Below the pieces are notes generated by a model, which did no database searches, was not told where the DNA came from, and saw nothing but the letters and a program-made list of their open reading frames with translations. Below are positions 1 to 57,837 of a stretch of 57,837 nt of DNA, piece by piece; within the stretch, counting starts at the first letter, position 1, and every line of letters begins with the position of its first letter. This DNA is from a virus (lineage: Duplodnaviria > Caudoviricetes). The stretch covers positions 1 to 57,837 of the IMG/VR virus record IMGVR_UViG_3300022745_000038; one strand, 5' to 3'. The translations under genes were made by a program, and so were the position numbers.

Positions 1-2
1 AA

Positions 3-119
3 AAGCGCCTTGCCAAAGGCCGCGCATACTGGTGCGGCAAAGACGATCGCCGCGAAGTCATGGCGGCGCTGGATTACGCGGAGGCGATCGCCAAAATTCG
101 CGGTTGGAAAACCGAATAG
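3..119 (+). CDS. 3' end of a truncated gene (KRLAKGRAYWCGKDDRREVMAALDYAEAIAKIRGWKTE*), hypothetical
   Basis: Open frame from the window edge to TAG at 117-119, just before the G-rich RBS of the next gene. Confidence 0.5.
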   Translation, partial: KRLAKGRAYWCGKDDRREVMAALDYAEAIAKIRGWKTE

Positions 120-127
120 GGGGGGGC

Positions 128-949
128 GTGAGCACAACCTTGTTGGCAGTGCCGGAGAAGATCAAGGCCGTCGTTGCGGTCGCTGGCGATGTTCGAGAAA
201 CCGCAGCCGATCTCGTGATCGAAGGTCGGGAAGACGCCGCATTCGCCATGCAACTGGCGGGCGAGTGGAAGGCCCACTACAAGACCCTGGAGTCGGAGCG
301 CAAGCGAGCCCTCGCCGAGATCAAGGTGGTATCCGATCGGCTCAAGGGGTTCTATGACCCGCCGATGGAGGCGCTCGAAGCGGCGGCGAAACTGGCCACC
401 GTGAAAGTGGGCAACTGGCAGCAGGAACAGCGCCGACTCGCCGCCATCGAGGAAGCGCGGGCCCGCGAGGCGGCCGAAGCCGAACGTCGCCGCATCGAAG
501 AAGCGCGAGAAGCCGAAGCGCGAGAAGCCGAAGCCAGAGCCAATTCGGCCATGGAGCAGGCAGAGCAAGCCTTCGCCACCGGGGACGAAGAGCAGGGCGA
601 GGCGATGGCGCAGCAGGCCGCGGCCGCAGAGCAGACAGCGATGGCAGTCCGCGATGTGTCACGGCTCGAGCAAACTGTGGTCATGGAGTCCGTTGGCACG
701 ATCAAGGCCGAAGCGGTTGCCGGCCTGGCCCTGCGTAAGACGTGGGCGGTCGAGGCGGTGGACGGCGACGAGAACAAGGCTCTGGCCATGCTGGTGGCAG
801 CCGTCGCAAGTGACCAGCGCCTGCTCGCCTATCTGTCGATCGATTGGGTGGCGGTGCGCAAGGAATGCACCGCGAAGGCCCCCAAGGGCATGTTCGACGT
901 TCCAGGATTCGTGGCCATCCTGAAGGAGACTGCAGTCAACCGTGCGTGA
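128..949 (+). CDS. Coiled-coil phage protein, probably of the recombination module
   Basis: GTG at 128 after AGGGGGG; long E/A/R-rich helical stretch; upstream of ssb. Confidence 0.7.
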   Translation: MSTTLLAVPEKIKAVVAVAGDVRETAADLVIEGREDAAFAMQLAGEWKAHYKTLESERKRALAEIKVVSDRLKGFYDPPMEALEAAAKLATVKVGNWQQEQRRLAAIEEARAREAAEAERRRIEEAREAEAREAEARANSAMEQAEQAFATGDEEQGEAMAQQAAAAEQTAMAVRDVSRLEQTVVMESVGTIKAEAVAGLALRKTWAVEAVDGDENKALAMLVAAVASDQRLLAYLSIDWVAVRKECTAKAPKGMFDVPGFVAILKETAVNRA

Positions 950-957
950 TGTCCGTC

Positions 958-974
958 ACCGCCACAGTGGCGGA
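958..974. repeat. 17-bp palindrome copy 1 (aCCGCCACAGTGGCGGA, one outer mismatch), intergenic
   Basis: Read directly; 8 nt after the stop at 949. Confidence 0.9.
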
Positions 975-1018
975 CTCCAGATAGAGTCTGCACGCCTTTC
1001 CAACAACCCGAGGGGAAA

Positions 1019-1516
1019 ATGAAAACCGTACTCGCAATGATCGCCGCAGCACTGACATCGATGAACGCGCTCGCAACTGGCCCGTCCCCAGCGGCCCCAG
1101 CCATCAACCAATCGCCATCCATCCAGCAGACCGTATCGCCAACCGTGGCGCCGGTCATTGCCCCGCAAACGATCGGGGCATCAGACAACCACTTCGACAA
1201 CCACCAGCGTACGGTGGCCATCGGTCTGGCGGCTTCGGTATCGGCCGCGACCTGCTACGGGTCCATCCTCGGCGGGCTCGCAGTGTGGTCGAGCGAGCCG
1301 TGCGTCCGGCACTTCAAGTTCCTGCAATTCCTTGGTTCGCAGAATTTCCCGGCCGCGCATGAATTTCTGTGCCAAGACGACGACCAGCGCGCCGCGATCC
1401 TCGCCGCTGGCCAACAATGCAAGGGCGAGAAAAAGCGGTCCGGCCCGATCTTCCAGACCGGCGCGGAAGGGGATCACGGCTGGACTGCATACAGGCCATT
1501 CCGCCAAGAGCAGTAA
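1019..1516 (+). CDS. Hypothetical exported protein
   Basis: GAGGGG RBS; signal-peptide-like N-terminus MKTVLAMIAAALTSMNALA; four Cys. Confidence 0.7.
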   Translation: MKTVLAMIAAALTSMNALATGPSPAAPAINQSPSIQQTVSPTVAPVIAPQTIGASDNHFDNHQRTVAIGLAASVSAATCYGSILGGLAVWSSEPCVRHFKFLQFLGSQNFPAAHEFLCQDDDQRAAILAAGQQCKGEKKRSGPIFQTGAEGDHGWTAYRPFRQEQ

Positions 1517-1743
1517 CCAGGTTCCCGGGGCGACCCGGGGTGCCTGAATTTGCCCATTCCGTTGCGACTCCTTCGGCTCTAACCTCCGAGAGCCTCCTCC
1601 TGTAGTGCCGTGGGAGTGGAGTGGGTAATTTCAGGCGCAGTGCGGGCGTGCTGCCACGCGGGCAGCAGAGGTTCTCCTGCCTCGGTGACCGGCCGGCAAC
1701 CCGGCCCCGCCTGCTGCCTGACCACCAACCACTGGAGACCTGA

Positions 1744-2217
1744 ATGGCTTCGCTGAATCAAGTGAATCTGCTCGGCAATTGCGGCCGGGACCCGGATGTT
1801 CGATACACCACGGATGGCGCAGCGATCACGAACGTATCGATCGCGACCACCCGCTCGTGGAAGAACAAGGAAGGCGAGAAGCAAGAGGAGACCGAGTGGC
1901 ACCGCCTCTCGTTCTTCGGTCGACTCGCAGAGATCGCCGCCGAATACCTGAAGAAGGGGGACCCGGTCCTCGTCACCGGCCGCCTGCGAACCCGCAAGTG
2001 GGAAGACAAGGACGGCAACGAGCGGCATACCACCGAGATCGTGGTCGAGCAGATGCAGTTGCTGGGCGGCAAGCGCCGTGCCGGAGACGATGAGCCAGAT
2101 GACCGACCGCGCGCCAGCAGCAAGAAGAACGAGTCCAGGCAGGGATCGACGCCTTTGGGGCCTGATGATGACATCCCGTTCAACGGCGTGGACAAGCGCC
2201 TTGCCCTGATCCTTTGA
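1744..2217 (+). CDS. ssb: Single-stranded DNA-binding protein
   Basis: MASLNQVNLLGNCGRDPDVRY...TEWHR...GRLRTRKW, acidic DDDIPF tail; GGAG RBS. Confidence 0.97.
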   Translation: MASLNQVNLLGNCGRDPDVRYTTDGAAITNVSIATTRSWKNKEGEKQEETEWHRLSFFGRLAEIAAEYLKKGDPVLVTGRLRTRKWEDKDGNERHTTEIVVEQMQLLGGKRRAGDDEPDDRPRASSKKNESRQGSTPLGPDDDIPFNGVDKRLALIL

Positions 2218-2228
2218 CCGAGGAACCC

Positions 2229-2786
2229 ATGAACATCCGTGACTACCAATCCGCCGCGATGCAATTCCTGAATGACGACGTTCCGGATCCGATCAAGTTG
2301 ATCCACGGCCCGTTGGGCATGGCGAACGAAGCAGGCGAGGTGCTCGGTCTGTACAAGAAGCACCTGATCTACGGGAAGCCTCTCGACCTGCAGGAGGTGT
2401 GCAAGGAAGTCGGCGACGTCATGTGGTATGCCGCGCGGACGGCGCACGCCCACGGGTTCGGTCTCGGCGATTGGGGGGGCTCGGCGAGGATCATGTCCAA
2501 GGCCGATCGAAACCGAGGTCTGCTCCACTACCCCTCGGCACTCGCAGTGCGAACCGCGGCCCTACTCGACTCAGCCGAATCGGCGATGACGATTCGGCTG
2601 CCGATGGGGCTGGAAGACGTGGGCCTCGCGGTCGGGGTGATCGTCGTACGCTGCACGCAGATCCTTGACCGTCATGCCGTGTCGATCATCGACGCCATGG
2701 AGATGAACATCGAGAAGCTGTCCAAGCGCTACCCGAAGGGCACGTTCTCCGCATCCGACGCAATGGCCAAGGCGGACGAGCGGTGA
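2229..2786 (+). CDS. MazG-like nucleotide pyrophosphohydrolase
   Basis: LGMANEAGEV...KEVGDVMWY and NIEKLSKRYP motifs; GAGG RBS before ATG 2229. Confidence 0.85.
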   Translation: MNIRDYQSAAMQFLNDDVPDPIKLIHGPLGMANEAGEVLGLYKKHLIYGKPLDLQEVCKEVGDVMWYAARTAHAHGFGLGDWGGSARIMSKADRNRGLLHYPSALAVRTAALLDSAESAMTIRLPMGLEDVGLAVGVIVVRCTQILDRHAVSIIDAMEMNIEKLSKRYPKGTFSASDAMAKADER

Positions 2787-2852
2787 TGGACCCTTATCAG
2801 GTCCTGCGATTCATCCTCTTCGCCATGGCGATCGGAGCGGGAGGATGGACGT

Positions 2853-3470
2853 TCATCCAGATACTGGAGTGGTGGTGCGAGACTCGGGAACAACGACGCT
2901 CATCACGTCGTGAAAGTTCTCCGCGTCGAACGCCGTCGAGTGGCCCCAGCCGTCATGCCTGACCACCTGAATCGGAACGTTGGTTTTCACGTTCTGAGGG
3001 CCACGCCGACCGAGGTCATCGAATCCGAGTGCGTGGCCAATCAGCGTGTCAGCAATCACCATCGCCATGTCGGCCGTGCCGATGTGGATGGAGATGAGAT
3101 CCGCCTGAATCATGTTGATGCCGTTCGCGTCGCAATCCTCCGGGCACGCCGGGGAGATCAGGCTGACCTGGCCGAGCTTCGGCCATCCGAGTTCATCCAG
3201 CGCAAGACGCACCACGTTCGCTCCGTTGGAGTGGGCGACGATGTCAACCATCCAACCGGCGTCAAGGTAATACCCGATCTTCTTCGCCAACTTCGATCCG
3301 CGGTATGCCGTCACCGCTCCACGGGAAAGGGCATCCGTGAAGTACTCGAACGACTCAGCGCGATGATCAGGCCGGTTCAGGTGCGTCCAAGTCACCGCCC
3401 GGCTGGTCCAGTTCGACGTGTCCCCTGGTTTCGTGAAGATGCCGCAGACGTGGATGGCTACTCGTTGCAT
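2853..3470 (-). CDS. Alpha/beta-hydrolase (esterase/lipase-like)
   Basis: VHGIF-like VCGIF, nucleophile elbow IVAHSNG, later Asp and GHS; GAGAGG RBS. Confidence 0.7.
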   Translation of the reverse strand: MQRVAIHVCGIFTKPGDTSNWTSRAVTWTHLNRPDHRAESFEYFTDALSRGAVTAYRGSKLAKKIGYYLDAGWMVDIVAHSNGANVVRLALDELGWPKLGQVSLISPACPEDCDANGINMIQADLISIHIGTADMAMVIADTLIGHALGFDDLGRRGPQNVKTNVPIQVVRHDGWGHSTAFDAENFHDVMSVVVPESRTTTPVSG

Positions 3471-3614
3471 TGGGACCTCTCGTGGAGTTGATCTTCATCT
3501 CCGTCGTGCTTGCCATGGCCATCATGAAGTCTCTGGAGATGATCGGACCACGATGGCGGGCGGCCCTTGGTGGCGCCGCCCTCGCGTTCATTCTGGCCGC
3601 CGGCATTCTGCGCG

Positions 3615-6600
3615 CTACTGACGCATCGCCGCGCGTTGCAATTCCACAGTCCGGGCAATCTGGGCCCGTTGCTGAGACAGCCGGTCGATGACCTCGCGCT
3701 TCTCGCTCGGATCCATGGCTCGGTACTGAGCGAGGCGCAGTGCCTTGTTGATCTCGCCGATCTTCTTCTCCGCCTGCGTGTAGGCCTTGTTGAGAACGAT
3801 CTTGTCCTCATTCTCGGCCGCGAGACGGGTGGCCTTCTCCAGTTCTCCCAGTTCGCGCGCCTGCTTGATGTCGGCCATCACTTCGTGGACTGCTTTCGCC
3901 TGCTTGTAGAAGTCCTCGACATAGCGTGAACGGTTGGACGGGACTTCCTTCACGAAGTCACCGATCACAAACGTCTCATCCCACCGGCGCGTGGCGTGCG
4001 TTCTCCCGCGGAGGGGATCCGCCGCCATGGTGTCCACCCCCATCGCGATGTGCGAGCCAAGCCACCCGAAGTAGGCTCGGATCAAGTGGTCAACCTGCAC
4101 GGGAGAGATCCCGGTCGTGTCGCCAGCAGCGCCCAGCGTCTCGGCGATCCACGAGGTGTTGTAACTCTTTCGCTCGCTCTTCGAGAACCGTTCCATGCCC
4201 TTGGTTTCGATCTGCCGCCCGGTGAACGAGTCCTTGTTGGCGTACAGGTCGAGCGCCGGCTTGAACAGTTGCGGCACCGGGTTCATGGCGAAGGTGTCCT
4301 TGACCATGGACGCCATACGCTCACCCAACCGCTTCCCGGTCATCTCGTCGGAGATGACAAACTCCCAGGAGCGCTCCGCGATCGTACCAAGGGCACCAAT
4401 CTCGAATGGCTTGGGAATCCGGAACGCAGTGTCGCCGATCTTGAACCACCAATAGGCGTCCCGGTCCCAGTCCTCCCGGGCCTTCCAGTCGTCGTCGTCT
4501 GCGTAGGCGAGCAGTAGTCCGATCGACGCCAGCGCCACTGCGGCGGACACCGCGAACAGCCGGGTCGGGTCTTCCTTGCCGGCTCGCCCGAGTTTGTAGA
4601 GGCCCTGCGCGCGAGCGTTCAGGAACGGGACCACCTGAGACAGGAAACGCATGGCCACGAACGATCCCTGGAGTTGGAAGTCCAGGAAGTCGCGCGCCTG
4701 GTAGGCAGCCTCGAGCGGGGGCACACCGCGGGCGATCAGTTGCTTGTAGAGGGCCGCCCGGTTGATGTTCTCCATCCGGTCGCCGAAGTCCTGGTACGAG
4801 TCCCAGACCTTGCCGAAGGCGGCTTTGATCTTCTCCGGGGTGCTCAGGATGGTGTTCGCATCCACGCCCTGCTCGATCAGCCGCTTGGCGTGCTCGGCGT
4901 GGTCATCGTTGAACTGGCCGAAGCGCATCATTGCTCCGCCAAACAGCATCTGGGCGTACTCGGTCGAGTCCTTGCGCGTGCCCTGCCAGCCCTCCACCAG
5001 GTTCTTCGCCACGTTGTAGGACATGTCGTTCTGGCCGATCGCCGCCAGCGAATCCCGGATCAGGTTGCGGATCTTGAACGATGGGGAGATGGTCGTGCCG
5101 ATAGTCAGGGTGCGTTTGGCCTTGGACATCCAGTCCATCGCCCAGCCGCGCAGCGGGCCAGCCTCGAGGGCGGTGATGGCATCCAGCACGAACGGATCGC
5201 CCACCACCATCCAGTGCTCCTTGCCCTGGTCCATGAAGTAGGTCGCGCTTCCCTTGCCAGACGTGCGTTTGGCGATCTGGCGAGCCGTGTCGGCGTCAGC
5301 GGTGATCGCCACGCCCTGCCGCTCCGCCTCGGTCAGCGAAGCCGCAGCGGCTTGATTCGCCATGCTGGCGGAGATCAGGTGTGACCAGTTGCGCAGCGTG
5401 TTTTCCATCAGGTCGCCAAGGTTCTCCTCGCCACCCTTCAGTTTCTGGAACGCGCGCTGCCGCACCAAACCCTTGACCATCCCCGGGCCGCTGATCTCGT
5501 TGCCCTCCATCTCGCGATAGAAGGGGACGTAGAACTCCGATTCCCAGACGGCTCGACCGACCGGGTCGATCAGGCCGGTCTTTTCGGCGATGTCGAGCAC
5601 CGACTTGTTGTAGTCCTGCAACGTCTGTAGCGCCCGCGCGTAGGCCTGCGCACGCGAGGATCCGTCCGGCATGTTGCCCCGGTTCGCGCCTTGCAACGCC
5701 GCGATCTCGGCCGGCGTGAACAGGTGCTCCCTGCCCTCGATCATCAGTTTGGCCGACCGATTGCCGGCGACCCACGCGAGGAACCGGTCGTGCTCGCCAT
5801 TGAGCGCCTGCATGGCGCCCAGGAAGCCCTTGCCGTCGAGATCCCCGTAGATGTGTCCATCGGCATGCATCACCGGCTTGCCGTGCAGCAGGAGGCCTTC
5901 CAGAACCCCGTCCGCGCTTTTCGACATCCGCGCCAGGACGTAGGCCTTGTGGCTGAGTTTCTCCAGCGGGCGGAACTGGTCGAACACGCCCTGCACAAGG
6001 CGCGTCTTCCAGTTGTCCATCATCCCTGACACCTTCTCGCGCAGGGTCTTCTTCGGGGCGTAGGTGTCGATCTTGCCGGTGGCCGATTCAAGGGCGGCAT
6101 TGCCCTTGGCCCAGTCCGGCGTGCGCGAGACGGAGGCCATCACTTCCGGTCGTTGGCGTTCCGGTTGAGGTTGGCCGCGAACTCTCTCGCCACCTTCAGG
6201 GACCACGCCCTGTGGTTCCTGGCGATTCGAGGAGGCTGAGGTGCCGCGGTAGACGGCTTCGGAGATTCGACCTTGGGCGTATTCACTTTCGAGTGCCTCG
6301 CGCAATGATTGTCCGACGTTTTCATCAACGGCCGGGACGGAGGATCTGGCCACCACTGCTGCCTTCCCCTTGCCCCTGCCGTTGTCCACAACCACAATTG
6401 TCACGCGATCGTTGCCGCGATACCTATCGGCCAATTGGTCTACGACCTTTCTGGCTCCGACGTGGGTCTTCGCGTGCTCGTTCATCGGCACGGTCCGCCC
6501 CATACGCATTGCGCGCGGCAAAGCGCCATGCACCAGGGCCTCGACCGGGTCCCGGTACGTGTAGAGGATCGTCACGTCACGGCCGGACTTCAGGGCTGCC

Positions 6601-9600
6601 TCTATCTTGGACACGCTGCTTGGCAGCGCGTTCATGTTCGTGTCGTAGATAATCTCCGCCCGGTCGGCCGCGCCGGCCAATATCCTCAGGCCAGTCGACT
6701 TTCCGGCCCCGGTTCCTCCGGCGGTGAAAAGAACGACAGGGTCGCGGTTGGCTGGCGTGGGGGCCGCCAACATGTCGGCATAGCGCCGCTTGACGAAAGC
6801 AGAAGCTGGTTCATGAACCGCGGCCGACAGCGTGCGGTCCTCGCGGTACTCCGGGGACAACTCGCGGGCCAGGTCGGTATTGAGCACCCGACCGCCCATC
6901 GCATCGGGCAGTGCGTTGTACTCAGCAACGGCCGCTTCGTAGTCAGAGTCGATCTTCGCCTGCAGGCGATCTTCGATCTGCCTGTTGGTCAATTTCGGAG
7001 CGACGGAAGCGACCGCCTCATCGCCAGCGGCCCGCTCGCTGACATCGACGCCACCAAGCATTTCCGCGATCTTGGATCGTTCCTTGGGCGTCGACTTCCT
7101 GGACATCGGGAACGACGCGCCATCTTCAGACCTGGTGACCGCTCCCACCGGATCAGAAAGGAACATCCGCACCGCGGCCAGCGCTTTCTGCGTGTCCGAT
7201 ACCGGAACGGCAACATTCAGGACGAAGCGTCCCCTGCCAGTAGCGGCGCTCCCTTGGTCCGAAGGGCCGCCCGCATTTCCGCTCTTGACTCCGCGTCCAG
7301 CGGCTCCTGCAAACCCGACATTTCCAGCCAGTTCGCTTCGGTAACTGGAAGACGGAGCCTTTCCAGTTCGGCCACTATCGGATCCCTCCCAGCTTGGGGG
7401 GTCAATACGCCCAGCGCGCTGGACGATTTCGTTCCGCGCTTCATCAGTGGTCACCTCGCCAGCGTCGACTCGACGCCAGATGTTGTCGATCGCCTGAACA
7501 TTCGACTTCTTGGCCTTGAACGTGGGTTTGAACAGCCCGCGCACGGCCTCCCAGGTAATAGACTGCATTTCCCGAGGAAAGATCCCTCGAACAGCCGCTG
7601 CCCTACGGTATGCCTCGGCATAGATCCCATAGGTCCCTTGCGCACCGGTTATCGAGGAACTCGCAACTCCACCGCTGCCGAAGTTGTGGGTCACCTCCGC
7701 AGAACTCCCGGACATGCCACGGAGCAGTCCAGCGGCGACGGCATGGGTGTCGATCGTCACCGAACCACCTTCGTCGTTCGGCTCAGTGATGTTGTTGAAG
7801 AACGACCTGACCTTGTGCTGATCTCCCAAAAGGGCGCTGATGTTTTCGCGGCTGCCATCCGTCAATGCGGAGATGGCCTTGCCGATCTCTGAAAACGACC
7901 CCCACGCAAGTTTGCTGTTGCTCCCCTTCCCCGTCTTCATCCACCCTATGAATGCCCCAGTCGGAGCGCTCATCCGGTAACTGCGCGGGTTGTGGGCCTG
8001 GTCGTACACCCGAATCCAGGCGGCTTTCTGCACCAACGTCTTCAACTGCGAAAGACGTTTCCCGGCCACCTGGCCGCGCAGACTCTTGGGCAGGATCTTT
8101 CCGGCGATCATGTCCATTGCCGGATCCCAACGATGCTGCTGCTGGTCGTGCCAAACGTCGAGCACCCGCTCGGCGGCCGTCACGTTCATGTACCAGTCCT
8201 TCTGCGGGGACATCGCAGCGATCACTGCGGCGGACTGGTCTCTAGTCACCCCGTACTTCGCAGCCCATGCGTCAGCCAATTTGCGAGCGCCGTCGTACCA
8301 CTGCTTGGAATTCGCCCGGGTAGCCGCCGGCACCTGATCGTGCAACCAGAGAAGGTTGTCCGTGATGCGCTGTACGATCTGCTCGGCGCGCTCGTCCGGG
8401 GTCCCGGCGATCCCGCCCATGCCCGGATACTCGGACATGATGTCGATATTCTTGGCGAACGCCGCCTCTCCGGACCGGCGCATTGCGTCCAGGTCGATCT
8501 GCAGGCTTTCGGCCAGAGGGTCTTCCGTGGCCTTCTTCGCGGTCGGCCGTCTTGCGCTGACGGTTGAGGCGACAGCCACCACATCGCCATCAGCGCCGCC
8601 CGCATATCGGTCTGACAAAATCTTTGTGTCCTCGGCGGAGAACACAACGTAGTTGCTCTCTTTGGGCTGAAGCGCATCAGCGTACTGGATTCCAAGCACG
8701 CCACGCGCCAACAGTTCCATGCTTGCGTCTCTTGCAGACCCTAGTTTCTGCGCCATCCCCCTGTATGCCGCTCCACCAGTCCCAGACTCTGGCAACCCAA
8801 AGCCAGACCAGGCTGCCTTGACAACGTCAGGCTGATCATTGAATCCCCTATCCCACCTAAGCATGTTCGTAGTTTCAGGAATATCTGCCGTGTACAAACC
8901 TCCGGCGTACTCCACCTTCATTTTCTTGAGGAGGGCGATTGCCGAATCAATTTCGGCATCACTGGCATCGTCCATCCATCCAGAATCTCTCTCCTTTGGA
9001 TCGCGCATCGCATCAAAGGTGTCACGAGCATCGACCAGCCCGTTGTCTACGGCATATCGCAAAGCCTCCCCGGGGACCTTGCCGAATTTCTCGACCGCCG
9101 TCTCGTAAAGTTCCTCAATTGGGACCAAGCCAAGCTTTGTTACCTCTTCCGACAGTTGCCTTCTATGCCATTCCGCGATTTCCGGCTTGCTCGTGAAATA
9201 CAAACCCCACCCATAGTCGTTATCGCCACTCCCTTCCCCAATTTTGGCAGTGTCGAATTTGGATATCCCTCGACGGCCGGAACCGTGGTAGGCAATCATG
9301 GCGGCCACCGACCCGTCGGCACCATGGAAATTATCGACGGCCGATTCGTTCGAGATTTCCCGAAGGAACGTCCGCACCTCGGCGTCGGTCGCGCCGTTGC
9401 TCTTGAACCATCCGCGCAACCAGTCCATGAACCGGCCAAGCATCGTGCGCGGCGTGCGCAGCGCGGTGGCGTTCACCCCGTACCGGTCTGCCAACCCTGA
9501 GAAGTCGCCCGTGGTGTCGGCGGCGATCAACTCCATCAAGGCCTCTTCCATCGACAGCCGACCGACCGCGATGCCACGGTCAGCCGCCACCGCCTCGGAA

Positions 9601-12600
9601 AGTGCCTGCACAGTCGCATTCGCGCGAAGCCCCTGCGCCCGGCGCATTGCCTCGCCACCGGTCGCCCGGTTCAATGCGTCGAACCCTCGGTGCCCGCCCT
9701 CGTGAGCCGCCACCCAGAGCGCACGCGCCCGGGATGGGATGGCCTCAGCAACAATGTAGACCCGGCCCGTGCCCTTGACGTAGGCGCCCTCAAGCACGTC
9801 TCCGCGCTGCAGCTTGAGCGCATCGCGAACATCGTCAGGCAGGTCAGCGGCCGTGGCCACCACTTCGACGTTCTTGCGTGGGCCGATCCATGCTCGGACT
9901 TGGGCGACCGTGGGGTTCTCGCTCCGCCGCGAGTCCGCCACAGTGGCGGACTGCTCCGACTCCGGCTGCGCCGCGGCGGGGGGCACCGCGCGATCGGTGG
10001 CGGCGCGCTGGGGGGCTCGGGGAGTCGTCCGCTCGCCGCCGGCCCACTTGGTCACCCGCTGGGTCGTATCGCCGTTGTCGAACCAGTCCTGCAGTTGCTC
10101 CGGCGTCATGCCGACCACACCACCGTGGCGGGCCGCGCCCTTCTCGTACTGCGCGCGGTACAGGCGCAGCGCCTCCTCGGCGTTCTGGGCCCCAGCCACG
10201 ATCTTGTGCTCGTCGAATCGACCGCCCTCAGTGTTCTGGTCGATGACGAAGAACTTCCCGCGCCACGACAGGGGCGTCCCCGCCTTGACGAAGATGTCGA
10301 TGTGGTCGCCGTCCTTGCCGCGCGGCACCCCGGTGATGTAGCCGTAGTGGACTCCGCGCATCTTCACGCGCCAGCGCTTGCCGTTCGGGTCGACTCCTGT
10401 GCGTTCCGATTCGTTCGGGTTCTCCACCGAGATGTTGAACCCAGCAAGGGAAAACTTTCCCTTTTTATAGTTGCCAGCCCGCGTCATTGGCTCGGTAGGC
10501 TGGGGCAGGTCGTTCTTCTTCGAGGTGGCCGCCTCGTGCGCAGCGCGATCGACCCGCGCGCCGCGCGCCGGCACGATGTCCTCCGGCATCTCGTTCGGCG
10601 CCGAAGGAATGCGCTCATCCTGCGACAGGGTGGCACGGGCGTCGGCCGCACGCTTCAGACGTTCCACCTCGAGCGAGGTGGCCTTGTTGGCAGCAATCCC
10701 TTCCCGGCGCAGTTCGGCCTCGAACCGGCGCACCGGATCAGCCACCCCCTCTTCAGACATCACGCGGGACAGGATCTGGTCGCGGCGGGCCGCAGCCTCA
10801 TGCCGGCGCGCTCCTTCCACGCGGGCGTCCACGTCTGCCGTGGTCGCAGTTCTGGCGGATTCGGCGGCAGTACGCGCAGCCGCCTCAGCCTCGGCCATGG
10901 CTACGCGATCGGAAGGCTCCGCGAGCGCTTGGGCCTTTGTCGCGTCCGATCGCTCTGCGGCCCTCTGGGCGGCTCCTGCGGCGTCTTCCGCGGCGGCCTC
11001 CTGGAGGGGGCGCTGGTCCTCGACCCGGTTGGCGCGGTTCGGAAGTTCGCCACCGTAGGTCGACACCTCCCCTTCGACCGTGCGCCCGGTCGGCCGCTCG
11101 CCCGTCTCGGCAGGAAGTCCGCCACTGTGGCGGACTGGCGCGACCGCCGTGCCCGGCCCAGCAGGGGCCTCCGGGGTGTTCTGCCCCATCACGAAGTCCG
11201 GCCGCTCGTTCCATGCCGTCAGCAGACGCTCGACCCCGTCAATCGCCTGCGTGCGCGTCACCTCGTCCAGGCGCGGGTTGCGCGCGATGGCAAGAGCCTG
11301 CATCAGTTCGTTGGTCGACTGCGGTCCGAACCGCTCGTCCTCGCGCATGCCGCGCAGGATGTCCCGATCGATCGCCGCATCGGCGAACTTCACCCGACCC
11401 TCGAGCGTGTCGTAGAACGGGGCCTCCGCCCCGCTCACCGCGTTGCTGGCAGCCTGGATGGCATCATCCACAGTGCCTGCGTTGGCTATGTCCGCCAACA
11501 CCTTGCGGGTCTTGTCCTCTTCGATCGCGCCCGCGCGCCTCGCAGGGGTCAGGACTGCGCCGGGCCCGGCAATGATGCCCTCTCGCGCCGAGTTGAGAAG
11601 GACGTCTTCGAACAGCCCCTGCTCCGGGCGAACCTTCTGCACGCCGACATTGGTGGCGAACTGCTCTGCACCACCCTGCAGGCCCTCGGATCCGACAGCC
11701 ACCACCGTGCGCGCGCCACGGCCGGCGATCCCAGTGACGCCGGCCGCCGAACCTTCCAGACCGAAGCGCCCGGTGATTGCGCCCATGCCGGCAGCCAATC
11801 CGATCGACGCCCACTCCTCAGCCGTGCGCGGCAGTCTCTGCCCCAGCGCCTTCTTGGCATCCGCCTCTGACATCGTCTGGCGCATCTCCTGGTACACAGG
11901 AGAGTTCGCCTGCAGGTCAGAGTCCTTCAGTTCCTGGATCTTGTCGTAGATGTTGCCGCGCACCTCGCCTGCGGCCATCCCGGCCCCAACGCCCTCGAGC
12001 ACGTGCCGCGCAGCGGCCTCGCCAACGCCGGCCCCCTTGAGAGCCAGCCCAAGGGCCTTGAACGGTCCAAAGTTGCCAGCGAAGTCAGCGACCAATGACA
12101 GCGGGTCCACCGTGGCAACATGCTTGGCCCAGATGGCGACCTTGTCCACCTCGCCGTCCGCACGCTCGAGTTGGTTCTGCAGGCGACGGTTCTGGACCTT
12201 CTGCCATTCCGACTGCTTCTCCTGCCCGCTCTTGATGAACTCCTCGAGGGCGTTGGAGATGAAGTTCCCCGGAGAAACCAGATCGGGGATGGTCTTGACC
12301 AGACCTACCGCAGCATTCGCGGTGTTGATGACCGTATCGTTGACCGCAGCCAGCGTCGATCGCTTCGGAGCGCCACCCTTCGCCTTGGGCGACAACGGGC
12401 TCGCGTCGATGTCGAACTCTTCCTCCGAAGGAGCAGTCTGCTGACCGCGCGCTTCTGGGAGTTCTGCGCCGGAAACCATGTCGAAGGCCTGCGCCAACTT
12501 CTGGCCGTACTTCGGGTCCTCAGCGTAGCCGCCCTGAACCATGCCCTGCACGAAACGGCTGATGTCGCCACCAGCCCCGACCGCCCCTCGATACCGCGGG

Positions 12601-12929
12601 TTGCTGCCGATCAGGTTGGCGTAGTCCTCGGCAAAGGCCTCCGGGGTGTCATAGGCCCGGTACTTGTCCACCGTGCCCAGCATGTTGTCGCGAGCCGGAG
12701 CAGAAGGGCCACCCCATCCTGTTGCCTTGATGTTCCCCAGGTTGTTGGTGCCCGGGATGACCGACCTCCCCCAACCAGTCTCAAGCCCCCACTGGGCGAG
12801 AATGGCCCGCGGGTCGACGCCCAACTTCGCGCCGGCCTCGGCTGCCGCTTGGCCATACGTGTCAACGAAGTCGGCTACGCCGCCGCCGGTCCGGGGGGCA
12901 AGTTCCAGCCCAAGGGTGTCGGCCATCAA
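3615..12929 (-). CDS. Giant 3104-aa polyvalent internal virion/ejection protein: GH73 muramidase, inorganic-pyrophosphatase-like, HExxH peptidase, ART-like, glycosylase-like, zeta-toxin-like P-loop, LPD38-like C-terminus
   Basis: Motifs AQWGLETGWG/NNLGNIK/YAEDPKY; HYGYI..DGDHIDIF..DEHK; AAHEGGH; YHGS..GWGLYFT..YVVF; SPQKDW..KVRSFFNNI..VTIDTH; GGTGAGKST; RIPKPFEIG. Confidence 0.9.
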   Translation of the reverse strand: MMADTLGLELAPRTGGGVADFVDTYGQAAAEAGAKLGVDPRAILAQWGLETGWGRSVIPGTNNLGNIKATGWGGPSAPARDNMLGTVDKYRAYDTPEAFAEDYANLIGSNPRYRGAVGAGGDISRFVQGMVQGGYAEDPKYGQKLAQAFDMVSGAELPEARGQQTAPSEEEFDIDASPLSPKAKGGAPKRSTLAAVNDTVINTANAAVGLVKTIPDLVSPGNFISNALEEFIKSGQEKQSEWQKVQNRRLQNQLERADGEVDKVAIWAKHVATVDPLSLVADFAGNFGPFKALGLALKGAGVGEAAARHVLEGVGAGMAAGEVRGNIYDKIQELKDSDLQANSPVYQEMRQTMSEADAKKALGQRLPRTAEEWASIGLAAGMGAITGRFGLEGSAAGVTGIAGRGARTVVAVGSEGLQGGAEQFATNVGVQKVRPEQGLFEDVLLNSAREGIIAGPGAVLTPARRAGAIEEDKTRKVLADIANAGTVDDAIQAASNAVSGAEAPFYDTLEGRVKFADAAIDRDILRGMREDERFGPQSTNELMQALAIARNPRLDEVTRTQAIDGVERLLTAWNERPDFVMGQNTPEAPAGPGTAVAPVRHSGGLPAETGERPTGRTVEGEVSTYGGELPNRANRVEDQRPLQEAAAEDAAGAAQRAAERSDATKAQALAEPSDRVAMAEAEAAARTAAESARTATTADVDARVEGARRHEAAARRDQILSRVMSEEGVADPVRRFEAELRREGIAANKATSLEVERLKRAADARATLSQDERIPSAPNEMPEDIVPARGARVDRAAHEAATSKKNDLPQPTEPMTRAGNYKKGKFSLAGFNISVENPNESERTGVDPNGKRWRVKMRGVHYGYITGVPRGKDGDHIDIFVKAGTPLSWRGKFFVIDQNTEGGRFDEHKIVAGAQNAEEALRLYRAQYEKGAARHGGVVGMTPEQLQDWFDNGDTTQRVTKWAGGERTTPRAPQRAATDRAVPPAAAQPESEQSATVADSRRSENPTVAQVRAWIGPRKNVEVVATAADLPDDVRDALKLQRGDVLEGAYVKGTGRVYIVAEAIPSRARALWVAAHEGGHRGFDALNRATGGEAMRRAQGLRANATVQALSEAVAADRGIAVGRLSMEEALMELIAADTTGDFSGLADRYGVNATALRTPRTMLGRFMDWLRGWFKSNGATDAEVRTFLREISNESAVDNFHGADGSVAAMIAYHGSGRRGISKFDTAKIGEGSGDNDYGWGLYFTSKPEIAEWHRRQLSEEVTKLGLVPIEELYETAVEKFGKVPGEALRYAVDNGLVDARDTFDAMRDPKERDSGWMDDASDAEIDSAIALLKKMKVEYAGGLYTADIPETTNMLRWDRGFNDQPDVVKAAWSGFGLPESGTGGAAYRGMAQKLGSARDASMELLARGVLGIQYADALQPKESNYVVFSAEDTKILSDRYAGGADGDVVAVASTVSARRPTAKKATEDPLAESLQIDLDAMRRSGEAAFAKNIDIMSEYPGMGGIAGTPDERAEQIVQRITDNLLWLHDQVPAATRANSKQWYDGARKLADAWAAKYGVTRDQSAAVIAAMSPQKDWYMNVTAAERVLDVWHDQQQHRWDPAMDMIAGKILPKSLRGQVAGKRLSQLKTLVQKAAWIRVYDQAHNPRSYRMSAPTGAFIGWMKTGKGSNSKLAWGSFSEIGKAISALTDGSRENISALLGDQHKVRSFFNNITEPNDEGGSVTIDTHAVAAGLLRGMSGSSAEVTHNFGSGGVASSSITGAQGTYGIYAEAYRRAAAVRGIFPREMQSITWEAVRGLFKPTFKAKKSNVQAIDNIWRRVDAGEVTTDEARNEIVQRAGRIDPPSWEGSDSGRTGKAPSSSYRSELAGNVGFAGAAGRGVKSGNAGGPSDQGSAATGRGRFVLNVAVPVSDTQKALAAVRMFLSDPVGAVTRSEDGASFPMSRKSTPKERSKIAEMLGGVDVSERAAGDEAVASVAPKLTNRQIEDRLQAKIDSDYEAAVAEYNALPDAMGGRVLNTDLARELSPEYREDRTLSAAVHEPASAFVKRRYADMLAAPTPANRDPVVLFTAGGTGAGKSTGLRILAGAADRAEIIYDTNMNALPSSVSKIEAALKSGRDVTILYTYRDPVEALVHGALPRAMRMGRTVPMNEHAKTHVGARKVVDQLADRYRGNDRVTIVVVDNGRGKGKAAVVARSSVPAVDENVGQSLREALESEYAQGRISEAVYRGTSASSNRQEPQGVVPEGGERVRGQPQPERQRPEVMASVSRTPDWAKGNAALESATGKIDTYAPKKTLREKVSGMMDNWKTRLVQGVFDQFRPLEKLSHKAYVLARMSKSADGVLEGLLLHGKPVMHADGHIYGDLDGKGFLGAMQALNGEHDRFLAWVAGNRSAKLMIEGREHLFTPAEIAALQGANRGNMPDGSSRAQAYARALQTLQDYNKSVLDIAEKTGLIDPVGRAVWESEFYVPFYREMEGNEISGPGMVKGLVRQRAFQKLKGGEENLGDLMENTLRNWSHLISASMANQAAAASLTEAERQGVAITADADTARQIAKRTSGKGSATYFMDQGKEHWMVVGDPFVLDAITALEAGPLRGWAMDWMSKAKRTLTIGTTISPSFKIRNLIRDSLAAIGQNDMSYNVAKNLVEGWQGTRKDSTEYAQMLFGGAMMRFGQFNDDHAEHAKRLIEQGVDANTILSTPEKIKAAFGKVWDSYQDFGDRMENINRAALYKQLIARGVPPLEAAYQARDFLDFQLQGSFVAMRFLSQVVPFLNARAQGLYKLGRAGKEDPTRLFAVSAAVALASIGLLLAYADDDDWKAREDWDRDAYWWFKIGDTAFRIPKPFEIGALGTIAERSWEFVISDEMTGKRLGERMASMVKDTFAMNPVPQLFKPALDLYANKDSFTGRQIETKGMERFSKSERKSYNTSWIAETLGAAGDTTGISPVQVDHLIRAYFGWLGSHIAMGVDTMAADPLRGRTHATRRWDETFVIGDFVKEVPSNRSRYVEDFYKQAKAVHEVMADIKQARELGELEKATRLAAENEDKIVLNKAYTQAEKKIGEINKALRLAQYRAMDPSEKREVIDRLSQQRAQIARTVELQRAAMRQ
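9934..9950. repeat. 17-bp palindrome copy 2 (extends to 21 bp), encodes SATVAD in the giant protein
   Basis: agTCCGCCACAGTGGCGGAct. Confidence 0.95.
11118..11134. repeat. 17-bp palindrome copy 3 (21 bp), encodes VRHSGG in the giant protein
   Basis: agTCCGCCACTGTGGCGGAct. Confidence 0.95.
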
Positions 12930-14005
12930 GTGTTCCCGTTGATCATGCCGCGAATTCGCCGGTTCTGTAGCCCATCGGCAGGTCCTCTATTCACGTCCCC
13001 CGTCCAAGGAACAAACGGCACATCGGTCGGATATTCATCTGACCTAGCCGCTTTCGGCTCATCGGGCGGGGAAGCCGCCGGTTGCGCCTGCTGCTGACCG
13101 CTGCGCCGAAGCCCATGCTGACGCATCCACTGGTCGAACTGGCGGTTGGACCGATTCAGGTACTCCTCGGAGCGCGCTTTGATGTACTCTTCCTTCGACA
13201 TGGATCTGTCACCAACATCGACCGAAGCGCTGCCACCCCAGCCCTTGCCGGGGTGCTCCATGTAATCCTTCTTCGCCGCGGCCTCGGCTTCCTTCTTGCT
13301 CGGCAACGGCGCACCCAGAGAGGCAGTCACCGCCTCCTCAGGGTTCATGCCGCCACGGACCAGCAGCCCGGCGATCTCCTTCCGGCCGGGCAAGGTGTCG
13401 GCGTCAATCTTCGGGCGTCCGAGATCATCCACTTCGGTCTTGAACGCCTTGTCGATGCCGGCCAACGCCGTGTTGACGTTGCGTTGCACCTGGGCATCGT
13501 TGGGCTTGGGTTGCTGGGATCCCCAGCGGGTGCCACGTTCGATCGCCCCAGTCTCTGCTTTGGTGCGTTCGGTCTGGGCGTCGATCAATCCCTCGTTTTT
13601 CTTGTAGACGCCAGCGTGCGCCCGGTACAGGTCAGCCTGCTCGGGCGTCAGCGGCGTTGGAGTTTTCTCCGGCCCATAGGTCGGCTCTGCTCCGGGCTCG
13701 CCCGTGTAGCGCGCCTGGTCAGGGGCCAGCGTGTAGGGCTTGGAACGCTCACGCTCGAGCAAGATCGGCGAGAGACGTTGCTGATGCTCGACATCGCGCG
13801 GCACAGCAGCGTCGGCCTCTTTCATCCGGAGCCCGGACTGCAGTTCAGCCAGCCGCGCCGACCGCGCCTCTTCCAGCGCCGACCGCTCGCGCGCAAGATC
13901 CAGTTCCGCACCCTTGCGGATCTCGGTGCGCGCCATCTCCCCGCCGACTTCGGCAAGGGCACCACCAGCACCGGCCGCAGCCTGCGAGAAGTTGAACGCC
14001 ATCAT
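12926..14005 (-). CDS. Putative internal virion/DNA ejection protein
   Basis: G/A-rich N-terminus, helical; position just upstream of the giant protein. Confidence 0.6.
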   Translation of the reverse strand: MMAFNFSQAAAGAGGALAEVGGEMARTEIRKGAELDLARERSALEEARSARLAELQSGLRMKEADAAVPRDVEHQQRLSPILLERERSKPYTLAPDQARYTGEPGAEPTYGPEKTPTPLTPEQADLYRAHAGVYKKNEGLIDAQTERTKAETGAIERGTRWGSQQPKPNDAQVQRNVNTALAGIDKAFKTEVDDLGRPKIDADTLPGRKEIAGLLVRGGMNPEEAVTASLGAPLPSKKEAEAAAKKDYMEHPGKGWGGSASVDVGDRSMSKEEYIKARSEEYLNRSNRQFDQWMRQHGLRRSGQQQAQPAASPPDEPKAARSDEYPTDVPFVPWTGDVNRGPADGLQNRRIRGMINGNT

Positions 14006-14550
14006 GCCTCCATCGGTTGCTCAGACTGCCCTGCTGGGGACGCCTGCTGAGTCTGGCCCATCAGCGCATTCTGCACCTGGTCCTTCTGCATGCCGATGCC
14101 TTGCATCACAGTCGCGGCAGCAAACTGCATCGCGCCCTTTCGGTCATCTTCCGATACCGGCTTGCCCGCCTCGGACACGAAATCCGCCACTTCGGCGGCC
14201 ACCTCGATCGCCGCAGCGACGACCGATGGCGCGGACACCTGCCCCTTTGCCGCCCGCAACACCATCCCCATGAGCCCGGCAGCGCCCTCGCCGATCATCT
14301 GCGCGGGCGGAACCTGTCTGGACATCTGCTGCATCACCAAGTCCTTCGCCTGCTCCGAGTACAGGATCTTGGCCGCCGCCATAACCAGCCGCTCGTACTC
14401 GGGCTTCAGTTCTGCCGGGATGGCATCCGCCGCCTTGGTGCGTGAACCGATTCCAGCCTGCGCGCGCTCCTGCTCCGGAGACTCCGCGCCTTCTTCCGAA
14501 TCTGGGTGGGGAGCCTCAGCTTCCGTCTGCTCGTCGATCATCCCGGCCAT
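14002..14550 (-). CDS. Hypothetical protein of the ejection-protein cluster
   Basis: Translationally coupled ORF with GC3 bias. Confidence 0.65.
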   Translation of the reverse strand: MAGMIDEQTEAEAPHPDSEEGAESPEQERAQAGIGSRTKAADAIPAELKPEYERLVMAAAKILYSEQAKDLVMQQMSRQVPPAQMIGEGAAGLMGMVLRAAKGQVSAPSVVAAAIEVAAEVADFVSEAGKPVSEDDRKGAMQFAAATVMQGIGMQKDQVQNALMGQTQQASPAGQSEQPMEA

Positions 14551-14553
14551 TGG

Positions 14554-15453
14554 TCACCCCTGAGAGTTGATCATCCCGACGCGAGGCATGTTCATTTGCC
14601 CGCCGGGGTACAGGTTCGTTTGCTGGTTCAGCCTGAACGGGATCCCGGGGATGTTGTTCTGCCGGGCCAGTTTCTGCTGGAGAAGTTCCAGTTCCATCGC
14701 GTCCTTCTCGCGCAGGTACTTCAGGCGCTCTTGATTCGGGTCCTTCGTGAATCCCTTCTCGACGAATCGCCCGCCCATGTTCAGCGCCGTGCTTGCGAGC
14801 AGCGGGTTTCCTTTCCCCCACTCCATGAGGCCATCGATCAGCCCGCCGGATGGCTTGCCGGCCGCCGTCGAAGGGGGGCCCTGAAACTGACCGGTGTTGT
14901 AGTCGCCAAGCCTGTCTTGCCACTGCGCGGCGTCCGATCCAGCCGGAGCGCCGCCGGACAGCTCGGCCGGGATCTGGGAGTCGATCATCCCCTTCCCAGC
15001 AAGCGATTGCTCGGCGAGCGGCTGGGATCCAACCGAATCCGCCACTGTGGCGGGCTGCGCGGCATCCACCCCGCCGGGCAACGGGGACTGCGCGACCTGG
15101 TCCTTCGCAGAAACTCCGAACGTCTGCACCCCTTCATTGGTCGGGGCAGTCGCCAACCCAGTGGCAGCGGTCGGGTCCTTCCCCGACAGGGTCGAGGTGG
15201 TCATTGCTTCCGTGGTCGTCGGGGCGGCAGCATCCGCCACTGTGGCGGACGTGCCGGCCTCAGCCCCCGCAGTGGCTGCGCCAGAAAGCAGCCCTGACCC
15301 GAGACTGATCACGGACCCAGCAAGAGCGACGTCCTTGTTATCCATGGCCGCACCAGCGGTCGCCACCACCGCACCAGCAATCATCGCGCCGGTGACCGCA
15401 ACCCCAGCCACTTCAGCGCCAACCAACATCAGGATCGGAATCGCTACTGCCAT
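14554..15453 (-). CDS. Putative DNA ejection/pilot protein
   Basis: Hydrophobic G/A-rich N-terminus (MAVAIPILMLVGA...); GGAG before ATG 15453. Confidence 0.6.
   Translation of the reverse strand: MAVAIPILMLVGAEVAGVAVTGAMIAGAVVATAGAAMDNKDVALAGSVISLGSGLLSGAATAGAEAGTSATVADAAAPTTTEAMTTSTLSGKDPTAATGLATAPTNEGVQTFGVSAKDQVAQSPLPGGVDAAQPATVADSVGSQPLAEQSLAGKGMIDSQIPAELSGGAPAGSDAAQWQDRLGDYNTGQFQGPPSTAAGKPSGGLIDGLMEWGKGNPLLASTALNMGGRFVEKGFTKDPNQERLKYLREKDAMELELLQQKLARQNNIPGIPFRLNQQTNLYPGGQMNMPRVGMINSQG
15038..15054. repeat. 17-bp palindrome copy 4 (one outer mismatch), encodes PATVAD
   Basis: TCCGCCACTGTGGCGGg. Confidence 0.9.
15233..15249. repeat. 17-bp palindrome copy 5, encodes SATVAD
   Basis: TCCGCCACTGTGGCGGA. 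Confidence 0.95.
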
Positions 15454-15863
15454 GAAGGTCTCCAATAGCAACGGACCGGGATAAACCCCTCTTCGCGTGC
15501 CCAGCGGTCATACCTCTTGTCCGGGTTCAGGGTCAAGAACTCCCCGTCGGCTCCCTGACCTCGCGCCCATGTCTCAAGTTCGGAAAGGCATTCGCTGCCG
15601 CCCTTCCCCGTCAACGCAACGACCTGCAGCTGTTTCCCGCGCAACCAAGGGTGATCGACCACGATCCCGGCGGCAACGGAAAGAAGAGCGCCGCCCTCTT
15701 CTCCAACCATCGCGCAGACGTCGCCTTGCGCAGAGCAAAACGCCTTGACGAACCTGCGCAACTTCTCCGGGTCGACGTGCCTTTCGTGCCCAATGCCACT
15801 GGTCACCAACGAGAGGAGAGCGTCTCCATCGCCATCTGCTGCAGTTGCTCGTCGGACAATCAT
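15444..15863 (-). CDS. GNAT-fold acetyltransferase-like protein
   Basis: MIVRRATAAD start, GKGGSECLSELETWARGQGA, terminal REEGF; typical position among podovirus ejection genes. Confidence 0.6.
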   Translation of the reverse strand: MIVRRATAADGDGDALLSLVTSGIGHERHVDPEKLRRFVKAFCSAQGDVCAMVGEEGGALLSVAAGIVVDHPWLRGKQLQVVALTGKGGSECLSELETWARGQGADGEFLTLNPDKRYDRWAREEGFIPVRCYWRPSWQ

Positions 15864-16690
15864 CCTCCCGTGCCTGCATCGACATAACCCGGTTGCGGTG
15901 GCGGAGAAACCTTGTCGAGTCTCGTGTTCAGATCCTTCAGCCACTGCGGCTCCGCGTTCGGCGCGGACGTTGTCGTCTGTCCAAGCGTATCAGCAAGGCC
16001 CTTGTCGAAGGTCAGGAGGGAGTCCATGCCGGGGATGTTGCTGATCTTCCCGATAATCCCCAGCCCCGCCTGCAACAGATTCGACTGCTGCTGAAGCGCG
16101 GCCACCTTCGCCTCACCAGACAGGTCCGATGTCATGATCTTGTTCATCGCGTCGGTGGCCTGCTGGTACAGCTTGCTCGCGCCCTCGTTGCTCGAGATCA
16201 ACGTCTTGTACCCGGCCTCAATCCCGGCCAAGTCCTTGGACTGCGCCCCCCTGAGGGACTGCAACGAGAAGTCCTGAAGTCCTTTGTATCCCTGCGAAAA
16301 CGTGTCCTGCTGGCCCTTCAGGTTCTGCATGCCGAATGCGGCGGCCGTGCCGGCATCCGCTTGCGCGATTGGAAGTGCGGCGCTCATCGCCGCCATCTCG
16401 CCGGCCTGAACTCCCATGCTGCTGTTGATCAGGCCCCGGCTGTTCGCTGCCTGCGCCGCCCGCGTGCGCGCGCCGGTCAGCAGCGGGTTGTCCGACCCCA
16501 TGATGTTGGTGAACCGCTTCTCGACCGACATGTCATCGGTCATAGCTCCCGCAGGAGCCCCGGCGGCTTGCGACTGCACCTGGCCGAGAGCAGCGCTGTT
16601 CACCAGACCGGTCGCGGCTTGAGGCGTCGGCTGCGCTCCGCCGATCTGCTTGATCGCGTCCGTGCCGAAGAGATCGTCTGTGGTTGCCAT
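15860..16690 (-). CDS. Putative internal virion protein
   Basis: Q/A/G-rich; RGLINSSMGVQAGE...ALPIAQADA; located after the tail genes. Confidence 0.65.
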   Translation of the reverse strand: MATTDDLFGTDAIKQIGGAQPTPQAATGLVNSAALGQVQSQAAGAPAGAMTDDMSVEKRFTNIMGSDNPLLTGARTRAAQAANSRGLINSSMGVQAGEMAAMSAALPIAQADAGTAAAFGMQNLKGQQDTFSQGYKGLQDFSLQSLRGAQSKDLAGIEAGYKTLISSNEGASKLYQQATDAMNKIMTSDLSGEAKVAALQQQSNLLQAGLGIIGKISNIPGMDSLLTFDKGLADTLGQTTTSAPNAEPQWLKDLNTRLDKVSPPPQPGYVDAGTGG

Positions 16691-16693
16691 GGA

Positions 16694-18418
16694 TTATGAC
16701 CTGAGGTATGCGTAGGCGCTCGCACCGAATAGAACCAAGAGTGGGTCCCCAGCGGACCCTCCGAACGATGTGCCGGCGGTAAAAGTCACAATCGTGCCAG
16801 AAGGGCCATCGGCATTGGCCCCGATCGTCAACGCTCCAGTGATCGTGACCATCGTCGACGTTTTCAGGTTGTATGCCGCCACAGTGTTCCCGGTCGGCGT
16901 TCCGCTGGCCGAATGCCACGTCGGAGAAGAATGCACAACGCTGGCCACGTTCGCCATTTGTGCGGAAGGCGGGCGAGAGACAAAGACGTGAATGAGCGCC
17001 GTCCCCTCGCGGAATGCATGGAACCCGCACCGCTGCGTGGTGGCGGTCGAAAGTCTTCCATCGAACACCCGGATTGCATAGTCCATCAACAGCAATCTGG
17101 TCAAGTCATGAGGCGGGCTCTCGTACTCGGTCTTGCTGCTTCCGCGCTCGATCTGCACCTTCGCGATGTCAAGAGTCGCCCCGGAAACCTCCCCAAGCAA
17201 TGTATGGGACGGGAGAAAAGATGTCGCGGAGGCAGAAACGGCCCATCCCTCGCTACCTCCGAGAAAGTTGCTCCCCGCATTCAGGACCAGCGACCAGAAA
17301 ACTCGACCATCGAACGTCCCGGACGCTCCAGAAGTCAATGGCGGAATCGTTATCGTCAAGTCTGTCCAGTTGGTTGCGTCCAAAGTAACGGACGCGAGGT
17401 AACGATAATCAAGCCCGCCAAAGTAGAAGCCAATCCCAAGAATGGCCCCATTTATGCTGGACCTCATCTTGAGAGAGACGGTGATGAATTCGGCGGCAGA
17501 GTTGTTTATCAACAGCCCTGGCAAATACCCTGACCCGTTGAACTGCACACCGAGCGAAGTACTCGCCGGAGGAGATACCGAAGACTCCGACGTCAGTCGA
17601 ATGTAGTACGACTCACCATCTGGGCCGCCCGCAATGCGTTGAGCGGTTGGAGATTGTCCTCCAGTGCTACTGCCAGTGAAGTAGTACCCGTCCATGGCAG
17701 GCTGATACGAACTCCCTGCCACCCTGGTGTAGGCGGCCCCCGCGTTGACGGTATCAATCGCGCATGATGGGTTACGCGCCCCGTTCCTGAGAGACCAGGA
17801 AAACAGCGGGATGTTGTGCCCGAGTGCGTTCTTGACGGGACCGCCGAGAGTCGTCGTACCTGTCGTGGTGACGTCGCCAACGAAGGTCTGGTCTCCGTTG
17901 ATGATCTGGTTGCCCTCGGTCATCATCCCGATCTGCGAGATCGGATAGATCACCCAACTTGACGACGTCTCGCCTTGATTCAGTGCCGCGGTGACACTGA
18001 TCGTCAGTTGGTCTCCTACGTAACCATCGATCGCCCCCTGCATGAGGAACGCATTGTTGGTCGAACTGATGATCTCAAGACGCATCCCGACAGACCACGC
18101 CCTGTCAGCCCCCTCAGCGATCGTGAAGACCTTTGACCCGAGATCAATCGTCACGCTCGTCACCGATGTCCCAACCGCGAGTGTTGCCCCGATCTGCGCT
18201 TGAAAGAGCCCGAGCGTGACAGCATGCTTCGAGTGAGTCGGTGACCCAACAAGAACTGGCGTGCTGAACCCCTTGTGCCCGCCGCCAGTGGTGGTGTCTC
18301 TCGTCGGGAGAAGGTCGAACGCGGCATCGACCGCGCTGTCGATTGCGTTGGTGTCCGCGGCCTTCACGAGCCCGCCAGCAACGACATCGGTCTGCGGGGT
18401 GTAGAACTGGTTTGCCAT
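16694..18418 (-). CDS. Tail fibre/spike protein with a carbohydrate-binding-like C-terminal part
   Basis: Start MANQFYTP at 18418; beta-rich S/T/G composition; KVQIERGSSKTEYE motif; lower GC distally. Confidence 0.65.
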   Translation of the reverse strand: MANQFYTPQTDVVAGGLVKAADTNAIDSAVDAAFDLLPTRDTTTGGGHKGFSTPVLVGSPTHSKHAVTLGLFQAQIGATLAVGTSVTSVTIDLGSKVFTIAEGADRAWSVGMRLEIISSTNNAFLMQGAIDGYVGDQLTISVTAALNQGETSSSWVIYPISQIGMMTEGNQIINGDQTFVGDVTTTGTTTLGGPVKNALGHNIPLFSWSLRNGARNPSCAIDTVNAGAAYTRVAGSSYQPAMDGYYFTGSSTGGQSPTAQRIAGGPDGESYYIRLTSESSVSPPASTSLGVQFNGSGYLPGLLINNSAAEFITVSLKMRSSINGAILGIGFYFGGLDYRYLASVTLDATNWTDLTITIPPLTSGASGTFDGRVFWSLVLNAGSNFLGGSEGWAVSASATSFLPSHTLLGEVSGATLDIAKVQIERGSSKTEYESPPHDLTRLLLMDYAIRVFDGRLSTATTQRCGFHAFREGTALIHVFVSRPPSAQMANVASVVHSSPTWHSASGTPTGNTVAAYNLKTSTMVTITGALTIGANADGPSGTIVTFTAGTSFGGSAGDPLLVLFGASAYAYLRS

Positions 18419-21255
18419 TACCTCTCCAGCCGCCTCGGCGAATAATGGAGCGTCGCCCCAGTGATGACGTGCGACGGCTCGCATCGCGAAGAATTCGCGA
18501 ACAGGAACCCAACATTCCGCCCGACGCCATCGAGTTTGTACCTCACCCGGGAAAACGGCGGCGAGTCGTAGAAGGTCTGATTGTAGTAGGCATTGACGTC
18601 GTAGTACCCGCCCCCGCCATACACCACCTCGGTCGCACTGTTCGGAGCGGCCGGGTCCGATTCTCCGTACGACAGATCGGCTTGGATCTGTAGGGTCGCT
18701 CTGGCCGCGACCTTCGTCTCGAACACAGCCAGACGGTAGCGCTTCCGGAGCTCCGGGGATCGCGAGTGCTGGAACGACAGCCGAAGGGACGCTGGCAGCG
18801 TGAGCCCATCAAACGATGTCCCCCTCTCCATCTCGTAGACGAATCCGTTCGTCGACCCGAAGAAGATCCTCTCCGTCCCGTTGCTGTCCTCGCTCGTCCA
18901 CGCACACGTTGCCGGGTTGGTCAACGCGAGCTGGGCAATCCCAAGGATCTTCCTCCCCTCCATCGTCACAGCCGCCACAGATCCGTCCGAGAAGAACAAG
19001 CGGTACTGATTCCTCGATGGCAAGACCGTGCTCGCCACGGCCGTTCCTCGGCGAGCGTCGAAGAATCGCTGCGTCTTCCTGCTGACAGAGGAGTGCTCGA
19101 AGTTCCCGAACTCCTGCACGCTCCTCATCAACATCAGGCCTCGATCATCGAGGTACATGGCGATGCCGATGTTCTGCGCTGTCCACTCCAGCGCCCCAGT
19201 GTCGGGCGACGAAGTAACGAGGTTCCAGTCCGACGAACTCGAGCCGTAGAGCATCCTCGTGGAGTTTCTCGAAAACACCGCCAAAGCGCCGGACGAACCG
19301 TCGTTCGAAACCTGGGAGATGATGCTGGTAATCGTGTCGCCGACATTCAGTTCCGCCGCCCCGGTGAGCAACGTCCAAGACCAAGGGTTGCCGATCGCCG
19401 AGTGCTGGAGAGACCCGGCATAACTCAGGAACAGGTGCTTCTTGTGAATCGCGACGTGCGTGGGGAACTGCGTGGCAGGCATCCCGGTGTCAATGAAGGC
19501 GGCCGTTGTACCGTCGAACTCCACCGGGCGGTTGTTTCCGCCAACGATGTACAACTTCTGGCCATCCGTACCGCCCGTGATGTTGCCGATGGCGAAGTCC
19601 ATCCTCCGCCCCTCCGGCGCCGTGTCGAAGGCCCAAAACACCCCCGTGCCAAACGGATCATCAGTAGTCGCCGAGACGTTCGCCGTTATCCCTGCGGTGA
19701 ACGCTCCGACCGCGAAAGTTCCGGATGGCGATGTGTCCGCGCCATACAGCCGGCCGACGGCGTTCCCCCCGGCGAAGGAGCCGGACAGGATGACGATCCT
19801 GTCGAGCCGCATCGTCTGGGCTCCCTGCGTCAACGTCGCGCCGACAGCGGGCGGCGTTCCGGATCCGGTGTCGAACGTCAGATACCACCATGGCCCGAGA
19901 ACAGTCCACCCGGTTGTCGGATGAGACTTGAACATGTGCAAGCCGCCTTCCGCAGCGACCCGCCGGAAGGCGTACACGACATCGTTGTAACGGACGACGC
20001 CAAGCACCGGCCCGGTGCCCGGAACGGCCGCAATGGCGGTTCTCGTCGCGTCTGCCGCGAGGCACTTGTATGCCAAGTGCAAGTCGATGGTGTCGGCCCC
20101 GTCTTCGGTGACGTTCGATATGACACCGCCGCCGCTCGAAGCGCTGATCTTGACGAACATGCCAGACGCGGCCCAATCGCTCGACCATTCACCGTCGCCA
20201 ATGTCCCACGTGATCGTGGTGTTTGACATGATGAACTTGTAGACGTGCTCAGCGCCGATGCTGACGGTCGCATCCTCCTGCTTGAACATCGTCGTCCAAG
20301 TCGAGTCGGAGATGATGTTGATCCCCGGGTCAGGGGATCCACCTCCGCCGCTTCCGTTCGTGGAGATCCCGGCGAACGCGATCGAGTGAGTATGACCGGT
20401 GGGGCCGGTCGACGTCATGATCGGATCGGTGCCGAATCCTGAATTCCCCATCCCCGCAACCGCAGACGCTTCTACCACCCAGTCAGCATCGTTGGCGATC
20501 AGCCGAGGCAACTCGCGGTGATCAACGAACTCGAGAACCGTCATCGAGCCGTTGAACGTTGTTCCGCAGACGAACTGCACGGTGACCACCGGCGCATCGT
20601 TGTCTTGGTTCGTCGTGTACCAACACCCGCTCGCCGTCTCGATGAGGGGGTTGTTCCATATTTCACACGTCCAAGACTGGCCCTTGGAATCAGAAACCCA
20701 GCCGTTCTCCGCGCTCAATATGGACCCTGTCCCGGGGTACAACTTCCACACGGAAATGATCGCGACGAACAGGCTCTTCTTGTAGGTCGGCGTGATGGTG
20801 ACGGAAAGGCTAGTTACGTCCGCGCCCTGCGCCGTGTCGTATGAGACGACCTCAGCAAACGTCGCTGGGTCGATGCCAACAGGGTCAGGCGTAGCACCGA
20901 TAGACTCGCCATTCAGGAACGTCCCCGTCACGAGACCAACAACCTGCTGCCCTGTTGGCTGATCGAGCACGACCGCAGTCGCCCCAGAAGAGGACCCGGT
21001 GATCGTGTCGCCGACAGTTGCGGCGATGGTCCCGGTCATGTTCATGACCGTGTAGTGCGCATCCGATGGGCGCGGACGGCCATCGAACCGTTCGTACCCA
21101 TCGATCCTTCGATACCCACCATGGACTGCCACATCGTAGTTCTGCGACCCGATGATGCTCCCTGGGCGCGTCACGATCGGCGGAGACTCCTCGTCCAACC
21201 CACCGACCAGAGGGAAGAAATCCTGCGCGACCCGAGCGAAGGCTTGATCCGCCAT
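18418..21255 (-). CDS. Podovirus tail nozzle/stabilisation protein (P22 gp10 / tubular B-like)
   Basis: Start MADQAF in TGATG overlap; GGLDEESPP..GGYRRIDGYERFDG; beta-propeller-like C-terminus; follows the adaptor. Confidence 0.7.
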   Translation of the reverse strand: MADQAFARVAQDFFPLVGGLDEESPPIVTRPGSIIGSQNYDVAVHGGYRRIDGYERFDGRPRPSDAHYTVMNMTGTIAATVGDTITGSSSGATAVVLDQPTGQQVVGLVTGTFLNGESIGATPDPVGIDPATFAEVVSYDTAQGADVTSLSVTITPTYKKSLFVAIISVWKLYPGTGSILSAENGWVSDSKGQSWTCEIWNNPLIETASGCWYTTNQDNDAPVVTVQFVCGTTFNGSMTVLEFVDHRELPRLIANDADWVVEASAVAGMGNSGFGTDPIMTSTGPTGHTHSIAFAGISTNGSGGGGSPDPGINIISDSTWTTMFKQEDATVSIGAEHVYKFIMSNTTITWDIGDGEWSSDWAASGMFVKISASSGGGVISNVTEDGADTIDLHLAYKCLAADATRTAIAAVPGTGPVLGVVRYNDVVYAFRRVAAEGGLHMFKSHPTTGWTVLGPWWYLTFDTGSGTPPAVGATLTQGAQTMRLDRIVILSGSFAGGNAVGRLYGADTSPSGTFAVGAFTAGITANVSATTDDPFGTGVFWAFDTAPEGRRMDFAIGNITGGTDGQKLYIVGGNNRPVEFDGTTAAFIDTGMPATQFPTHVAIHKKHLFLSYAGSLQHSAIGNPWSWTLLTGAAELNVGDTITSIISQVSNDGSSGALAVFSRNSTRMLYGSSSSDWNLVTSSPDTGALEWTAQNIGIAMYLDDRGLMLMRSVQEFGNFEHSSVSRKTQRFFDARRGTAVASTVLPSRNQYRLFFSDGSVAAVTMEGRKILGIAQLALTNPATCAWTSEDSNGTERIFFGSTNGFVYEMERGTSFDGLTLPASLRLSFQHSRSPELRKRYRLAVFETKVAARATLQIQADLSYGESDPAAPNSATEVVYGGGGYYDVNAYYNQTFYDSPPFSRVRYKLDGVGRNVGFLFANSSRCEPSHVITGATLHYSPRRLER

Positions 21256-21941
21256 CAGCGCACCAAAGGCGGAGCGGTCCGCATCTGCGGAAGGTACTTC
21301 CGTCGCATCCTCTGCAGCATCCTCCGATAGTTGTTCTTCGCCCGGGTGAAAGCCTCCGGGGCCGACTCGAACTCCCCATACGACATCAGGGCCCGCCAGA
21401 CGATGATCATGTGCAGATCTGGAGACCAAGCGGGCGTGTCGGCATTTGCCGACAGCGCAACCGCCTGCTTCCAGTACTCGAAGGTGATGTCGAACACAGC
21501 GTTCGGAGTCGGGGCCAAGATGATCGAGAAATCATCCGGCAACACCGCGAACGCAGTCGGCCTGCCAGTGTTCGCGGCCTGAGCGCCGAAGTCATACACC
21601 TCCCGGAACTGGTCGTACAGCCAGTAGTCGAGCGGCTGCTCATCGGCCCTTCCCACAGATGCCAGACTCGCCCGGAACGATCCCTCGACCCATCGGCTGA
21701 AGGTGCCCTCGATGCCAATGTTGTCGGTCGTGTAGGTCTTCGTCCCGGACACCGTCGCAAACGAGTCCCTCGTGCGCAGGAACGTCCAGTCCTGGTGGAG
21801 GGTGGATATCTCGAGGTGAGCGTCCCGAGTCCACTCGACGATCCTCAAGTACTCCCCCCTTTGCCCAGACGTGCTCGGCGGGCCGGAGTCTGAAACCCCA
21901 GCCTCGAGCGCCACCCGCCGGCAAAGGTCGAGAAAGTTCAC
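21255..21941 (-). CDS. Head-tail adaptor (tail tubular A / P22 gp4-like)
   Basis: MNFLDLCRRVALEAG..., WTFL, APTPNAVF, HMIIVWRAL pattern. Confidence 0.7.
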   Translation of the reverse strand: MNFLDLCRRVALEAGVSDSGPPSTSGQRGEYLRIVEWTRDAHLEISTLHQDWTFLRTRDSFATVSGTKTYTTDNIGIEGTFSRWVEGSFRASLASVGRADEQPLDYWLYDQFREVYDFGAQAANTGRPTAFAVLPDDFSIILAPTPNAVFDITFEYWKQAVALSANADTPAWSPDLHMIIVWRALMSYGEFESAPEAFTRAKNNYRRMLQRMRRKYLPQMRTAPPLVR

Positions 21942-22414
21942 GCGGCTTGCCTTGCGGCCCGCTCGGTGAGTCGCTCAAACCATGAGCGACCGCGCGGGTT
22001 GGTGTCTTCCACCAAGGCAACGGGGAACGTGTGAGTGGTCCGCGGGACCATCGAGATCTGGTCCGGGGCGGCTGGGTTCTGCACCGTCTGGTTGTAGCTC
22101 GTGGTCACCGTATGAACGAGCGCCTCAAGGTACTTCCGCTTGACGACTTGGGTAAGGCCGCGGACGATCGGCTGTTGGATGCCGTTCACCGAAGGTGAGA
22201 TCACCGCCAGTTCGCCGTCACCCTGCCCCTGCGACACCAGGATCTTCACCTTCTCGTTCATGAACGCCTCGTCTTCAGCGAGCTTCATGAAGTCCGCATC
22301 GCGGTCGGGGATCTCCAGACTCGCGGATCCCGCGCCGATCTCCTCAAGCGGTATCGGATCGTCCTTGGGCTTGAACACGTCTCGGATGTCGATCTCTTTG
22401 CGCTGCTTGGCCAT
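21938..22414 (-). CDS. Hypothetical conserved phage protein
   Basis: GAGG RBS before MAKQRKE; FMNE..VNG..RG..VKRKYLEAL. Confidence 0.7.
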   Translation of the reverse strand: MAKQRKEIDIRDVFKPKDDPIPLEEIGAGSASLEIPDRDADFMKLAEDEAFMNEKVKILVSQGQGDGELAVISPSVNGIQQPIVRGLTQVVKRKYLEALVHTVTTSYNQTVQNPAAPDQISMVPRTTHTFPVALVEDTNPRGRSWFERLTERAARQAA

Positions 22415-22430
22415 TGTTTCCTCTGATGTA

Positions 22431-22456
22431 GAAAGGGGGCCCGAAAGCCCCCTCCT
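22431..22456 (-). terminator. Probable intrinsic terminator after the capsid/decoration genes
   Basis: Hairpin AGGGGGC-TTTCGG-GCCCCCT followed by a short TTC tail on the minus strand. Confidence 0.55.
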
Positions 22457-22476
22457 GAATGCCCGTCCAGTACCGA

Positions 22477-22929
22477 TTACGACGTCAGCGGACGGGTCGG
22501 GCTTGACGAAGTGTTGTACAGGGTTGCCGTGATGCCGGAAGCGCTGAAGTCGGTGCTGTTGGCCGTGAAGGTCGCCGACGCGCTGGTCTCGATCCGGATC
22601 GCCCCGACCATCACCTTGCCCGCCTGCGCACTCGGCCACTCCAGAACGGCAGCGCCGGACGCCAGCTCGGTCGAGGAGACAATCTTCGCCTGCGTGGTCG
22701 TCACCGCCCCGGCCGTGTCCAGATGTACGCCGAACAGGCACACCTGAGAGTTCCCGAGCGTCGTGTGAGCGGAAGAGAACGGCAGATTGTCCGTCGCGCT
22801 CTTGGCGAAGATCCGGCCGTCGATGGCGTAGGTGATCGTTGCAGCAGTCTTGAACGTGTTCGCATTCGTGCCTTCGGCAAGTCCGCCGGAGGTAAATGCC
22901 ATCGTCACGCCTTGCATTTCTTGGTACAT
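22477..22929 (-). CDS. Head decoration/cement protein (putative)
   Basis: Small T/A/S-rich beta protein after the capsid gene; AAGGA RBS. Confidence 0.6.
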   Translation of the reverse strand: MYQEMQGVTMAFTSGGLAEGTNANTFKTAATITYAIDGRIFAKSATDNLPFSSAHTTLGNSQVCLFGVHLDTAGAVTTTQAKIVSSTELASGAAVLEWPSAQAGKVMVGAIRIETSASATFTANSTDFSASGITATLYNTSSSPTRPLTS

Positions 22930-22964
22930 GAGAATTCCTTTCGAGGTTGCTGTCGACGTGTCGG

Positions 22965-23177
22965 TTACGACGTGGTCGTGAGCGCGGCCGGGTTCGTGAG
23001 CGATGCGTAGTTCGTGTCCGCCACCCCGGTATCCGCGTCCAACTTCGCGGTGATGGCGACGACAGCCGCACGCAACGCCGTGAGATCGGCGAGGACGGTG
23101 GTCAGTAGCGGACGGATCTCCCTGACAGTCACCCGGTCGGGGACTGTTGCGAGCCGCTGCGCGATGCTTTCAGGCAT
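22965..23177 (-). CDS. Small capsid-associated protein
   Basis: GGAG RBS; AKLDADTGVADTNY; directly after the MCP. Confidence 0.6.
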   Translation of the reverse strand: MPESIAQRLATVPDRVTVREIRPLLTTVLADLTALRAAVVAITAKLDADTGVADTNYASLTNPAALTTTS

Positions 23178-23210
23178 TGATATCTCCCGGGCCCCGTAGG
23201 GCCCATTGCA

Positions 23211-24254
23211 TTACAGCGCGGTGACGGCGTGCTCGATGCGGACCATCCAGTTCTCGTTGAGACGGACGGCCGCAGTCCACGTGCTGGCACCAACGTACCC
23301 GAACATGCCCAGCGGGTTGGCGTGATTGAGCTGGTCGACCGGCACCATGCGAGGCGTGATCGATCCCATTCCCTTCAGCGCAACCGAGCCCCACGCATCT
23401 TCCGCGCAGATGATCATCGGGTACACGTCGGCTGCCGACCCGCCGTTCGACTTGACCGTCGATCCCGGCGTGCCGCCTGCGTCCAAGAACGGCGCGAACA
23501 GCGGCGACGACACGAACCGGAAGTCCTCGACAGACCCGACTTCATGCGGATCGATGACCTTGCGACGCCCGTACTCAGCGACCTTCGTGAAGCCCGGCAG
23601 GTTGCGGATGTCCGCGACCGCATCCGGGTGGATGTAGGCGACGTAACCCGCCTCGACCGACGAGGTGCCGTAGTTCGGCCCGGCGTCGAGGATCGTCGTC
23701 ACGCGCATCGCGCGGTTGCTCTCCAAGCCACGGACTGCGGCACGGAGTTTGTTCAGCGAGATGACCGTGTTGACCGAAGACCGCGCGGAGCCGTTGGTGT
23801 AGACCACCGCGGTGCCGGCCTTGTACGCGCCGTATCGGACCAGTTCCACGACCTCGGCGAGACGTTGCGCGATCAGGCGCTGCATGTCCGCCGGGATGTC
23901 GTCCTCGTACAGGTGCTTGACCTTGCTCGAGAACTTGTACAGGCAGCCGTAGTTCTGCAGCGTCACCGACACATCGGTGTAGCTCATCGTGTCCGGCGCG
24001 GGGTTCGTACCCTCCTGCAGGACATGCGCCGATGCGCTGATCACCGGGGTGCCGGAGTAGCCGGATGCCGGGTTCGACAGTTGGGTCGCCCCGTAGGGGA
24101 CGAGCCGGCGGAACACAACCGTGTCGGTCATGTTCTTCGGCTGCTCTTTCTGCGTGCCGGTTCGGCCGAGCACTTGGATCGTGTCGGCGTACCGGAGCAT
24201 CTGCCGCTCCGCCCGGATGAGATTCCGGGATACTGCGGTGCTGTACTGTTGCAT
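23211..24254 (-). CDS. Major capsid protein (N4-gp56-like family)
   Basis: 347 aa; PKNMTDTVVFRR, LQEGTNP, NPLGMFGYVG, LNENWMVRIE; after the scaffold. Confidence 0.9.
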   Translation of the reverse strand: MQQYSTAVSRNLIRAERQMLRYADTIQVLGRTGTQKEQPKNMTDTVVFRRLVPYGATQLSNPASGYSGTPVISASAHVLQEGTNPAPDTMSYTDVSVTLQNYGCLYKFSSKVKHLYEDDIPADMQRLIAQRLAEVVELVRYGAYKAGTAVVYTNGSARSSVNTVISLNKLRAAVRGLESNRAMRVTTILDAGPNYGTSSVEAGYVAYIHPDAVADIRNLPGFTKVAEYGRRKVIDPHEVGSVEDFRFVSSPLFAPFLDAGGTPGSTVKSNGGSAADVYPMIICAEDAWGSVALKGMGSITPRMVPVDQLNHANPLGMFGYVGASTWTAAVRLNENWMVRIEHAVTAL

Positions 24255-24257
24255 GGT

Positions 24258-24395
24258 CTACTTTTTCCCTGGAGGGTTGGGTTTCTGCTCGCGCATGGCC
24301 CGGTTGATGATTCCGACAGGGAGTGACGGCTTGGCCTTCGCCGGAGCGGCGGCCCTTGCAACGTTTCGCGACGGCGTCGTGCTGTACGTTTGCAT
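24258..24395 (-). CDS. 45-aa ORF whose N-terminus resembles the capsid N-terminus
   Basis: MQTYSTTPSRNVARA vs MCP MQQYSTAVSRNLIRA; TGATG coupling to the scaffold stop. Confidence 0.55.
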   Translation of the reverse strand: MQTYSTTPSRNVARAAAPAKAKPSLPVGIINRAMREQKPNPPGKK

Positions 24396-25315
24396 CACCT
24401 TCGACGGGATTTCTCCGCGTCTTCCCTATCCATTTCAGCCCAGATTTCTTCCTTCGTCTTCAGCGCATCCGGCTTCGCCGCCACTGGGCGTGAACTGCCC
24501 ATTGAGGGTGCCGCTGCGTTGTCGAGTCGGGACTGCCTGTTGCGCTGAACTGTCGTCGGGTCGGGCTGCGAGCCCTTCCAGGATTGATACAGATCCAGCA
24601 TTCGAATCGCGTCCCTCGGATCGTCGCTCGCTCCAAGCGCATTCACTGCTTGCGGTTGGGATTGACGCCACGACACGAAGTCTGCCGACTTCACGATCGT
24701 CTTCCAGTCCGAATGCTTGAACTCCACCAGAAGGTCGCGGGTTGATTGCAACTCCCCTGCGAGGTTCTGGTGAGACTCCAGAAGCGTACTGACTGCAGAC
24801 TTCAACTCTTCCGGCTCCGGATTGGTCGACCCGAGAACGGCGTCGATCAACTCCTCTGCGCCGGAAGCGATGTCCGGGAAATCTTCAGCAACACGTTGCC
24901 ACTTGTCCGGCCTCTTTGGCAATCGTTGAGTCGGAGACTTCGGCGGCTCTTCCTTCGCCTTCTCCGCCTTGGCCAAGGCTGACTGAAGAGCAGACACCCG
25001 CCCAGCGGTGCGCTTCAGTTCTTGGTCTCGCGCAAGATCGCGCTGCTGCAGTTCGTTGACCAGCTTGTGGAGCTTTGCCAACTCGTCATTCGATTGGTCC
25101 GCCACAGTGGCGGATGCCTTTTCTTTCGGCGCCGGTTCATCGCGAGGTGCGTCATCGCGGTCTTCGGCATCGTCTGCATCGTCATCGGCGTCATTCGCCG
25201 GCTCAGGGCTCGCGGCTTGAATGACAGCCTCATCACCCTTCTCGTCCATCTCGTCCCACACAGCGGCCGCCTCGGCGTCGCTCAGGTGTTTCTTGTTGAG
25301 ATCTTCGGTCGCCAT
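24395..25315 (-). CDS. Capsid scaffolding protein
   Basis: Acidic N-terminus, coiled coil, HSDW..F..W motif; upstream of the MCP. Confidence 0.75.
   Translation of the reverse strand: MATEDLNKKHLSDAEAAAVWDEMDEKGDEAVIQAASPEPANDADDDADDAEDRDDAPRDEPAPKEKASATVADQSNDELAKLHKLVNELQQRDLARDQELKRTAGRVSALQSALAKAEKAKEEPPKSPTQRLPKRPDKWQRVAEDFPDIASGAEELIDAVLGSTNPEPEELKSAVSTLLESHQNLAGELQSTRDLLVEFKHSDWKTIVKSADFVSWRQSQPQAVNALGASDDPRDAIRMLDLYQSWKGSQPDPTTVQRNRQSRLDNAAAPSMGSSRPVAAKPDALKTKEEIWAEMDREDAEKSRRR
25098..25114. repeat. 17-bp palindrome copy 6, encodes SATVAD in the scaffold
   Basis: TCCGCCACAGTGGCGGA. Confidence 0.95.
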
Positions 25316-25318
25316 GCA

Positions 25319-25525
25319 CTACCCCATCTGTTGCCGTGCGATCTCTTTCTTCGCCAAGGTCTCCGGCAATCGAATGAGATCGGACAGTTCTGCAATGCGC
25401 CCACGGAGGACCTGTGACTGGTCATGCGTGAGCCCCGTTTTCGCAAGGTCGTTGAGCAGGCTTTCCTTGCGCGCCTTTGCGTGCGAAACCACGCTGTGCC
25501 ATACCGTGGTGTTCGGATCGATCAC
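25319..25525 (-). CDS. Small conserved pre-scaffold protein (Bbp19-like, tentative)
   Basis: W..V...LRGRIAELSDLI pattern. Confidence 0.55.
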   Translation of the reverse strand: MIDPNTTVWHSVVSHAKARKESLLNDLAKTGLTHDQSQVLRGRIAELSDLIRLPETLAKKEIARQQMG

Positions 25526-25533
25526 CGGAACAG

Positions 25534-25959
25534 TTACCCCTCGTGCTTTCTGTCCGTCCGATCATCCCGCATGTCCGCCCTGTTCCGCTTCTTGATGGGC
25601 ACGCCGAAGGACTCGGCCTTGGCCTTGAGGGCCCACCATGCAAGGTCGAGCGCCTCCTTCGCGTAGACGCAGACGATCCCAGCGATGAGATATCCGAGAG
25701 GGGAGTCCGCGTACCCAACCCAGCGCATCGCGAGCCAGACCAGCAACCCCACGAACCCGGACACCAAGCTCTTCCGCAGGAGGTGGCCGACGTGGGACGC
25801 GATCCTCGAGTCAACGAGCCGCCTCTCCACTGCCCGGATGTATGACACGATCCCCGCGACCGTCGAGATCAGGATGTAGCCGACCGCAGTCGCGGCGGCC
25901 CCAAGCGCGTCTACAGCACGCTGCGCATCCAGAATCAACTCAGTGAAGAATTTCGCCAC
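25534..25959 (-). CDS. Holin-like membrane protein
   Basis: Three hydrophobic segments and a charged C-terminal tail. Confidence 0.55.
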   Translation of the reverse strand: MAKFFTELILDAQRAVDALGAAATAVGYILISTVAGIVSYIRAVERRLVDSRIASHVGHLLRKSLVSGFVGLLVWLAMRWVGYADSPLGYLIAGIVCVYAKEALDLAWWALKAKAESFGVPIKKRNRADMRDDRTDRKHEG

Positions 25960-26345
25960 AGTGGCTCATCCCGCCGCATTTCGACGACCTTGAGGATAAG
26001 GCTCATGGCCGCCATCGACGGGGGCATGACTGTGGAAAATGCCCAATACCACCCACGATCAAGCATCGCGACTGACATCGCCGCCCACACCATCATCGAC
26101 AGCACGAGCGCGGTTCGGTACAGCCATGTGCACTTCGGGTGACGCAACGTTCCTGCAGCCAGGAACGCGCCAACAGCCATCATGACGTATGGCCACTCCC
26201 AGCCGAAATCATGGTCGATCTTCTGCGCCACCGCGGCAATGGCAGACCCGCTCCCGAACTCAAGGAGAGCGCCCCATGACATCAGGGCCAGAGAGATTCC
26301 GAAGGCGATAGGCATCCTCAGAGCATAGAAAATGTCCGTCCTCAT
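25935..26345 (-). CDS. Membrane protein (about 4 TM)
   Basis: MRTDIF start overlapping the upstream stop; hydrophobic helices. Confidence 0.6.
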   Translation of the reverse strand: MRTDIFYALRMPIAFGISLALMSWGALLEFGSGSAIAAVAQKIDHDFGWEWPYVMMAVGAFLAAGTLRHPKCTWLYRTALVLSMMVWAAMSVAMLDRGWYWAFSTVMPPSMAAMSLILKVVEMRRDEPLWRNSSLS

Positions 26346-27637
26346 CGTCGACCCTTCCGGACGTGCCATGTGCGCTTCCACTCGGTGATGAACGCGCCGC
26401 CAGTCGTCGGGTCGAGCGTCGTGGTGGCGCTGCCATCGTCCTGACGGCTCAAGCTCTGCCCGCGTCGCATGTACCCGCGCACGACGTCCTCTTGGTAGAA
26501 CCTCGGGCTGACGGCATAGATGCCAAGGAATGCTGCGCCCTCCACGACCGGCGCGACGGCACGCTTGGCAGATGCGCGCGGCCGCTCATCTTGCCCGCGG
26601 AACGGCGGCATCCTGTGAAACGGAGACATCTGCGCGTCTTCGTTCGGCCGCGCCGGGCGTCGCTGAAGCGTCTGCCTCTCATCTGGCGCGATGAGTGGCG
26701 GGCTCCTGAAGGTCGAGAACGATGACGGATCATCCCAGCGCAGAGACACGCGCTTCTGGACCGGGCGATCGTCCGACGACGATTGGAATGGCGCAGCAGG
26801 CGACCCCGGAAGCAGAGCGCCCTTTTCGTCGAATCTCGTTGGAGCCTGAGCGCGACGCGGCCGCCCTTGGTCCTCTCCTGTGAATGGCAGCCCTGAATCA
26901 AGCAACAGAAGAGATTTGACCTGCTGCTCATCCCTCCCTGCGAGGAGCGGCCGCCTCTGCTGACGGGGAGAATCGGCATCGAAGAACGGGGCCGCTGGCC
27001 ACCCCGGCAGCATCGTCTGCTGATCGTCTGCTCGAACAACGTAAGTCCGCCGGATCGGCCGTCCATCATCTGCCCCGACAAATGGGGCCGAGATGACCAC
27101 CGCAGTCAGCGTCAGACCCGGCGCGTCATCGAAACGGCGAGCAATCCGTCGAATCGACGGCTGGATATCACCAGAGTCGGCGAAGACCGCCACTGTGGCG
27201 GATTGCGCGAAGGTCGACGCAGAGACGTCATCAGGTCGCTGCGGACGCGTCCGAGATCCTTGGCGAACGTTCTCCTCGAAGAACGGAGATCGCGTTGTGA
27301 ACGCCGTCAGGAGCGGCGATGACGCATCGTCCTGGCGCTGCTGGATCCGGCGAGATGCCGCGCGGATATCGCCGTCATTCGCGAACGGCGCAGATGCAGA
27401 AGACGTGAACGTCAGCGCGGCCGCGTCATCGACAACGGCCCTTGCCGTTCGCTTCGAAGGATGGCTGTCATCACCCCCAACGAACGGAGACGCGGCCACA
27501 ACGGCCAGCGTCGTCAGCAGTATCGCTGGGGCGTCTTCTATGAAACCGCGCTGACCACGCAGTCGCGGGCGGCCCTCCTCTTGGGCCTTGAATGGAGATG
27601 CTGCAGGCGTCCCGCCGCTGTTGAGCAGAAGGGACAT
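26342..27637 (-). CDS. Hypothetical protein with about 12 internal 31-36-aa repeats
   Basis: Recurrent (S/A)PF-x3-DD-x-RP-x-RR-x5-DD units. Confidence 0.65.
   Translation of the reverse strand: MSLLLNSGGTPAASPFKAQEEGRPRLRGQRGFIEDAPAILLTTLAVVAASPFVGGDDSHPSKRTARAVVDDAAALTFTSSASAPFANDGDIRAASRRIQQRQDDASSPLLTAFTTRSPFFEENVRQGSRTRPQRPDDVSASTFAQSATVAVFADSGDIQPSIRRIARRFDDAPGLTLTAVVISAPFVGADDGRPIRRTYVVRADDQQTMLPGWPAAPFFDADSPRQQRRPLLAGRDEQQVKSLLLLDSGLPFTGEDQGRPRRAQAPTRFDEKGALLPGSPAAPFQSSSDDRPVQKRVSLRWDDPSSFSTFRSPPLIAPDERQTLQRRPARPNEDAQMSPFHRMPPFRGQDERPRASAKRAVAPVVEGAAFLGIYAVSPRFYQEDVVRGYMRRGQSLSRQDDGSATTTLDPTTGGAFITEWKRTWHVRKGRR
27186..27202. repeat. 17-bp palindrome copy 7 (one outer mismatch), encodes SATVAV
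   Basis: aCCGCCACTGTGGCGGA. Confidence 0.9.
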
Positions 27638-27648
27638 GGGCTACTCGG

Positions 27649-27894
27649 TCAGACTGCCCCGGCAAACACGGCCGTCGTCACATCCGTTTCCCGGATCAGG
27701 TACTTCCACTCGACGCCATCAGCGTCGGAGACGATGATTTCCGCTTCACCCTCGATGAAAACAGGGTCGCACTCGTGCTCAACCCCGCCAAGATTCCCGC
27801 CGCTCAGCACGACCTTCACGTTGAACTCCTGTCGCCATTTCTGCATGAACACTCCGCGCCTGCACAATGGCAGGTCGGAGAACCATTGCCTCAC
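27649..27894 (-). CDS. Hypothetical protein
   Basis: Fills the gap in the operon; start uncertain (27894 or 27846). Confidence 0.5.
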   Translation of the reverse strand: MRQWFSDLPLCRRGVFMQKWRQEFNVKVVLSGGNLGGVEHECDPVFIEGEAEIIVSDADGVEWKYLIRETDVTTAVFAGAV

Positions 27895-29342
27895 TCGAAA
27901 TACCCATTGAACGATGCCACCCCGCGAACGACCTGCGATGCAGTCGCCGCGCCACTCACGTTCTTCATGGCAAGAACAAATTGTCTTCCAGGGTCACAAA
28001 CATGCGGACTATCGAATCTCACGTTGATCGAATTCGTAGCTCGCTGCCCTATGGCCGCATTGATCGGGATCTCTTGCAGGCCAAGCGCGATTCTTGAATG
28101 AGCAACGCCCAACAAGTTCGCCGTGTTGCCACTTGGAGAGAGAAACCACTGCATGACCGTTGGCACGGTCGCGCTGTTTGCCGCGCCCATGTTGATCGCA
28201 TCGATCGTCACGCCAGTGCAGCAGAACTGCCACGGCGCAGGATTCGCGAAAGCAAACCAAGAATTGTCCTGCTCTGCGCTTGCCACCGCAGCGAACTGCC
28301 ACTGACCAGCAAGCGTCGTGTAGGCCGCTGCCGAGTTGCTACGCGTGCCTGATGCCGGAGCGGCGCTGTTGCTGTAGTTGGCAGACTGCGTCCCGCCCTG
28401 CTGCCATGCGCTGCCTTGGTTTTGGCCGGCGGCGACGCTTTCCCAAGGGGCGTTGCGGTTGCCACGCAGGGTTGAGACGTGCCACTCCGATGTCGCGAAT
28501 TGCGGCCCACTCAGCGCTAAGAAAACGGAGTTATTGAAAACTCGCACAGACCAAGGGAGCCGCGTTAGGTTCGCGAAACGCGCTTGCCCTTTCGCGAAGC
28601 CTATCCTCTGCCTCGAGATCACATCCCCATACCCAGGGCGGACGCAAGAAAAGACAAAAGCATCCGGCCACCACTCCACAACCCATTCGAGGAACATTCT
28701 CCGCCAGTCCCCCAAGACATTGAGTGCTGGGACAATATCCGAGCCAATAGAGATTGCAGCCGCAGAAGATGCAGACCCGTCGTAAATGACTTGAGGTGTA
28801 ATAGAGCCATCAGACCCGAATATCCACTTAGGCCCTGGAATGCCTGGATTGGCTACAAACGGAACGAAGAACCCTATTTCAGCCACTGATCCATGGCTGA
28901 TATCTGCTCGAGCTGTCGCAGAACCGCGCACCGGATACCCAAATCCTGAATACCTCTGGTTGGTAGTCAAAATATGGTGACTACCTGATGAAGTCGATGT
29001 AGTCCCTGTCATGTTCGAAGAACAACCGGCCACGACGGATGCGAACACAGAGGTCGTAAAAGGGAACTCTATCGAGTTAATCGTCGCGCCCTGACTCCCT
29101 GTCAGATACCCCCAATGCATCGGCACCCACTGATTGATGCCGATGTTCCCCATCCGATCAGCGACGGGCAGCATGCCGGTGTTCGCTGCCTTCCACGCCT
29201 TCATCAGCGCTCGCGGAGATCCGATCGCGCCGTTGCGCAGCACCGCCAGATCGCTGCCCGCAGAGTCCTTGCCGCGAACGAACAGGCTCCCGCTGGAATC
29301 GCCAGCAGTGACCTGCGTCCCGGTCTGTAGAGACAGGCTCAC
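27891..29342 (-). CDS. Putative virion beta-sandwich protein, paralogue B
   Basis: GTG at 29342 overlapping the upstream stop; strong similarity to 29339-30787. Confidence 0.7.
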   Translation of the reverse strand: MSLSLQTGTQVTAGDSSGSLFVRGKDSAGSDLAVLRNGAIGSPRALMKAWKAANTGMLPVADRMGNIGINQWVPMHWGYLTGSQGATINSIEFPFTTSVFASVVAGCSSNMTGTTSTSSGSHHILTTNQRYSGFGYPVRGSATARADISHGSVAEIGFFVPFVANPGIPGPKWIFGSDGSITPQVIYDGSASSAAAISIGSDIVPALNVLGDWRRMFLEWVVEWWPDAFVFSCVRPGYGDVISRQRIGFAKGQARFANLTRLPWSVRVFNNSVFLALSGPQFATSEWHVSTLRGNRNAPWESVAAGQNQGSAWQQGGTQSANYSNSAAPASGTRSNSAAAYTTLAGQWQFAAVASAEQDNSWFAFANPAPWQFCCTGVTIDAINMGAANSATVPTVMQWFLSPSGNTANLLGVAHSRIALGLQEIPINAAIGQRATNSINVRFDSPHVCDPGRQFVLAMKNVSGAATASQVVRGVASFNGYFE

Positions 29343-30787
29343 TCGTAGTACCCGTTGATGCCGCAGACACCACGAATGACCTGCGATGCCGTCGCAGCAC
29401 CGCTGATGCACTTCATGATCAGGATCAGCAGACGCCCTTGGTCCGTCACGAGCGGTGATGGGAACTGGACGTTGATCGAGTTCGTTCCCAACTGACCGAT
29501 CACAGCCGACGCCGCGATACCTGAGATGCCAACCGGCACGCGCGAGAGCGTTGCAGTCGAGAGGTTGATCGCCGACGAGTTCACGCCCACCGCCCAACTG
29601 CACGTGGTCGGCGTTGCAGCATTCGCCGCGCCGGTGTTGATCAGGTCGATCGTGATGCCCTGGCAGTAGAACGAGTACGGGCTCGGCACCGTGAACCCGA
29701 ACAGCGCGTAGTCCGTCTCCGCGCCAGCCACCGCGGCCCACTGGAACTGCCCGCCGAGGGTCGTGTAGCCTGCCGCCGTGTTCGACAGCGTCGCGCTCGT
29801 CGGGGCCGCGCTGTTGGTGTAGTTGGCAGACTGCGCCGCCGTGGTCGGCAGCCACGCTCCACCGAGTTGCATGCCCGCAACCACGTGCGACCACGCCTTG
29901 TTCAGATTCATGTCCAAGGCCTGCACCATGACGTCCGTCACGATGAACACTGGAGCAGAGGCCGGTGCAGAGCCGCCGTTGTACACACGGGCGAAGACCG
30001 GCAGATGCGAGACGGCCAGCAGGCGCGCGCTCGCGAGATCCATCGTCAACGTCTGGCGGCTGACGATCAGGCCGGTGTTGCTGTCCTGCACGATGAAGAT
30101 GGCCTGGTCGTCATCGATGATGATGTCGTAGGACCAGTATCGCGTCTTCCACGCCGCATCGATCGTGTTCAGACTCGCGACCACGTCAGAGCCGGAGCGA
30201 TTCTCCGAGCCGTTGAACGCGATGAACGGCTTCACCGTGCCGTCCGACCCGAACCGCCAGAAGGCACCGTTCGCGATCGCCGACGTGCCGGACGGAGCGC
30301 CGAAGCCCCAATCCGCAGTGCTGTTGGTGACCAGGTTGTGGTTGAGGCGGAAGTGCCCATGCAGGGGCTGCCGCGCCACCTTCAGGAACTGGCGGCTGCT
30401 CGTGATGTTCTGCACAGCGTTGATCGTCGTGACCGCGCCGCTGTTCAGGTTGATACCAACCGCCGTCTGCGCGAGCGTGAACGTCGTCGCCGCTGCCGTC
30501 CATCGCACCGAGTGAAACGTCGTGCTCTCAACCGGCTCGTGGAACATCGGCGTGCCGTAAGCGATCCCGATGTTGCCCATCCGGTCGCCGCGAGCGAGGA
30601 TCGCATTCACGCCGTCGTCGGCCAGGATCATCGGCAGGCCGCGCGTCGTGGACGACACCGTGCCCGCATTGGCGACGGCGAGATCCGCGCCGGTCGAGTC
30701 CTTCAGCCGGACGTTGACGTTGCCGTTCGCATCGCCGGTGACATCAGTCGGGGTTCCGCTGACGCTGACTGCTACAGGAATTCCCAT
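29339..30787 (-). CDS. Putative virion beta-sandwich protein, paralogue A
   Basis: 482 aa, S/T/A/G/N-rich, high GC3. Confidence 0.75.
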   Translation of the reverse strand: MGIPVAVSVSGTPTDVTGDANGNVNVRLKDSTGADLAVANAGTVSSTTRGLPMILADDGVNAILARGDRMGNIGIAYGTPMFHEPVESTTFHSVRWTAAATTFTLAQTAVGINLNSGAVTTINAVQNITSSRQFLKVARQPLHGHFRLNHNLVTNSTADWGFGAPSGTSAIANGAFWRFGSDGTVKPFIAFNGSENRSGSDVVASLNTIDAAWKTRYWSYDIIIDDDQAIFIVQDSNTGLIVSRQTLTMDLASARLLAVSHLPVFARVYNGGSAPASAPVFIVTDVMVQALDMNLNKAWSHVVAGMQLGGAWLPTTAAQSANYTNSAAPTSATLSNTAAGYTTLGGQFQWAAVAGAETDYALFGFTVPSPYSFYCQGITIDLINTGAANAATPTTCSWAVGVNSSAINLSTATLSRVPVGISGIAASAVIGQLGTNSINVQFPSPLVTDQGRLLILIMKCISGAATASQVIRGVCGINGYYE

Positions 30788-30788
30788 G

Positions 30789-31103
30789 TCATCCGTTCCA
30801 TGCGTAGGCGATGTTCCACGGGCCCTTCAGCTTCGTGGACAACGATTGTCCGTAGATCGTGAACCCGGTGTTGTTGACGATGGAAGAAACCGGGGCTGTC
30901 ACGCGGAAGAGGCCGGCGTAGTGGGCCGCAGCGTGCTCGTCCTCGGTGTGGCCATTCGCCGACCCGGAAGTGTCCCGCGGGAAAATCCAGACCTCGACAA
31001 GCGCGGCCGTGGTGATCCCTGTCTGACCAGTAACCACCACGCTCGCCGCATTCGCCCCAGAGCCGCCAAAGTCCAGGGACACTGAACCTTGACCGCTCGC
31101 CAC
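30789..31103 (-). CDS. Small putative virion protein
   Basis: Coupled ORF, beta-rich. Confidence 0.6.
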   Translation of the reverse strand: MASGQGSVSLDFGGSGANAASVVVTGQTGITTAALVEVWIFPRDTSGSANGHTEDEHAAAHYAGLFRVTAPVSSIVNNTGFTIYGQSLSTKLKGPWNIAYAWNG

Positions 31104-31606
31104 TACACCACCTCGTACTTGACCGTGCCACCGACAGGGCCAGCGCCAGATCCGGTGAACGCCGAGAACGACACCTCACCGAGCGAAGCGGTGTTGCCGA
31201 TGGTCGTCCATTCCTCGCCCGGGTTCGCCCAGAGCCGCCCGCTTGCCCCGAATGCGTTGAAGCTCAGGTCGCCCAAGTGAAGGGTGGCCGATCTCTGCGG
31301 CTTGGTCGTCGACACCTGGCCGAACACCGCGATGGTGCCGGGCGCGGTCGCCGATCCATCATTCAGCGCGTTGAACAGCGTGCCGGCGCCGATCGACGTG
31401 GCTGCCACGGTCGAATCCCGGGCGAACTTGCCGATGATGACGCTGGATGCCGTCGCCTCGCCGCCGATGTAGACCTCCGAGACCTTGCACTGCATGGTGC
31501 CACTGCCGCCCTGCAGGAAGAACCCGTAGCCCGAGTCAGTGAAGGCGGCAGCGTTCGCCACCGGAGTGAGGGTGACGCTATGCCACGAAAGGGTGTACTT
31601 CGCCAT
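31103..31606 (-). CDS. Putative virion protein
   Basis: AGGAG RBS; G/A/S/T-rich. Confidence 0.65.
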   Translation of the reverse strand: MAKYTLSWHSVTLTPVANAAAFTDSGYGFFLQGGSGTMQCKVSEVYIGGEATASSVIIGKFARDSTVAATSIGAGTLFNALNDGSATAPGTIAVFGQVSTTKPQRSATLHLGDLSFNAFGASGRLWANPGEEWTTIGNTASLGEVSFSAFTGSGAGPVGGTVKYEVV

Positions 31607-31614
31607 GATTGCTC

Positions 31615-31959
31615 CTACACGGAAAGGATGATGGAGCGCTGTTGCGCCTGAGTGGCGGCTTCAAGCGCATCGTCGACTACCTTCTTCCAGGGGACGCAGT
31701 CCGCTCCTGCCGCCTTTCTGGCACCGCACTCGTCACAGATCAGGTGATCGCACTTGGCGCAGTACGCCCGGTCACGATTCCTGAGCGGATTGATGACGAC
31801 CGTGAACTGGCAGTGGGAGCAGTTGTACGTTGCAGCTTCAAACAGCCCCCGGCCAGCCCCGGCCGGCAACCCTTGGGCGACCATGATCTCGTCAGGCACG
31901 CCCTCGTTGTTTCGATGATCGAGGAGGATCGCCCCCTCTGCGGCACGATGCGATCTCAC
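31615..31959 (-). CDS. Cys-rich zinc-finger protein
   Basis: CSHC, CAKC, CDEC motifs. Confidence 0.65.
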   Translation of the reverse strand: MRSHRAAEGAILLDHRNNEGVPDEIMVAQGLPAGAGRGLFEAATYNCSHCQFTVVINPLRNRDRAYCAKCDHLICDECGARKAAGADCVPWKKVVDDALEAATQAQQRSIILSV

Positions 31960-32555
31960 GCCGGCACCCCGAGCTTCGCCTTGATCGCGTCAATCGCTGC
32001 GACCAACTCGTCCCGCTCACGCGCCCTCGACTCGACTTGATCCACCATGCCGGAGAGCACCTCGCGCTGGGCCTCGACCTCGGCCTTGACCTTGGCCAGT
32101 TCCTCCGCGGCTTTGGACACTCGAGCATCCACCATGGCCTTCTTCTCGGCCGCATAGTCGGCAGCGGCCTCCTTGGCTCTGCGCGCGATCTCTGCGGCAT
32201 CAGCGCGCGCCTCGTCTCGAAGCGCCTTCATCTGGTTCTCGGTCTTGATGACGTTGTCAGCGCACGTGGCCTTCAGGTCTTCCGCGTCCGCCTCTGCCTT
32301 GATGCGGGCATCGATCGCGACCTGCGCCATGTCCCGCAATTGGCTCACTCGCGCCTCGAGTTCCCGCCTTGTGTTGTCCCACGTCGTAATGTCCTTCGCC
32401 GCAGCGGACAACTGAAGGACTCCGTCGAGCATGCGCTTGAACGCATCCACGCTTTCGGCCGCCTCGAGTAGCCCCGGAAACATCGGCCCATCAGGGAAAT
32501 TCGTCGGATCCGCCACAGTGGCGGATTCCGCCTGCGTTGCCTTCTTCGTCGCCAT
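31956..32555 (-). CDS. Coiled-coil hypothetical protein
   Basis: A/E/K-rich heptads. Confidence 0.65.
   Translation of the reverse strand: MATKKATQAESATVADPTNFPDGPMFPGLLEAAESVDAFKRMLDGVLQLSAAAKDITTWDNTRRELEARVSQLRDMAQVAIDARIKAEADAEDLKATCADNVIKTENQMKALRDEARADAAEIARRAKEAAADYAAEKKAMVDARVSKAAEELAKVKAEVEAQREVLSGMVDQVESRARERDELVAAIDAIKAKLGVPA
32509..32525. repeat. 17-bp palindrome copy 8, encodes SATVAD
   Basis: aTCCGCCACAGTGGCGGAt. Confidence 0.95.
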
Positions 32556-32926
32556 TACACGCCCCTTCCAGACGGACCACGACGGCAGAACAAGATCACC
32601 GTCACGCTCTGAGAACCGGCACCACCGGAAGCCAGCGGCCGCATGTACCGGGCCGATTCGTAGATCTGCTTCAGCCCGGCCGCAGTCATCGAAGCGTTCC
32701 CGCCGAGCCCGTCGTGCAGGATCGCATAGGTCGTCCGGTCATTCGACCCGACGATCGAAACCGTCGCCGAGTCGAACGTGCCGGACACTTGGAACGATCG
32801 ATCCGCGAAGTCGAGAAACTGAGAATCGACCTCCCCCGCGAAGGTGTCGGCATTGGTGACGTTCGTCCAAGTGAAAATGACCGAACGGTCACCCTCCACC
32901 AGGACTGTCGGCTTGATCGCTGCCAT
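32555..32926 (-). CDS. Small beta-sandwich virion-like protein
   Basis: SFQVSGTFDSATVSIVGSND...ARYMRP pattern. Confidence 0.6.
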   Translation of the reverse strand: MAAIKPTVLVEGDRSVIFTWTNVTNADTFAGEVDSQFLDFADRSFQVSGTFDSATVSIVGSNDRTTYAILHDGLGGNASMTAAGLKQIYESARYMRPLASGGAGSQSVTVILFCRRGPSGRGV

Positions 32927-32935
32927 TCTTTGCCT

Positions 32936-35194
32936 CTACGTGATTGCGACGGTCTTGGCACCACGTGCCTCGGCCTCGCGGTCGTTTCGGATCTGAAGCG
33001 CCTGCTGCGCCAGCTTGACCTTGTCGCTGCTCAAGGCCTTGCGCTCCGCATGGTCACGGTCGCGCTGCTTGTCCTCTGCATCCACGCCGCGCATCAGCAT
33101 GTCATGCTCGGCCTGCTGTCGACGCTCCTCGGCATCGGCCTGCAACTCTGCCGCAGTGCGCTGGTTCAGGCCCTGCTCCTTCAGTTGCGCGACCTGCATG
33201 GCAGTCTGCGCCTTCACCATCGTGTCTGGGGTCGGGGTTGGCTTCTGCTGCTGCATCTGCTCGCGCCGCTTCTTGATCTCATCCGGCTCGCGAAGTACGT
33301 CGTCCGGGGAAATGGAGTCGGCGGTCAGCGCCTTGCGAACCATCTTCTCGTCGTCAAACATGTAGGAGATCGCCGGGTTGGTCAGGGCAGCGAGCCACTT
33401 GACCATCGCCTGGTTCGCCAAATCGCGTTGCATGAGCGTCGTCGAACCGCGGGCGTCCACCTCGTAGTCACCCTTGATCTCTTCCTTCGGGTTGTACTGC
33501 ATGTTCCAGTCGTAGTACCGCCGGAGGTGCGGCCGGGTGATGTCGTCGTCGTAGCGCTTCACCAGGCGCCGCAGGACCACGGTCGCAGAGTTCATCAGCA
33601 TTTGCATGCTGCCAACCTGCGCGGGCGCATCGCCGCGCTCGCCGGCCATGATCATCGGGAAGGCGATCTCTTCGTCCGCGAACTTGAGCGCCAGTTCGAT
33701 GATCTTCAGGAAGTGTTCCGTGTGCGGATCAATCGTGTACAGGCCGAAGGCCTTGGTCACGTCCGCCATCTCCGCTTCGCCGGTCAGGCCCCAGAGTTTC
33801 GTGCCGCCGCCGACCGTCCAATTCCCATCCTTCGGCTCGATGTGGTCCGACATCACGATCTGGGCGCCGGCTGACATCCCGGCGTTGTCCATGATCTGCC
33901 GAGTGGCGGCCGTCACCATGCGCTGCGCCGACTGCCGCAGAAGGTACGGAATGCCGTAGCCGAAGATCCGATTCTGCGCCGGCTCCCATACGAGCACGTC
34001 GTAGGGGAGGTCGCCGCTCTCGAGCGGGTTCAGGTACGCCTTGACCGGGCGATCGTTGATGATCACCAGGCACCCGCTGATCGACATCAGTGGGTCGACC
34101 TCGCCGACATCGCACCCGCACATCTCGAGCACTCGCGGGTCGATGTCCCCATGCCGCTCCCAAACCTCGTACTGCCGGTCCTGAGGAGGAACGTAGCCGT
34201 TCTCGTCGCGTCGCTCTCCCTGCTGCGAGGTGAGGTAACTACGCTGTGGGCCCTCGACCAAGCATTCTCGGATCGCGTCGGCGTTGTAGCCTGGGGCTCG
34301 CGCCAGTTGTCGCAGCTTCCGCTTCGAGATGAAGCGCCGCTCCCAGATCGCCTCGGCGTTGCGGATGTCATTGCCGCACGCCATGTCTGGGAAGAAGTCC
34401 TCCGGGTTCACGCGCTCAGTGACCGGGACCTTCGATTCATTGAACTGCAGGACGTGGACAACCCCGCTTGGCGTTTCGTGCCTCTTCCAGGATTTCTCCC
34501 GCCTCGCGCGGACAACGGGGCCCTTGACGATACCGGTCCCGTACAGCACGGCGTCATGAATCATGGACCGCGAGGTGCCGTTGAACGAGCACTCCGTGAG
34601 CTGGTCCTCGATCTCCCGCTCCATGGCCTTGGAGCGCTCTGTCGCCAGACGGGTCAACTCGTTGGCGTAGTCCCGCGCCTGCATTTGGCGCTGCCCGCTC
34701 TCCTCGCCATCATCGGGGACCATGATCGGCTCGCCCTGATGCACCAGCGGGGTGTCGTCGTTGGCCAGTTCCGCCAACTCTGGGACTGGCGTGGGCTTGA
34801 TGCCCCAGTTCTTCTCGTCATGCGGGAAGAGCATGTCGGCCAGACGCGCCTCGGCGCTGTTGGCCTTGGGCCGGGTGATGTTCGGAGATACCCGGCTCTT
34901 GGTGATCGTCTCGTCGTCACGATTTGGCCGGCCGCCTCGCTCGCCGCGGGTGGCTATGGCCTGCATCATGTCACCGTCGAGGTTCGCCTCGTCCTTGCCG
35001 TGGTAGTACTGGATGTCAAGTGACCACTGCAATTCCACACCAGACGCGGCGCGGTCGCGGACGTACTCGTCGCGCTCCTTGACGTAGGCGTTGACGAGCG
35101 ATCGCATCAACTCATCGTCGTATGCGCTCTCGTCATCTTCCCTCTCGGGAACGGCCTGTAGTTGGGTGGCAGCCATCGCGTGAGGCTGCCACAT
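32936..35194 (-). CDS. Portal protein (podovirus type)
   Basis: NITRPK..ARLADMLFP..NW, DAVLYGTGIVKGP, FFPD, FGYGIP, RRYYDWNMQ; downstream of TerL. Confidence 0.9.
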   Translation of the reverse strand: MWQPHAMAATQLQAVPEREDDESAYDDELMRSLVNAYVKERDEYVRDRAASGVELQWSLDIQYYHGKDEANLDGDMMQAIATRGERGGRPNRDDETITKSRVSPNITRPKANSAEARLADMLFPHDEKNWGIKPTPVPELAELANDDTPLVHQGEPIMVPDDGEESGQRQMQARDYANELTRLATERSKAMEREIEDQLTECSFNGTSRSMIHDAVLYGTGIVKGPVVRARREKSWKRHETPSGVVHVLQFNESKVPVTERVNPEDFFPDMACGNDIRNAEAIWERRFISKRKLRQLARAPGYNADAIRECLVEGPQRSYLTSQQGERRDENGYVPPQDRQYEVWERHGDIDPRVLEMCGCDVGEVDPLMSISGCLVIINDRPVKAYLNPLESGDLPYDVLVWEPAQNRIFGYGIPYLLRQSAQRMVTAATRQIMDNAGMSAGAQIVMSDHIEPKDGNWTVGGGTKLWGLTGEAEMADVTKAFGLYTIDPHTEHFLKIIELALKFADEEIAFPMIMAGERGDAPAQVGSMQMLMNSATVVLRRLVKRYDDDITRPHLRRYYDWNMQYNPKEEIKGDYEVDARGSTTLMQRDLANQAMVKWLAALTNPAISYMFDDEKMVRKALTADSISPDDVLREPDEIKKRREQMQQQKPTPTPDTMVKAQTAMQVAQLKEQGLNQRTAAELQADAEERRQQAEHDMLMRGVDAEDKQRDRDHAERKALSSDKVKLAQQALQIRNDREAEARGAKTVAIT

Positions 35195-35218
35195 GTCCGC
35201 CCTTCAGGTCACCACTTG

Positions 35219-35815
35219 CTACTCCGAACAGCCCCGCAATTGGCCGGCAATCGGTCCGATTCCAACGCGAGACTCGCCATGAATGGCCCGGCCGCATTGG
35301 TCGTACAGGTCCGCAATCGCCTGCGCGTGCTTCTCCCCCAACGGGTCGTCCGCCGAGGCTATCGGCGGCAATTGAATCTTCTGCGTCCGAGCGAACTGAT
35401 CCACCTCCGCGAGCGTCGGCGACCTCGGAATCAGCGCCCGCTGCGTCATCTGGCCCGCACCTCGGTGCCCCGCCAACGCATACGCCGCTGCGTCGCTCGC
35501 GTCCGACGATGACATCTTCCAGCCGGGTTGGCCGTAAATGTCCGCAATCGCCTGTTGGTCGTACTGGTCCTGAAGCACAAGGAATGCGATCTGTTGATCC
35601 TTCGGCATTGCGCTCCAAAGCTCCATCATTACGTCCGCCATTGTCGCGCCAGGGTTCGCCTGCTGCGCCTGCTTCATCTGCTGTTGGAACCAGTGCCAGA
35701 CAGCGCTGTTCTGCGCCTGCCGATCGGCTGCGTCCGTTGCGCTCTGCTTCTTCTGCTCGGCCGATTTCGCCTGCTCGTCGAGCACTCGCATCCTGCGTTC
35801 CCATGGCATTTCCAT
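35219..35815 (-). CDS. Hypothetical protein
   Basis: GGAG RBS; Q-rich helical. Confidence 0.6.
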   Translation of the reverse strand: MEMPWERRMRVLDEQAKSAEQKKQSATDAADRQAQNSAVWHWFQQQMKQAQQANPGATMADVMMELWSAMPKDQQIAFLVLQDQYDQQAIADIYGQPGWKMSSSDASDAAAYALAGHRGAGQMTQRALIPRSPTLAEVDQFARTQKIQLPPIASADDPLGEKHAQAIADLYDQCGRAIHGESRVGIGPIAGQLRGCSE

Positions 35816-35831
35816 CAGTCGCTCCAGTATG

Positions 35832-36041
35832 TCACCGCTCGAGTTTTGCCCCGATCTGCACGCAAGAGACCCTCACCTCTCGGCTCGGCGAAACCTTGCG
35901 CATGTTTATCGCCGTCGCTTCACCAACTACCTCGCATGCCCCCTTGTCTGGAAGGCCGTAGAGGTTGTGGAGAACCGGCGTGGCCGTTCCCATCCCCCCT
36001 ATGTAGACCGTGAGGATCCAGGTGCCGATCAGCGTCGACAT
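35832..36041 (-). CDS. Small hypothetical protein
   Basis: TGATG coupling. Confidence 0.55.
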   Translation of the reverse strand: MSTLIGTWILTVYIGGMGTATPVLHNLYGLPDKGACEVVGEATAINMRKVSPSREVRVSCVQIGAKLER

Positions 36042-36367
36042 CAGTGCCCCACCACCAGCGCGCGATCAGGCGACAGGATCGCCGACTCCGGCTCCGCGGC
36101 CTTCAGCGGCTGGATTGTCGCCATCAGAAGCAGCGTCATGTGGGCCCGATGCGCGGCGTCGGTCATGATTTCAGATATCGTCAGGTCGTAACTGTCGCCG
36201 TGGTCGGAGAGCAGGCTCAGGTTGGACTTGATCAAGTCACGCATGTAGTCCCGGACCAACTCCTCGCGCAGAGTCAGGCCGCTCGAGACGATCCGGTCGC
36301 CGAGCTTGTTCGCCGCGTCCAGGTTGTCATCCACGTTGATGTTGCTGTTCGTGAGTTTCGATTCCAT
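36041..36367 (-). CDS. Hypothetical protein
   Basis: GAGGGG RBS before MESKL. Confidence 0.6.
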   Translation of the reverse strand: MESKLTNSNINVDDNLDAANKLGDRIVSSGLTLREELVRDYMRDLIKSNLSLLSDHGDSYDLTISEIMTDAAHRAHMTLLLMATIQPLKAAEPESAILSPDRALVVGH

Positions 36368-36378
36368 TTTCCCCTCAG

Positions 36379-36395
36379 TCCGCCACAGTGGCGGA
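36379..36395. repeat. 17-bp palindrome copy 9, directly abutting the TerL stop codon
   Basis: TCCGCCACAGTGGCGGA. Confidence 0.95.
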
Positions 36396-38840
36396 TCAGT
36401 ACCCCACCAACGGGTCAAGAATGGTATTCGCCGCCACACGCTTCGGGCGGCCGGAAGGCATCAGCGCAGCACGCTTCAGCCCAGTCATGACGAGATACCG
36501 CAAGGCGTCCATCAGGTGGTCGTTGTCCTTCACGATCCGCCCCTTCTCGTCCCTCCGATAGACCCGGTACTCCATGAAAAAGTTCTGGCAGGACGCAAAG
36601 ACTTTGATCCGCCCGGTCGAGATCCTCCCCCAGACGTTGTAGATCCCAGCCTCCACCGCGTTCTCGGCGTCGGTCAGGTGCAGCCCCTCCGCCCGCAGCA
36701 TGCGCTTGACCAGCGAGCCGTCAACCTGCGACCCGCCGCCAGCAGGGTCGATCACGCCCGGGATCCATGGCCCTCTGGCTTTCACCGCGCTGGCAATGAC
36801 CGGTGGCTCAGCGTTTGAGCGATACAGCTCCGAGTAGATGTACAGGGTGTCGTTCGCGAGATCCACCGCCCCCCACAGACCAGCCGTCCGCTTCCACCCA
36901 ACGTCGAGCGCATACACCCGCGGCCAATGGTCAGGCACCTCGAAGTCCTTGACCTTGATATCGCTCTCGGCGATCGGGTAGATGACCCCCGATCCCAGCG
37001 TCGGGGTGCCGTTCTCGCGCGCCTCGCGCAGATGCGGCGGAGTCTCCGATCGCATCCTCTCCTTCGTGGCCTCGTCCAAGTGGGGGACGTGGTTCCAGCC
37101 GGCCTGGACCATCACACGACCATCGCGAACGGTCACCCCGTAGTCCTCGACGATCTTGGCGCCCTTGCCCATGTAGTGCTCCACGATGGCCGTCCGGCCT
37201 TTGAGTGGGGTGAAAGTCTCGATCAGCAGGCCGCCGGTCGTCATCAGGCGCAGCACCGCCTCGTTGCGAACATCCTCCGGCCCTTCCTCGTCCAGCCCCA
37301 CGCCGTCCTTCGCCGTCCCCTGCCACGCGCGCCGGCCCTGGTCGTAGGATTTCATCCCGAGACGAGACATGCCGCCGCTCTTGTGGCGGATCAAGGCGTA
37401 GTCGATCGCGCGGCCCGTGTTAGGGCGCACCGTGGGCTGGCCGATGATCAGGTCGCCGGGGATCATCCCGGTGCCCCATTGACCTTGGTCGCCGAACATC
37501 GCGACCTGCAAGATGTCCCGGACCGTCTCGGAGGTGTCACCCCCCATCCACCAATCCACCGGCTTGTCGAAGCGGTGACCGCTCCACCAGTCGGGGTAGA
37601 GGCCGGTCAGGTGGAGCGTCGTCTCGTAGGCGTTGACAACGGTGTTGTGGTGGACGACCCCGGCGCAGAAGTAATTCCGGTGGGTCTCGACCTCGAAGTC
37701 GAACACTTCATGCGAGCCAATAGAGTAGACTGCGACCACCCGCACGCCCAAAGGAAGCCGCAATGGACATTGACCAAGTTCGATCTCTAGTGGCTCGCAT
37801 GCCACACCGGCAAGCCGCCGAGATTCTTGGCGTGAGCATCCAGCGTCTGGCGACGTTCTGCTCAAAACACGGGATCCTTCGCCGGCCTCAGTCGAAGAAA
37901 ACCCCGAGTTTCGACCCCGCGCTCCTGAAGAAGATGATCGAAGTGGATCTGCTAACCCAAGAGCAGGCCGCCGCCCAACTTGGCGTGAATCGGACAACGG
38001 TAGAGCAATGGTGCTGTCGGCTGAAATTACAGACCCAAAGGACTGGCCCTCGAGGAGGTGAACTCCACCCATCATGGACCGGAGGCGTGACCATTCGTCG
38101 GGGGTATCGATATCTCCACAGGCCCAATCACCCCAACGCGATAAAGCAGGGCTACGTCGCCGAGCACCGACTGGTGATGGAAGAAAAATTGGGCAGACTG
38201 CTGCTGCCCCGCGAGGTTGTCCATCACCGTAACGGGGATCCTTTGGACAATCGCCCGGAGAACCTTGAGTTGTTTCGTTCCAATGGCGAGCATCTACGGC
38301 ACGAACTGACTGGCCGTATCCCCAACTGGACAGAATCGGGTCGTCAGGCAATCCTGATCGGCGTCGAGAAAGCTGTACGTAATCGCCGAGATGCAGCCAT
38401 CCGTCGACGGTCAGGATCCGGTGACCCAGCGCAGCCTCAAACCACCGACCATTCGACAGATGCACCCGAAGGCACGGCTCCGGCTTCGGCTTGATGAACG
38501 GGGCAGAGGCGCGCGCCACAACGCGCTTCTCGCCATCCCACGCCATTACATCGAATGGGCGACCAGCGTCAACCAACCTGGCCAGAGGAATGTCGCCTTC
38601 AGGGGCCTCGATTGAGTTGACAATTGTGCAACATTTTCCAATCCTGTTGCCCGCAATGAAGGCTCGGGTCTTGAAGTCCCGCCCGGCGCTGAAGAACAGC
38701 ATGTGCCGCGGATAGAGGTGCCGCGCATGCGCCCCATCCTCCGGGAACCAGACGAACAGCTTCTGCCGCGAGCGGCGATACTCAAGCTCCGCCAGAAGCT
38801 CGATCAGCGCTTCTTGTTCGTCCCTTGTGGTTGCTCCCAT
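36396..38840 (-). CDS. terL: Terminase large subunit with an intein
   Basis: AGNRIGK[intein]T Walker A, LDEE Walker B, TFTP, ALDVG, DHLMDALRY. Confidence 0.95.
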   Translation of the reverse strand: MGATTRDEQEALIELLAELEYRRSRQKLFVWFPEDGAHARHLYPRHMLFFSAGRDFKTRAFIAGNRIGKCCTIVNSIEAPEGDIPLARLVDAGRPFDVMAWDGEKRVVARASAPFIKPKPEPCLRVHLSNGRWFEAALGHRILTVDGWLHLGDYVQLSRRRSGLPDDPILSSWGYGQSVRAVDARHWNETTQGSPGDCPKDPRYGDGQPRGAAAVCPIFLPSPVGARRRSPALSRWGDWACGDIDTPDEWSRLRSMMGGVHLLEGQSFGSVISADSTIALPLSDSRQVGRRPALGLADPLRSSSSGARGRNSGFSSTEAGEGSRVLSRTSPDAGCSRQESRRLAGVACEPLEIELGQCPLRLPLGVRVVAVYSIGSHEVFDFEVETHRNYFCAGVVHHNTVVNAYETTLHLTGLYPDWWSGHRFDKPVDWWMGGDTSETVRDILQVAMFGDQGQWGTGMIPGDLIIGQPTVRPNTGRAIDYALIRHKSGGMSRLGMKSYDQGRRAWQGTAKDGVGLDEEGPEDVRNEAVLRLMTTGGLLIETFTPLKGRTAIVEHYMGKGAKIVEDYGVTVRDGRVMVQAGWNHVPHLDEATKERMRSETPPHLREARENGTPTLGSGVIYPIAESDIKVKDFEVPDHWPRVYALDVGWKRTAGLWGAVDLANDTLYIYSELYRSNAEPPVIASAVKARGPWIPGVIDPAGGGSQVDGSLVKRMLRAEGLHLTDAENAVEAGIYNVWGRISTGRIKVFASCQNFFMEYRVYRRDEKGRIVKDNDHLMDALRYLVMTGLKRAALMPSGRPKRVAANTILDPLVGY
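37644..38633 (-). mobile_element. Intein (330 aa) in the TerL Walker A motif
   Basis: Starts with Cys after GK; block B GHRILT; ends VFDFEVETHRNYFCAGVVHHN followed by Thr. Confidence 0.92.
37763..38494 (+). CDS. HTH + HNH endonuclease encoded antisense inside the TerL intein
   Basis: AAGGA RBS; two HTH-like segments; YVAEHRLVME..VVHHRNGDPLDNRPENL. Confidence 0.88.
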   Translation: MDIDQVRSLVARMPHRQAAEILGVSIQRLATFCSKHGILRRPQSKKTPSFDPALLKKMIEVDLLTQEQAAAQLGVNRTTVEQWCCRLKLQTQRTGPRGGELHPSWTGGVTIRRGYRYLHRPNHPNAIKQGYVAEHRLVMEEKLGRLLLPREVVHHRNGDPLDNRPENLELFRSNGEHLRHELTGRIPNWTESGRQAILIGVEKAVRNRRDAAIRRRSGSGDPAQPQTTDHSTDAPEGTAPASA

Positions 38841-39040
38841 GGCCTCGTCTTCAGCATGTGATCGAGCAGCAGCGCCTCTTGCGCGCACTGCGTCCACACT
38901 GATCGTGCCACACCGCACCGGTCCGGTTCGCCAGGGCGGACAGCCGTCGAACGGATGATCCCGTCAGCAGCGAGCGCGACGGTCATGTAGCAGACGATGC
39001 CAGCGCGCAGCCACTCCTCGTCTTGGATGTCGTCGATCAT
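38804..39040 (-). CDS. Small hypothetical protein
   Basis: ATGA overlap with the endolysin stop. Confidence 0.5.
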   Translation of the reverse strand: MIDDIQDEEWLRAGIVCYMTVALAADGIIRSTAVRPGEPDRCGVARSVWTQCAQEALLLDHMLKTRPWEQPQGTNKKR

Positions 39041-39681
39041 CCCAGTGCTTTCAGGATCCGCACGGCGTTGTCTGAGAATTCCTTCAGCCCGATCGACCCG
39101 CCGTTCCACACCTTCCGGAACCCCTGAAGATCCCACTGGTCCGCGAGGATCGGGAGGCGGCCAGCGCCGGCCCACGACCAGAACCACGCCGCCACCATGG
39201 CCCCGGGGCGCGGCCGAGACACCTTGTCCGGATCCTCGACAAGGTCCAAGCGGAGCGCGAGCCCGGCACGAACGTATGCATCACGTCCGGTCAACTGCGG
39301 GAACCCACGGCCGCGGAACTTCCAGCCGTCGCCGCTCGCCTCGTCACCGTTGCCCATGCGGCCGGCGTACACGAGGTTGGCCAACTTCTCCGGGGCCATG
39401 GCGTAGTCGAGCGGATTCGCCCGGTGGCCGTCAGGCTGGCCCAGCGGGTGGAACCGGGTAGGCCACACCTCGGGCAGTCTCGCGGCCCGGTAGTACAGGC
39501 TCTCGGACAGCCTAGACAGCGCGCCCGTCTCAACTTGCCCCGTGGCGAGGAAGCACGCGATGCGCCGCGGCGTCGTGATCTGCGCCCACCCCATCGCGGC
39601 GTCAAGTGGGGAAGCCCAGTCGTCGGCCGCCTCCTGGCTGCACCGGACCAACTCGACCAGCAGGCTCGGGGTCAACATCAT
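39037..39681 (-). CDS. Endolysin, glycoside hydrolase family 19
   Basis: FLA..VETG..ESL.Y, ANLVYAGRMGN..GDGWKFRGRGFPQLTGR..Y, AAWFW, NGG. Confidence 0.92.
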   Translation of the reverse strand: MMLTPSLLVELVRCSQEAADDWASPLDAAMGWAQITTPRRIACFLATGQVETGALSRLSESLYYRAARLPEVWPTRFHPLGQPDGHRANPLDYAMAPEKLANLVYAGRMGNGDEASGDGWKFRGRGFPQLTGRDAYVRAGLALRLDLVEDPDKVSRPRPGAMVAAWFWSWAGAGRLPILADQWDLQGFRKVWNGGSIGLKEFSDNAVRILKALG

Positions 39682-40105
39682 GTGCGTGGTCCGGCGTTGA
39701 ACTGGCCGGATTATGCACGCCGTCCGCCACTGTGGCGGACTGTTCGCTAGGCATAGGGGGGACCATGGCCTCAGCCATGCGATAGGCCATATCCCTGACG
39801 TCCGCGATGATGTCGTCAGCCCAATCCGGAGTAGCCCGAACGGACATCCGCGCCCATGGAAGCAGGTCGCCCGCGTACCGCATCGCCCACTCCGCAACTC
39901 GCAGCGCTCGATCGGATCCAGCCTTCTCCTGCCACGCGGATAATTTTCGCCTCTCCTCGGCCAAGTCTTTCTCGACCCGGTCCAAGACCTCCTTGCGAAC
40001 AAGATCAACTGGCCCACGACCAGGAATTACGAGGCAAGACGTGCCACATCCTTCGTTGCAAAGCCCCCCCACCATCACGCACAACTTGATCACCCCCGGC
40101 TCCAT
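39602..40105 (-). CDS. Hypothetical protein
   Basis: GGAG before MEPG; 3' end overlaps the endolysin. Confidence 0.5.
   Translation of the reverse strand: MEPGVIKLCVMVGGLCNEGCGTSCLVIPGRGPVDLVRKEVLDRVEKDLAEERRKLSAWQEKAGSDRALRVAEWAMRYAGDLLPWARMSVRATPDWADDIIADVRDMAYRMAEAMVPPMPSEQSATVADGVHNPASSTPDHAHDVDPEPAGRVGPVQPGGGRRLGFPT
39723..39739. repeat. 17-bp palindrome copy 10 (SATVAD), about 40 nt upstream of the endolysin start
   Basis: gTCCGCCACTGTGGCGGAc. Confidence 0.95.
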
Positions 40106-40281
40106 CACTTCTCCCCCTTCCCCGTCTTCGGCTTCACCTTCCCGGAGCATTCAGCGCATCGCCACTGCGGCATGCCGTTGCGCAGCACGACACGTTGCGT
40201 GCCCTTGGCCGTGCGGCATCGCGAGCAGATCGCTCCTGCTGTCGCGGTGAGGCGTGCTGCATCGATCTGCCATTGCCTCAT
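40105..40281 (-). CDS. 58-aa zinc-ribbon protein (not in the ORF track)
   Basis: MRQWQIDAAR..CSRC..CAEC; overlaps both neighbours. Confidence 0.55.
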   Translation of the reverse strand: MRQWQIDAARLTATAGAICSRCRTAKGTQRVVLRNGMPQWRCAECSGKVKPKTGKGEK

Positions 40282-40499
40282 GAGTCGTCCTTGAGGATGC
40301 CGCGCCAGCGGTCCTCGTGGACTTCACCGAACGCGGACTCGAAAACTGACAGCTCGGTGTATTTCCATGTTTTCCCTGTCCACCACATCTGGTCATTTGG
40401 CACCTGGCACAGCCAGCCAGCCCACCGCACTTCGTAAAAACCTGGCCGACCAGGCATCGGCGGCTGCTTCTTGGCTGAGAACCACGGAGTCCGTTTCAT
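40278..40499 (-). CDS. Small Trp-rich hypothetical protein
   Basis: TPWF..PGFYEV..WRG pattern. Confidence 0.6.
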   Translation of the reverse strand: MKRTPWFSAKKQPPMPGRPGFYEVRWAGWLCQVPNDQMWWTGKTWKYTELSVFESAFGEVHEDRWRGILKDDS

Positions 40500-40945
40500 G
40501 TGCGCTCCAGCATGGTGACGGAGACGTAGTCCAGCGGCCCGCAGTCAGGGACGCATATATGCGCTGCCGAAAGTTCTATGTCGGTCACTTCGTCGAACTT
40601 GCACACCCGCACGCTGACCACGGGGTAGCGGTGGCGGGCGAGGGCCTTGGGCATCGTGACGGCGCTACGCCAGTGGAAGAGGGCGGCGTCTGCTTCTGGA
40701 AGATCGACACGGTAGGCCGATCGCGGGCGGGCCAAGATCCGCTGGCCGGGGACGCACCACACCTCCCTGCCGATCAGTACGTCGCCGGCCTGCCACTTGT
40801 CGCGTCGCTGCTGTGCCGTGACGATTGTTCCGTCTGGATCGATGCGCAGCACGCCGGTTGCAAGCGGCCGTATCAGGCACGTCGCGCCGTCCGCCCACGC
40901 GCGGGCCTCGGCGGCGGAGAGGTTGAGGCAGATCTTGCGGCTCAT
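40496..40945 (-). CDS. Hypothetical protein (ASCH/PUA-like, tentative)
   Basis: GDVLIGREVW, WRSAVTMPK..R. Confidence 0.55.
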   Translation of the reverse strand: MSRKICLNLSAAEARAWADGATCLIRPLATGVLRIDPDGTIVTAQQRRDKWQAGDVLIGREVWCVPGQRILARPRSAYRVDLPEADAALFHWRSAVTMPKALARHRYPVVSVRVCKFDEVTDIELSAAHICVPDCGPLDYVSVTMLERT

Positions 40946-41178
40946 CGCGTAGGCGCCTTCCGTATCGGCCACCAGCCTGCGACCTCCCGCAGATCGACAG
41001 CCTTGCGCTTGTGGTAGATCACGATCCCCGATTCGCCTGACCACACGACCGTGACTTGCGTGGCAATGCAGTCGTCCAGGCGGGTGCCGTCTTTCATGAG
41101 CAGCGTCACACGCTGACCGGCACGCGGCAGTTTGGTGATCGGTCGGTGGCCGATCGTTTGAATGGCGGCCTTGCTCAC
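40942..41178 (-). CDS. Hypothetical protein
   Basis: Coupled GTG start. Confidence 0.5.
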   Translation of the reverse strand: MSKAAIQTIGHRPITKLPRAGQRVTLLMKDGTRLDDCIATQVTVVWSGESGIVIYHKRKAVDLREVAGWWPIRKAPTR

Positions 41179-41555
41179 GGTGTCACTCCCGGCATTTCCG
41201 GCATCGGCATCAGTGCGCCGCGCCGCGTGGTCCACTTCCGGCGCATGCCGACGATCAGGCGCGCGAGGCGGATGTCGCCCTTGTCGATCCAGTGATCGAG
41301 CACGTCTTCGCGGACGCCGCCGTACAGCCAGCCGCCGCACTCGTCCCACAGCCAGCCTCGCGCGACCATGCAGTGCGGGCAGGTCTTGTGGTTTTTGATG
41401 TTCCTGTTGTCGTCCAGGAACGTCTCGTTGTGATACCGCTCGCCAGCGCGGATCGTGCGTCTGCACTCGTTGCAGCGGTGCTCTTTGCGCGCCTTGACGT
41501 AGCGGCCTATGTCGATGTGGGTGACGGGACCGTCGCTATCGTCGATCATGCACAT
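41175..41555 (-). CDS. Zinc-binding hypothetical protein
   Basis: KARKEHRCNEC..I..GERY..KTCPHC. Confidence 0.65.
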   Translation of the reverse strand: MCMIDDSDGPVTHIDIGRYVKARKEHRCNECRRTIRAGERYHNETFLDDNRNIKNHKTCPHCMVARGWLWDECGGWLYGGVREDVLDHWIDKGDIRLARLIVGMRRKWTTRRGALMPMPEMPGVTP

Positions 41556-41998
41556 GGGTCCACCTCGATGCGGTGCCGGCGTGGGCAGTACCGGCACATG
41601 ATGTCGTCAGGGGCGTGGTCCTCATCGCATCCGGGGACTGGTCGGTAACTCGCTTGGCACTCCGCATCCATCGCCGCGTTGTGCGCTGCGATCTTCGCGC
41701 GATCGGCCGCCAGTCGAACGGTGTTAGCCAGTGCCCCAACGAGCGCATCGCGGGCAACCTTCATGTCCTCAATGGCCGCTCGCCGCGATTCCTGCGTCGT
41801 GCGCAACTCATCCCGCAGCCGGGCGATCTCGGCGTCGCACTGGTATTCGATGATGCGTGCAGCGGTCGTTGCCAACGCTCGCCAGTCCGTGTTTTCAAAC
41901 GTTGGGAATGCTTCCTGCTCCGGGTCTGCCAAGGAGTTCAGGCGACTCAGGAACGCCGTGACATCGTGCGGTTCGCAATGGTGTGGTGTGTCGCTCAT
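41546..41998 (-). CDS. Hypothetical protein
   Basis: GGAGG RBS; coiled coil plus Cys-rich tail. Confidence 0.55.
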   Translation of the reverse strand: MSDTPHHCEPHDVTAFLSRLNSLADPEQEAFPTFENTDWRALATTAARIIEYQCDAEIARLRDELRTTQESRRAAIEDMKVARDALVGALANTVRLAADRAKIAAHNAAMDAECQASYRPVPGCDEDHAPDDIMCRYCPRRHRIEVDPCA

Positions 41999-42387
41999 CA
42001 CTTGCCTCCTGCGATGGCGCCGCGCATTTCGTCTGCTACTGCGTCTAGCGTATCGTGTAGAGAAGCATCGACCATTGACCAGACGCGGCGGAGCGGAAGG
42101 TGTCCACGCGCCGGCAACTGTCGATAGCCCATGTATTTGCGCAATTCGCGGTATCGCTCTGCATCCGCCCGCAGGGCATCCCGCTCGGCCCGCAGCCGCA
42201 CGCTCTCCGCGAGCAGCGCAGGGGCGTCGGCGATCAGGCGGGCATCGGCTGGTGACAAGACCCATGCGTAATGTATGGCGCTTCCGCGCATGAGCCTTGC
42301 ACCCCATTGGACGATCGCCGGCGACGGCGGCAATGTTCTGTCCCACGGACCCGGCGTGTGTCCCTCGTACTTCGTCAGATCGCTCAT
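41998..42387 (-). CDS. Hypothetical phage protein
   Basis: HTPGPW, DARLIADAP, DAERYR motifs common in small phage genes. Confidence 0.65.
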   Translation of the reverse strand: MSDLTKYEGHTPGPWDRTLPPSPAIVQWGARLMRGSAIHYAWVLSPADARLIADAPALLAESVRLRAERDALRADAERYRELRKYMGYRQLPARGHLPLRRVWSMVDASLHDTLDAVADEMRGAIAGGK

Positions 42388-42605
42388 GCCGTCCTCCACA
42401 CCCGGCCGTCGTAGTAGATCAGGCCGCGCTTCTTGAGGGCTTGCAGCCGGCCGTCCAAGATGCGCGCGTCGTCCCTGCCGAGAAGTCGCGCGAGCCGCAA
42501 GATATCTCCTTCGACGTCATCCTCCGACCACAGTGCGGTGAAATTCATCGGCGTCTTGCGCAGCGCCTTGACGATCAGGCGGTCGAGAGTGTCGTATTGG
42601 CTCAT
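42384..42605 (-). CDS. Small winged-helix-like protein
   Basis: RILDGRLQALKKRGLI. Confidence 0.6.
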   Translation of the reverse strand: MSQYDTLDRLIVKALRKTPMNFTALWSEDDVEGDILRLARLLGRDDARILDGRLQALKKRGLIYYDGRVWRTA

Positions 42606-42659
42606 TTCTCTTCCTCGAATTGGTGAACGCAAGGTAGGACCGGCACGGCCGGAGGAAGT

Positions 42660-42676
42660 TCCGCCACAGTGGCGGA
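42660..42676. repeat. 17-bp palindrome copy 11, abutting the thermonuclease stop
   Basis: TCCGCCACAGTGGCGGA. Confidence 0.95.
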
Positions 42677-43144
42677 TCAGCCACGCTGCCCAGCACGCCA
42701 GACCCACGGCGGCGTCTGCTGACCGTTCGCCCAAATGCCCATGCGATCCTCTCGAGCGCGCCGCTCGATCGCCACGAGACCTGCGTCCCGGTTGTGCTGG
42801 CGGTACACCCACGCCCAGCCCGCGGCCACAAGAGCTCGGCCGGCGTTGACGTCGCCGCACATCACGACTGCGACGCTCCTGCCGTACCGGTCCACATCCA
42901 TCACCTCGGCCCTGGCCCACTTCCCCGAGCAGATTGACACGAGCGCCGCCTTGGCCTGCACTCCGCCTTCCTGCGCCAGTTCCGGTGCGTCGATGTTCGC
43001 GATGCGGACGGTGCGCGCTCCGATCCTCAGGGTGTCGCCATCGTGGATTGACATGACGGGGCCTTCAACCCGATCTTTGGCGACGGCAGGCGGGCCCCAA
43101 AGCGCGGCGACAATGGCAGCCGCGGGGAAGACCCATCTCATCAT
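42677..43144 (-). CDS. Thermonuclease (staphylococcal nuclease family) with signal peptide
   Basis: DGDT, RIANIDAPE, DRYGR, GIW, PW.WR. Confidence 0.92.
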   Translation of the reverse strand: MMRWVFPAAAIVAALWGPPAVAKDRVEGPVMSIHDGDTLRIGARTVRIANIDAPELAQEGGVQAKAALVSICSGKWARAEVMDVDRYGRSVAVVMCGDVNAGRALVAAGWAWVYRQHNRDAGLVAIERRAREDRMGIWANGQQTPPWVWRAGQRG

Positions 43145-43156
43145 CGTCACTCCGAG

Positions 43157-43173
43157 TCCGCCACTGTGGCGGA
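43157..43173. repeat. 17-bp palindrome copy 12 (21 bp), just upstream of the thermonuclease RBS
   Basis: agTCCGCCACTGTGGCGGAct. Confidence 0.95.
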
Positions 43174-43247
43174 CTGGCTTAGGCCGGACAAACCACAACA
43201 TGTAGTAGGAGATCCGGTCGTAAAACGCACTTCCTCGGCACCAACCA

Positions 43248-43394
43248 CTACATCTTGTGGTTGTCGGCATCTTCCGCAACCTCGACCGAATCGAATTCGG
43301 CATCGAAAATGATGACCAGGTCGCGCACGAACCGGTCCTCGGAGAACATCAGGACCGCCTCCTCAACCCGCTCCTCGTGCGTCTTCTCGATCAT
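43248..43394 (-). CDS. Small acidic hypothetical protein
   Basis: MIEKTHEERVEE..; ATGA overlap. Confidence 0.45.
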   Translation of the reverse strand: MIEKTHEERVEEAVLMFSEDRFVRDLVIIFDAEFDSVEVAEDADNHKM

Positions 43395-43669
43395 CGGGAA
43401 CAGAACGCGCAGACGAAGTACTGCCCCGGGAACGCGATCGCCTCAATGGCGGTCTTGCGGCAAACGACGCAAACCATCCTCGTCATGGTGTACGGGGCCG
43501 GCGCGGACGGCGTCTCAGCCCCGTCCGCAGGCTCCGGCCACCCCTTCACATCCACGCTGTAGAGTGGCCTCGAGTCAGGCACCGTCCCGATCACTGGCGG
43601 CAGGTCCTTCTCCTTGATCCGCTCGTCAAGCAGGTCGATCTTGCGCTGAAGTCGATCCAGGTCGTTCAT
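43391..43669 (-). CDS. Hypothetical protein with a C-terminal Zn ribbon
   Basis: CVVC..CAFC. Confidence 0.55.
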   Translation of the reverse strand: MNDLDRLQRKIDLLDERIKEKDLPPVIGTVPDSRPLYSVDVKGWPEPADGAETPSAPAPYTMTRMVCVVCRKTAIEAIAFPGQYFVCAFCSR

Positions 43670-44280
43670 GCGCCCTCCCTCGCCCAAGCCTTGTAGTGGC
43701 TCACCACGTGAGCCAGCCTTGCCCTTGCCTCGTCGAGAAACCTTTCTGGGTCGTCCGTGACGTCGAAAGGGGCCTGGCCCAGAGCGATAGCCCAATCCCA
43801 GAACATCCGCCTGTCGAGTGCGATGGCGTCGTACTCCGACCTGAGCAGGTCGTGCATCTGCTCCCAGTGCGCGGCGTCATTCTGAGCCGCTTCGAAGGCT
43901 GTTTGCAGAGATGCCCTGGCGTCGAACTGGATGTGGTACTCCGTCTTCAGCCTGTCGCGGTCTCGAACTGTGCCAGCCAAGTCGTCGTACATGGCCTGGA
44001 GTTTCTTCTCGGCATCTTCATGCCGGTCCTTCGCGGCATTGAGATCGACCAGCCTGAGATCTGCGATCGCTTTCTGCCGCTCGGCCTCGTTTCGCCAAGT
44101 GACGAGGCGCGACGACAAGATCTTGATCTCTTCTTCGCCTTTCGCGAGGCTCGCTCTGGACTCTGCCAGTTCGGCGTGAACGACCTTGGTGTGGAGAGCG
44201 ACGATGATCAAGGCCGCCGATACGGCGATCAGAACGAGCAGGGCGTAGAACGCCCACGGAGTGCTGAGGTAGGGATGCAT
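43666..44280 (-). CDS. Membrane-anchored coiled-coil protein
   Basis: AGGAG RBS; N-terminal TM followed by heptads. Confidence 0.6.
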   Translation of the reverse strand: MHPYLSTPWAFYALLVLIAVSAALIIVALHTKVVHAELAESRASLAKGEEEIKILSSRLVTWRNEAERQKAIADLRLVDLNAAKDRHEDAEKKLQAMYDDLAGTVRDRDRLKTEYHIQFDARASLQTAFEAAQNDAAHWEQMHDLLRSEYDAIALDRRMFWDWAIALGQAPFDVTDDPERFLDEARARLAHVVSHYKAWAREGA

Positions 44281-44349
44281 GTCTTCACGTCTCCTGTTGG
44301 TCCGCGTGGCGCGGTGGAGGGTGTGACATGGTGGCGCTACGGGAGTTCC

Positions 44350-44910
44350 CTACGCCTTGCCGGAGAGGTCGATGCCGAGCGCCTTGGCCTTCGCCCGGAT
44401 CTGCTCGACCAGCGCCGCCTCGGGGAGATCTCCGTATGGGCGACGCAGGTTCTGCCGATCTTCGACGTGGAGACCGTGGAGTTTGGTCTTCAACTCAACC
44501 GCCTTCATCACAGCCGACGGGTTGACGTTCTCGATCGCGAACGCCTTGGCCTCGTCGATCTCTGCGATCGCCTCCTTCAGGCCGTACTTGTACTCTTCCT
44601 GGGCCGCGGCAACGGCCTCAGCCTGGGCCTGCGCGACCATTGCGGCGATCTTGGGGTGCTTGGCCAGCACGCTCGCCTTCTCCCATACCATCTTGCGCTC
44701 GTAGGTCTGGGCCGCAGGAAAGGCCTTCAGGTAGGCCTCCGTCTGGTTGGCCCCGGCGATGAGGGCCAAAGCGAACTGCAGTTGAGCCGGGGTCAGCGGG
44801 CGAGTATCGGATGGCTTGTGGTACGGGGTCTTGTCGACCGGCTTCTTTCGGCCACCCTTGCCTGCCGCATCGATCAGGATCGACTTCGATGCCTTCGACC
44901 GCTCAGACAT
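44350..44910 (-). CDS. terS: Terminase small subunit
   Basis: LTPAQLQFA..G.NQTEAY..A..ASVL..PKI; AVELKTKLHGL. Confidence 0.8.
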   Translation of the reverse strand: MSERSKASKSILIDAAGKGGRKKPVDKTPYHKPSDTRPLTPAQLQFALALIAGANQTEAYLKAFPAAQTYERKMVWEKASVLAKHPKIAAMVAQAQAEAVAAAQEEYKYGLKEAIAEIDEAKAFAIENVNPSAVMKAVELKTKLHGLHVEDRQNLRRPYGDLPEAALVEQIRAKAKALGIDLSGKA

Positions 44911-45118
44911 GGGACCACTTCCGGCCCGTCACAGCCTCGTGGACCGTGCTCTTCCCAACACGCCATTTCGCGGCCAGCCACCGGATAGTGATCCGCGTTC
45001 CATCGGGGAGGGTCCTGCCGTACTCCTTGCGCATTTGCCGCACCGCGTCTTCGTCGAGTTTCGCCTGCGCATTGCAGGACCCGCGGGTGCTCCGCTTCGC
45101 TGTGGTCGTCATTGTCAT
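44903..45118 (-). CDS. Stand-alone HTH resembling the DNA-binding tail of HNH homing endonucleases
   Basis: GSCNAQAKLDEDAVRQMR..LAAKWRVGKSTVHEAVTGRKWSHV; start uncertain. Confidence 0.6.
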   Translation of the reverse strand: MTMTTTAKRSTRGSCNAQAKLDEDAVRQMRKEYGRTLPDGTRITIRWLAAKWRVGKSTVHEAVTGRKWSHV

Positions 45119-45146
45119 GGTCAGCCGGACGATTGCCGACATAGGT

Positions 45147-45359
45147 TCAGCCGTCGAGGGCCTTCCGCGCCGAGGCGGCAGCGTCATCCATCATCGCGTT
45201 CCACCGGTCTGCCGGGATCGCCGACAATCCTGCCGCCGTAGCTGCGCCACGCTCCGCGATGAAGCGCTCCCGCATGCGCTGCATGACAGCCGTGCCATGC
45301 TGGGTCAGGATCCCCGCCGCCAGGACGGCGTCGATCACCTCGAGGGTCTGATCGTTCAC
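45147..45359 (-). CDS. Hypothetical protein
   Basis: GGAG + GTG, coupled. Confidence 0.55.
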   Translation of the reverse strand: MNDQTLEVIDAVLAAGILTQHGTAVMQRMRERFIAERGAATAAGLSAIPADRWNAMMDDAAASARKALDG

Positions 45360-45721
45360 TTCGCGCTCCTCGATGACAACTCGCCCCGCAGGACGACCAG
45401 CGCCCGCAACGCGGTCGCGAACGCAGCCTGGACATCGGCCGGCGGGGCGGCACCGCTCGCCGCCGCAGCGCGGAACGTGGTCACCGCGCCGTAGTGCTCA
45501 CGCAGCCTGGTCCTGACCCCGGAGGCTTCGGCTGGATCCATGATGCCAGCCCGCTCGAGATCTCGCACGGTGAGCGCGGCCGCCTCGATCATCCCGTAGG
45601 CCCGCACGACCTGGGCCTCCGGGGACTGCGGCATCTCGTCGTTGACGGTGCCGCAGCCCCCGATCGCCAGCCCGGCGAGGACCGCGAAGAACGCCCAGAG
45701 AAGGAATTGACGGGCCCTCAC
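45356..45721 (-). CDS. Lipoprotein
   Basis: Signal peptide with lipobox-like IGGC. Confidence 0.65.
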   Translation of the reverse strand: MRARQFLLWAFFAVLAGLAIGGCGTVNDEMPQSPEAQVVRAYGMIEAAALTVRDLERAGIMDPAEASGVRTRLREHYGAVTTFRAAAASGAAPPADVQAAFATALRALVVLRGELSSRSAK

Positions 45722-45957
45722 TGCTTGGGCTCCGCCTGGGCATCTGGCGTGGGCTGATTGAGCAACGCGGCCTTGATGCCATCGATGGAGGTCGGCAGGG
45801 CTCGCACGAATGCGACGACCAGCGTGGCTGCGATCCAGAACTTGTCACCCATGCTGGTGACCTTCTGGACAATCGCCGAGACGTCCCAGCCGAACAGCGC
45901 TGCGACGGCGGCCACGACGGTGCCGGCGGAGATGAGGAACGCAGTCAATGGGTTCAC
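45718..45957 (-). CDS. Small 2-TM membrane protein (holin candidate)
   Basis: AAGGA RBS + GTG; two hydrophobic helices. Confidence 0.55.
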   Translation of the reverse strand: MNPLTAFLISAGTVVAAVAALFGWDVSAIVQKVTSMGDKFWIAATLVVAFVRALPTSIDGIKAALLNQPTPDAQAEPKQ

Positions 45958-46016
45958 GTTGGTCCTTGAAGTTGCACGGAGCGGCCGAATTGTCCGCCTT
46001 GTCCGCCCTATCAGGC

Positions 46017-46044
46017 AAGAAAAAGGCAGGCCCGAGGGCCCGCC
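46017..46044 (-). terminator. Intrinsic terminator in the leader of the late arm
   Basis: GGCGGGCC-CTC-GGGCCTGCC-type hairpin followed by TTTTTCTT on the minus strand. Confidence 0.7.
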
Positions 46045-46180
46045 GAAACACCAAAGGAGACAACGATGGCCGCGAGGGGCGCGGCCGAGTGAATGGTCTC
46101 ACATATCCGGCCGAGCGGATTCCGCGTCATGTAGTCATTCCCTTACACAATATTCCACGTATGGATGACATACAGACCGT

Positions 46181-46197
46181 TCCGACTTCGGTACAAT
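46181..46197 (+). promoter_or_regulatory. Early promoter motif 1, TCCGAcTtcGGTACAAT
   Basis: -10 TACAAT; CCAACAGGAGA RBS downstream. Confidence 0.6.
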
Positions 46198-46232
46198 TGG
46201 TTCTGCAGTGATCACCAACAGGAGAGACCAAG

Positions 46233-46766
46233 ATGAGCAACACCAAGATTCGATTCCGTGTCTCGATCAGAGACGTCGATGGCACCGGCTATTCGAATTA
46301 CAGAAGCCTCAGCCGCGCGGCCGCGCGGTTCGAAGCACTGGCCGGACATAGCGTCAAGGAGAGCTTCGATTTCATCCAAGGGGAGACTCCATATCCAGCG
46401 CCAGACCAACTCCTCTCCGTGAGGGGCGTGTCGAACTACGGGACGCAGGTGGTGATAAAGGCCCTCGACGAAGAAGGGCGATCGGAGCTGGCACGACTCG
46501 CCGCGCCGAGGCCGAAGAGACCCGTCGATATGTCCGACGCCGAATTGGTCGCGGCCGAGGAAGACCTCGCCGAATCCATCGACTGCGATCAGCGCCTGGG
46601 CGACGGCGAGCCGACCCCGAAGGCGATACTCGACGAGTACAACGCCCTGTGCGACGAGTGCCGCGCCCGCAACATCCCCGGCTTCAAGCCAGCGCCCTTC
46701 GAGTTCCCCACCACGGGGTGCAACCCCACGAACGCCCAGTTCGCCAACTGCGACCTGCCTTTCTGA
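46233..46766 (+). CDS. Early hypothetical protein
   Basis: AGGAG RBS. Confidence 0.65.
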   Translation: MSNTKIRFRVSIRDVDGTGYSNYRSLSRAAARFEALAGHSVKESFDFIQGETPYPAPDQLLSVRGVSNYGTQVVIKALDEEGRSELARLAAPRPKRPVDMSDAELVAAEEDLAESIDCDQRLGDGEPTPKAILDEYNALCDECRARNIPGFKPAPFEFPTTGCNPTNAQFANCDLPF

Positions 46767-46842
46767 CCATCGCCCATGCCGCTGCCAGTCGGCGGCATCA
46801 ACGAGCGCCAGCACCGACGCAGCGCCGACACAGGAGATCGAC

Positions 46843-47043
46843 ATGCGAATCAAACACACACCGCAGCGCACCGAAACCAAGCCTTTCTCCGGCCCAGTTC
46901 ACGACCCGATCCGCGCAGAGCCGAGGGCGCACGGCGGGTGCACTTTGGTCCAGCATTGCAAGTGCGGCGCTTGGCGAGAGATCAACGCGAGCGCTGGGTA
47001 TCGAGAGGTCGGGCGCTGGTTGCCTCCGCAGCCCCGTCCGTAG
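46843..47043 (+). CDS. Early small protein
   Basis: CAGGAG RBS; CKCG. Confidence 0.6.
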   Translation: MRIKHTPQRTETKPFSGPVHDPIRAEPRAHGGCTLVQHCKCGAWREINASAGYREVGRWLPPQPRP

Positions 47044-47065
47044 ACCCGCCGCCACAGGAGTCATC

Positions 47066-47191
47066 ATGTACCGCTACGCAAACTCACCACGGATTCGGTC
47101 CGCCGGGCTCGCTGCCTGCGGGATCGCCCTCGTGGCGGCCGGGATCGCCGGCTCGATCGTCTTCGCAACAATCATCATCATCGGGGGATGA
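47066..47191 (+). CDS. Small membrane peptide
   Basis: CAGGAG RBS; one TM. Confidence 0.5.
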   Translation: MYRYANSPRIRSAGLAACGIALVAAGIAGSIVFATIIIIGG

Positions 47192-47192
47192 A

Positions 47193-47447
47193 ATGAGCAT
47201 CGAAAGCGCATGCATTTTCGGGGTCAGGTCCCCGGTGGCCGGGCTGGTCGCGCGATTCCTGACCGCCACCGACGCCCTGTGCTTCGTGCAGCACGTGAAC
47301 AGCACGTTCCGGATGGGATACGAGTGCTACGTGATCAGCACCGGCACGACATTCACCACCATCTCCGGGGCGTATGCCGACGAGATCGCCGGCAGGTTCG
47401 AGCGAGCCGCGGAAATCGCGGAGGCAGCAAAGCCTGGGGGGGGTTGA
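47193..47447 (+). CDS. Early hypothetical protein
   Basis: Coupled ATG. Confidence 0.5.
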   Translation: MSIESACIFGVRSPVAGLVARFLTATDALCFVQHVNSTFRMGYECYVISTGTTFTTISGAYADEIAGRFERAAEIAEAAKPGGG

Positions 47448-47472
47448 CTAACTAATCCGAATTGGGTACAGT
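47444..47472 (+). promoter_or_regulatory. Sigma70-type promoter TTGACT-N17-TACAGT (motif 2)
   Basis: 17-nt spacing; contains TCCGAaTtgGGTACAGT. Confidence 0.75.
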
Positions 47473-47502
47473 TCCTATGCGTCACCAACACAGGAGAGAG
47501 GC

Positions 47503-47736
47503 ATGAACGTAGCCACCAAGCCCAGCGACACACTCCAGGCGCGTATTTTCGTCAGCGATGGGTCAACCTTCGTCATGGCGCAGTCCGATGAATTCCAGTC
47601 CTCATTCAAGGTCCGCAGCGCGGGAACCGCCGCTCAAGATCTACTTGATGAATCCAACCGACTGGAGTCTCACATTCGACTGTGCGCGAAGCGACTTGCC
47701 CGACTGCGCCTCATCGCAGCAAAACTGGAGGGATGA
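47503..47736 (+). CDS. Early hypothetical protein
   Basis: AGGAGAGAGG RBS. Confidence 0.6.
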   Translation: MNVATKPSDTLQARIFVSDGSTFVMAQSDEFQSSFKVRSAGTAAQDLLDESNRLESHIRLCAKRLARLRLIAAKLEG

Positions 47737-48374
47737 CTATGTGGACCAACCAAGCCCGCAAGATGTACGACCGTCGCGCCGAGTTCAACGCCTCGACCTC
47801 GTCAGACGACCAAGAGCCGCGCCCGAGCGACAACAACCTCGAAGCGTGGGCCGTATTCCTGAAGACCTACCCGGACGTCGCTGACTGGATCTGGAGCAAC
47901 TCGGCGCGGAACGATTTCGCCAAGTCGCTGTACGCGCAGGCGGTGTCGCGCGGCTTTCTGTCGGCCAAGCAAATCGACGCCGTGCGCGCCAACATCTCCC
48001 GAGGGTCAGCAATCCGCCACAGTGGCGGACTCGGACTTCAGAAACTGTTCACCGTCCTGCAGAAGCACTCGAAGTTCTACGCCGATCGGTTGACGATCAC
48101 GCGCAAGAACGGCGACACCCTCTGCTGGGTGCTCTGGGACGAGACATGCGTCGGCAAGATCGAGCGCGGCACCGGGACCCTGTTCGCCAAGCGGGCCGGG
48201 CAGGATCTGCAGGAGATCCGCGCCCTGCTCGAGGAGTTCGAGGAGGACCCGCTGGCCGCAGCGGTGAAGTACGGGAAACTCACCGGCCGTTGTTGCTCAT
48301 GCTCCCGCGAATTGACGGCAGATGGCAGCATCGAGGCAGGCATCGGCCCGATCTGCGCCCAGAAGTTCGGTTGA
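47733..48374 (+). CDS. Protein with a C-terminal DUF6011-like Zn motif
   Basis: GRCCSCSRELT..SIEAGIGPICA; FAKSL..LSAKQI. Confidence 0.75.
   Translation: MTMWTNQARKMYDRRAEFNASTSSDDQEPRPSDNNLEAWAVFLKTYPDVADWIWSNSARNDFAKSLYAQAVSRGFLSAKQIDAVRANISRGSAIRHSGGLGLQKLFTVLQKHSKFYADRLTITRKNGDTLCWVLWDETCVGKIERGTGTLFAKRAGQDLQEIRALLEEFEEDPLAAAVKYGKLTGRCCSCSRELTADGSIEAGIGPICAQKFG
48013..48029. repeat. 17-bp palindrome copy 13, encodes IRHSGG
   Basis: TCCGCCACAGTGGCGGA. Confidence 0.95.
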
Positions 48375-48414
48375 CCGACTGCAAAGCCCCGCTCCGGCGG
48401 GGCAGGAGACCTCC

Positions 48415-48591
48415 ATGACCAGCCCCTACGTCCTCTTCGTCGCCGCCGCCTTGGCCGCCGCCCCCGTCCTCACCATGGAACTGGACGAGAGCACGAACGC
48501 CATCCTGGCAGCGATCTGCCTTGCCTTCGGCTACGGAGGATTCGAGGCGCTCGCTTCGCGTAAGGCAAATTCCTACAACACGAAGTTGTGA
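48415..48591 (+). CDS. Small membrane protein
   Basis: CAGGAG RBS; two hydrophobic segments. Confidence 0.5.
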   Translation: MTSPYVLFVAAALAAAPVLTMELDESTNAILAAICLAFGYGGFEALASRKANSYNTKL

Positions 48592-48610
48592 TACCTGACT
48601 TTTCAACTAT

Positions 48611-48627
48611 TCCGATTCAGGTACAAT
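48611..48627 (+). promoter_or_regulatory. Early promoter motif 3, TCCGAtTcaGGTACAAT
   Basis: -10 TACAAT; CCAACAGGAGA RBS downstream. Confidence 0.6.
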
Positions 48628-48673
48628 TTGTTCTGTGGTTGCAGCGATTCAGAAACACCAACAGGAGAACACC

Positions 48674-48964
48674 ATGTCCGCACTGAAGAAGCCCGCCCCC
48701 GTCTCTGGCTTCGACGTCGATCGCCTCGGCACCCTGCTCGCCAGCATCGCCGATCTCGAGAAGCAGGCCAACGCGATCAAGGGCCGGATCAAGGACCAGG
48801 TCGCCGTGAAGCTCGAGGGCGCGCTGTTCGAGGCGACCGTCGTCCGCTCCGAGCGCCTGACCGTCAACCGCGATGCAGTCGAGGCCATCCTCGGTGACCG
48901 CATGGCCGAAGTCCTGAAGTCGACCGAAGTCGTGGCAGTGAAGGTCGTCTCCCGCAAGGCCTGA
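48674..48964 (+). CDS. Early hypothetical protein
   Basis: AGGAG RBS; VDRLG..IADL..EG.LFEATV. Confidence 0.7.
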   Translation: MSALKKPAPVSGFDVDRLGTLLASIADLEKQANAIKGRIKDQVAVKLEGALFEATVVRSERLTVNRDAVEAILGDRMAEVLKSTEVVAVKVVSRKA

Positions 48965-48974
48965 TCCACACCGG

Positions 48975-48991
48975 TCCGCCACAGTGGCGGA
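48975..48991. repeat. 17-bp palindrome copy 14 (21 bp), intergenic
   Basis: ggTCCGCCACAGTGGCGGAcc. Confidence 0.95.
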
Positions 48992-49016
48992 CCAACCCAC
49001 CAGACTGGAGAGCACC

Positions 49017-49292
49017 ATGGGCTACAAATACTTCAACGATCCCGGCCACGGCTGGGTCAAGGTCCCCGCTGCCGAGATCCTCGGCCTGGGCATCGCCGAC
49101 AAGATCAGCAGCTACTCGTACGTCTCTCCGTCAGGCAAGTTCGCCTACCTCGAAGAGGACCGAGACATGCAGGTCTGGTGGAACGCGAAGCGCGACCGCG
49201 GCGACGAGTGGAGCGTCGACAGCGTCAACAGCAAGGGCCCGTCTTCCATCCGCAACTACCCGCACTACTCGCCTCCGAAGCTGATTGCCTGA
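49017..49292 (+). CDS. Conserved early phage protein
   Basis: DPGHGWVKV..IS.YSY..YLEED.D..IRNY. Confidence 0.75.
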   Translation: MGYKYFNDPGHGWVKVPAAEILGLGIADKISSYSYVSPSGKFAYLEEDRDMQVWWNAKRDRGDEWSVDSVNSKGPSSIRNYPHYSPPKLIA

Positions 49293-49358
49293 TCCATGCC
49301 TACTGCCCGGCGTGCCGCGGCAGTGGGGATTGACCCGGAACCACCACAGGAGATTGCC

Positions 49359-49667
49359 ATGACCCAGAAAACCGCCGCCGAACTGGCCGAGGAATTCAAG
49401 GCCGCCGGCTTCCAGATTCTCAAGACCCAGAAGGTGCGCGCGATCAGCGCCATCGCCCGCGACATCAAGCGGGAGTGGAAGAACGTCTACTTCGGCGCCG
49501 TGCCATACCTCGATGCCATGATGTCGTTGGAAACGATCGCCGACAACTATGGATACGACGACGCGAAGTCGATCATCGCGTACTTCCTGTCCAACGCCAC
49601 CGGCTTCCGCGGCCCGGCCGCGCGCCTCCTCAAGGCCGAACTCAAAACCATCGCGGGGATCAAGTGA
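49359..49667 (+). CDS. Conserved early phage protein
   Basis: IARDIKREW..FGAVPYLDAM..YFLSNA..RG..A...KAELK. Confidence 0.75.
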   Translation: MTQKTAAELAEEFKAAGFQILKTQKVRAISAIARDIKREWKNVYFGAVPYLDAMMSLETIADNYGYDDAKSIIAYFLSNATGFRGPAARLLKAELKTIAGIK

Positions 49668-49903
49668 GCGCCCCCTGGGTCAAGGTCTCGGACAGCCTAC
49701 CGCGTTTCAAGAGGCCGGAATGGAAAAACGGCCCATCGGAAACGGACGAAGTGCTCGTGGCCATGCGAGATGGCTTCTTCAAGATCGCGATCTGCGTGCG
49801 GTGGCCAGAAAGCCCGGCTCTGTGGAAGGAAACTCAGGAACACATGGACATCACCAAAAGCGTCACCCACTGGCAGTACATCACCACTCCGGAGAAGTTA
49901 TGA
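49664..49903 (+). CDS. DUF551-like protein
   Basis: WVKVSDSLP...VTHW. Confidence 0.7.
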   Translation: MSAPWVKVSDSLPRFKRPEWKNGPSETDEVLVAMRDGFFKIAICVRWPESPALWKETQEHMDITKSVTHWQYITTPEKL

Positions 49904-50091
49904 AGACCAAGATCAACAGCGGACGCCTCACCACCATCGACGGGAAGAAATTCGACGTGGAACTGTTCGTCGACGTCCGGGAGTTGATGGCCCGCCTGGC
50001 CATGCGCGCGATCGCGCAAGGGAAAGGTCGAGCCGCCCTCGTGCACGGGGAAGTCGTGGTCACCGTCAACGAAGTGCGAAAGTCCAGTTGA
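49900..50091 (+). CDS. Small hypothetical protein
   Basis: ATGA overlap. Confidence 0.55.
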   Translation: MKTKINSGRLTTIDGKKFDVELFVDVRELMARLAMRAIAQGKGRAALVHGEVVVTVNEVRKSS

Positions 50092-50116
50092 CGTACAGAT
50101 CCGATTGCGGTATAGT
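50088..50116 (+). promoter_or_regulatory. Sigma70-type promoter TTGACG-N17-TATAGT (motif 4)
   Basis: 17-nt spacing; contains TCCGAtTgcGGTATAGT. Confidence 0.8.
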
Positions 50117-50141
50117 AAAACCTCATCAACAGGAGATCGCC

Positions 50142-50577
50142 ATGGAACTGAAACGAGATCGCGACGGACTCGAGGCACTCGACAAGATCGTCCTCGACCC
50201 GCAGCACACGAACAGCGACGGCACTGTCGGCACACTCACCCTGCGGATCACAACCAGCAAGGCCTCGCGCGGCGGCATCGGCACCGCGGCGGTCTGTGTG
50301 CTCTACGTCGGCCCGGGAGAGAACTTCCAGTTCCGATACCCAGCGGACTTCATGGCTCAGGTTGCCGTTGACCGAAACGCCAGAGCGACGAAGAAGAACA
50401 TCATCACCCAACAGTCCGCCGCGATGGCCAACATCGCGGGAGGTTCTCCAGAAGGCCCGCGACTTCTACAAGATCCCGGCGCCGAAGCCGGTGCCGTTCA
50501 CCGGCCAGGACCCACAGGCCATGACCGACAAGGACGTGGCCGACTGGGAAGCCAGCTACCGGGCCTTCGCGGACTGA
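50142..50577 (+). pseudogene. Early gene apparently split by a +1 frameshift at GGG 50438-50440
   Basis: Removing one G gives ..AMANIAEVLQKARDFYK..AFAD*, ending 2 nt before the next ATG. Confidence 0.5.
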
Positions 50578-50579
50578 CC

Positions 50580-50714
50580 ATGCGAGACCTCGTCTCCACC
50601 ATCATCATCATCGCCGCCATGGGGGCGGCTTTTGCCATGGGCTATCGCGCAGGCGCCGGCCCTCAACCAGTGCCGGTGCAGTTGCCGGTCAACACAGGAT
50701 GGGTCGAAGCGTGA
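50580..50714 (+). CDS. Small membrane peptide
   Basis: MRDLVSTIIIIAAMGAAFAMGY. Confidence 0.5.
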   Translation: MRDLVSTIIIIAAMGAAFAMGYRAGAGPQPVPVQLPVNTGWVEA

Positions 50715-50911
50715 AATCAATGGGAGTCACCGAGTTCGCGGCCAAGCTGGGCGTCTCAACGCGCCGGGCTCGCGCACTCTGCCAGCAAGGGCGCGTACGA
50801 GGCGCCCATCAGTCAGGCGGGATCTGGATCATCCCGCCCGATGCCGTGCTGACACCAGGGCGGAGCGGACCTGAGATGCGCATCGCGAGAGCGCGGTCCG
50901 ATCAGCGGTAG
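50711..50911 (+). CDS. Excisionase/MerR-like HTH protein
   Basis: GVTEFAAKLGVSTRRARALCQQGRVRGA...WIIP. Confidence 0.75.
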   Translation: MKSMGVTEFAAKLGVSTRRARALCQQGRVRGAHQSGGIWIIPPDAVLTPGRSGPEMRIARARSDQR

Positions 50912-51212
50912 CGTGGCGACGTGGGGCATTCTCGACCGGAGCGGCCGTCGTCACGATCCACCACAGGACGGCGATCCGCAGCCCCACCTCGAAGGTCGTC
51001 GTCCTGTATCCCCTCGCCGTCTTTTGGCGGTTTTTCAGCAGCGCTTCGATATTCGCGCTCGTGCACCCCACCACTTCTGCGATCGACCCCGCGGTCCAAC
51101 CAGATCCCTTGATCGCGGACACGCAGTCGGACAGCTTTGACCCGGACCAGGCGGCGAATCCTTCCGGGAAGATCACCTTCCCGTCCACCCGACCGAGGCA
51201 AGCCTCAATCAT
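50829..51212 (-). CDS. HTH-containing protein
   Basis: GWTAGSIAEVVGCTSANIEAL; ATGA overlap with the upstream gene. Confidence 0.5.
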   Translation of the reverse strand: MIEACLGRVDGKVIFPEGFAAWSGSKLSDCVSAIKGSGWTAGSIAEVVGCTSANIEALLKNRQKTARGYRTTTFEVGLRIAVLWWIVTTAAPVENAPRRHATADRTALSRCASQVRSALVSARHRAG

Positions 51213-51550
51213 CTGACACTGTCGCAGGTAAGCGGATTGGTCGTAACCAACAGCCACTGGTTCGATACCAGGAAGCTCCAGGTTCTCACGACTCCTCGCA
51301 ACCATAACTCTTCCCTCTCGGTTCTTGATAGGACCGGATACGACCGGCCGTCGACTACGTCGTGACACTTCATGCAGCCGGCAGCGAAAACGTCGTCCGC
51401 CTTCAGGCCAACCCCTTTCCCGATCCACTGCCAATTTCCGTGGCATGGGATCAACCCGCCGGGAACGATGCCCATGCACCCGGGAGCGCGAATGGTGCAA
51501 CTTTGCATTTCATGCGCCAGGTCGAGCATGCGGCGGTTTCGCATATTCAT
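51209..51550 (-). CDS. DUF1364/YbcO-like nin-region nuclease
   Basis: CTIRAPGC..H..GKGVGLKADD..GCMKCHDVVDGR. Confidence 0.8.
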   Translation of the reverse strand: MNMRNRRMLDLAHEMQSCTIRAPGCMGIVPGGLIPCHGNWQWIGKGVGLKADDVFAAGCMKCHDVVDGRSYPVLSRTEREELWLRGVVRTWSFLVSNQWLLVTTNPLTCDSVR

Positions 51551-51954
51551 CCTCCACGCTCCAGCTTCACCCCGCGCTCGACCGCCACGGCGTGCAGAAA
51601 CTCCAGCCACTCGCTGAATTCCTTCTTGGAGAACCGCGATGTGCGCTGGCCGAGCAGGACCATGCCGCCACCGTAGAGCCCTGGCGCAACCCGAGGTTGG
51701 TACGTCTCGGCCCGGAACGCCGCGGTCAGGATGTCTTTCCACTCCTCCGCCGTCAGCGCTTCCTGAGCCCCGTTGACCGGCCAGGACAGTTGCCGCGAGA
51801 ACGCCTCGAGGATTGGCCACTGGGCGGCATTCTGGTCGAGCGTGCGCTTCGGCGGGCCGACTTCCACGACGGAGTCCGCCTCCGCCTCGTCGACAACGAA
51901 GCCAGCGCAGCGCATGCGGATCTCGCGATCACGAAGGACGAACGTGCGCTTCAC
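51547..51954 (-). CDS. ninB: NinB/Orf-family recombination protein
   Basis: RTLDQNA..W, EEWKDILTA, GQRTSRFSKKEFSEWLEFL. Confidence 0.85.
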   Translation of the reverse strand: MKRTFVLRDREIRMRCAGFVVDEAEADSVVEVGPPKRTLDQNAAQWPILEAFSRQLSWPVNGAQEALTAEEWKDILTAAFRAETYQPRVAPGLYGGGMVLLGQRTSRFSKKEFSEWLEFLHAVAVERGVKLERGG

Positions 51955-52349
51955 ATCACCTCCTCGACCTTGATCCCAAGCACGGCACGCATCAGCTTCA
52001 CCTTGAGCCGGTACACTGGCAACTTGCGTGTGGCCACCGACTTCACGTCCTCCACCCGCAGCACGCCAGCGTCGTCCCTGTAGGCGAAGTCGGCCTCGTA
52101 TGTGCAGATCTTCTGCCCGTTGACCTCGATCGCGAACCGCGGCTGATGCTGCAGATTGGTGATCGTGCCAACCTCCTCGGCCATCCTCAGCAGCAGCCAG
52201 CGGCCGTATTCCTTCTTCGAGTCGAACGTCTTCCCGTCCGCTTCGACCTTGTGGTTCCCGTACTTCGAGCGCTTCGGCTCGGGCACTGGCTTGGCCGCGC
52301 GCTCCATGAAAGACTGCAGTTGTTCCTCAGTCCAACGCAGCCCGCTCAT
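51951..52349 (-). CDS. DUF1064 PD-(D/E)xK nuclease
   Basis: SKYGNHK..DG.TFDSKKE, YEADFAY, VEDVK. Confidence 0.85.
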   Translation of the reverse strand: MSGLRWTEEQLQSFMERAAKPVPEPKRSKYGNHKVEADGKTFDSKKEYGRWLLLRMAEEVGTITNLQHQPRFAIEVNGQKICTYEADFAYRDDAGVLRVEDVKSVATRKLPVYRLKVKLMRAVLGIKVEEVM

Positions 52350-52711
52350 GCGATGACCCACGCAGTGACCTGCTTCGCCCTTGCTGCGATCCGCCTCGCG
52401 AGCCCCTCTTCCTCGAGATAGTTCAGGATCCTGACCGCCTCATGCCTGGTTCTGGAAAGCAACGCCGCAACGTCATCTGCGGTGACCTTGGACCGCCGCT
52501 CGCGCAGCGTGCCGACCAGCCCCGCAACGTCTGCAGGACGGTCCCCAAACGAGATCAACGAAGAAGCCTCGGAAATTCGGCGGATCACGTCCATCTGCTG
52601 CTCGACGGTGGCCTGGTCTCGGACGAGATACCCAACGCCATACCGCATGCACTGCGCCACGTTTCCTCTCCGGCCGCCTGCTCGTGTCTGGATGCATTGG
52701 GCAAAGTTCAT
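52346..52711 (-). CDS. Winged-helix-like hypothetical protein
   Basis: VTADDVAALL..AVRILNYLEEEGL. Confidence 0.55.
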   Translation of the reverse strand: MNFAQCIQTRAGGRRGNVAQCMRYGVGYLVRDQATVEQQMDVIRRISEASSLISFGDRPADVAGLVGTLRERRSKVTADDVAALLSRTRHEAVRILNYLEEEGLARRIAARAKQVTAWVIA

Positions 52712-53118
52712 CGGAACCTCCACGCGATTGACAGGATCGCCGTCGTTGGGTTGCCATACAGCGGCGGGACTACGGAGAGCATAGGCTGCACCATGCCGAT
52801 ATCCGCAACCACCGAAACGGCAGGAACGAGAACTGCTCCGTGTTCGTAGCCAGACGCGAGGATCAGAGATCCTCCCGCCCGCACTTGGCCGATTCGCACG
52901 GGCGTCCATCGCCCTGCAACATAGACCGACCCATGCCCAAGAGAGTTCCGCGTAATCGCCACGCCGGCGGCCAAGCGATCGTCGTACTCATGCGCCCACC
53001 CCAGCGTCGGGTGCGCCTCGTGGTGGACGCCGTGAGAGTGACGAGACACCGCCCCGCCAATGATCAAGTCACCAGCCATCGCGTTTCCGGCCAACAGCAT
53101 CAGGAGGGCCCGGATCAT
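52708..53118 (-). CDS. Small outer-membrane beta-barrel-like protein (PagP-like, tentative)
   Basis: Signal peptide; SRH..HE.HP.LG..RNS..SVY..SGY; C-terminal WRF. Confidence 0.55.
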   Translation of the reverse strand: MIRALLMLLAGNAMAGDLIIGGAVSRHSHGVHHEAHPTLGWAHEYDDRLAAGVAITRNSLGHGSVYVAGRWTPVRIGQVRAGGSLILASGYEHGAVLVPAVSVVADIGMVQPMLSVVPPLYGNPTTAILSIAWRFR

Positions 53119-53489
53119 CTCTTCGTCCTCTTGCTGGCCACCACGGCCAACGCGCGCCGCGCGGTCGCCTCGGCATCAGCACGGCGCTTTGTGGCTGCGG
53201 CGTGGTTCTCCGCCACCCACGCCCGCACCCGCTCCGTCAGGTCGATCCCTCCGGCCATGCACTCGATCTCGCGCACCGTGGGTTCTGCCACCCCCACCAC
53301 CTCCGCCACTGTGGCGGATCTCGGATGCTGCCCGGGATCCTCTCGGAACAGTACAACCCGATCTCCGACAATCCGCCGCGTCACCCCGGGGCGTGGGGCG
53401 GCGCCGATGTTCAGGCTGTATGCGTACCGAATATCCGGTATCGGATTTGCTTCGCGCATAGCGATCTCCTTCGATGCATTGTTTCCCAC
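53115..53489 (-). CDS. Hypothetical protein
   Basis: Coupled to the downstream gene; start may be 53459. Confidence 0.5.
   Translation of the reverse strand: MGNNASKEIAMREANPIPDIRYAYSLNIGAAPRPGVTRRIVGDRVVLFREDPGQHPRSATVAEVVGVAEPTVREIECMAGGIDLTERVRAWVAENHAAATKRRADAEATARRALAVVASKRTKR
53302..53318. repeat. 17-bp palindrome copy 15, encodes SATVAE
   Basis: TCCGCCACTGTGGCGGA. Confidence 0.95.
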
Positions 53490-53741
53490 CAGAGGCCCCC
53501 TACCCCAACGCCGGGTCAGGGCGGATGGGTTTGGAGGCTTGGCGCCACCCCCTCGCGGGGCGCTGCATGGGACAGATCTCGTCTGTCACCCCTGGGCGTG
53601 CAGCTACGGCCAGCCCGACGGATTTTTGCGGAATTGCACCGCCGGCCCACCATGGCCGGCCACCGTCTGCCGATTGGACGCAGCCCTTGCGGCTGGGCAT
53701 GTGATCTCACGCGCGTCCCGCGGACACCCCGGAAATGAGAA

Positions 53742-53864
53742 CGCCCCGGTGTACTCAGGTGGGCGGTCTCCTTGACGGGGAGAACGTCTCTGTGCCGGAA
53801 ATGCCGACGCGCGAAGGCAAACAGCACAGTGGCGGTCTTCCGCCCACCTGAGCGCACTGGGGCG
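53742..53864. repeat. Imperfect inverted repeat with 25-bp arms in a long intergenic region
   Basis: CGCCCCGGTGTACTCAGGTGGGCGG ... CCGCCCACCTGAGCGCACTGGGGCG. Confidence 0.8.
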
Positions 53865-53920
53865 CTGCGCGTCTGATTTCTGCACAAACCGCCGGGCGTC
53901 ACCCCGACAGCGACGAAAAT

Positions 53921-54739
53921 CTACACCGACTGCATCAGATTGACAAGTGCTCTCACCCCCATTCTGCGGTGCATGTCGTTCGCATCCTCGCCCTCAAGCG
54001 GGGACATCACCCACGGCCGGCCGATTTTCTCTGCCGCTTCCTGCCCGCGCCGGCTCTCGTCATGATCGGCGAAGACCTTGGCGTCGCTGAAGTATGGCGC
54101 TACGTGCTCCATGTTGCCGGCAGAGAAGCAGACGATGACCTGCGTCGGCAGCATCATCGACTCTGCGGCCGCGCGAATCGACAGGCCCGTGGCGTAGCCT
54201 TCGCACAACCACTTCGATCGCACCGCCTTGCGGGGGCCCATGACGTGAACAGCGCCCTTGGCACGACCGCCCGGGAGGAACTTCTTGCCCCCGTCCTTGG
54301 CGATCCGCTGGACGTTGATCAGGTCGTCTGTCCGATGGTCCCGCATCGGGACGAGAAGAACATCGTCAAGGACGAACCCTGTAGCCTTCTGGAGGCCCTT
54401 GGCGACGAGATAGGCGTGCCCGGCCAGTTCGGCCTCTCCCATCATCCTGCGCGCCTCAGCGGCCGCCTGAGCGTGCTGGCGGGCCATTTTCTCGGCCTTC
54501 GCCCGCCGCTCCGCCACTGTGGCGGACCAGTCTGCCGGCGCGGCATCCTGGCCCTTCCACATCACGGGGGAATCCATGGTCGCCCAGTTCTGCGCCCAGC
54601 CAATGTTTCGTTCGAGCTTGTAGGCCCCGTTCCGGCGGTGCGCGTGATCTGCGGTCGGGACCCGGTGCCACGCGCCGTCTGCAATGAGTCGATCGATGAT
54701 CAGGCCATGCGCGAGCGCGAACGATCGGAAGTCGCTCAT
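53921..54739 (-). CDS. TOPRIM-domain DNA primase (TraC-like)
   Basis: HAYL..KG, LLVPM, KKFL.GG, CEGYATGLS, FSAGN, ADHD, DAND. Confidence 0.9.
   Translation of the reverse strand: MSDFRSFALAHGLIIDRLIADGAWHRVPTADHAHRRNGAYKLERNIGWAQNWATMDSPVMWKGQDAAPADWSATVAERRAKAEKMARQHAQAAAEARRMMGEAELAGHAYLVAKGLQKATGFVLDDVLLVPMRDHRTDDLINVQRIAKDGGKKFLPGGRAKGAVHVMGPRKAVRSKWLCEGYATGLSIRAAAESMMLPTQVIVCFSAGNMEHVAPYFSDAKVFADHDESRRGQEAAEKIGRPWVMSPLEGEDANDMHRRMGVRALVNLMQSV
54510..54526. repeat. 17-bp palindrome copy 16, encodes SATVAE in the primase linker
   Basis: TCCGCCACTGTGGCGGA. Confidence 0.95.
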
Positions 54740-57084
54740 GCCGCCCTCCGCGCTTTGCCGCGCGCCCAGCGGATTACGGCGGACTTGATATACGAGTAGA
54801 TGGCCGGATCAGGATGCGCTGCCGCGTGCGCCATCGAGTAGTCGCGAGGTGGCCAGTCGCCATAGATCGAGTGGTACTGCGCCTTTGCGAACCGCTCGGC
54901 CGATGACACGTCACCACGCTTCCAGTCGAGAGCCACCGCAGCGATCTCCTTCCAGGCGTAGAACTTGTTCTCCTGCCATGCGTGTTTGTTCTTCCGCTGG
55001 CCGATGTCCAGTTCGACCATGGTGCCGGCGACGTTCTCCACCATCGACAGCCGGGCCGGGCGCTCCCATCCGCAGGACGGGCACACTTTCGCCCCGCCAA
55101 GAGCATAGTGGCACGACGGGCAGGCGAACATCTCCCGCTCTTCCTCGGTCGGCTCCTTGCGCTCCTTGGCGTCGAGAGACTCCCCGGACAACTCCTGCAC
55201 GCCATGGGCGAACAGATCGATGGTGTCGTCGAAGAACCGGGCGAAATTGCCTGAGTGATCAAGCCACAGGGCGTACTCCTTGCCTTCGTGGGGCCGCATC
55301 ACCCGGCCCAACTGCTGGATGTGCGACGAGAACGACTTCCGGTAGGGGTGCGCGTCCACCCCACAGAGAATGTGCGTGGCATCGAACCCCTTGCCCAGCG
55401 CCACGCAGGAAATGAGCCCGACGATGTCACTGCCCGGGGCCTTGAAGTCCGCGATCAGTTGCGCGTTCTCTTCGTCCTTGTTGCGGTAGGACACCACCTG
55501 AAAGTTGTGGCCGGCAGCCTGAAACTGCCGCGCCAGTTCGATGCAATGATCCACCGTCGCGCCGAATACGATCGACGGAACCGGCCCGCCGAAGTGTTCC
55601 TGCGTCTTCGCAACCCACTCGGCAACCACGTCACCGACAATGGCCATTCCGCGCTCGGTCAGGGCCGCCTCGGTCCACTCACCGGTCGATGACACCTTGG
55701 CGCCGCGCATGTCGGCGGCAACCGCCAGATAGGGTCGGATCGGGGCGAGGTGTCCTTCCTCCACCAGTTGATCTGTCGTGGTGCAACTCACCACTTTGCT
55801 GAACAGGTCGCCGAGTCCCTTGGTGAAAGGCGTGGCGGTCAGGCCGACCACGAACACGTCAGGGTGCTCGCGCATGAATTCCGCAGTCGCCTTGAACGTG
55901 GTGTGGCAGTTGTGGACTAGCCTCCCATCAGCGAAGTAAGAAGGGTGCCCGGAGACGTGCAGGTTGTAGACAACCGCATCGCTTCCGCATTCTTCACGCG
56001 AAACACTGACCACCCTCTGGAACCAAGAAAGGCCGTCTTCCTCGCGTCCGCCTCCCGAACCTTCGTCGAATAGTGACTCCCCCCGTCTACCTCGATCGCC
56101 ACCATCATTGATGGACTCGCCAAGTCGATCTTGTAGTGCGACGGAAGCCCGCCCGCCCTCCTCTGCCCGGTCGGGACAATGAATTCTGCGCTCCAACCTT
56201 CCCCAAGAATCTGCAACAGCCGTTGCTGAGGAACGGAGAGAGGACTCCCATTCCCACCATGCACCTTTGGCTTGTGCCCAATCTTCCTCAACGTCGTCGA
56301 CATCTTCTGACGAACTTCTTGAGAGTGCATTGGGTTTTTCAATTTCTTGGCACAACTTTTGGAGCAGGTCACGCGCGCGACCCACACCACTCTTGATTCC
56401 GCCTGAACTGTTCCCCTGTGGTTTGGCCTGAACTGCGGCCTGTAAAGCACGCCACATTGCGGGCAAATCTTCGACTCTCGCAACGCGGTGACCTGCCAAC
56501 TCTCTCGCGGCGACCCATCCTCCATCCGTGAAGAACGGGTGCGAACCTGTGCAAACTGTTTCATGTCCATCCTCGAATGCGACGCGAACCATATCCCGTC
56601 GGCCTATGGGGGCGGCTACCGTTCCGCGAACAATCCCGCGTCCAACAGCGGTAAGAACGGCGTCTCCTGGCCTCACAGATTCTATAGCAACACCCCCGTC
56701 CGGGGTCATCACCTTCGTTCCAGCGACAAAGCACTCGTCCACAACCAGAAGATCAACCTGCTCCGGCCACCCGCGCCGGGCAACGGTCTGCGGGCTCGCC
56801 ACCTGGATGTACTCGTACCCGCGAGCGCGCCAGTGGTTGCCCTGGATCACCCCGTGTGGGATTCCGTACCGGTCGAGCGTTGCGCTGGTCTGGTCGATCA
56901 GGGAGATGCGATCGGCCATGAAGACGCCACGCCTCTTCCGTGACCAGCAGTTGTGCAGGAAGTGCGAGGCAACGACCGTTTTCCCTGCCCCGGTGGGCAG
57001 GTACAGCAGTTGATGCTTATCCGTGGGCGCGTTTGCCCGAAGCGTCGCTACGGCCTCTTCCTGATACGGTCTGAGTTCGACCAT
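54736..57084 (-). CDS. SF2 DNA helicase (DExH, RadD/YejH-like) with an intein
   Basis: LRPYQ, PTGAGKT, DE[intein]CH, GLTATP, KGFD, QQLGRVMR, Zn finger. Confidence 0.95.
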   Translation of the reverse strand: MVELRPYQEEAVATLRANAPTDKHQLLYLPTGAGKTVVASHFLHNCWSRKRRGVFMADRISLIDQTSATLDRYGIPHGVIQGNHWRARGYEYIQVASPQTVARRGWPEQVDLLVVDECFVAGTKVMTPDGGVAIESVRPGDAVLTAVGRGIVRGTVAAPIGRRDMVRVAFEDGHETVCTGSHPFFTDGGWVAARELAGHRVARVEDLPAMWRALQAAVQAKPQGNSSGGIKSGVGRARDLLQKLCQEIEKPNALSRSSSEDVDDVEEDWAQAKGAWWEWESSLRSSATAVADSWGRLERRIHCPDRAEEGGRASVALQDRLGESINDGGDRGRRGESLFDEGSGGGREEDGLSWFQRVVSVSREECGSDAVVYNLHVSGHPSYFADGRLVHNCHTTFKATAEFMREHPDVFVVGLTATPFTKGLGDLFSKVVSCTTTDQLVEEGHLAPIRPYLAVAADMRGAKVSSTGEWTEAALTERGMAIVGDVVAEWVAKTQEHFGGPVPSIVFGATVDHCIELARQFQAAGHNFQVVSYRNKDEENAQLIADFKAPGSDIVGLISCVALGKGFDATHILCGVDAHPYRKSFSSHIQQLGRVMRPHEGKEYALWLDHSGNFARFFDDTIDLFAHGVQELSGESLDAKERKEPTEEEREMFACPSCHYALGGAKVCPSCGWERPARLSMVENVAGTMVELDIGQRKNKHAWQENKFYAWKEIAAVALDWKRGDVSSAERFAKAQYHSIYGDWPPRDYSMAHAAAHPDPAIYSYIKSAVIRWARGKARRAA
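55909..56733 (-). mobile_element. Intein (275 aa) in the helicase DECH motif
   Basis: CFVAGTKV start, block B TGSHPF, end VYNLHVSGHPSYFADGRLVHN followed by Cys. Confidence 0.95.
55917..56564 (-). CDS. Zn-finger + DUF559/Vsr-like endonuclease in the +1 frame inside the helicase intein
   Basis: CPQC..CSKSC; KIDLA..AIEVDGGSH..D..K..FL..RGW.VFR; GAGG 6 nt before ATG 56564. Confidence 0.85.
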   Translation of the reverse strand: MKQFAQVRTRSSRMEDGSPRESWQVTALRESKICPQCGVLYRPQFRPNHRGTVQAESRVVWVARVTCSKSCAKKLKNPMHSQEVRQKMSTTLRKIGHKPKVHGGNGSPLSVPQQRLLQILGEGWSAEFIVPTGQRRAGGLPSHYKIDLASPSMMVAIEVDGGSHYSTKVREADARKTAFLGSRGWSVFRVKNAEAMRLSTTCTSPGTLLTSLMGG

Positions 57085-57837
57085 TCTGTCTTTCCTTCCT
57101 CTGAGCGTTCTTCAACTCCGTCGTGAGACGCGCAACCCGGTCCATAAGTTCATCTCGCGCCGCTTTGAGCGCACGATTTTCTGCGCGCAGGCGCTGCATC
57201 TCCTCGAACTGCTCATTGTCCTCGAACGCCTTCGCGCTCGCCGCGAGATCGGTCATGTCGGCCAGATGGTCCTGACACTCCTGATACTTGATGAGCAACT
57301 CCTCGTATTCCGGTCCGAGTGGGGACTTTTCCTTCGAGGGTGGCGCGAACGGGGCCTCAGCTTCACGCACTCCAACCTCGCCTTGGAGCACCTTGTCGGC
57401 CATCCCCTCACGCACCAAGCGCTGCGCTCGCTCCATGGTCCGCTTGCCGACGTCGGCAGCTTCCGCCAACTCCTCGACCGTGGCGGGATTTCGGTCCGCC
57501 ACAGTGGCGGACTTGGAAGTGATTGATTTTCCAGACTTCTCTGATCCGCCACTGTGGCGGACTGGTTCCGTCATGCCGGTAATTTCCGCGACCTTGACGA
57601 TGGCAACCGCGATCTGGGTCTTGTTCTGGTGCCGGCGGCGCGCGTTCTTCGATATGACCCAAAGTCCCGGCCTTTTGTCGGCGAAGTCCTCAAACCATGG
57701 CTCGACTCCAACCTCACGGCACGCCAGATACCGGTGCCACCCGTCAAGGATCATCCCCTCGTACATCGTGATCGGCTCCAGAAGGCCCTGGCTCTCTATG
57801 TCCGATGCCAGCGCTTTCAGTTCCGCGGGCGTCATGT
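57017..57837 (-). CDS. ParB/Srx N-terminal domain + HTH + coiled-coil protein (probably 5'-truncated)
   Basis: LASDI..GLLEPI..ILDGWHRYLAC..N.RRRH; HTH TVEELAEAADVGKRTMERA. Confidence 0.85.
   Translation of the reverse strand, partial: MTPAELKALASDIESQGLLEPITMYEGMILDGWHRYLACREVGVEPWFEDFADKRPGLWVISKNARRRHQNKTQIAVAIVKVAEITGMTEPVRHSGGSEKSGKSITSKSATVADRNPATVEELAEAADVGKRTMERAQRLVREGMADKVLQGEVGVREAEAPFAPPSKEKSPLGPEYEELLIKYQECQDHLADMTDLAASAKAFEDNEQFEEMQRLRAENRALKAARDELMDRVARLTTELKNAQRKERQNGRTQTVSGRGRSDASGKRAHG
57495..57511. repeat. 17-bp palindrome copy 17, SATVAD in the ParB-like gene
   Basis: gTCCGCCACAGTGGCGGAc. Confidence 0.95.
57545..57561. repeat. 17-bp palindrome copy 18, VRHSGG in the ParB-like gene
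   Basis: TCCGCCACTGTGGCGGA. Confidence 0.95.

Follow-up and report, generated by a model that had tools for sequence, protein, structure and literature searches.

The closest precedent for the repeat described here is the 17-bp repeat of the Cluster O mycobacteriophages (Corndog and its relatives). According to the passages that deal with it in the Cluster O report, this repeat is dyad symmetric with invariant arms, occurs in 34 copies in a genome of about 70 kb, lies in short intergenic gaps, at the 5′ ends of genes, and inside genes, and does not occur in the host genome; binding by a dimeric protein was suggested, and a role in transcription was considered unlikely (PMC4351075). No binder of the Cluster O repeat is assigned in the literature that we reached. 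As in the phage studied here, a ParB-like protein is encoded (gp90); the gp91-gp90 operon of Corndog is flanked by two copies of the repeat. The Cluster O repeat differs in its sequence, TGTTCGGNNNCCGAACA, with a 3-bp variable center, in the actinobacterial host, and in that the ParB-like gene contains no internal copy, whereas the gene in our window contains two. Corndog gp90 was not among the tblastn matches of the window's ParB-like family.

Noc of Bacillus (PDB 7ng0, 7nfu, and 7ol9), a ParB paralogue that carries a membrane-targeting helix and serves its host in nucleoid occlusion, has some 70 palindromic binding sites across the whole chromosome. Dispersed palindromes rather than a single centromere liken it to the window protein, for which Noc 7ng0 was the best PDB profile match (E = 3e-5), followed by ParB and Spo0J, with the N-domain and the helix-turn-helix (HTH) both aligned. 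The stoperators of Cluster A mycobacteriophages (L5, for example) are a short sequence repeated some 20-30 times across the genome, in many cases within small intergenic gaps. Unlike the symmetric window site, they are asymmetric and follow the direction of transcription, and the immunity repressor of a temperate phage binds them; among the window ORFs scanned, there was neither a repressor nor an integrase. KorB of plasmid RK2 also combines a ParB-family N-domain, an HTH, and a dimerization domain, and its OB site is a short odd-centered palindrome scattered over a replicon of about 60 kb, and as a sliding clamp it exerts effects at a distance; in the passages on KorB, it differs in its CTP-binding motifs, its ParA partner (IncC), and its locking partners (KorA and TrbA) (PMC11790492). 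The window protein has DGWHR in place of the CTP-binding GERRxR motif, no partner was found among the ORFs scanned, and KorB structure 8qa9 was among the fold matches (E = 6.7e-4). RK2, with 12 OB sites that are mostly intergenic, is a plasmid, whereas the window is a phage. SopB of the prophage-plasmid N15 is likewise a phage-encoded ParB-type protein with palindromic sites as separate single copies, but the passages on partition describe four IR centromere sites, a SopA partner, and plasmid partition of a linear prophage (PMC7205306). No ParA, integrase, or telomerase was found among the window ORFs scanned, a subset of its 63. Ravin and Lane are said to have reported in 1999 that the N15 sites are dispersed through the genome.

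The 57.8-kb window, which is the whole record of a freshwater phage, had been predicted to carry a genome-wide network of one palindrome, and that label proved apt. All 18 predicted copies hold the core CCGCCACWGTGGCGG with 0 mismatches, and a recount gave the same split into fifteen perfect 17-mers, TCCGCCACWGTGGCGGA, and three copies with one outer mismatch (958, 15038, and 27186). The true site is 21 bp long, RRTCCGCCACWGTGGCGGAYY, with purines at half-site position -10 in 30/36 and at -9 in 32/36; its palindromic symmetry is continuous through the center, and flanks beyond 21 bp are unconserved, identity outside ±10 averaging 18.4/60 positions over 351 pairs. Sites occur on average once per 3.2 kb. 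In 100 dinucleotide shuffles, 0.00 perfect 17-mers were expected versus 15 observed, and the core at ≤2 mismatches was found 20 times versus a mean of 0.40 (largest 3). These 20 matches comprise the 18 exact cores and two 2-mismatch matches (4532 and 14184), the latter at chance level; the scan at ≤2 mismatches revealed no missed degenerate copies in the window. The repeat is not an adapter or assembly artifact, a concern raised beforehand, because a second assembly reproduces the sites: in the run that is the probable source, a Logan contig assembled independently (44,277 bases) matches 37838-57811, a segment with nine of the sites, with a single difference. Short contigs identical to the window also came from three further freshwater runs, and one of these contigs spans site 42660.

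The copies are given below, with the state of the site in two relatives, L156 (84% DNA identity) and L293 (75% DNA identity).

Copy 1, 958..974: one outer mismatch (A for T); intergenic, 9 bp past the stop of exonuclease-like ORF 104-949
Copy 2, 9934..9950: perfect; 3104-aa polyvalent virion protein, SATVAD (aa 994-999)
Copy 3, 11118..11134: perfect; polyvalent protein, VRHSGG; kept in L156
Copy 4, 15038..15054: one outer mismatch; ORF 14554-15471, PATVAD; perfect 17-mer in L156 despite diverged flanks
Copy 5, 15233..15249: perfect; ORF 14554-15471, SATVAD; central base flipped in L156
Copy 6, 25098..25114: perfect; ORF 24395-25315 beside the capsid gene, SATVAD, in a variable N-terminal stretch
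Copy 7, 27186..27202: one outer mismatch; ORF 26342-27637, SATVAV
Copy 8, 32509..32525: perfect; codons 11-16 of ORF 31956-32555, SATVAD
Copy 9, 36379..36395: perfect; intergenic, abuts the stop codon (36396) of the large-terminase ORF
Copy 10, 39723..39739: perfect; upstream of the endolysin domain, ORF 39037-40017
Copy 11, 42660..42676: perfect; intergenic, abuts the stop codon (42677) of an SNase-like nuclease ORF
Copy 12, 43157..43173: perfect; at the start of the SNase-like ORF or shortly before it, upstream of the family-match start
Copy 13, 48013..48029: perfect; DUF6011 protein, ORF 47682-48374, IRHSGG
Copy 14, 48975..48991: perfect; between two ORFs (48635-48964 and 48984-49292) and into the start of the latter
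Copy 15, 53302..53318: perfect; ORF 53115-53489, SATVAE
Copy 16, 54510..54526: perfect; Toprim primase gene, SATVAE, in a hypervariable, indel-rich linker
Copy 17, 57495..57511: perfect; ParB-like gene linker, SATVAD; kept in L293
Copy 18, 57545..57561: perfect; ParB-like gene linker, VRHSGG, 50 bp from copy 17; kept in L293

On a set of 63 genes (92.5% coding), 12 sites were counted in genes and 6 outside, versus 13 and 5 in the prediction. Copy 10 is probably noncoding, because the PHROG match of its ORF begins at aa 110. The sites had also been described as mostly hidden inside genes, which is true of 12/18, but it is noncoding DNA that is enriched in them (6/18 versus 7.5% of the sequence; binomial P = 0.0015). 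The in-gene copies are read in the frames claimed, as (S/P)ATVA(D/E/V) at 9 sites and RHSGG at 3, and a PPxWR reading occurs in no credible gene; across the whole proteome, 9/9 ATVA and 3/3 RHSGG peptides are palindrome encoded. Copies are placed where sequence constraint is lowest, in short intergenic gaps and in disordered linkers, where they are read SATVAD or RHSGG.

That selection acts on the DNA and not on the peptide, as originally predicted, was supported in two ways. First, 500 synonymous-codon shuffles that kept every protein gave a mean of 0.046 sites (largest 1) versus the 12 observed in genes, far above the shuffled expectation. Second, sites are unchanged in relatives although their flanks have diverged by 16-25%: the 3/3 sites of L156 retain all 14 non-central core bases, and the 2/2 in-gene sites of L293 are intact and 50 bp apart. 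Change was limited to one flipped central W and to the imperfect copy that is perfect in L156. Genome-wide, relatives carry 1-4 copies, and the 18 of the window therefore represent an expansion in this lineage; relatives also have extra copies of their own palindrome 7-9 kb from the ParB-like gene.

The two sites nearest the contig end lie in the first gene of a replication module:

57017..57837, minus strand: ParB/Noc-like gene (P0001), candidate binder, with ParB N-domain, linker holding two sites, HTH, and coiled coil
54736..57084, minus strand: SF2 (ResIII/DEAD) helicase with an intein, directly downstream of the ParB-like gene
53921..54739, minus strand: Toprim DNA primase, third gene of the module

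The contig end removes about 15 codons from the 5′ end of P0001. Its product matched the PHROG family "ParB-like partition protein" (E = 1.1e-8), and its nearest ESM Atlas clusters were ParB/RepB/Spo0J, but Pfam ParB_N gave no match even at E = 0.1. A structure model of a 77%-identical full-length homologue had a pLDDT of 85.7; among the Foldseek matches listed for it, the 11 at E ≤ 0.001 were Spo0J, ParB, and KorB, with Noc next (1.8e-3). The linker was predicted to be disordered (pLDDT below 50), and homologues 75-77% identical to P0001 retain both RHSGG and SATVA. From comparative evidence, we propose with moderate confidence that the phage's own ParB/Noc-family protein has the palindrome as its cognate DNA site, in the way that parS, OB, and NBS serve ParB, KorB, and Noc. 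A dimer formed through the C-terminal coiled coil would read two half-sites, TCCGCCAC, with two HTH motifs. A site for a dimeric DNA-binding protein had been proposed, and it is supported by the symmetry through the center, the core kept in relatives, and the absence of conserved flanks past 21 bp.

Palindromes inside homologous ParB-like genes speak for this assignment. Among 47 homologous genes of other viral contigs with a match that extends across the linker, 28 have a perfect palindrome of their own, different in sequence (20-29 bp, arms 10-14 bp), at the same codons, at offset 266-329 nt of the match. Such palindromes number 39 in 681,397 bases of loci, and 29 of them fall in that 120-nt window, a density of 5.1 per kb versus 0.015 per kb elsewhere, or about 350 times. 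Against the assignment, besides the DGWHR replacement and the lack of a ParA among the ORFs scanned, 11/47 genes have no palindrome with arms ≥6 and 8/47 have arms of 6-7 bp only; the palindrome in the ParB-like gene of the cultured Acidovorax phage AP1 is imperfect only, and at locus L244 a five-copy palindrome differs from that in its ParB-like gene. Palindrome type tracks the HTH recognition helix, RT[VM]ERA occurring with TCCGCC half-sites and RTIQxAK with GGGTGAAC, a correlation confounded by shared descent. The comparison showed the ancestral location of the site, namely the ParB-like gene, in the DNA encoding the disordered linker between N-domain and HTH. In the lineage of the window phage, the site was duplicated in the gene and multiplied to at least 18 copies.

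The ParB-like gene is syntenic with the helicase in 39/71 and with the primase in 35/71 homologous loci, and in AP1 an Xre-type regulator and small early genes precede the module, an order also found for O and P in lambda. Because the gene heads a conserved module in the lambdoid O/P slot, we infer that the protein, once bound, seeds a nucleoprotein complex linked to replication. Given the average spacing of 3.2 kb, it could load along the whole chromosome; the outcome might be entry of helicase and primase, spreading or clamping with coating, compaction, or silencing of the genome, or a combination of the two.

The same binder is assumed by the strongest rival, in which only the outcome of binding differs: the ParB-like protein would be an initiator or replisome organizer that neither spreads nor coats, the in-gene pair the primary origin, and the 16 other sites secondary origins or helicase-primase entry points. 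Origins inside initiator genes are known from lambda O with its ori iterons in gene O, from other "replisome organiser" genes, and from SPP1, with oriL inside gene 38. As in the lambda O type, cis sites in the window lie in linker-coding DNA of the presumed binder, at the head of a replication module; one or two in-gene copies are the basal condition, and no other initiator or DNA polymerase was found among the window ORFs scanned. The spacer of the in-gene pair has 45% GC versus a mean of 63%, within the lowest 1% of 40-bp windows, but no marked AT-rich unwinding element adjoins the pair, and the cumulative GC skew of the window falls steadily without inflection. Furthermore, the window protein has a ParB fold, which to our knowledge is not an initiator fold, rather than the winged helix of the lambda O type; profiles of the HTH regions of ParB-like and O-like proteins matched weakly (hhalign probability 9-22%). 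Lambda has one origin versus 18 sites here, and we know of no precedent for eighteen origins in 58 kb. We consider strict origins a less likely account.

The identical 17-mer is also clustered in multiple copies in three complete viral contigs (G002, G003, and G004), in which neither BLAST nor a family HMM detected a ParB-like gene and which share no proteins with the window except a DUF1064 gene in one. In G002 and G003 it lies in O-like initiator genes (PHROG "replication initiation O-like"), an origin-in-initiator layout with the very same palindrome; the linker-coding part holds two sites 31 bp apart in one and three sites plus a one-mismatch copy in the other, and homologues of these proteins retain ATVA and RHSG peptides at the site positions. 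In G004 the 17-mer is in an unrelated 471-aa ORF. In addition to favoring origins and counting against the ParB-like protein as binder, this distribution might mean that the palindrome is the target of a host protein (a global regulator or nucleoid protein, for example), used or avoided by several unrelated phages that share hosts; we regard this as improbable. In the 2.2-Mb MAG containing L156, the motif is solely on the phage-like contig (3/3 copies), and among the matches listed, 119/120 genome stretches with the motif, across unrelated phyla, are single-copy, which is at chance level by a rough estimate. In-gene palindromes that change between ParB-like subfamilies at one fixed codon position are, moreover, not expected of a host site.

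A hairpin or cruciform in RNA or single-stranded DNA, serving as terminator, processing site, or priming signal, appears very improbable. A GC-rich stem of 6-7 bp is possible, copies 36379 and 42660 abut stop codons, and in relatives L235 and L255 the A and T runs on either side of the extra copies resemble bidirectional terminators. Against this, all 14 non-central core bases are unchanged in 18/18 copies and the core is kept in relatives, with compensatory stem changes absent; the would-be loop CACWGTG is as invariant as the stem, no window copy is followed by a T-run, and twelve copies lie in genes, with the central base in both orientations. In 22/28 homologous in-gene palindromes the two arms meet directly or with 1 base between them, and symmetry therefore runs through the center, which a hairpin would not need; such symmetry fits duplex recognition by a symmetric dimer better. 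Least credible is a tiny mobile, self-spreading in-frame insertion like Rickettsia palindromic elements or REP/MITE: copies are indeed found in intergenic gaps and in linkers that tolerate change, with two of the three frames used, and distant homologues have a ParB-like linker about 20 residues shorter than the window's, but similarity stops at 21 bp, no transposase-like gene was found among the ORFs scanned, the primase site substitutes for linker sequence and adds no length, and site positions are conserved across relatives.

The repeat was found at all 18 positions at which it had been predicted, with its core, CCGCCACWGTGGCGG, exact in every copy; as claimed, 15 copies were perfect 17-mers and three carried one outer mismatch. 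Dinucleotide shuffles gave an expectation of 0.00 perfect 17-mers, and at two or fewer mismatches the core occurred 20 times compared with 0.40 in the shuffles, the two 2-mismatch matches (4532 and 14184) being at chance level. The conserved unit measured 21 bp, RRTCCGCCACWGTGGCGGAYY, with no similarity beyond it and a flank identity at background (18.4 of 60 positions). The sites were evenly dispersed over the whole genome, the gaps between them averaging approximately 3.2 kb and reaching 9.9 kb at most. The original prediction had placed 13 copies within genes and five outside; using a set of 63 genes (92.5% coding), we counted 12 and six, respectively, and non-coding DNA was enriched for sites (P = 0.0015). 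The predicted peptide readings held for the in-gene sites, nine being read as (S/P)ATVA(D/E/V), three as RHSGG, and none as PPxWR. Where homologues were available, the host positions of these sites were variable, indel-rich or disordered stretches.

Selection at the DNA level, as originally proposed, was supported by 500 synonymous-codon shuffles per gene, which yielded a mean of 0.046 sites compared with the 12 observed. Moreover, the palindrome encoded every ATVA (9/9) and every RHSGG (3/3) in the proteome. L156, a 6.4-kb contig of a Pseudomonadota metagenome-assembled genome (MAG) that was 84.2% identical across 5,925 aligned bases, retained each of the three sites that fall in the region shared with the window; the copy corresponding to 15038 was a perfect 17-mer despite heavily diverged flanks, and that corresponding to 15233 differed at the central W alone. 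Similarly, in the relative L293 (75% identical) the ParB-like gene retained its two sites at a spacing of 50 bp. The sequence was obtained again when the probable source run was assembled independently, which speaks against the assembly artefact that had been considered, and pieces of it were also recovered from three other runs. These data demonstrated that the repeat is real and under DNA-level selection. Capsid-based relatives (52-60% amino acid identity) were rejected for the question of insertions, being too distant to tell, and no repeated palindrome was seen in them.

Two of the sites, 57495 and 57545, lie in a ParB-like gene of the replication block, which comprises this gene, an intein-containing SF2 helicase and a Toprim primase:

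57017-57835, minus strand: ParB-like gene, the candidate binder, with sites 17 and 18 between the N-terminal domain and the helix-turn-helix (HTH)
54736-57084, minus strand: SF2 helicase with intein (Hint, Vint and Intein_splicing matches over residues 118-392)

The intein sits between the ResIII/DEAD and Helicase_C parts of the helicase. In the ParB-like protein, the N-terminal domain, in which DGWHR is invariant, is followed by the HTH and a long coiled coil. The protein was matched by PHROG 4715, 'ParB-like partition protein' (E = 1.1e-8), and family profiles matched Noc (7ng0, E = 3e-5), ParB and Spo0J in the PDB with both the N-domain and the HTH covered; in the HMMER alignment, 'T..E.A..AGVS.RTI..AK' of the family lined up with the HTH of Noc. 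Profiles were needed, as a PDB search with P0001, the truncated product of the window gene, gave chance-level matches only. The P0001 model was likewise poor (pLDDT 66.8) and was dropped, the model of P0006, a full-length homologue 77% identical to it, being used in its place (pLDDT 85.7). Foldseek comparison of this model with the PDB listed 11 matches at E <= 0.001, all of them Spo0J, ParB or KorB, with Noc next at 1.8e-3, and the closest ESM Atlas clusters to the protein were viral ParB/RepB/Spo0J. The model had helices at residues 135-178 (pLDDT 86-94), and a long two-helix coiled coil, a putative C-terminal dimerisation domain, was predicted at residues 190-265; Pfam DUF7491 matched four of 12 homologues. 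The protein had both the N-terminal ParB/Srx fold and the HTH directly after the N-domain that mark the ParB/Noc/KorB superfamily, and these profile and model comparisons place it in the ParB family.

Two sequence features, however, count against full ParB membership. Pfam ParB_N (PF02195) gave no match at E <= 0.1 to P0001 or to any of the 12 members of the family alignment, and the CTP-binding arginine patch GERRxR was absent, the aligned positions being DGWHRY, invariant in 40/40 sequences. PHROG and Pfam scans, which covered part of the 63 window ORFs, showed no cognate ParA ATPase gene. The accessible part of a ParB-fold survey (PMC12704722) makes no mention of palindromes and bases its domain-fusion analysis on PF02195, which does not match the window's ParB-like family. 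As far as the available text of PMC13229309 goes, ParB-dependent thymine dioxygenases work with a ParB that has no DNA-binding domain; a link to 5mYOX was dropped, since no dioxygenase was present among the window ORFs scanned.

The in-gene sites were then considered across the family. A search with the family alignment returned 71 viral loci, and in 47 of them the match spanned the linker; a metagenome scan using P0001 as query returned two short loci only. In 28 of the 47 homologous genes a perfect palindrome of 20-29 bp, each arm measuring 10-14 bp, was present 266-329 nt into the match, at codons corresponding to those in the window gene; in eight others the arms measured just 6-7 bp, and 11 genes had no palindrome. 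These loci, 681,397 bases in all, held 39 perfect palindromes with arms of at least 10 bp, 29 of them inside the 120-nt linker stretch, corresponding to 5.1 per kb there versus 0.015 per kb elsewhere. As a control, a palindrome with 6-bp arms occurred at three or more copies in 1 of 80 capsid-anchored loci (80 kept out of 110 found) versus 6 of 71 ParB-anchored loci. The palindrome therefore lies in or beside the gene of its candidate ParB-type binder, the window gene holding two copies, and its position across the family ties the repeat to the ParB-like gene.

Different subfamilies had different in-gene palindromes, e.g., AACTCCGCCACGTGGCGGAGTT, AATTCCGCCAGCTGGCGGAATT and GAAAAGGGTGAACCTGGTTCACCCTTTTC, and the HTH recognition helix tracked the half-site, RT[VM]ERA occurring with TCCGCC and RTIQxAK with GGGTGAAC, a sequence correlation that shared descent confounds. 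In 22 of the 28 palindromes the arms were 0 or 1 base apart, a spacing that a hairpin would not require. Two loci did not fit the in-gene pattern: the ParB-like gene of the cultured Acidovorax phage AP1 had an imperfect palindrome only, and that of L244 had another palindrome, AACCTCGCCACGGTGGCGAGGTT, and not CGGCACCSGGTGCCG, of which this contig carried five dispersed copies (2819, 10343, 13667, 16483 and 2338). On balance, the comparative evidence makes it rather probable that the dispersed sites are the cognate loading sites of the candidate ParB-like protein. Each half-site would be read by one HTH motif of a coiled-coil dimer, and the resulting complex would serve the replication module.

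Relatives carried few copies of the repeat: two in a complete 63-kb genome, four and three in partial genomes, and one in each of the five genomes of the GGGTGAAC group. MW202426.1 (circular, 49.5 kb), which has in common with the window the ParB-like gene, helicase, primase, capsid and an analogue of the polyvalent virion protein, contained one perfect in-gene copy and a degenerate one, with none elsewhere. Given these low copy numbers, the 18 copies represent an expansion within the window's lineage, added to an ancestral in-gene site. The polyvalent gene of the window is as follows:

3615-12929, minus strand: polyvalent virion protein, 3104 aa, with glucosaminidase, inorganic pyrophosphatase, DUF7178, Zeta_toxin-like and LPD38 domains

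Its analogue in MW202426.1 has 3145 aa and is annotated 'coil containing protein'.

The gene context bears on the role of the sites. The ParB-like gene was followed by the helicase in 39 of the 71 loci, and the primase followed in 35; in AP1 the trio comes after an Xre-type regulator and small early genes, the slot taken by O and P in lambdoid phages. The loading sites may serve helicase-primase entry, i.e., as origins, a role favored by this O/P-like slot, by the O-like genes that hold the 17-mer in the viral contigs G002 and G003, and by the GC-poor spacer between the in-gene pair, whose 45% GC falls in the lowest 1% of windows. A lambda-type origin combines an array of initiator sites in linker-coding DNA with an adjacent AT-rich unwinding element; the window gene has two sites 50 bp apart with the GC-poor spacer between them, but no longer AT-rich tract was found near the pair. 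The sites may instead allow spreading that coats, compacts or silences the genome, with which the ParB architecture of the protein and the even, whole-genome dispersal of the sites agree. More tentatively, and with the odds rather against it, a large, mostly viral ParB branch missed by ParB_N could comprise genes that encode their own palindromic docking site in linker DNA. The site would have spread here to about every 3 kb, and the predicted loading along the whole chromosome would mark 'self' and organise replication, compaction or protection while phage nucleases act, making the system a viral counterpart of Noc/KorB with sites in coding sequence.

For the ParB-like protein as binder, the remaining puzzle is that three complete viral contigs contain clusters of the identical 17-mer although no ParB-like gene was found in them:

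G003 (L215), 13237-13486: three sites and a one-mismatch copy in linker-coding DNA of an O-like replication initiator
G002 (L218), about 10624-10669: two sites 31 bp apart in linker-coding DNA of an O-like replication initiator
G004 (L220), about 11187-11306: two copies in a 471-aa ORF without a family match

Homologues of the G002 and G003 O-like proteins retained the ATVA and RHSG peptides at the linker. The 471-aa ORF of G004 adjoins a gene with an SGGKDS motif, which we take to be that of PAPS-reductase-like (IbrA-like) proteins. A binder shared with these contigs was rejected, as neither BLAST (E <= 0.01) nor the HMM of the family alignment (E <= 10) detected a ParB-like gene in them; furthermore, BLAST (E <= 0.01) found no protein common to the window and all three. 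With hhalign, the ParB-like family matched P0004 at a probability of 0.2%, and the ParB-like and O-like HTH regions aligned weakly (9% and 22%), which offers a lead only. Either the ParB-like and O-like folds share a highly diverged HTH, or a third factor reads the site. That the site is read by a host factor was weakened because the motif was missing from the rest of the MAG holding L156, and because, among the matches listed, it was a single copy in 119 of at least 120 genome stretches from unrelated phyla.

Genome-wide phage palindromes have been known since 2015 from the Cluster O mycobacteriophages, whose 17-bp repeat is, as far as the accessible part of PMC4351075 describes it, the closest published case to the window repeat: it occurs in 34 copies in Corndog, in and between genes, is absent from the host, and is given there neither a binder nor a function, and the genome has a ParB-like gene. 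In Corndog (NC_004685), repeat copies at 16274 and 18294 flank the operon of gp91 and the ParB-like gp90; unlike the window gene with its two sites, gp90 contains no copy. ParB-type proteins with dispersed palindromes are provided, within the portions of the literature available, by KorB and OB, Noc and its binding sites, and N15 SopB and IR, which serve as working models. The in-gene palindrome rule of the viral ParB branch was not described in the literature searched.

Other repeat classes agree poorly with the window sites. Cluster A stoperators are asymmetric, oriented with transcription and bound by the immunity repressor, whereas the window site is a perfect palindrome, and the window ORFs that were scanned included neither a repressor nor an integrase. 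Mobile repeats of the REP, MITE or RPE type have a longer unit with flanks or terminal repeats, whereas conservation here ends at 21 bp; intrinsic terminators have a GC-rich hairpin and a T-run, whereas none of the 18 copies is followed by a T-run and 12 of them are inside genes.

The window, a single contig of 57,837 bases with 63% G+C, carries tailed-phage genes for the large terminase, portal, major capsid, endolysin, small terminase, SNase-like nuclease, SSB and MazG, including the following:

36396-38918, minus strand: large-terminase ORF, open for 840 aa, with terminase matches confined to residues 406-820
44350-44910, minus strand: small-terminase-like gene, 5.4 kb away from the large-terminase ORF

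The N-terminal portion of the large-terminase ORF matches an unknown PHROG. Megablast of positions 1-20000 found no close relative among deposited phages, in which the top capsid match was 42.5% identical. The nearest named phages with the ParB-like gene have Comamonadaceae (Acidovorax, Rhodoferax) as hosts, and the sequencing runs holding the window sequence are freshwater metagenomes.

Similarity to the window stops exactly at 57837 in L294 (96% identical) and L293 (75%), and in the probable source run two alternative 188-base contigs (depth 8.3 and 3.9) continue differently beyond the window end; therefore, the contig stops within the ParB-like gene at an assembly branch. The region concerned is 57782-57837 and beyond. 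Circular closure was rejected: joining end to start extends a minus-strand ORF by 25 codons, but the relatives' N-termini differ. From its sequence, the window is not established as a complete or circular genome. L294 has a further copy of the palindrome within 1,970 upstream bases that have no counterpart in the window; given these bases and the alternative contigs at the end, some sequence is probably missing from the record, and further sites may be missing with it. Two 'joints' in sequencing-run contigs, 48028/54510 and 40917/57499, have sides of 20-21 bases at repeat copies and were taken for assembly-graph ambiguity.

The window repeat is a real, unusual feature, and the window supplies a testable, named candidate binder, the ParB-like HTH protein heading the replication module, in a family whose self-site is present in 28 of 47 examined homologues and varies together with the recognition helix. 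Should binding be confirmed, the family would yield a specificity code for a large branch of viral ParB proteins missed by Pfam ParB_N, a natural case in which coding sequence also carries DNA sites and is doubly constrained, and a set of orthogonal pairs of protein and site such as serve in DNA labelling. Confirmed binding would also be informative on whether proteins with the ParB fold take part in initiating phage replication.

Additional arrangements were seen in three relatives. L243 carries tandem short inverted repeats, TCCGCG/CGCGGA, in six copies each at 5264-5594, approximately 1.4 kb upstream of its ParB-like gene; the linker of that gene is duplicated and contains two palindromes spaced by 48 bp. 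In L235 and L255, extra copies of AACTCCGCCACGTGGCGGAGTT (e.g., L255 3498 and 19663) are bordered by A-runs and T-runs, and these copies may therefore double as bidirectional terminators.

Follow-up and report, generated by a model that had tools for sequence, protein, structure and literature searches.

The terminase gene and its intein

The window, by which we mean the whole stretch of viral DNA that was analysed (57,837 nucleotides), has a GC content of 63% and contains many long spurious ORFs. Its terL precursor gene lies on the minus strand at positions 36396–38840, as indicated by the list of ORFs and by Terminase_6N, Terminase_6C and PHROG terminase matches, and, with the ATG at 38840 as its start, encodes 814 amino acids. 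The open frame itself is longer (36396–38918, 840 residues when counted from an upstream GTG at 38918), and the ATG at 38840 is the likely true start, because the relatives P0121 and P0407 begin at the same methionine. In addition to the two terminase domains, the Pfam search of the TerL ORF returned a weak match to Intein_splicing (20.4 bits versus a cut-off of 35.8) and no nuclease domain.

Alignment with two intein-less relatives, P0121 and P0405, divides the product into an N-extein of 69 residues (38634–38840), which ends in the Walker A sequence AGNRIGK, an insert of 330 residues (37644–38633) and a C-extein of 415 residues plus the stop codon (36396–37643), which starts with TVVNAYE and shares 389 of its 415 residues with P0121. 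Both relatives are 484 residues long, belong to one 90% cluster and read AGNRIGKT(V/I)VNAYE across the site. The junctions of the insert, IAGNRIGK/CCTIVNS and GVVHHN/TVVNAYE, mark an intein with Cys1, a terminal His-Asn pair and Thr at position +1. A sequence-only reading had placed an intein of 330 residues at GK/C...HN/T of the Walker A motif of TerL; the junction proved to be exact, since the intein-less relatives read GK/T, and predicted excision would restore GNRIGK-T, the sequence of P0121 and P0405 across the site, as judged from sequence comparison only.

Among the 120 best relatives of the C-extein, 115 are of intein-less size (465–502 residues) and five measure 754–834 residues, and terL alleles with and without the intein are present together in one 90% cluster. 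When viral contigs were scanned with the whole TerL, one relative (L084) was found, with an identical layout; a scan of genome contigs with P0121 for empty-allele DNA yielded relatives at ≤54% identity only.

Several features of a class-1 intein are present, including the Cys1 nucleophile and a block G (VVHHN/T) with an invariant Asn330 and Thr at +1. Across 17 related inteins C1, H71, D312 and N330 are invariant. Block B reads A-L-G-H in the subclade of the window, Ala having replaced the Thr of TxxH, and the Thr is present in 7 of the 17 relatives. According to the AF2 model, only the two ends of the intein are predicted to fold in the TerL frame, as a Hint domain. The N-lobe (residues 1–95, blocks A and B; 38349–38633) has a pLDDT of 85–98 over residues 1–90 and superimposes on mini-inteins with an rmsd of about 2 Å over 87 residues (Foldseek). 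The C-lobe (residues 297–330, blocks F and G; 37644–37745), delimited by alignment and by a pLDDT of 96 for residues 301–330, completes the domain. In a Foldseek comparison with the PDB, all 19 matches of the TerL-frame intein model at E≤1e-3 were intein splicing domains.

The linker between the lobes (residues 96–296; 37746–38348) is of a different character. It is predicted to be disordered over about residues 96–292, with a pLDDT of 33–45 and no secondary structure, and Ser, Arg, Gly, Pro and Ala constitute 54% of its residues versus 36% in the C-extein. Its GC3 is 0.33–0.5 versus 0.85–0.9 in the exteins, and the GC content of the intein as a whole is 0.587 versus 0.643 in the exteins. The centre of the intein had earlier been described as stop-free, rich in Ser, Arg and Gly and free of any recognisable domain, and this description holds for its composition, its model and the Pfam search for nucleases alike.

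A nested HNH gene on the plus strand

On the plus strand, wholly within the intein, lies a gene of 243 codons plus stop (37763–38494), which is present in the ORF list and is supported as an HNH endonuclease gene by Pfam, PHROG, the AF2 model and homologous proteins. The ORF matches the Pfam family HNH_3 (PF13392) with 41.2 bits (cut-off 24.8, E 1.2e-10), HTH_28 and HTH_23 with scores that exceed the cut-offs, HTH_17 with a score just short of it (26.9 bits versus 27), and PHROG families of HNH endonucleases with E values down to 4e-24. An HMM search of both frames thus bears out the antisense HTH-HTH-HNH gene of 243 residues that had been read from the sequence, with the nuclease and HTH domains on the plus strand and no nuclease domain in the TerL frame. 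Homologues of the protein number 2766.

The AF2 model of the HNH protein has a mean pLDDT of 87.3, with 166 of the 243 residues at ≥90, and residues 217–243 fall to 56–62. Compared with BFVD, it gave 77 fold matches at E≤1e-3, the named entries being HNH or homing endonucleases; in its HTH-HTH-HNH_3 architecture of 243 residues the protein matches entries that bear the name of homing or intron-encoded endonucleases. The assignment of the HNH fold rests on Pfam and BFVD, because the comparison with the PDB matched the HTH parts only: the HTH-type matches retrieved by Foldseek were bipartite HTH DNA-binding domains and did not reach E≤1e-3, and a profile search of PDB sequences with the HNH protein found only HTH repeats. 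The two three-helix HTH modules occupy residues 1–47 and 52–86 (37763–38020), in agreement with the Pfam HTH matches and with the modelled helices at 3–36 and 52–86. The catalytic core (residues 105–182; 38075–38308), with its Pfam match over residues 135–171, is modelled as strands 152–155 and 168–171 followed by a helix at 174–182. H154, H155, N163, N167, N174 and H177 are invariant among 46 sequences, and we take the His, Asn and His residues of this set to fill the roles of the beta-beta-alpha-metal motif.

An AAGGA sequence resembling a Shine-Dalgarno (SD) site is located at 37751–37755, 7 nt before the HNH ATG. Similar motifs, 5–8 nt upstream of the nested ORF, are found in 5 of 17 related loci and are absent in 12. 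The region 37000–39200 contains no sigma70-like promoter (mean of 0.5 in shuffled sequences), and its two terminator-like hairpins on the minus strand are not above chance (1.3 in shuffles). With its 3' portion the HNH ORF extends over coding sequence of the Hint N-lobe at 38349–38491, a zone dominated by the TerL frame, in which 50 of 51 host-frame residues are identical to those of P0407.

In DNA of this composition, with its many spurious ORFs, the plus-strand ORF might be a chance open frame and the intein centre a degenerate in-frame nuclease. This explanation is refuted by the HNH_3 match above cut-off, the large number of homologues and the confidently predicted fold of the one frame, and by the lack of both a nuclease-domain match and a predicted structure in the centre of the other. 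The gene caller, for its part, retains the HNH gene and truncates the terminase, the TerL call for the window being a fragment of 449 residues. As a consequence, phage and metagenome data systematically carry wrong annotations for such inteins and for the genes that host them.

Recurrence, hosts and selection on two frames

The layout of an HNH gene antisense within an intein, always in the same relative frame, was observed in 29 of 80 IMG/VR relatives. In that relative frame all 30 embedded IMG/VR relatives are free of stop codons, versus at least one stop in 46 of 48 free-standing genes. The HNH ORF is nested within inteins of 281–330 residues in 16 of 17 loci examined; in L024 the first-ATG call starts 55 nt outside the intein. 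Long antisense open stretches in L057 and L058 were treated as chance because they are in another frame and lack Hint blocks. A profile built from the peptide read opposite the HNH gene (the shadow peptide) matched 618 protein clusters at E≤1e-3 and provides a simple means of finding such inteins; among the best 150 of these 618 matches, 128 are flanked by Hint lobes on either side, and of these 128 at least 125 are situated in Walker A-type motifs.

The hosts of the nested gene family include terminases, AAA+, SNF2, DnaB-like, clamp-loader-like and Mg-chelatase proteins. This range bears on the view that the nuclease serves the phage and not the intein, as a terminase-associated packaging cofactor or as a weapon against competing phage genomes, with no homing. 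The position of the gene inside terL speaks for such a role, as do the terminase-adjacent HNH proteins known as a packaging component (in the part of PMC3592412 available to us). It is nonetheless very improbable, given that the same family is nested in inteins of so many other proteins, that its architecture matches named homing or intron-encoded endonucleases, and that close intein-less relatives of TerL manage without an HNH gene. An ORF within a putatively self-splicing element, sporadic presence and empty alleles in close relatives are traits of homing endonucleases, and all of them are apparent here.

In a quick tree, the embedded HNH genes form a clade with an SH-aLRT of only 85, and the free-standing genes constitute groups that adjoin it with weak support. 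Divergence of the Hint and HNH parts is correlated (Spearman 0.40, a value reached in 2 of 2000 permutations). An origin by inversion of the nuclease segment within an ordinary in-frame HNH intein, as opposed to the invasion of a mini-intein, has a point of departure in the in-frame HNH_3 inteins that exist, such as the SNF2-type proteins P0393–P0400 (Intein_splicing plus HNH_3) and, in the available part of PMC6293099, the dCTP deaminase of cyanophage CL131. The SNF2-type forms, however, match only 20–32% of the query (E 8e-8 to 2.5e-4), whereas short relatives of stand-alone size reach 9e-87; moreover, the nested gene starts at a codon of its own with an SD site and encodes two HTH modules at the N-terminus, and the free-standing loci are its neighbours in the weakly supported part of the tree. 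We therefore regard an inversion as unlikely.

The sequence-only reading had proposed that a free-standing HNH gene invaded a mini-intein backwards, and this stands in part. The nested gene appears to be of the free-standing type, since it has its own ATG, an SD-like site and two HTH domains and since the in-frame HNH_3 inteins are only remote relatives; its tree neighbours agree with this. The capture itself was probably not made in this phage: the embedded relatives examined share frame and layout and cluster in the HNH tree, and the composite element is therefore taken to be old and to have entered this terL as a unit. That reading also suggested that expression of the nuclease may be uncoupled from late TerL expression, for which the promoter scan gave no sigma70-like candidate.

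The openness of the TerL frame across the HNH ORF exceeds chance. Synonymous shuffling of the HNH ORF introduced a mean of 6.8 stops into the TerL frame and left 2 of 5000 sequences stop-free, and neither codon-order shuffling nor recoding with TerL codon usage left any stop-free (0 of 5000 in each case). The codon positions at which the sequences differ are informative as to which frame is constrained. In six related loci (the L011 cluster), differences at third positions amount to about 0.5 in the exteins and about 0.2 in the Hint N-lobe, and in the intein centre the values are 0.10–0.23 at host position 2, equivalent to HNH position 3, and 0.02–0.06 at host position 3. The flip in codon position is likewise seen when the window is compared with L084 and L001. 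Relative to P0407, of the 89 changes in the host frame that lie opposite the ORF, 50 keep the HNH residue (36% expected), and changes are roughly twofold more common at HNH third positions in every group compared. These substitution patterns show that the frame under selection is that of HNH in the centre and that of TerL in the Hint ends. The two-strand layout is real and is maintained by selection.

In the L011 cluster, the Hint N-lobe is clearly less diverged than the exteins, which suggests recent transfer. The strongest signals of codon position and of mobility come from this other IMG/VR cluster and not from the phage of the window. Between the window and P0407, identity is 93/95 in the Hint N-lobe, 30/34 in the Hint C-lobe, 58/69 in the N-extein and 396/415 in the C-extein, so that in this lineage the exteins do not appear clearly older than the intein. 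In the linker, 110 of 199 residues are identical in the TerL frame. The nested HNH of P0407 was sought among P0002–P0120 by codon compatibility; the best candidate reached 71% (P0003), and it is not among them.

The similar divergence of intein and exteins in the lineage of the window, together with the absence of promoter-like sites and the 12 loci without an SD-like site, would fit an HNH gene that was captured once and is no longer expressed or active, the intein now being inherited vertically and the ORF persisting because the element is young or hitch-hiking. Yet each of the 17 loci examined retains an intact HNH ORF, at pairwise divergence levels of 19–59%, and the excess of third-position changes, the invariance of the catalytic residues and the coexistence of empty and filled alleles within one 90% cluster likewise weigh against a silent passenger, which we consider quite unlikely.

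A proposed composite selfish element and its known counterparts

The explanation that we favour, at a probability of roughly 0.8, is a composite selfish element, in which a class-1 intein in the Walker A motif of TerL is combined with an independent HNH_3 homing-endonuclease gene on the antisense strand; its splicing and homing parts are what we infer. TerL would be translated as a precursor of 814 residues, in which an unstructured tether of ~200 residues is modelled between Hint lobes of about 95 and 34 residues. The tether is simply what results when the HNH gene is read antisense; stops are kept out of this reading by selection, and selection on amino acids in the centre acts on the HNH frame. 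Protein splicing would remove the insert of 330 residues and restore GNRIGK-T, giving the enzyme of 484 residues. The HNH protein, predicted to consist of two HTH DNA-binding modules and a beta-beta-alpha-metal nuclease, would be translated from an antisense transcript with an ATG and SD site of its own. During mixed infections it may cleave terL alleles that lack the intein, close to the GK/T codons, and the occupied allele would then serve as the repair template, so that intein and nuclease are copied together. To judge from the relatives, the antisense capture would be old, and the unit would have spread later among the P-loops of many NTPase genes.

A broader scenario is tentative, and the odds are somewhat against it. 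A very large and largely unannotated family of two-strand selfish elements may go back to one ancient event in which a mini-intein captured a free-standing HTH-HNH gene backwards. Being specialised in DNA that encodes Walker A motifs, the family could hop between NTPase genes that are otherwise unrelated (terminases, AAA+ ATPases, SNF2 and DnaB helicases, clamp loaders and Mg-chelatase). Transcription from the antisense strand would allow the nuclease a schedule of its own, and it might lower the level of the host mRNA.

The significance of the composite element lies in the two strands of one DNA that encode cooperating selfish functions, in that the splicing domain would render the insertion harmless and the nuclease would provide mobility, the host frame being kept open purely because stop codons are avoided. 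The element speaks for a "splicing first, nuclease later" course in the evolution of intein mobility. Contiguous inteins, antisense-nuclease inteins and fractured genes are linked within a single family (compare L023, below).

The packaging HNH proteins of the HK97 gp74 type are small, stand-alone, encoded beside the terminase genes and tied to packaging. Unlike these, the present gene is nested in an intein, carries two HTH modules and belongs to a family that also occurs in non-terminase hosts. The insertion separates the invariant Lys of Walker A from the nucleophilic Thr and occupies the "classic P-loop site" of the mycobacteriophage TerL inteins (Kelley et al. 2016, PMC5050341), an account that, in its available part, makes no mention of an antisense nuclease gene.

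Inteins with HNH in frame are on record (Dalgaard 1997, as cited in later work), among them that of the CL131 dCTP deaminase, with HintN and HNH_3 (PMC6293099, in part). These and the SNF2 proteins mentioned above likewise link an HNH_3 nuclease with a Hint domain; in them the nuclease forms part of the intein polypeptide as one of its domains, whereas here it is a separate and remotely related gene on the opposite strand. The ShiLan insertion, as far as the accessible part of PMC11855218 describes it, hides an out-of-frame HNH in a phage DNA methylase, and it resembles our locus in having an HNH gene in another frame of an insertion through which the host frame runs without stops. There the HNH is on the same strand and splicing domains are lacking, whereas here it is antisense and inside a complete intein. 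One further locus, L030, looks like an antisense counterpart of the ShiLan insertion, without Hint blocks.

In fractured genes, a free-standing nuclease gene lies between the halves of a split intein, an arrangement offered as a model for nuclease acquisition (Dassa et al. 2009, PMC2677866, in the portion at hand). They share with our locus a free-standing nuclease gene within the intein coding region and differ in having a split host gene and nucleases of the GIY-YIG or Vsr-like type, while here the host frame is continuous. L023 represents a fractured-gene form that carries this HNH.

Counterparts of a rare kind are the non-canonical inteins with an antisense nuclease ORF between splicing blocks and an open host frame, both of which are found here. 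Antisense LAGLIDADG ORFs have been reported in inteins of Synechocystis DnaX, a Chloroflexus SpoVR-like protein and actinophage minor capsid proteins (the accessible text of bioRxiv 10.1101/2025.01.02.630785, citing Gorbalenya 1998 and Gogarten 2002). As in our locus, these ORFs are situated opposite the intein and appear to move with it as a unit, whereas here the nuclease is an HNH_3 with two HTH modules and the hosts are P-loops of terminases and other NTPases, mostly from uncultured phages. Antisense VSR-like nucleases have been described in the same preprint (Gosselin et al.), in which several of the non-canonical inteins are likewise in the terminase large subunit, with an in-frame centre that lacks recognisable structure, and whose authors propose that a free-standing nuclease invaded an intein. 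In the accessible parts of that survey, its supplementary tables aside, HNH occurs in frame only, in contrast to the antisense HNH reported here, and with the same exception an antisense HNH in an intein was not found in the literature searched. HNH_3 therefore falls outside the antisense types described in those sources (LAGLIDADG and VSR-like): antisense intein nucleases are already in print for other families, and the HNH version is apparently new.

Architecture of the TerL intein and its antisense HNH gene

The layout noted in the sequence-only reading is confirmed: the large terminase gene (TerL) is interrupted at its P-loop by an intein, within which an HNH_3 homing-endonuclease gene is nested on the opposite strand. 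The family to which this element belongs is large and for the most part unannotated. The window is a single contig of 57,837 bases (the whole record; GC 62.9%), in which nearly all of the long ORFs are carried on the minus strand. These include TerL (36396-38918), with Pfam domains Terminase_6N and Terminase_6C and a weak match to the end of Intein_splicing, an endolysin (39037-40017), a gene at 32936-35194 for a portal or head-tail adaptor protein, and one at 3615-12929 for a virion-type protein of 3104 aa. The last has PHROG matches to endolysin-like, DarB-like antirestriction and virion proteins and probably acts inside the virion as a protein that is ejected. Among the named phages of the collection, EBPR podovirus 1 has the TerL most similar to that of the window (47% identity, C-terminal half).

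The intein is encoded at 37644-38633 (minus strand) and comprises 330 aa between the junctions IAGNRIGK/CCTIVNS and GVVHHN/TVVNAYE (slash, splice junction). These bounds match the 330-aa insertion at GK/C...HN/T in Walker A that had been read from the sequence, and the central region, described there as having no recognisable domain, indeed yielded no nuclease domain in the TerL frame in the Pfam scan of ORF 36396-38918. All 17 of the related inteins that were aligned share Cys1, the His of block B, one Asp of block F and the C-terminal Asn, and the block B Thr was replaced by Ala in the subclade of the window's intein, which presumably splices. AlphaFold2 modeling on this alignment predicted the two ends with confidence (residues 1-90, pLDDT 85-98; residues 301-330, pLDDT 96), whereas residues 96-292 scored 33-45 and lacked secondary structure. 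All 19 PDB matches of the model at E<=1e-3 were intein splicing (Hint) domains (rmsd ~2 Å over 87 residues). An in-frame nuclease is absent from the TerL intein.

The HTH-HTH-HNH frame proposed for the opposite strand is present at 37763-38494 (plus), encoding 243 aa, with AAGGA located 7 nt 5' of the ATG. Its HNH_3 Pfam score is 41.2 bits (cut-off 24.8), with further matches to several HTH families and to PHROG HNH-endonuclease families. In total, 2766 homologues were detected at E<=1e-3, the best being 64-66% identical and of similar length, and H154, H155, N163, N167, N174 and H177 were invariant among 46 HNH sequences. The predicted structure (mean pLDDT 87.3) is made up of two modules of three helices each, a core of the beta-beta-alpha type and a C-terminal helix, the final 27 residues being weakly predicted. 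Comparison with predicted viral structures gave 77 matches at E<=1e-3, and those that carry a name are endonucleases of the HNH, homing or intron-encoded kind. The ORF on the antisense strand is a genuine gene, and would be expressed as a nuclease; since the neighboring genes are all on the minus strand, it is a lone plus-strand gene within a minus-strand late module.

The public gene call P0404 (window 36396-37745) is a 449-aa TerL fragment that begins at the Hint C-lobe, and the HNH protein is a separate call, P0001, on the same contig; in the automatic annotation, therefore, the intein is concealed and TerL is cut short.

Allelic states and selection on the two frames

A search with the C-extein only retrieved P0121, a 484-aa protein, 94% identical by BLASTP (389/415 residues), which reads ...AGNRIGKTVVNAYE... 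across the insertion site, exactly the predicted spliced product. Among the best 120 C-extein relatives, 115 are of intein-less size (465-502 aa) and five are longer (754-834 aa). Two of the latter (P0132, P0133) carry a Cys...HHN/T insert at the same GK/ site, and in a third (P0169) the insert lies a few residues upstream of it. The other two (P0183, P0208; 54-55% C-extein identity) carry LAGLIDADG_3 inteins that start with Ala at the GK/ site, which is thus occupied by different intein types. Two empty proteins (P0121, P0405), one filled protein (P0407) and the gene call of the window itself share one 90% cluster. This mixture, together with the lower GC of the intein (0.587, versus 0.643 in the exteins), fits an element that was acquired horizontally and is present in some alleles and absent from others.

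P0407 (814 aa), the closest intein-bearing relative, was compared with the window as protein only. Identical residues numbered 58/69 in the N-extein, 93/95 in the Hint N-lobe, 110/199 in the linker (intein residues 96-296), 30/34 in the Hint C-lobe and 396/415 in the C-extein. Opposite the HNH ORF, 50 of 89 TerL-frame differences were compatible with unchanged HNH residues, versus 36% expected under neutral single hits. In the stretch shared by the 3' end of the HNH gene and the Hint N-lobe, the two proteins agree at 50 of 51 TerL residues, so that the TerL frame dominates there.

TerL codon positions 1/2/3 face HNH positions 1/3/2; hence, a mutation that is silent in one frame always alters the other. 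GC3 in the TerL frame is 0.85-0.9 in the exteins and 0.33-0.5 in the intein center, where TerL position 2 is the high-GC position. Across six related IMG/VR loci, third-position differences were ~0.5 in the exteins and ~0.2 in the Hint N-lobe; in the intein center the pattern was flipped, with differences of 0.10-0.23 at TerL position 2 and 0.02-0.06 at position 3. The same flip, more saturated, was observed among the window and loci L084 and L001, whose differences in the HNH frame were 0.43 (position 1), 0.33 (position 2) and 0.64 (position 3). Synonymous shuffles of the HNH ORF introduced a mean of 6.8 stops into the TerL frame and left it stop-free in 2/5000 cases (0/5000 with two further schemes). 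Judged from these patterns, selection acts on both strands.

Residues 191-216 of the HNH protein, a C-terminal helix modeled with confidence (pLDDT 79-95), lie opposite structured Hint N-lobe residues ~76-101 (window 38333-38410), and ~25 codons may therefore be truly dual-coding.

Recurrence and origin of the nested arrangement

Of the 80 best IMG/VR matches to the HNH protein, 32 showed an antisense open stretch of at least 500 aa across the match. L057 and L058 were rejected as chance cases, being open in a different frame without Hint blocks, and, L030 aside, the remaining 29 lie inside inteins or in clusters whose members do. The embedded loci (these 29 and L030) all had no stops in the window's relative frame (30/30); at least one stop was found in 46 of the 48 non-embedded loci. 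In L030 (2631-4775) the host is a DNA methylase ORF with antisense HNH in the same relative frame, and Hint blocks were not seen.

The inteins measured 281-330 aa across 17 sources, in 16 of which the HNH ORF was nested within the intein; in L024 the first ATG lies upstream, probably reflecting an over-extended call. The HNH start lay 101-176 nt from the intein C-terminal end in 14 sources (exceptions L016, 41 nt, and L024). Among the 21 sources with examined junctions, window and L084 included, GK/[ST] sites occurred in the window, L084 and L001, x/[ST]GK[ST] being commoner in terminases; a single case (L003) interrupts an SMC-like ATPase. One terminase (L025:1188-4829, P0241) is interrupted twice, in the P-loop by the antisense-HNH intein (GGNG/C...SAN/SGTT) and further downstream by an intein with a LAGLIDADG_3 domain.

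A profile of the host-frame translation opposite HNH residues 93-192 (17 sources) was searched against 1.84 billion representative proteins, yielding 618 matches at E<=1e-3, of which 160 reached E<=1e-10. In 128 of the best 150, this shadow peptide had a Hint N-lobe upstream and a C-lobe downstream (N-lobe only, 12; C-lobe only, 2; neither, 8). Junctions in these 128 were mostly x/[STC]GK[ST] (96), followed by x/[STC]xK[ST] (11), helicase-type [STC]GxGK or similar (11), GK/[STC] (7), other P-loop-like (2) and uncertain (1). Pfam host families among the top 48 of the 150 included Terminase_6N (6), Terminase_3 (2), GpA_ATPase (1), AAA (4) and SNF2 (4), as well as Mg_chelatase, MoxR, DnaB_C, DNA_pol3_delta2 and one DNA methylase.

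Eight giant proteins of 3174-4667 aa also carry the shadow peptide between Hint lobes, two (P0254, P0289) at ordinary x/[ST]GKT junctions and six (P0260, P0318, P0319, P0328, P0379, P0390) at a helicase-type motif, e.g., GDQ/C...HN/TGIGKG.

A quick maximum-likelihood tree was built from 74 unique HNH ORFs; one 29-row group in it (SH-aLRT 85) contains 28 of the 29 embedded ORFs, with L023 as the sole other member and L030 outside on a long branch. The embedded label required at least three changes, a value as low as which was reached in 0/500 shuffles. A single origin of the embedded ORFs is likely on this phylogeny. Hint and HNH identities were correlated across 17 sources (Spearman 0.40; reached by 2/2000 permutations), which fits co-inheritance of both parts. 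The antisense gene could derive from inversion of an in-frame domain or from capture of a free-standing gene. In-frame relatives do occur in proteins >426 aa: 10 were detected at E<=1e-3, including six SNF2 proteins with Intein_splicing. Their similarity is distant and extends over only 20-41% of the HNH query, which favors capture.

In L023 (3620-4580), an AAA+ ATPase gene with VGIPG/C...HHN/TGKS, six host-frame stops lie opposite an HNH ORF of 220 aa that is itself intact. A restart ATG, with GAGG 8 nt upstream, opens the C-terminal piece, in which the AAA+ domain comes after 36 aa of Hint C-lobe; the locus resembles a fractured gene whose intein is split, with the same HNH on the opposite strand.

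Relation to known systems

The Lys/Thr site is the classic P-loop insertion point of Kelley et al. 2016 (PMC5050341). Dassa et al. 2009 (PMC2677866) describe inteins that are split in two, a GIY-YIG or Vsr-like gene lying between the parts. The hidden HNH described by Arsenault et al. 2025 (PMC11855218) is on the same strand, in a methylase insertion without splicing domains, whereas that of the window is antisense and within an intein; L030 may be the antisense counterpart of this ShiLan-type insertion. Full-text literature searches turned up no antisense HNH in an intein. The closest precedent is the preprint of Gosselin, Arsenault and Gogarten 2025 (bioRxiv 10.1101/2025.01.02.630785), a survey of 784 actinophage inteins. 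It reports antisense LAGLIDADG nucleases, cites Synechocystis DnaX and a Chloroflexus protein via Gorbalenya 1998 and Gogarten 2002, lists HNH nucleases in frame only, and proposes an invasion model like that of the sequence-only reading, in which a free-standing gene entered a mini-intein backwards. The present element, which would home, is of a known but rare kind, an antisense nuclease in an intein, and its HNH type appears to be new.

Follow-up and report, generated by a model that had tools for sequence, protein, structure and literature searches.

The helicase gene analyzed here carries, at its motif II (DE/CH; slashes mark splice junctions), what is very probably a mobile intein with a homing endonuclease gene nested in the +1 frame of its coding sequence. 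The gene lies in a 57,837-nucleotide stretch of DNA from a virus of the Caudoviricetes (IMG/VR record IMGVR_UViG_3300022745_000038), the whole of which we call the window. Dual coding of this element is conserved; the nuclease frame is under purifying selection, and the helicase frame avoids stops. These selection signals speak for the family and for the near relatives of the window copy, whose own activity they do not prove.

The helicase intein and the nuclease gene within it

Table 1. Positions of the helicase, intein, and nuclease features in the window and of the second intein that it contains
Feature	Positions	Strand	Remarks
SF2 (ResIII/DEAD-type) helicase precursor ORF	54736-57084	-	782 aa; C-terminal zinc-ribbon-like CPSC...CPSC
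N-extein	56734-57084	-	aa 1-117; ends in helicase motif II ...VVDE; from the translation
Class-1 intein	55909-56733	-	275 aa, precursor aa 118-392; Cys1, block B CTGSHPF, terminal HN, +1 Cys
Hint N-terminal lobe	56476-56733	-	Intein residues 1-86; beta strands up to residue 86
In-frame "linker"	56023-56475	-	Intein residues 87-237; helicase-frame reading of the nuclease gene
Hint C-terminal lobe	55909-56022	-	Intein residues 238-275; blocks F/G, ...VYNLHVSGHPSYFADGRLVHN; pLDDT 94-96
C-extein	54736-55908	-	aa 393-782; begins CHTT; would complete motif II as DECH; from the translation and intein-free alleles
Predicted zinc finger plus Vsr-like (EDxHD/DUF559) homing endonuclease ORF	55917-56570	-	+1 frame, helicase strand
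Likely ribosome-binding site and start	56562-56574	-	GAGG 56574-56571, 6 nt, ATG 56564-56562
Cys4 zinc-finger-like module	56352-56465	-	C34, C37, C67, C71 (numbered from ATG 56564)
Nuclease core	55989-56132	-	K145, D147, E158, D160, H164, D173, K176, N192 invariant (67-sequence alignment)
Terminase intein	37644-38633	-	Second intein of the window
HNH ORF in terminase intein	37763-38494	Antisense to terminase	HNH_3, E = 1.2e-10

An earlier note on this DNA, made from the sequence by itself, had placed a 275-aa intein in the helicase, splitting DE/CH, and the translation bears this out (Table 1). The junctions read VVDE/CFVAGTKV and GRLVHN/CHTT. Pfam matches of the helicase ORF to ResIII (E = 2.5e-15) and Helicase_C (E = 7.7e-5) both fall in the exteins, and 958 helicase homologues were found at E ≤ 1e-10 when 8000 candidates were scored. 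The first intein residue is a nucleophile, Cys, as expected of class 1, block B has the Thr-x-x-His sequence (CTGSHPFF, precursor aa 178-185), and the C terminus is His-Asn followed by a +1 Cys. In a 50-sequence alignment, H65 and N275 are invariant and T62 and H274 are at least 90% conserved, and by extrapolation the boundaries are canonical in 51 of the 56 relatives in which both lobes were found. The intein matches Pfam Hint_2 with 29.9 bits (cut-off, 28.4) and Intein_splicing with 27 bits, which is under the cut-off of 35.8; the C-terminal lobe corresponds to positions 122-155 of the latter profile. These Hint-type matches lie at the two ends of the intein only, and the middle, described previously as uninformative, is without any Pfam match.

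The AF2 model of the helicase-frame intein has the same division. The lobes reach pLDDT 94-98, with ten-residue block means of 88-98 over intein residues 1-90, while most of the middle, that is, most of residues 136-233, is below 50. Two linker helices (residues 87-132) are moderately confident, with pLDDT of about 70-86, which leaves room for a small structured part within the linker. The linker is kept stop-free yet is without conservation as a protein. The best Foldseek match of the intein model is the gp41-1 intein (6QAZ; TM 0.85 on target), followed by many other inteins. Judging from the junctions, splicing would restore motif II as DECH, and intein-free alleles do read VDECHT. In two intein-free proteins, P0001 and P0002, the VDE-CHT junction is clean; their identity to the window exteins is 89% and 83%, respectively, compared with only 49% for the nearest protein that has an intein.

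The same-strand +1 frame of the intein contains the DUF559/Vsr-like ORF that had been proposed to lie at 55917-56570. It matches DUF559 (PF04480) with an E value of 1.4e-8 (35.0 bits; cut-off, 20.6), and both CxxC...CSKSC and the string given for its nuclease domain, IEVDGGSH..D..K..GW.VFR, are present. The ORF encodes 217 aa from ATG 56570 or 215 aa from ATG 56564, and its TAG stop (55917-55919) falls within the codons for LVHN. Its 5' end reaches into block B and its 3' end into blocks F/G, and it is complete between the splicing blocks in its own frame while the host frame is uninterrupted. The helicase frame is stop-free from 57084 to 54739, so that the host gene is unbroken, unlike a fractured gene with a split intein.

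The AF2 model of the +1 protein has a mean pLDDT of 90.1. Its best Foldseek match is 3R3P, the homing endonuclease I-Bth0305I (probability 1.00; TM 0.68 on target); 3HRL also matches (TM 0.67), and 1VSR and 1CW0 are found further down the list. The Foldseek E values are modest (best, 2.9e-3) because the Vsr-like domain is only about half of the model. A profile of 67 nuclease relatives matches 3hrl (1.4e-8) and 3r3p (7.5e-3) in the PDB, and the alignment to 3hrl spans the nuclease core. E158, D160, H164, D173, and K176 are invariant in the 67 sequences and, judged by this alignment, are candidates for the catalytic Glu/Asp...His...Asp set. All four Cys residues of the zinc module are at least 90% conserved in the same sequences, and the module has weak profile matches to MYM-type and eL24-type zinc modules.

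Layout in relatives and selection on the two frames

A blastn search of the region against phage records gave no match, and relatives were found by protein-level searches only. In all four of the named phages examined (of 40 matching records), the nuclease is +1 relative to the host gene. Among 80 IMG/VR loci, which are part of 197 relatives, 71 have the +1 layout, with an open frame of 409-2199 codons that covers the entire match at the nuclease frame minus 1; because the loci were retrieved through their similarity to overprinted nucleases, this proportion is biased towards the overprinted form. None of the 80 has such a frame in the other sense frame. Of 61 genome loci, 31 have the +1 layout, and these are 31 of the 36 strongest matches; the loci counted here lack phylogenetic independence. 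In these 71 and 31 loci, the nuclease and the Hint lobes are always at or adjoining helicase motif II. Carriers include Vibrio and Pseudomonas phages, uncultured viral contigs, and genomes labelled with many bacterial phyla and one archaeon; cultured relatives include Pseudomonas phage MR14 and phages of Vibrio lentus and V. crassostreae.

Other layouts also occur. Five of the 80 loci (L037, L044, L071, L072, and L083) have a split layout in a related helicase, in which the two halves share a frame and the nuclease is +1 to it. A single locus, L084, has an in-frame DUF559 intein, in a UvrD-type helicase, and two free-standing nuclease relatives (L065 and L085) adjoin intein-free helicase genes.

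Selection on the overlap follows the nuclease frame. In 66 unique sequences, the entropy at nuclease codon positions 1, 2, and 3 is 1.21, 1.11, and 1.60 bits. Alignment in the helicase frame gives the same result, with helicase position 1 the most variable in the intein middle (1.61 bits), and the 120 helicase codons upstream of the overlap have the normal pattern, with 1.82 bits at helicase position 3. At 13 sites that vary among related metagenome contigs, the changes are 9 synonymous to 4 nonsynonymous in the nuclease frame and 3 synonymous to 10 nonsynonymous in the helicase frame; extein variants are 17 synonymous to 5 nonsynonymous.

The helicase frame, for its part, is kept free of stops. 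Over the +1 ORF it has 0 stops versus 7.9 expected from synonymous-codon shuffles of the nuclease, and 0 of 2000 shuffles are stop-free, while the third sense frame has 8 stops versus 7.6 expected. All 71 overprinted loci have 0 stops versus 1.2-12 expected, and fewer than 5% of shuffles are stop-free in 65 of them; the nine non-overprinted loci have 7-25 stops, which is near expectation. A helicase-frame stop arises only where a T-ending nuclease codon precedes a codon starting with AA, AG, or GA. In the window, T-ending codons occupy 0 of 50 such positions versus 43 of 177 elsewhere, and in the pooled loci the values are 0 of 4283 versus 2762 of 11577. Each such T is synonymously replaceable by C, so that keeping the helicase frame open costs the nuclease protein nothing.

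Expression, mobility, and alternative explanations

The GAGG that had been noticed ahead of ATG 56564 is indeed there, 6 nt before it, and the family-conserved ATG (56570-56568) abuts this GAGG. There is no Shine-Dalgarno sequence at the usual 7-nt spacing before ATG 56570 in the window, and the GAGG suits the second ATG only; in related loci, GGAG or GAGG is often found 7 nt upstream of the homologous ATG. A scan of 55700-57400 detected no promoter-like site and one terminator-like site, which is outside the gene, the latter being no more than in shuffles. The predicted RNA fold around the start (56520-56640) is no more stable than that of shuffles (z = +0.93). None of the sequencing runs listed for the stretch is an RNA run.

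Independent internal initiation is the likeliest route to the nuclease and, judged on sequence features, seems to fit better than a programmed +1 ribosomal frameshift within the intein, which would yield a fusion of N-extein, Hint N-lobe, and nuclease and which we regard as unlikely. A frameshift would be in keeping with the overlap of both ORFs on one strand, with a phase that is always +1, with the missing well-spaced Shine-Dalgarno sequence before ATG 56570 in the window, and with the fact that neither a promoter nor an RNA structure marks an independent start. Against it, a homologous ATG, formed from the NAT-GGN codons for a host (D/N)-G, is present in all 17 loci in which block B could be placed (19 tried), and the T-ending Asp or Asn codon that this ATG requires is used in 13 of 13 contiguous loci, for which the product of the base rates is 10^-3.7. 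Moreover, a +1-frame stop lies no more than eight codons upstream of the ATG in most of the placed loci (from a listing read by eye), four split-intein relatives have the nuclease as a separate gene starting at the same ATG, and CP-T1 and MR14 have a GAGG nine nucleotides before theirs.

The other alternatives concern the nuclease itself. The earlier note had named, as the finding that would overturn its reading, homologues with an ordinary in-frame DUF559 intein, the window copy then having compensating sequencing frameshifts. One such intein does exist among the relatives (L084), but it is 1 of 80, the same phase is found in four isolated, independently sequenced phages and in more than 100 other loci, and there are no indels where metagenome contigs from other studies match. 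Contigs from two such studies match 56336-56588, 56425-56575, and 56870-57020 with zero differences, a variant contig over 56120-56474 has 16 substitutions and no gaps, and no insertion or deletion is among the variants listed for any sequencing run compared. We therefore reject sequencing or assembly error, with two compensating frameshifts, which is extremely improbable. It is also quite unlikely that the +1 ORF is a decaying relic, open through recent ancestry, in what now acts as a mini-intein. Homing-endonuclease genes often decay after fixation, the window nuclease is without about 20 residues that follow the second Cys pair in the four named phage homologues, and its N-terminal 20 residues are predicted by AF2 to be disordered. 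Against this, the ORF is intact and keeps all 16 of the columns that are invariant in its 67 relatives, including E158, D160, H164, D173, and K176; the near-relative variants are mostly synonymous in its frame (9 of 13); and from residue 21 onward it is predicted to fold, with block mean pLDDT values of 74-98. Finally, an active nuclease could serve the phage, in inter-phage competition or DNA processing, and merely be lodged in the intein. The free-standing relatives beside intein-free helicase genes show that the nuclease can exist without an intein, but in 71 of 80 and 31 of 61 loci it accompanies the Hint lobes at or adjoining motif II, as expected of a homing unit, and the solved structure closest to it is that of an enzyme proven to act in homing (Taylor et al. 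2011, PMC3239194), so that we consider a phage-serving role very unlikely.

In the mobile intein that we favor, ribosomes in the helicase frame would pass straight through the nuclease gene and produce a precursor whose Hint lobes are joined by a largely unstructured linker of about 150 residues, and the Hint domain would excise itself, restoring DECH. Ribosomes that start at the internal site (GAGG-N6-ATG 56564 or the adjacent ATG 56570) would read the +1 frame and make a protein of about 215 aa in which a Cys4 zinc finger is combined with a Vsr-like (EDxHD) nuclease domain. In the manner of I-Bth0305I, this nuclease may cut the intein-free helicase alleles of co-infecting relatives, and repair after the cut would copy the whole element into the empty allele. 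Splicing, internal initiation, the cleavage target, and homing are thus steps that we infer.

Related systems and possible origin

The window has a second intein with a nuclease of a different family, as the earlier note had recognized: the terminase intein, with its antisense HNH ORF (Table 1). The note took the pair to suggest a general class of dual-coding inteins that annotation misses. It was right about the class, but inteins with out-of-frame nucleases are already known as a general kind from preprints of 2025-26, so the finding is less novel than the note assumed. Gosselin, Arsenault, and Gogarten (bioRxiv 10.1101/2025.01.02.630785) describe inteins of actinobacteriophages whose nucleases are encoded in a different frame or on the opposite strand, propose that they originate when a free-standing nuclease gene invades, and point out that annotation misses such ORFs. 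As described there, those inteins are like the one in the window in being contiguous, with an in-frame middle without recognizable fold and a complete nuclease ORF between the splicing blocks. Their nucleases are antisense LAGLIDADG, antisense VSR-like, and sense frame-3 endonuclease VII-like, whereas that of the window is sense-strand, +1, and VSR-like; their hosts are actinophage DNA polymerase, minor capsid, terminase, and thymidylate synthase genes rather than an SF2 helicase gene. A cyanobacterial dnaX intein whose LAGLIDADG nuclease is out of frame (Phillips, DeSimone, and Gogarten, bioRxiv 10.64898/2026.09.14.751524) likewise has a sense-strand overlapping nuclease ORF in a contiguous intein, with purifying selection reported for the nuclease frame and relaxed selection for the intein frame, as in the family studied here. 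It differs from the window intein in nuclease family, in its +2 ORF, in its dnaX host, and in having cellular rather than viral carriers.

In the "fractured genes" of Dassa et al. (2009, PMC2677866), a nuclease gene of the Vsr-like or GIY-YIG kind stands free between the two parts of a split intein. Loci L037, L044, L071, L072, and L083 are laid out in just this way, each with its helicase gene broken into two ORFs that encode one intein half apiece. The fractured genes share with the window the nuclease family, phage DNA-metabolism hosts, and a nuclease ORF that overlaps the downstream intein part, and the gp41-1 intein, which is the best match of the window intein model, is named among these loci. 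In contrast, the window has one contiguous, predicted cis-splicing intein in an unbroken helicase frame, and there is therefore no need for trans-splicing. I-Bth0305I (Taylor et al. 2011, PMC3239194; PDB 3R3P) is the prototype EDxHD (Vsr-like) homing endonuclease, and it too combines an N-terminal DNA-binding region with a C-terminal Vsr-like catalytic domain that has conserved acidic and His residues. However, it is encoded in a group I intron of recA and has NUMOD motifs, whereas the window protein is encoded out of frame in an intein and has a Cys4 zinc-finger-like module; the two are ~19% identical in the structural alignment. The ShiLan insertion (Arsenault et al. 2025, PMC11855218), in which a phage methylase gene hides an HNH nuclease out of frame, is similar in that a nuclease ORF overprints a host gene without closing its frame, but it has a different nuclease family, and the account given there has no splicing domain detected in it. 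Within the main texts of the open-access literature, we did not find a family of sense-strand +1 Vsr-like helicase inteins, although supplements could list more.

This one homologous family has four layouts (free-standing, split, overprinted, and in-frame), which lets the proposed routes of nuclease entry and of split-intein formation be compared directly. In a nuclease tree of 74 rows (quick method, unrooted), support is below 80 on 31 of 70 inner branches, four distinct split forms make up one clade with support of 100, and the free and in-frame forms lie among the overprinted ones. Being unrooted and built on biased sampling, the tree does not settle the order of the layouts. One tentative explanation, which we put at somewhat less than an even chance, is that +1 overprinting is the ancestral and stable state of this EDxHD-intein family and that the split and the rare in-frame forms are derivatives of it. 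The phase would then always be +1 because +1 costs the nuclease nothing except T-ending codons. If this is true, a split intein would arise where the host frame no longer avoids stops, as in the AT-rich split loci (GC 0.25-0.35), and overprinted inteins would be the missing intermediate from which natural split inteins originate.

With this nuclease, the EDxHD family gains a zinc-finger variant. The Hint domain, to which the gp41-1 intein is the nearest solved relative in structure searches, is predicted to tolerate an unstructured insert of about 150 residues. The nuclease is almost never reported by gene callers: a search of 5.8 billion predicted proteins gave only 33 nuclease relatives besides the window's own, many of them on contigs of ~1 kb, while the same database has hundreds of the helicases. 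It is therefore likely that these inteins are taken for "mini" or "decaying" ones devoid of a nuclease, and estimates of the number of inteins that are still mobile are distorted in consequence. The stop-avoidance rule is a simple sequence signature by which more cases can be found.

The helicase intein and its +1-frame nuclease

The window, an IMG/VR virus record, is 57,837 bases long and has an estimated completeness of 81%; the contigs found to be identical or nearly identical to the stretch all came from runs with freshwater or aquatic metagenome labels. Its helicase is interrupted at motif II, where ...LLVVDE is followed by CFVAGTKV... and, 275 residues on, ...GRLVHN is followed by CHTT. 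The insert has the features of a class 1 intein (Cys1, block B CTGSHPF, a terminal His-Asn, and a +1 Cys), and its splicing would restore DECH. Pfam matches this intein at its two ends alone (Hint_2, 29.9 bits versus a cutoff of 28.4), and its middle has no Pfam match in the host frame. In a model of the helicase-frame intein built from its own 50-sequence alignment, the two Hint lobes alone fold (pLDDT 94 to 98), most of residues 136 to 233 have a pLDDT of <50, and the top structural match is the gp41-1 intein (6QAZ; TM 0.85 on target). Residues 87 to 132 are modelled as two helices, with a pLDDT of about 70 to 86, and may be a small structured linker.

The +1 ORF scores 35.0 bits against DUF559 (cutoff, 20.6). 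The AlphaFold model of its product (67-sequence alignment) has a mean pLDDT of 90.1, and its top structural match is the catalytic domain of I-Bth0305I (3R3P; probability 1.00, TM 0.68 on target), the nuclease characterised by Taylor et al. 2011 (PMC3239194), followed by the DUF559 structure 3HRL and then Vsr. A sequence-profile search with the nuclease family finds 3hrl at 1.4e-8 and 3r3p at 7.5e-3. Sixteen columns of the 67-sequence alignment are invariant, including E158, D160, H164, D173, and K176, and Cys 34, 37, 67, and 71, each at least 90% conserved, form a zinc-finger-like module N-terminal of the nuclease core.

The terminase intein carries an antisense ORF, over which the terminase frame has no stops versus 6.7 expected (stop-free shuffles, 0 of 1,000). 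Of 124 matching phage records, 15 were listed, and most of the named features beneath the match in these are HNH endonuclease genes. The earlier note was thus right that each of the phage's two inteins conceals a nuclease that is out of frame with its host. The two are a DUF559 match in the +1 frame of the helicase and an HNH_3 match antisense to the terminase.

Features of the window and of related IMG/VR loci (L-numbers)
Feature	Position	Strand	Domains or remarks
SF2 helicase ORF, 782 aa	54736..57084	-	ResIII (E 2.5e-15) + Helicase_C
Vsr-like nuclease ORF	55917..56570	- (+1 frame of helicase)	DUF559 (E 1.4e-8)
Terminase large subunit	36396..38918	-	Terminase_6N + Terminase_6C
Terminase intein, 330 aa	37644..38633	-	after Walker A GK
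Antisense ORF in terminase intein, 243 aa	37763..38494	+	helix-turn-helix + HNH_3 (E 1.2e-10)
Split-intein "fractured" helicases	L037 (1953-4439), L044, L071, L072, L083		intein homologous to the window's
Free-standing nuclease directly upstream of intein-free helicase gene	L065 2794-4558; L085 2890-5158		
In-frame DUF559 intein in UvrD-type (SF1) helicase	L084 1624-4419		Intein_splicing residues 309-612, DUF559 503-565

Conservation of the overprinted layout

The layout is conserved and is not an artefact. Contigs from other studies are identical to the stretch over 56336-56588, 56870-57020, and 56425-56575, a variant contig over 56120-56474 has 16 substitutions and no gaps, and there are no indels among the differences listed for matching metagenome contigs. 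The sole contig that spans the whole stretch comes from the possible source run and is not independent. A tblastn search of phage records with the +1 protein matches 40 records (37 Vibrio, 2 Corynebacterium, and 1 Pseudomonas), all at <60% identity (34 to 43% in the 30 rows listed). The matches listed lie beneath helicase-type or unnamed CDSs, and in all four phages examined (CP-T1, MR14, 104E43.1, and 1.088.O) the matched segment is read in the +1 frame relative to a helicase CDS that bears an intein. The nuclease has mostly been overlooked by gene callers.

An IMG/VR pattern scan found 197 loci related to the nuclease, of which the best 80 were kept. In 71 of these 80, the whole match lies within an open frame of 409 to 2,199 codons at the nuclease frame minus 1; the other sense frame is open across the whole match in none of the 80. 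By blastp, the window's Hint N-lobe matches 64 of the 71 overprinted loci. The 16 host ORFs that are unlike the window's exteins all have Hint-type matches, and 15 have helicase-family domains; several are helicases fused to a DNA methylase, and one (L050) has methylase and Hint matches alone at E ≤ 1e-5. Extrapolation gave canonical boundaries for 51 inteins; 48 of these start after DE, and the +1 residue is Cys in 47 of the 51 and Ser in 4. With one genome per species, the overprinted layout is found in 31 of 61 genome loci, which are 31 of the 36 strongest matches, in records labelled as many phyla (including Ktedonobacter racemifer DSM 44963 and Endozoicomonas atrinae); the leftover weak matches are ordinary short DUF559 hits.

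Besides the window's own, only 33 proteins in the predicted-protein collection resemble the nuclease (E ≤ 1e-5), many of them on contigs of ~1 kb with a truncated helicase ORF. The nuclease is annotated as "endonuclease domain-containing protein" or "DUF559 domain-containing protein" in a few NCBI records (Xanthobacter, Paracoccus, and a Betaproteobacteria MAG).

Constraint on the two frames and the limits of the nuclease ORF

In the window, the helicase frame has no stops across the nuclease ORF versus 7.9 expected from synonymous-codon shuffles, none of 2,000 of which is stop-free, while the third sense frame has 8 stops versus 7.6 expected. The helicase frame is likewise free of stops in all 71 overprinted loci (1.2 to 12 expected), and in 65 of them <5% of shuffles are stop-free; the nine non-overprinted loci have 7 to 25 stops, near expectation. 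A helicase-frame stop requires a T-ending nuclease codon before a codon starting with AA, AG, or GA. T-ending codons occur in 0 of 50 such pairs in the window versus 43 of 177 other codons, and in 0 of 4,283 versus 2,762 of 11,577 elsewhere when 66 sequences are pooled, counts that give the size of the constraint and are no independent test, since the loci were chosen as open. NNT and NNC encode the same amino acid throughout the standard code, and the +1 phase therefore requires no amino acid change in the nuclease. This may be the reason that the phase is always +1; common descent predicts the same pattern.

In the nuclease-protein alignment of 66 unique overprinted sequences, the first, second, and third nuclease codon positions have entropies of 1.21, 1.11, and 1.60 bits, respectively, and position 3 varies most in 70% of 169 columns. 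Because this alignment could favor the nuclease frame, we realigned the sequences by the helicase frame, and the greatest variability is then at helicase position 1 (1.61 bits), the nucleotide that is also nuclease position 3. The 120 helicase codons 5' of the overlap have the ordinary pattern, with 1.82 bits at helicase position 3. For near-relative variants, 40 of 66 differences were listed, from low-depth contigs. Of the 13 listed in the nuclease-only part, 9 are synonymous and 4 nonsynonymous in the nuclease frame, versus 3 and 10, respectively, in the helicase frame; of the 22 in the exteins, 17 are synonymous and 5 nonsynonymous. These sequence variants agree with the entropy result on which frame appears to be selected.

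Block B could be placed in 17 of the 19 loci nearest to the window. In all 17, host (D/N)-G codons (NAT GGN) create a +1 ATG that lies six codons upstream of the block B Cys-Thr, and in many GGAG or GAGG lies 7 nt 5' of this ATG. The (D/N) codon ends in T in 13 of 13 contiguous loci checked, a base-rate product of 10^-3.7, which overstates the significance since the loci are related. The conserved ATG of the window is at 56570; the GAGG that the earlier note had seen before ATG 56564 is present at a spacing of 6 nt and precedes the second ATG. The CP-T1 and MR14 nucleases instead start just past the Hint N-lobe, where a GAGG lies 9 nt 5' of the start. The stop codon is TAG in 40 of 49 relatives, and in 18 of 49, as in the window, the stop is 8 nt short of the last intein base, within the LVHN codons. 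In four of the 49 (L012, L016, L021, and L050) the nuclease ORF extends beyond the intein end, running 10 to 217 nt into the C-extein coding region without a stop in blocks F/G. From its start and stop positions, the nuclease ORF therefore shares sequence with block B at its 5' end and with blocks F/G at its 3' end. Over the final ~20 columns of the nuclease-aligned overprinted sequences, constraint is about equal at all three codon positions, the outcome expected if both frames are important in that part.

We propose that the helicase frame is translated through the intein, which would then be spliced, and that the nuclease is produced separately, most likely from its own start. The spliced intein and the separate, presumably DNA-cleaving nuclease would together make up a homing unit.

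Other layouts, published systems, and mobility

Split loci have a helicase ORF ending after the Hint N-lobe, then the nuclease ORF, and then a third ORF opening with the Hint C-lobe. The two helicase halves are in one frame with the nuclease at +1 to both, and the nuclease begins at an ATG homologous to that of the window's subfamily. These loci are on AT-rich viral contigs (GC 0.25 to 0.35); L071 and L072 gave identical output. Their layout is the "fractured gene" layout of Dassa et al. 2009 (PMC2677866), who describe split inteins with Vsr-like nucleases. The finding joins the overprinted and split layouts within one family. In a quick nuclease tree with unresolved deep branches and biased sampling, the split forms are one clade (support 100) and the other layouts fall among the overprinted forms. 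L084 is the sole in-frame case in the best 80 of 197 viral loci. The placement of the nuclease in L065 and L085 would fit an enzyme aimed at alleles of the adjoining gene; in L082 the nuclease is free-standing elsewhere.

Inteins with out-of-frame nucleases, the dual-coding class proposed in the earlier note, are already published as a kind. The accessible text of a preprint by Gosselin et al. 2025 (10.1101/2025.01.02.630785) describes actinophage inteins with antisense LAGLIDADG and antisense VSR-like nucleases, as well as sense frame-3 endonuclease VII-like nucleases and in-frame HNH nucleases, and states that VSR-like nucleases had otherwise been known only with split inteins; it makes no mention that we found of antisense HNH. 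Phillips et al. 2026 (preprint, 10.64898/2026.09.14.751524) report a sense-strand out-of-frame LAGLIDADG in a dnaX intein, with, as described there, the same selection pattern as the window's family. A search of open-access main texts gave no paper describing a contiguous helicase intein with a Vsr-like nuclease in the +1 frame of the sense strand. The finding is well supported, and the group is apparently large and widespread.

Two predicted proteins, P0001 and P0002, are 89% and 83% identical to the window's exteins and lack the intein exactly (VDE-CHT), while the closest intein-bearing protein has 49% identity. Either a homing element or precise loss would be expected to give such patchy presence, which is not evidence of recent transfer.

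Further Hint matches lie apart from the overprinted intein in the 1,390-aa ORF of L059/L062/L064 (Hint_2, residues 989 to 1032 of L059) and in L018 (PT-HINT, residues 177 to 271), and these helicase or helicase-methylase proteins may have a second intein. Three helicase homologues of 858 to 1,116 aa (P0069, P0111, and P0118) have precomputed LAGLIDADG-intein Pfam matches (PF05203, PF05204, and PF14528), and the window's helicase family also seems to host canonical in-frame LAGLIDADG inteins.
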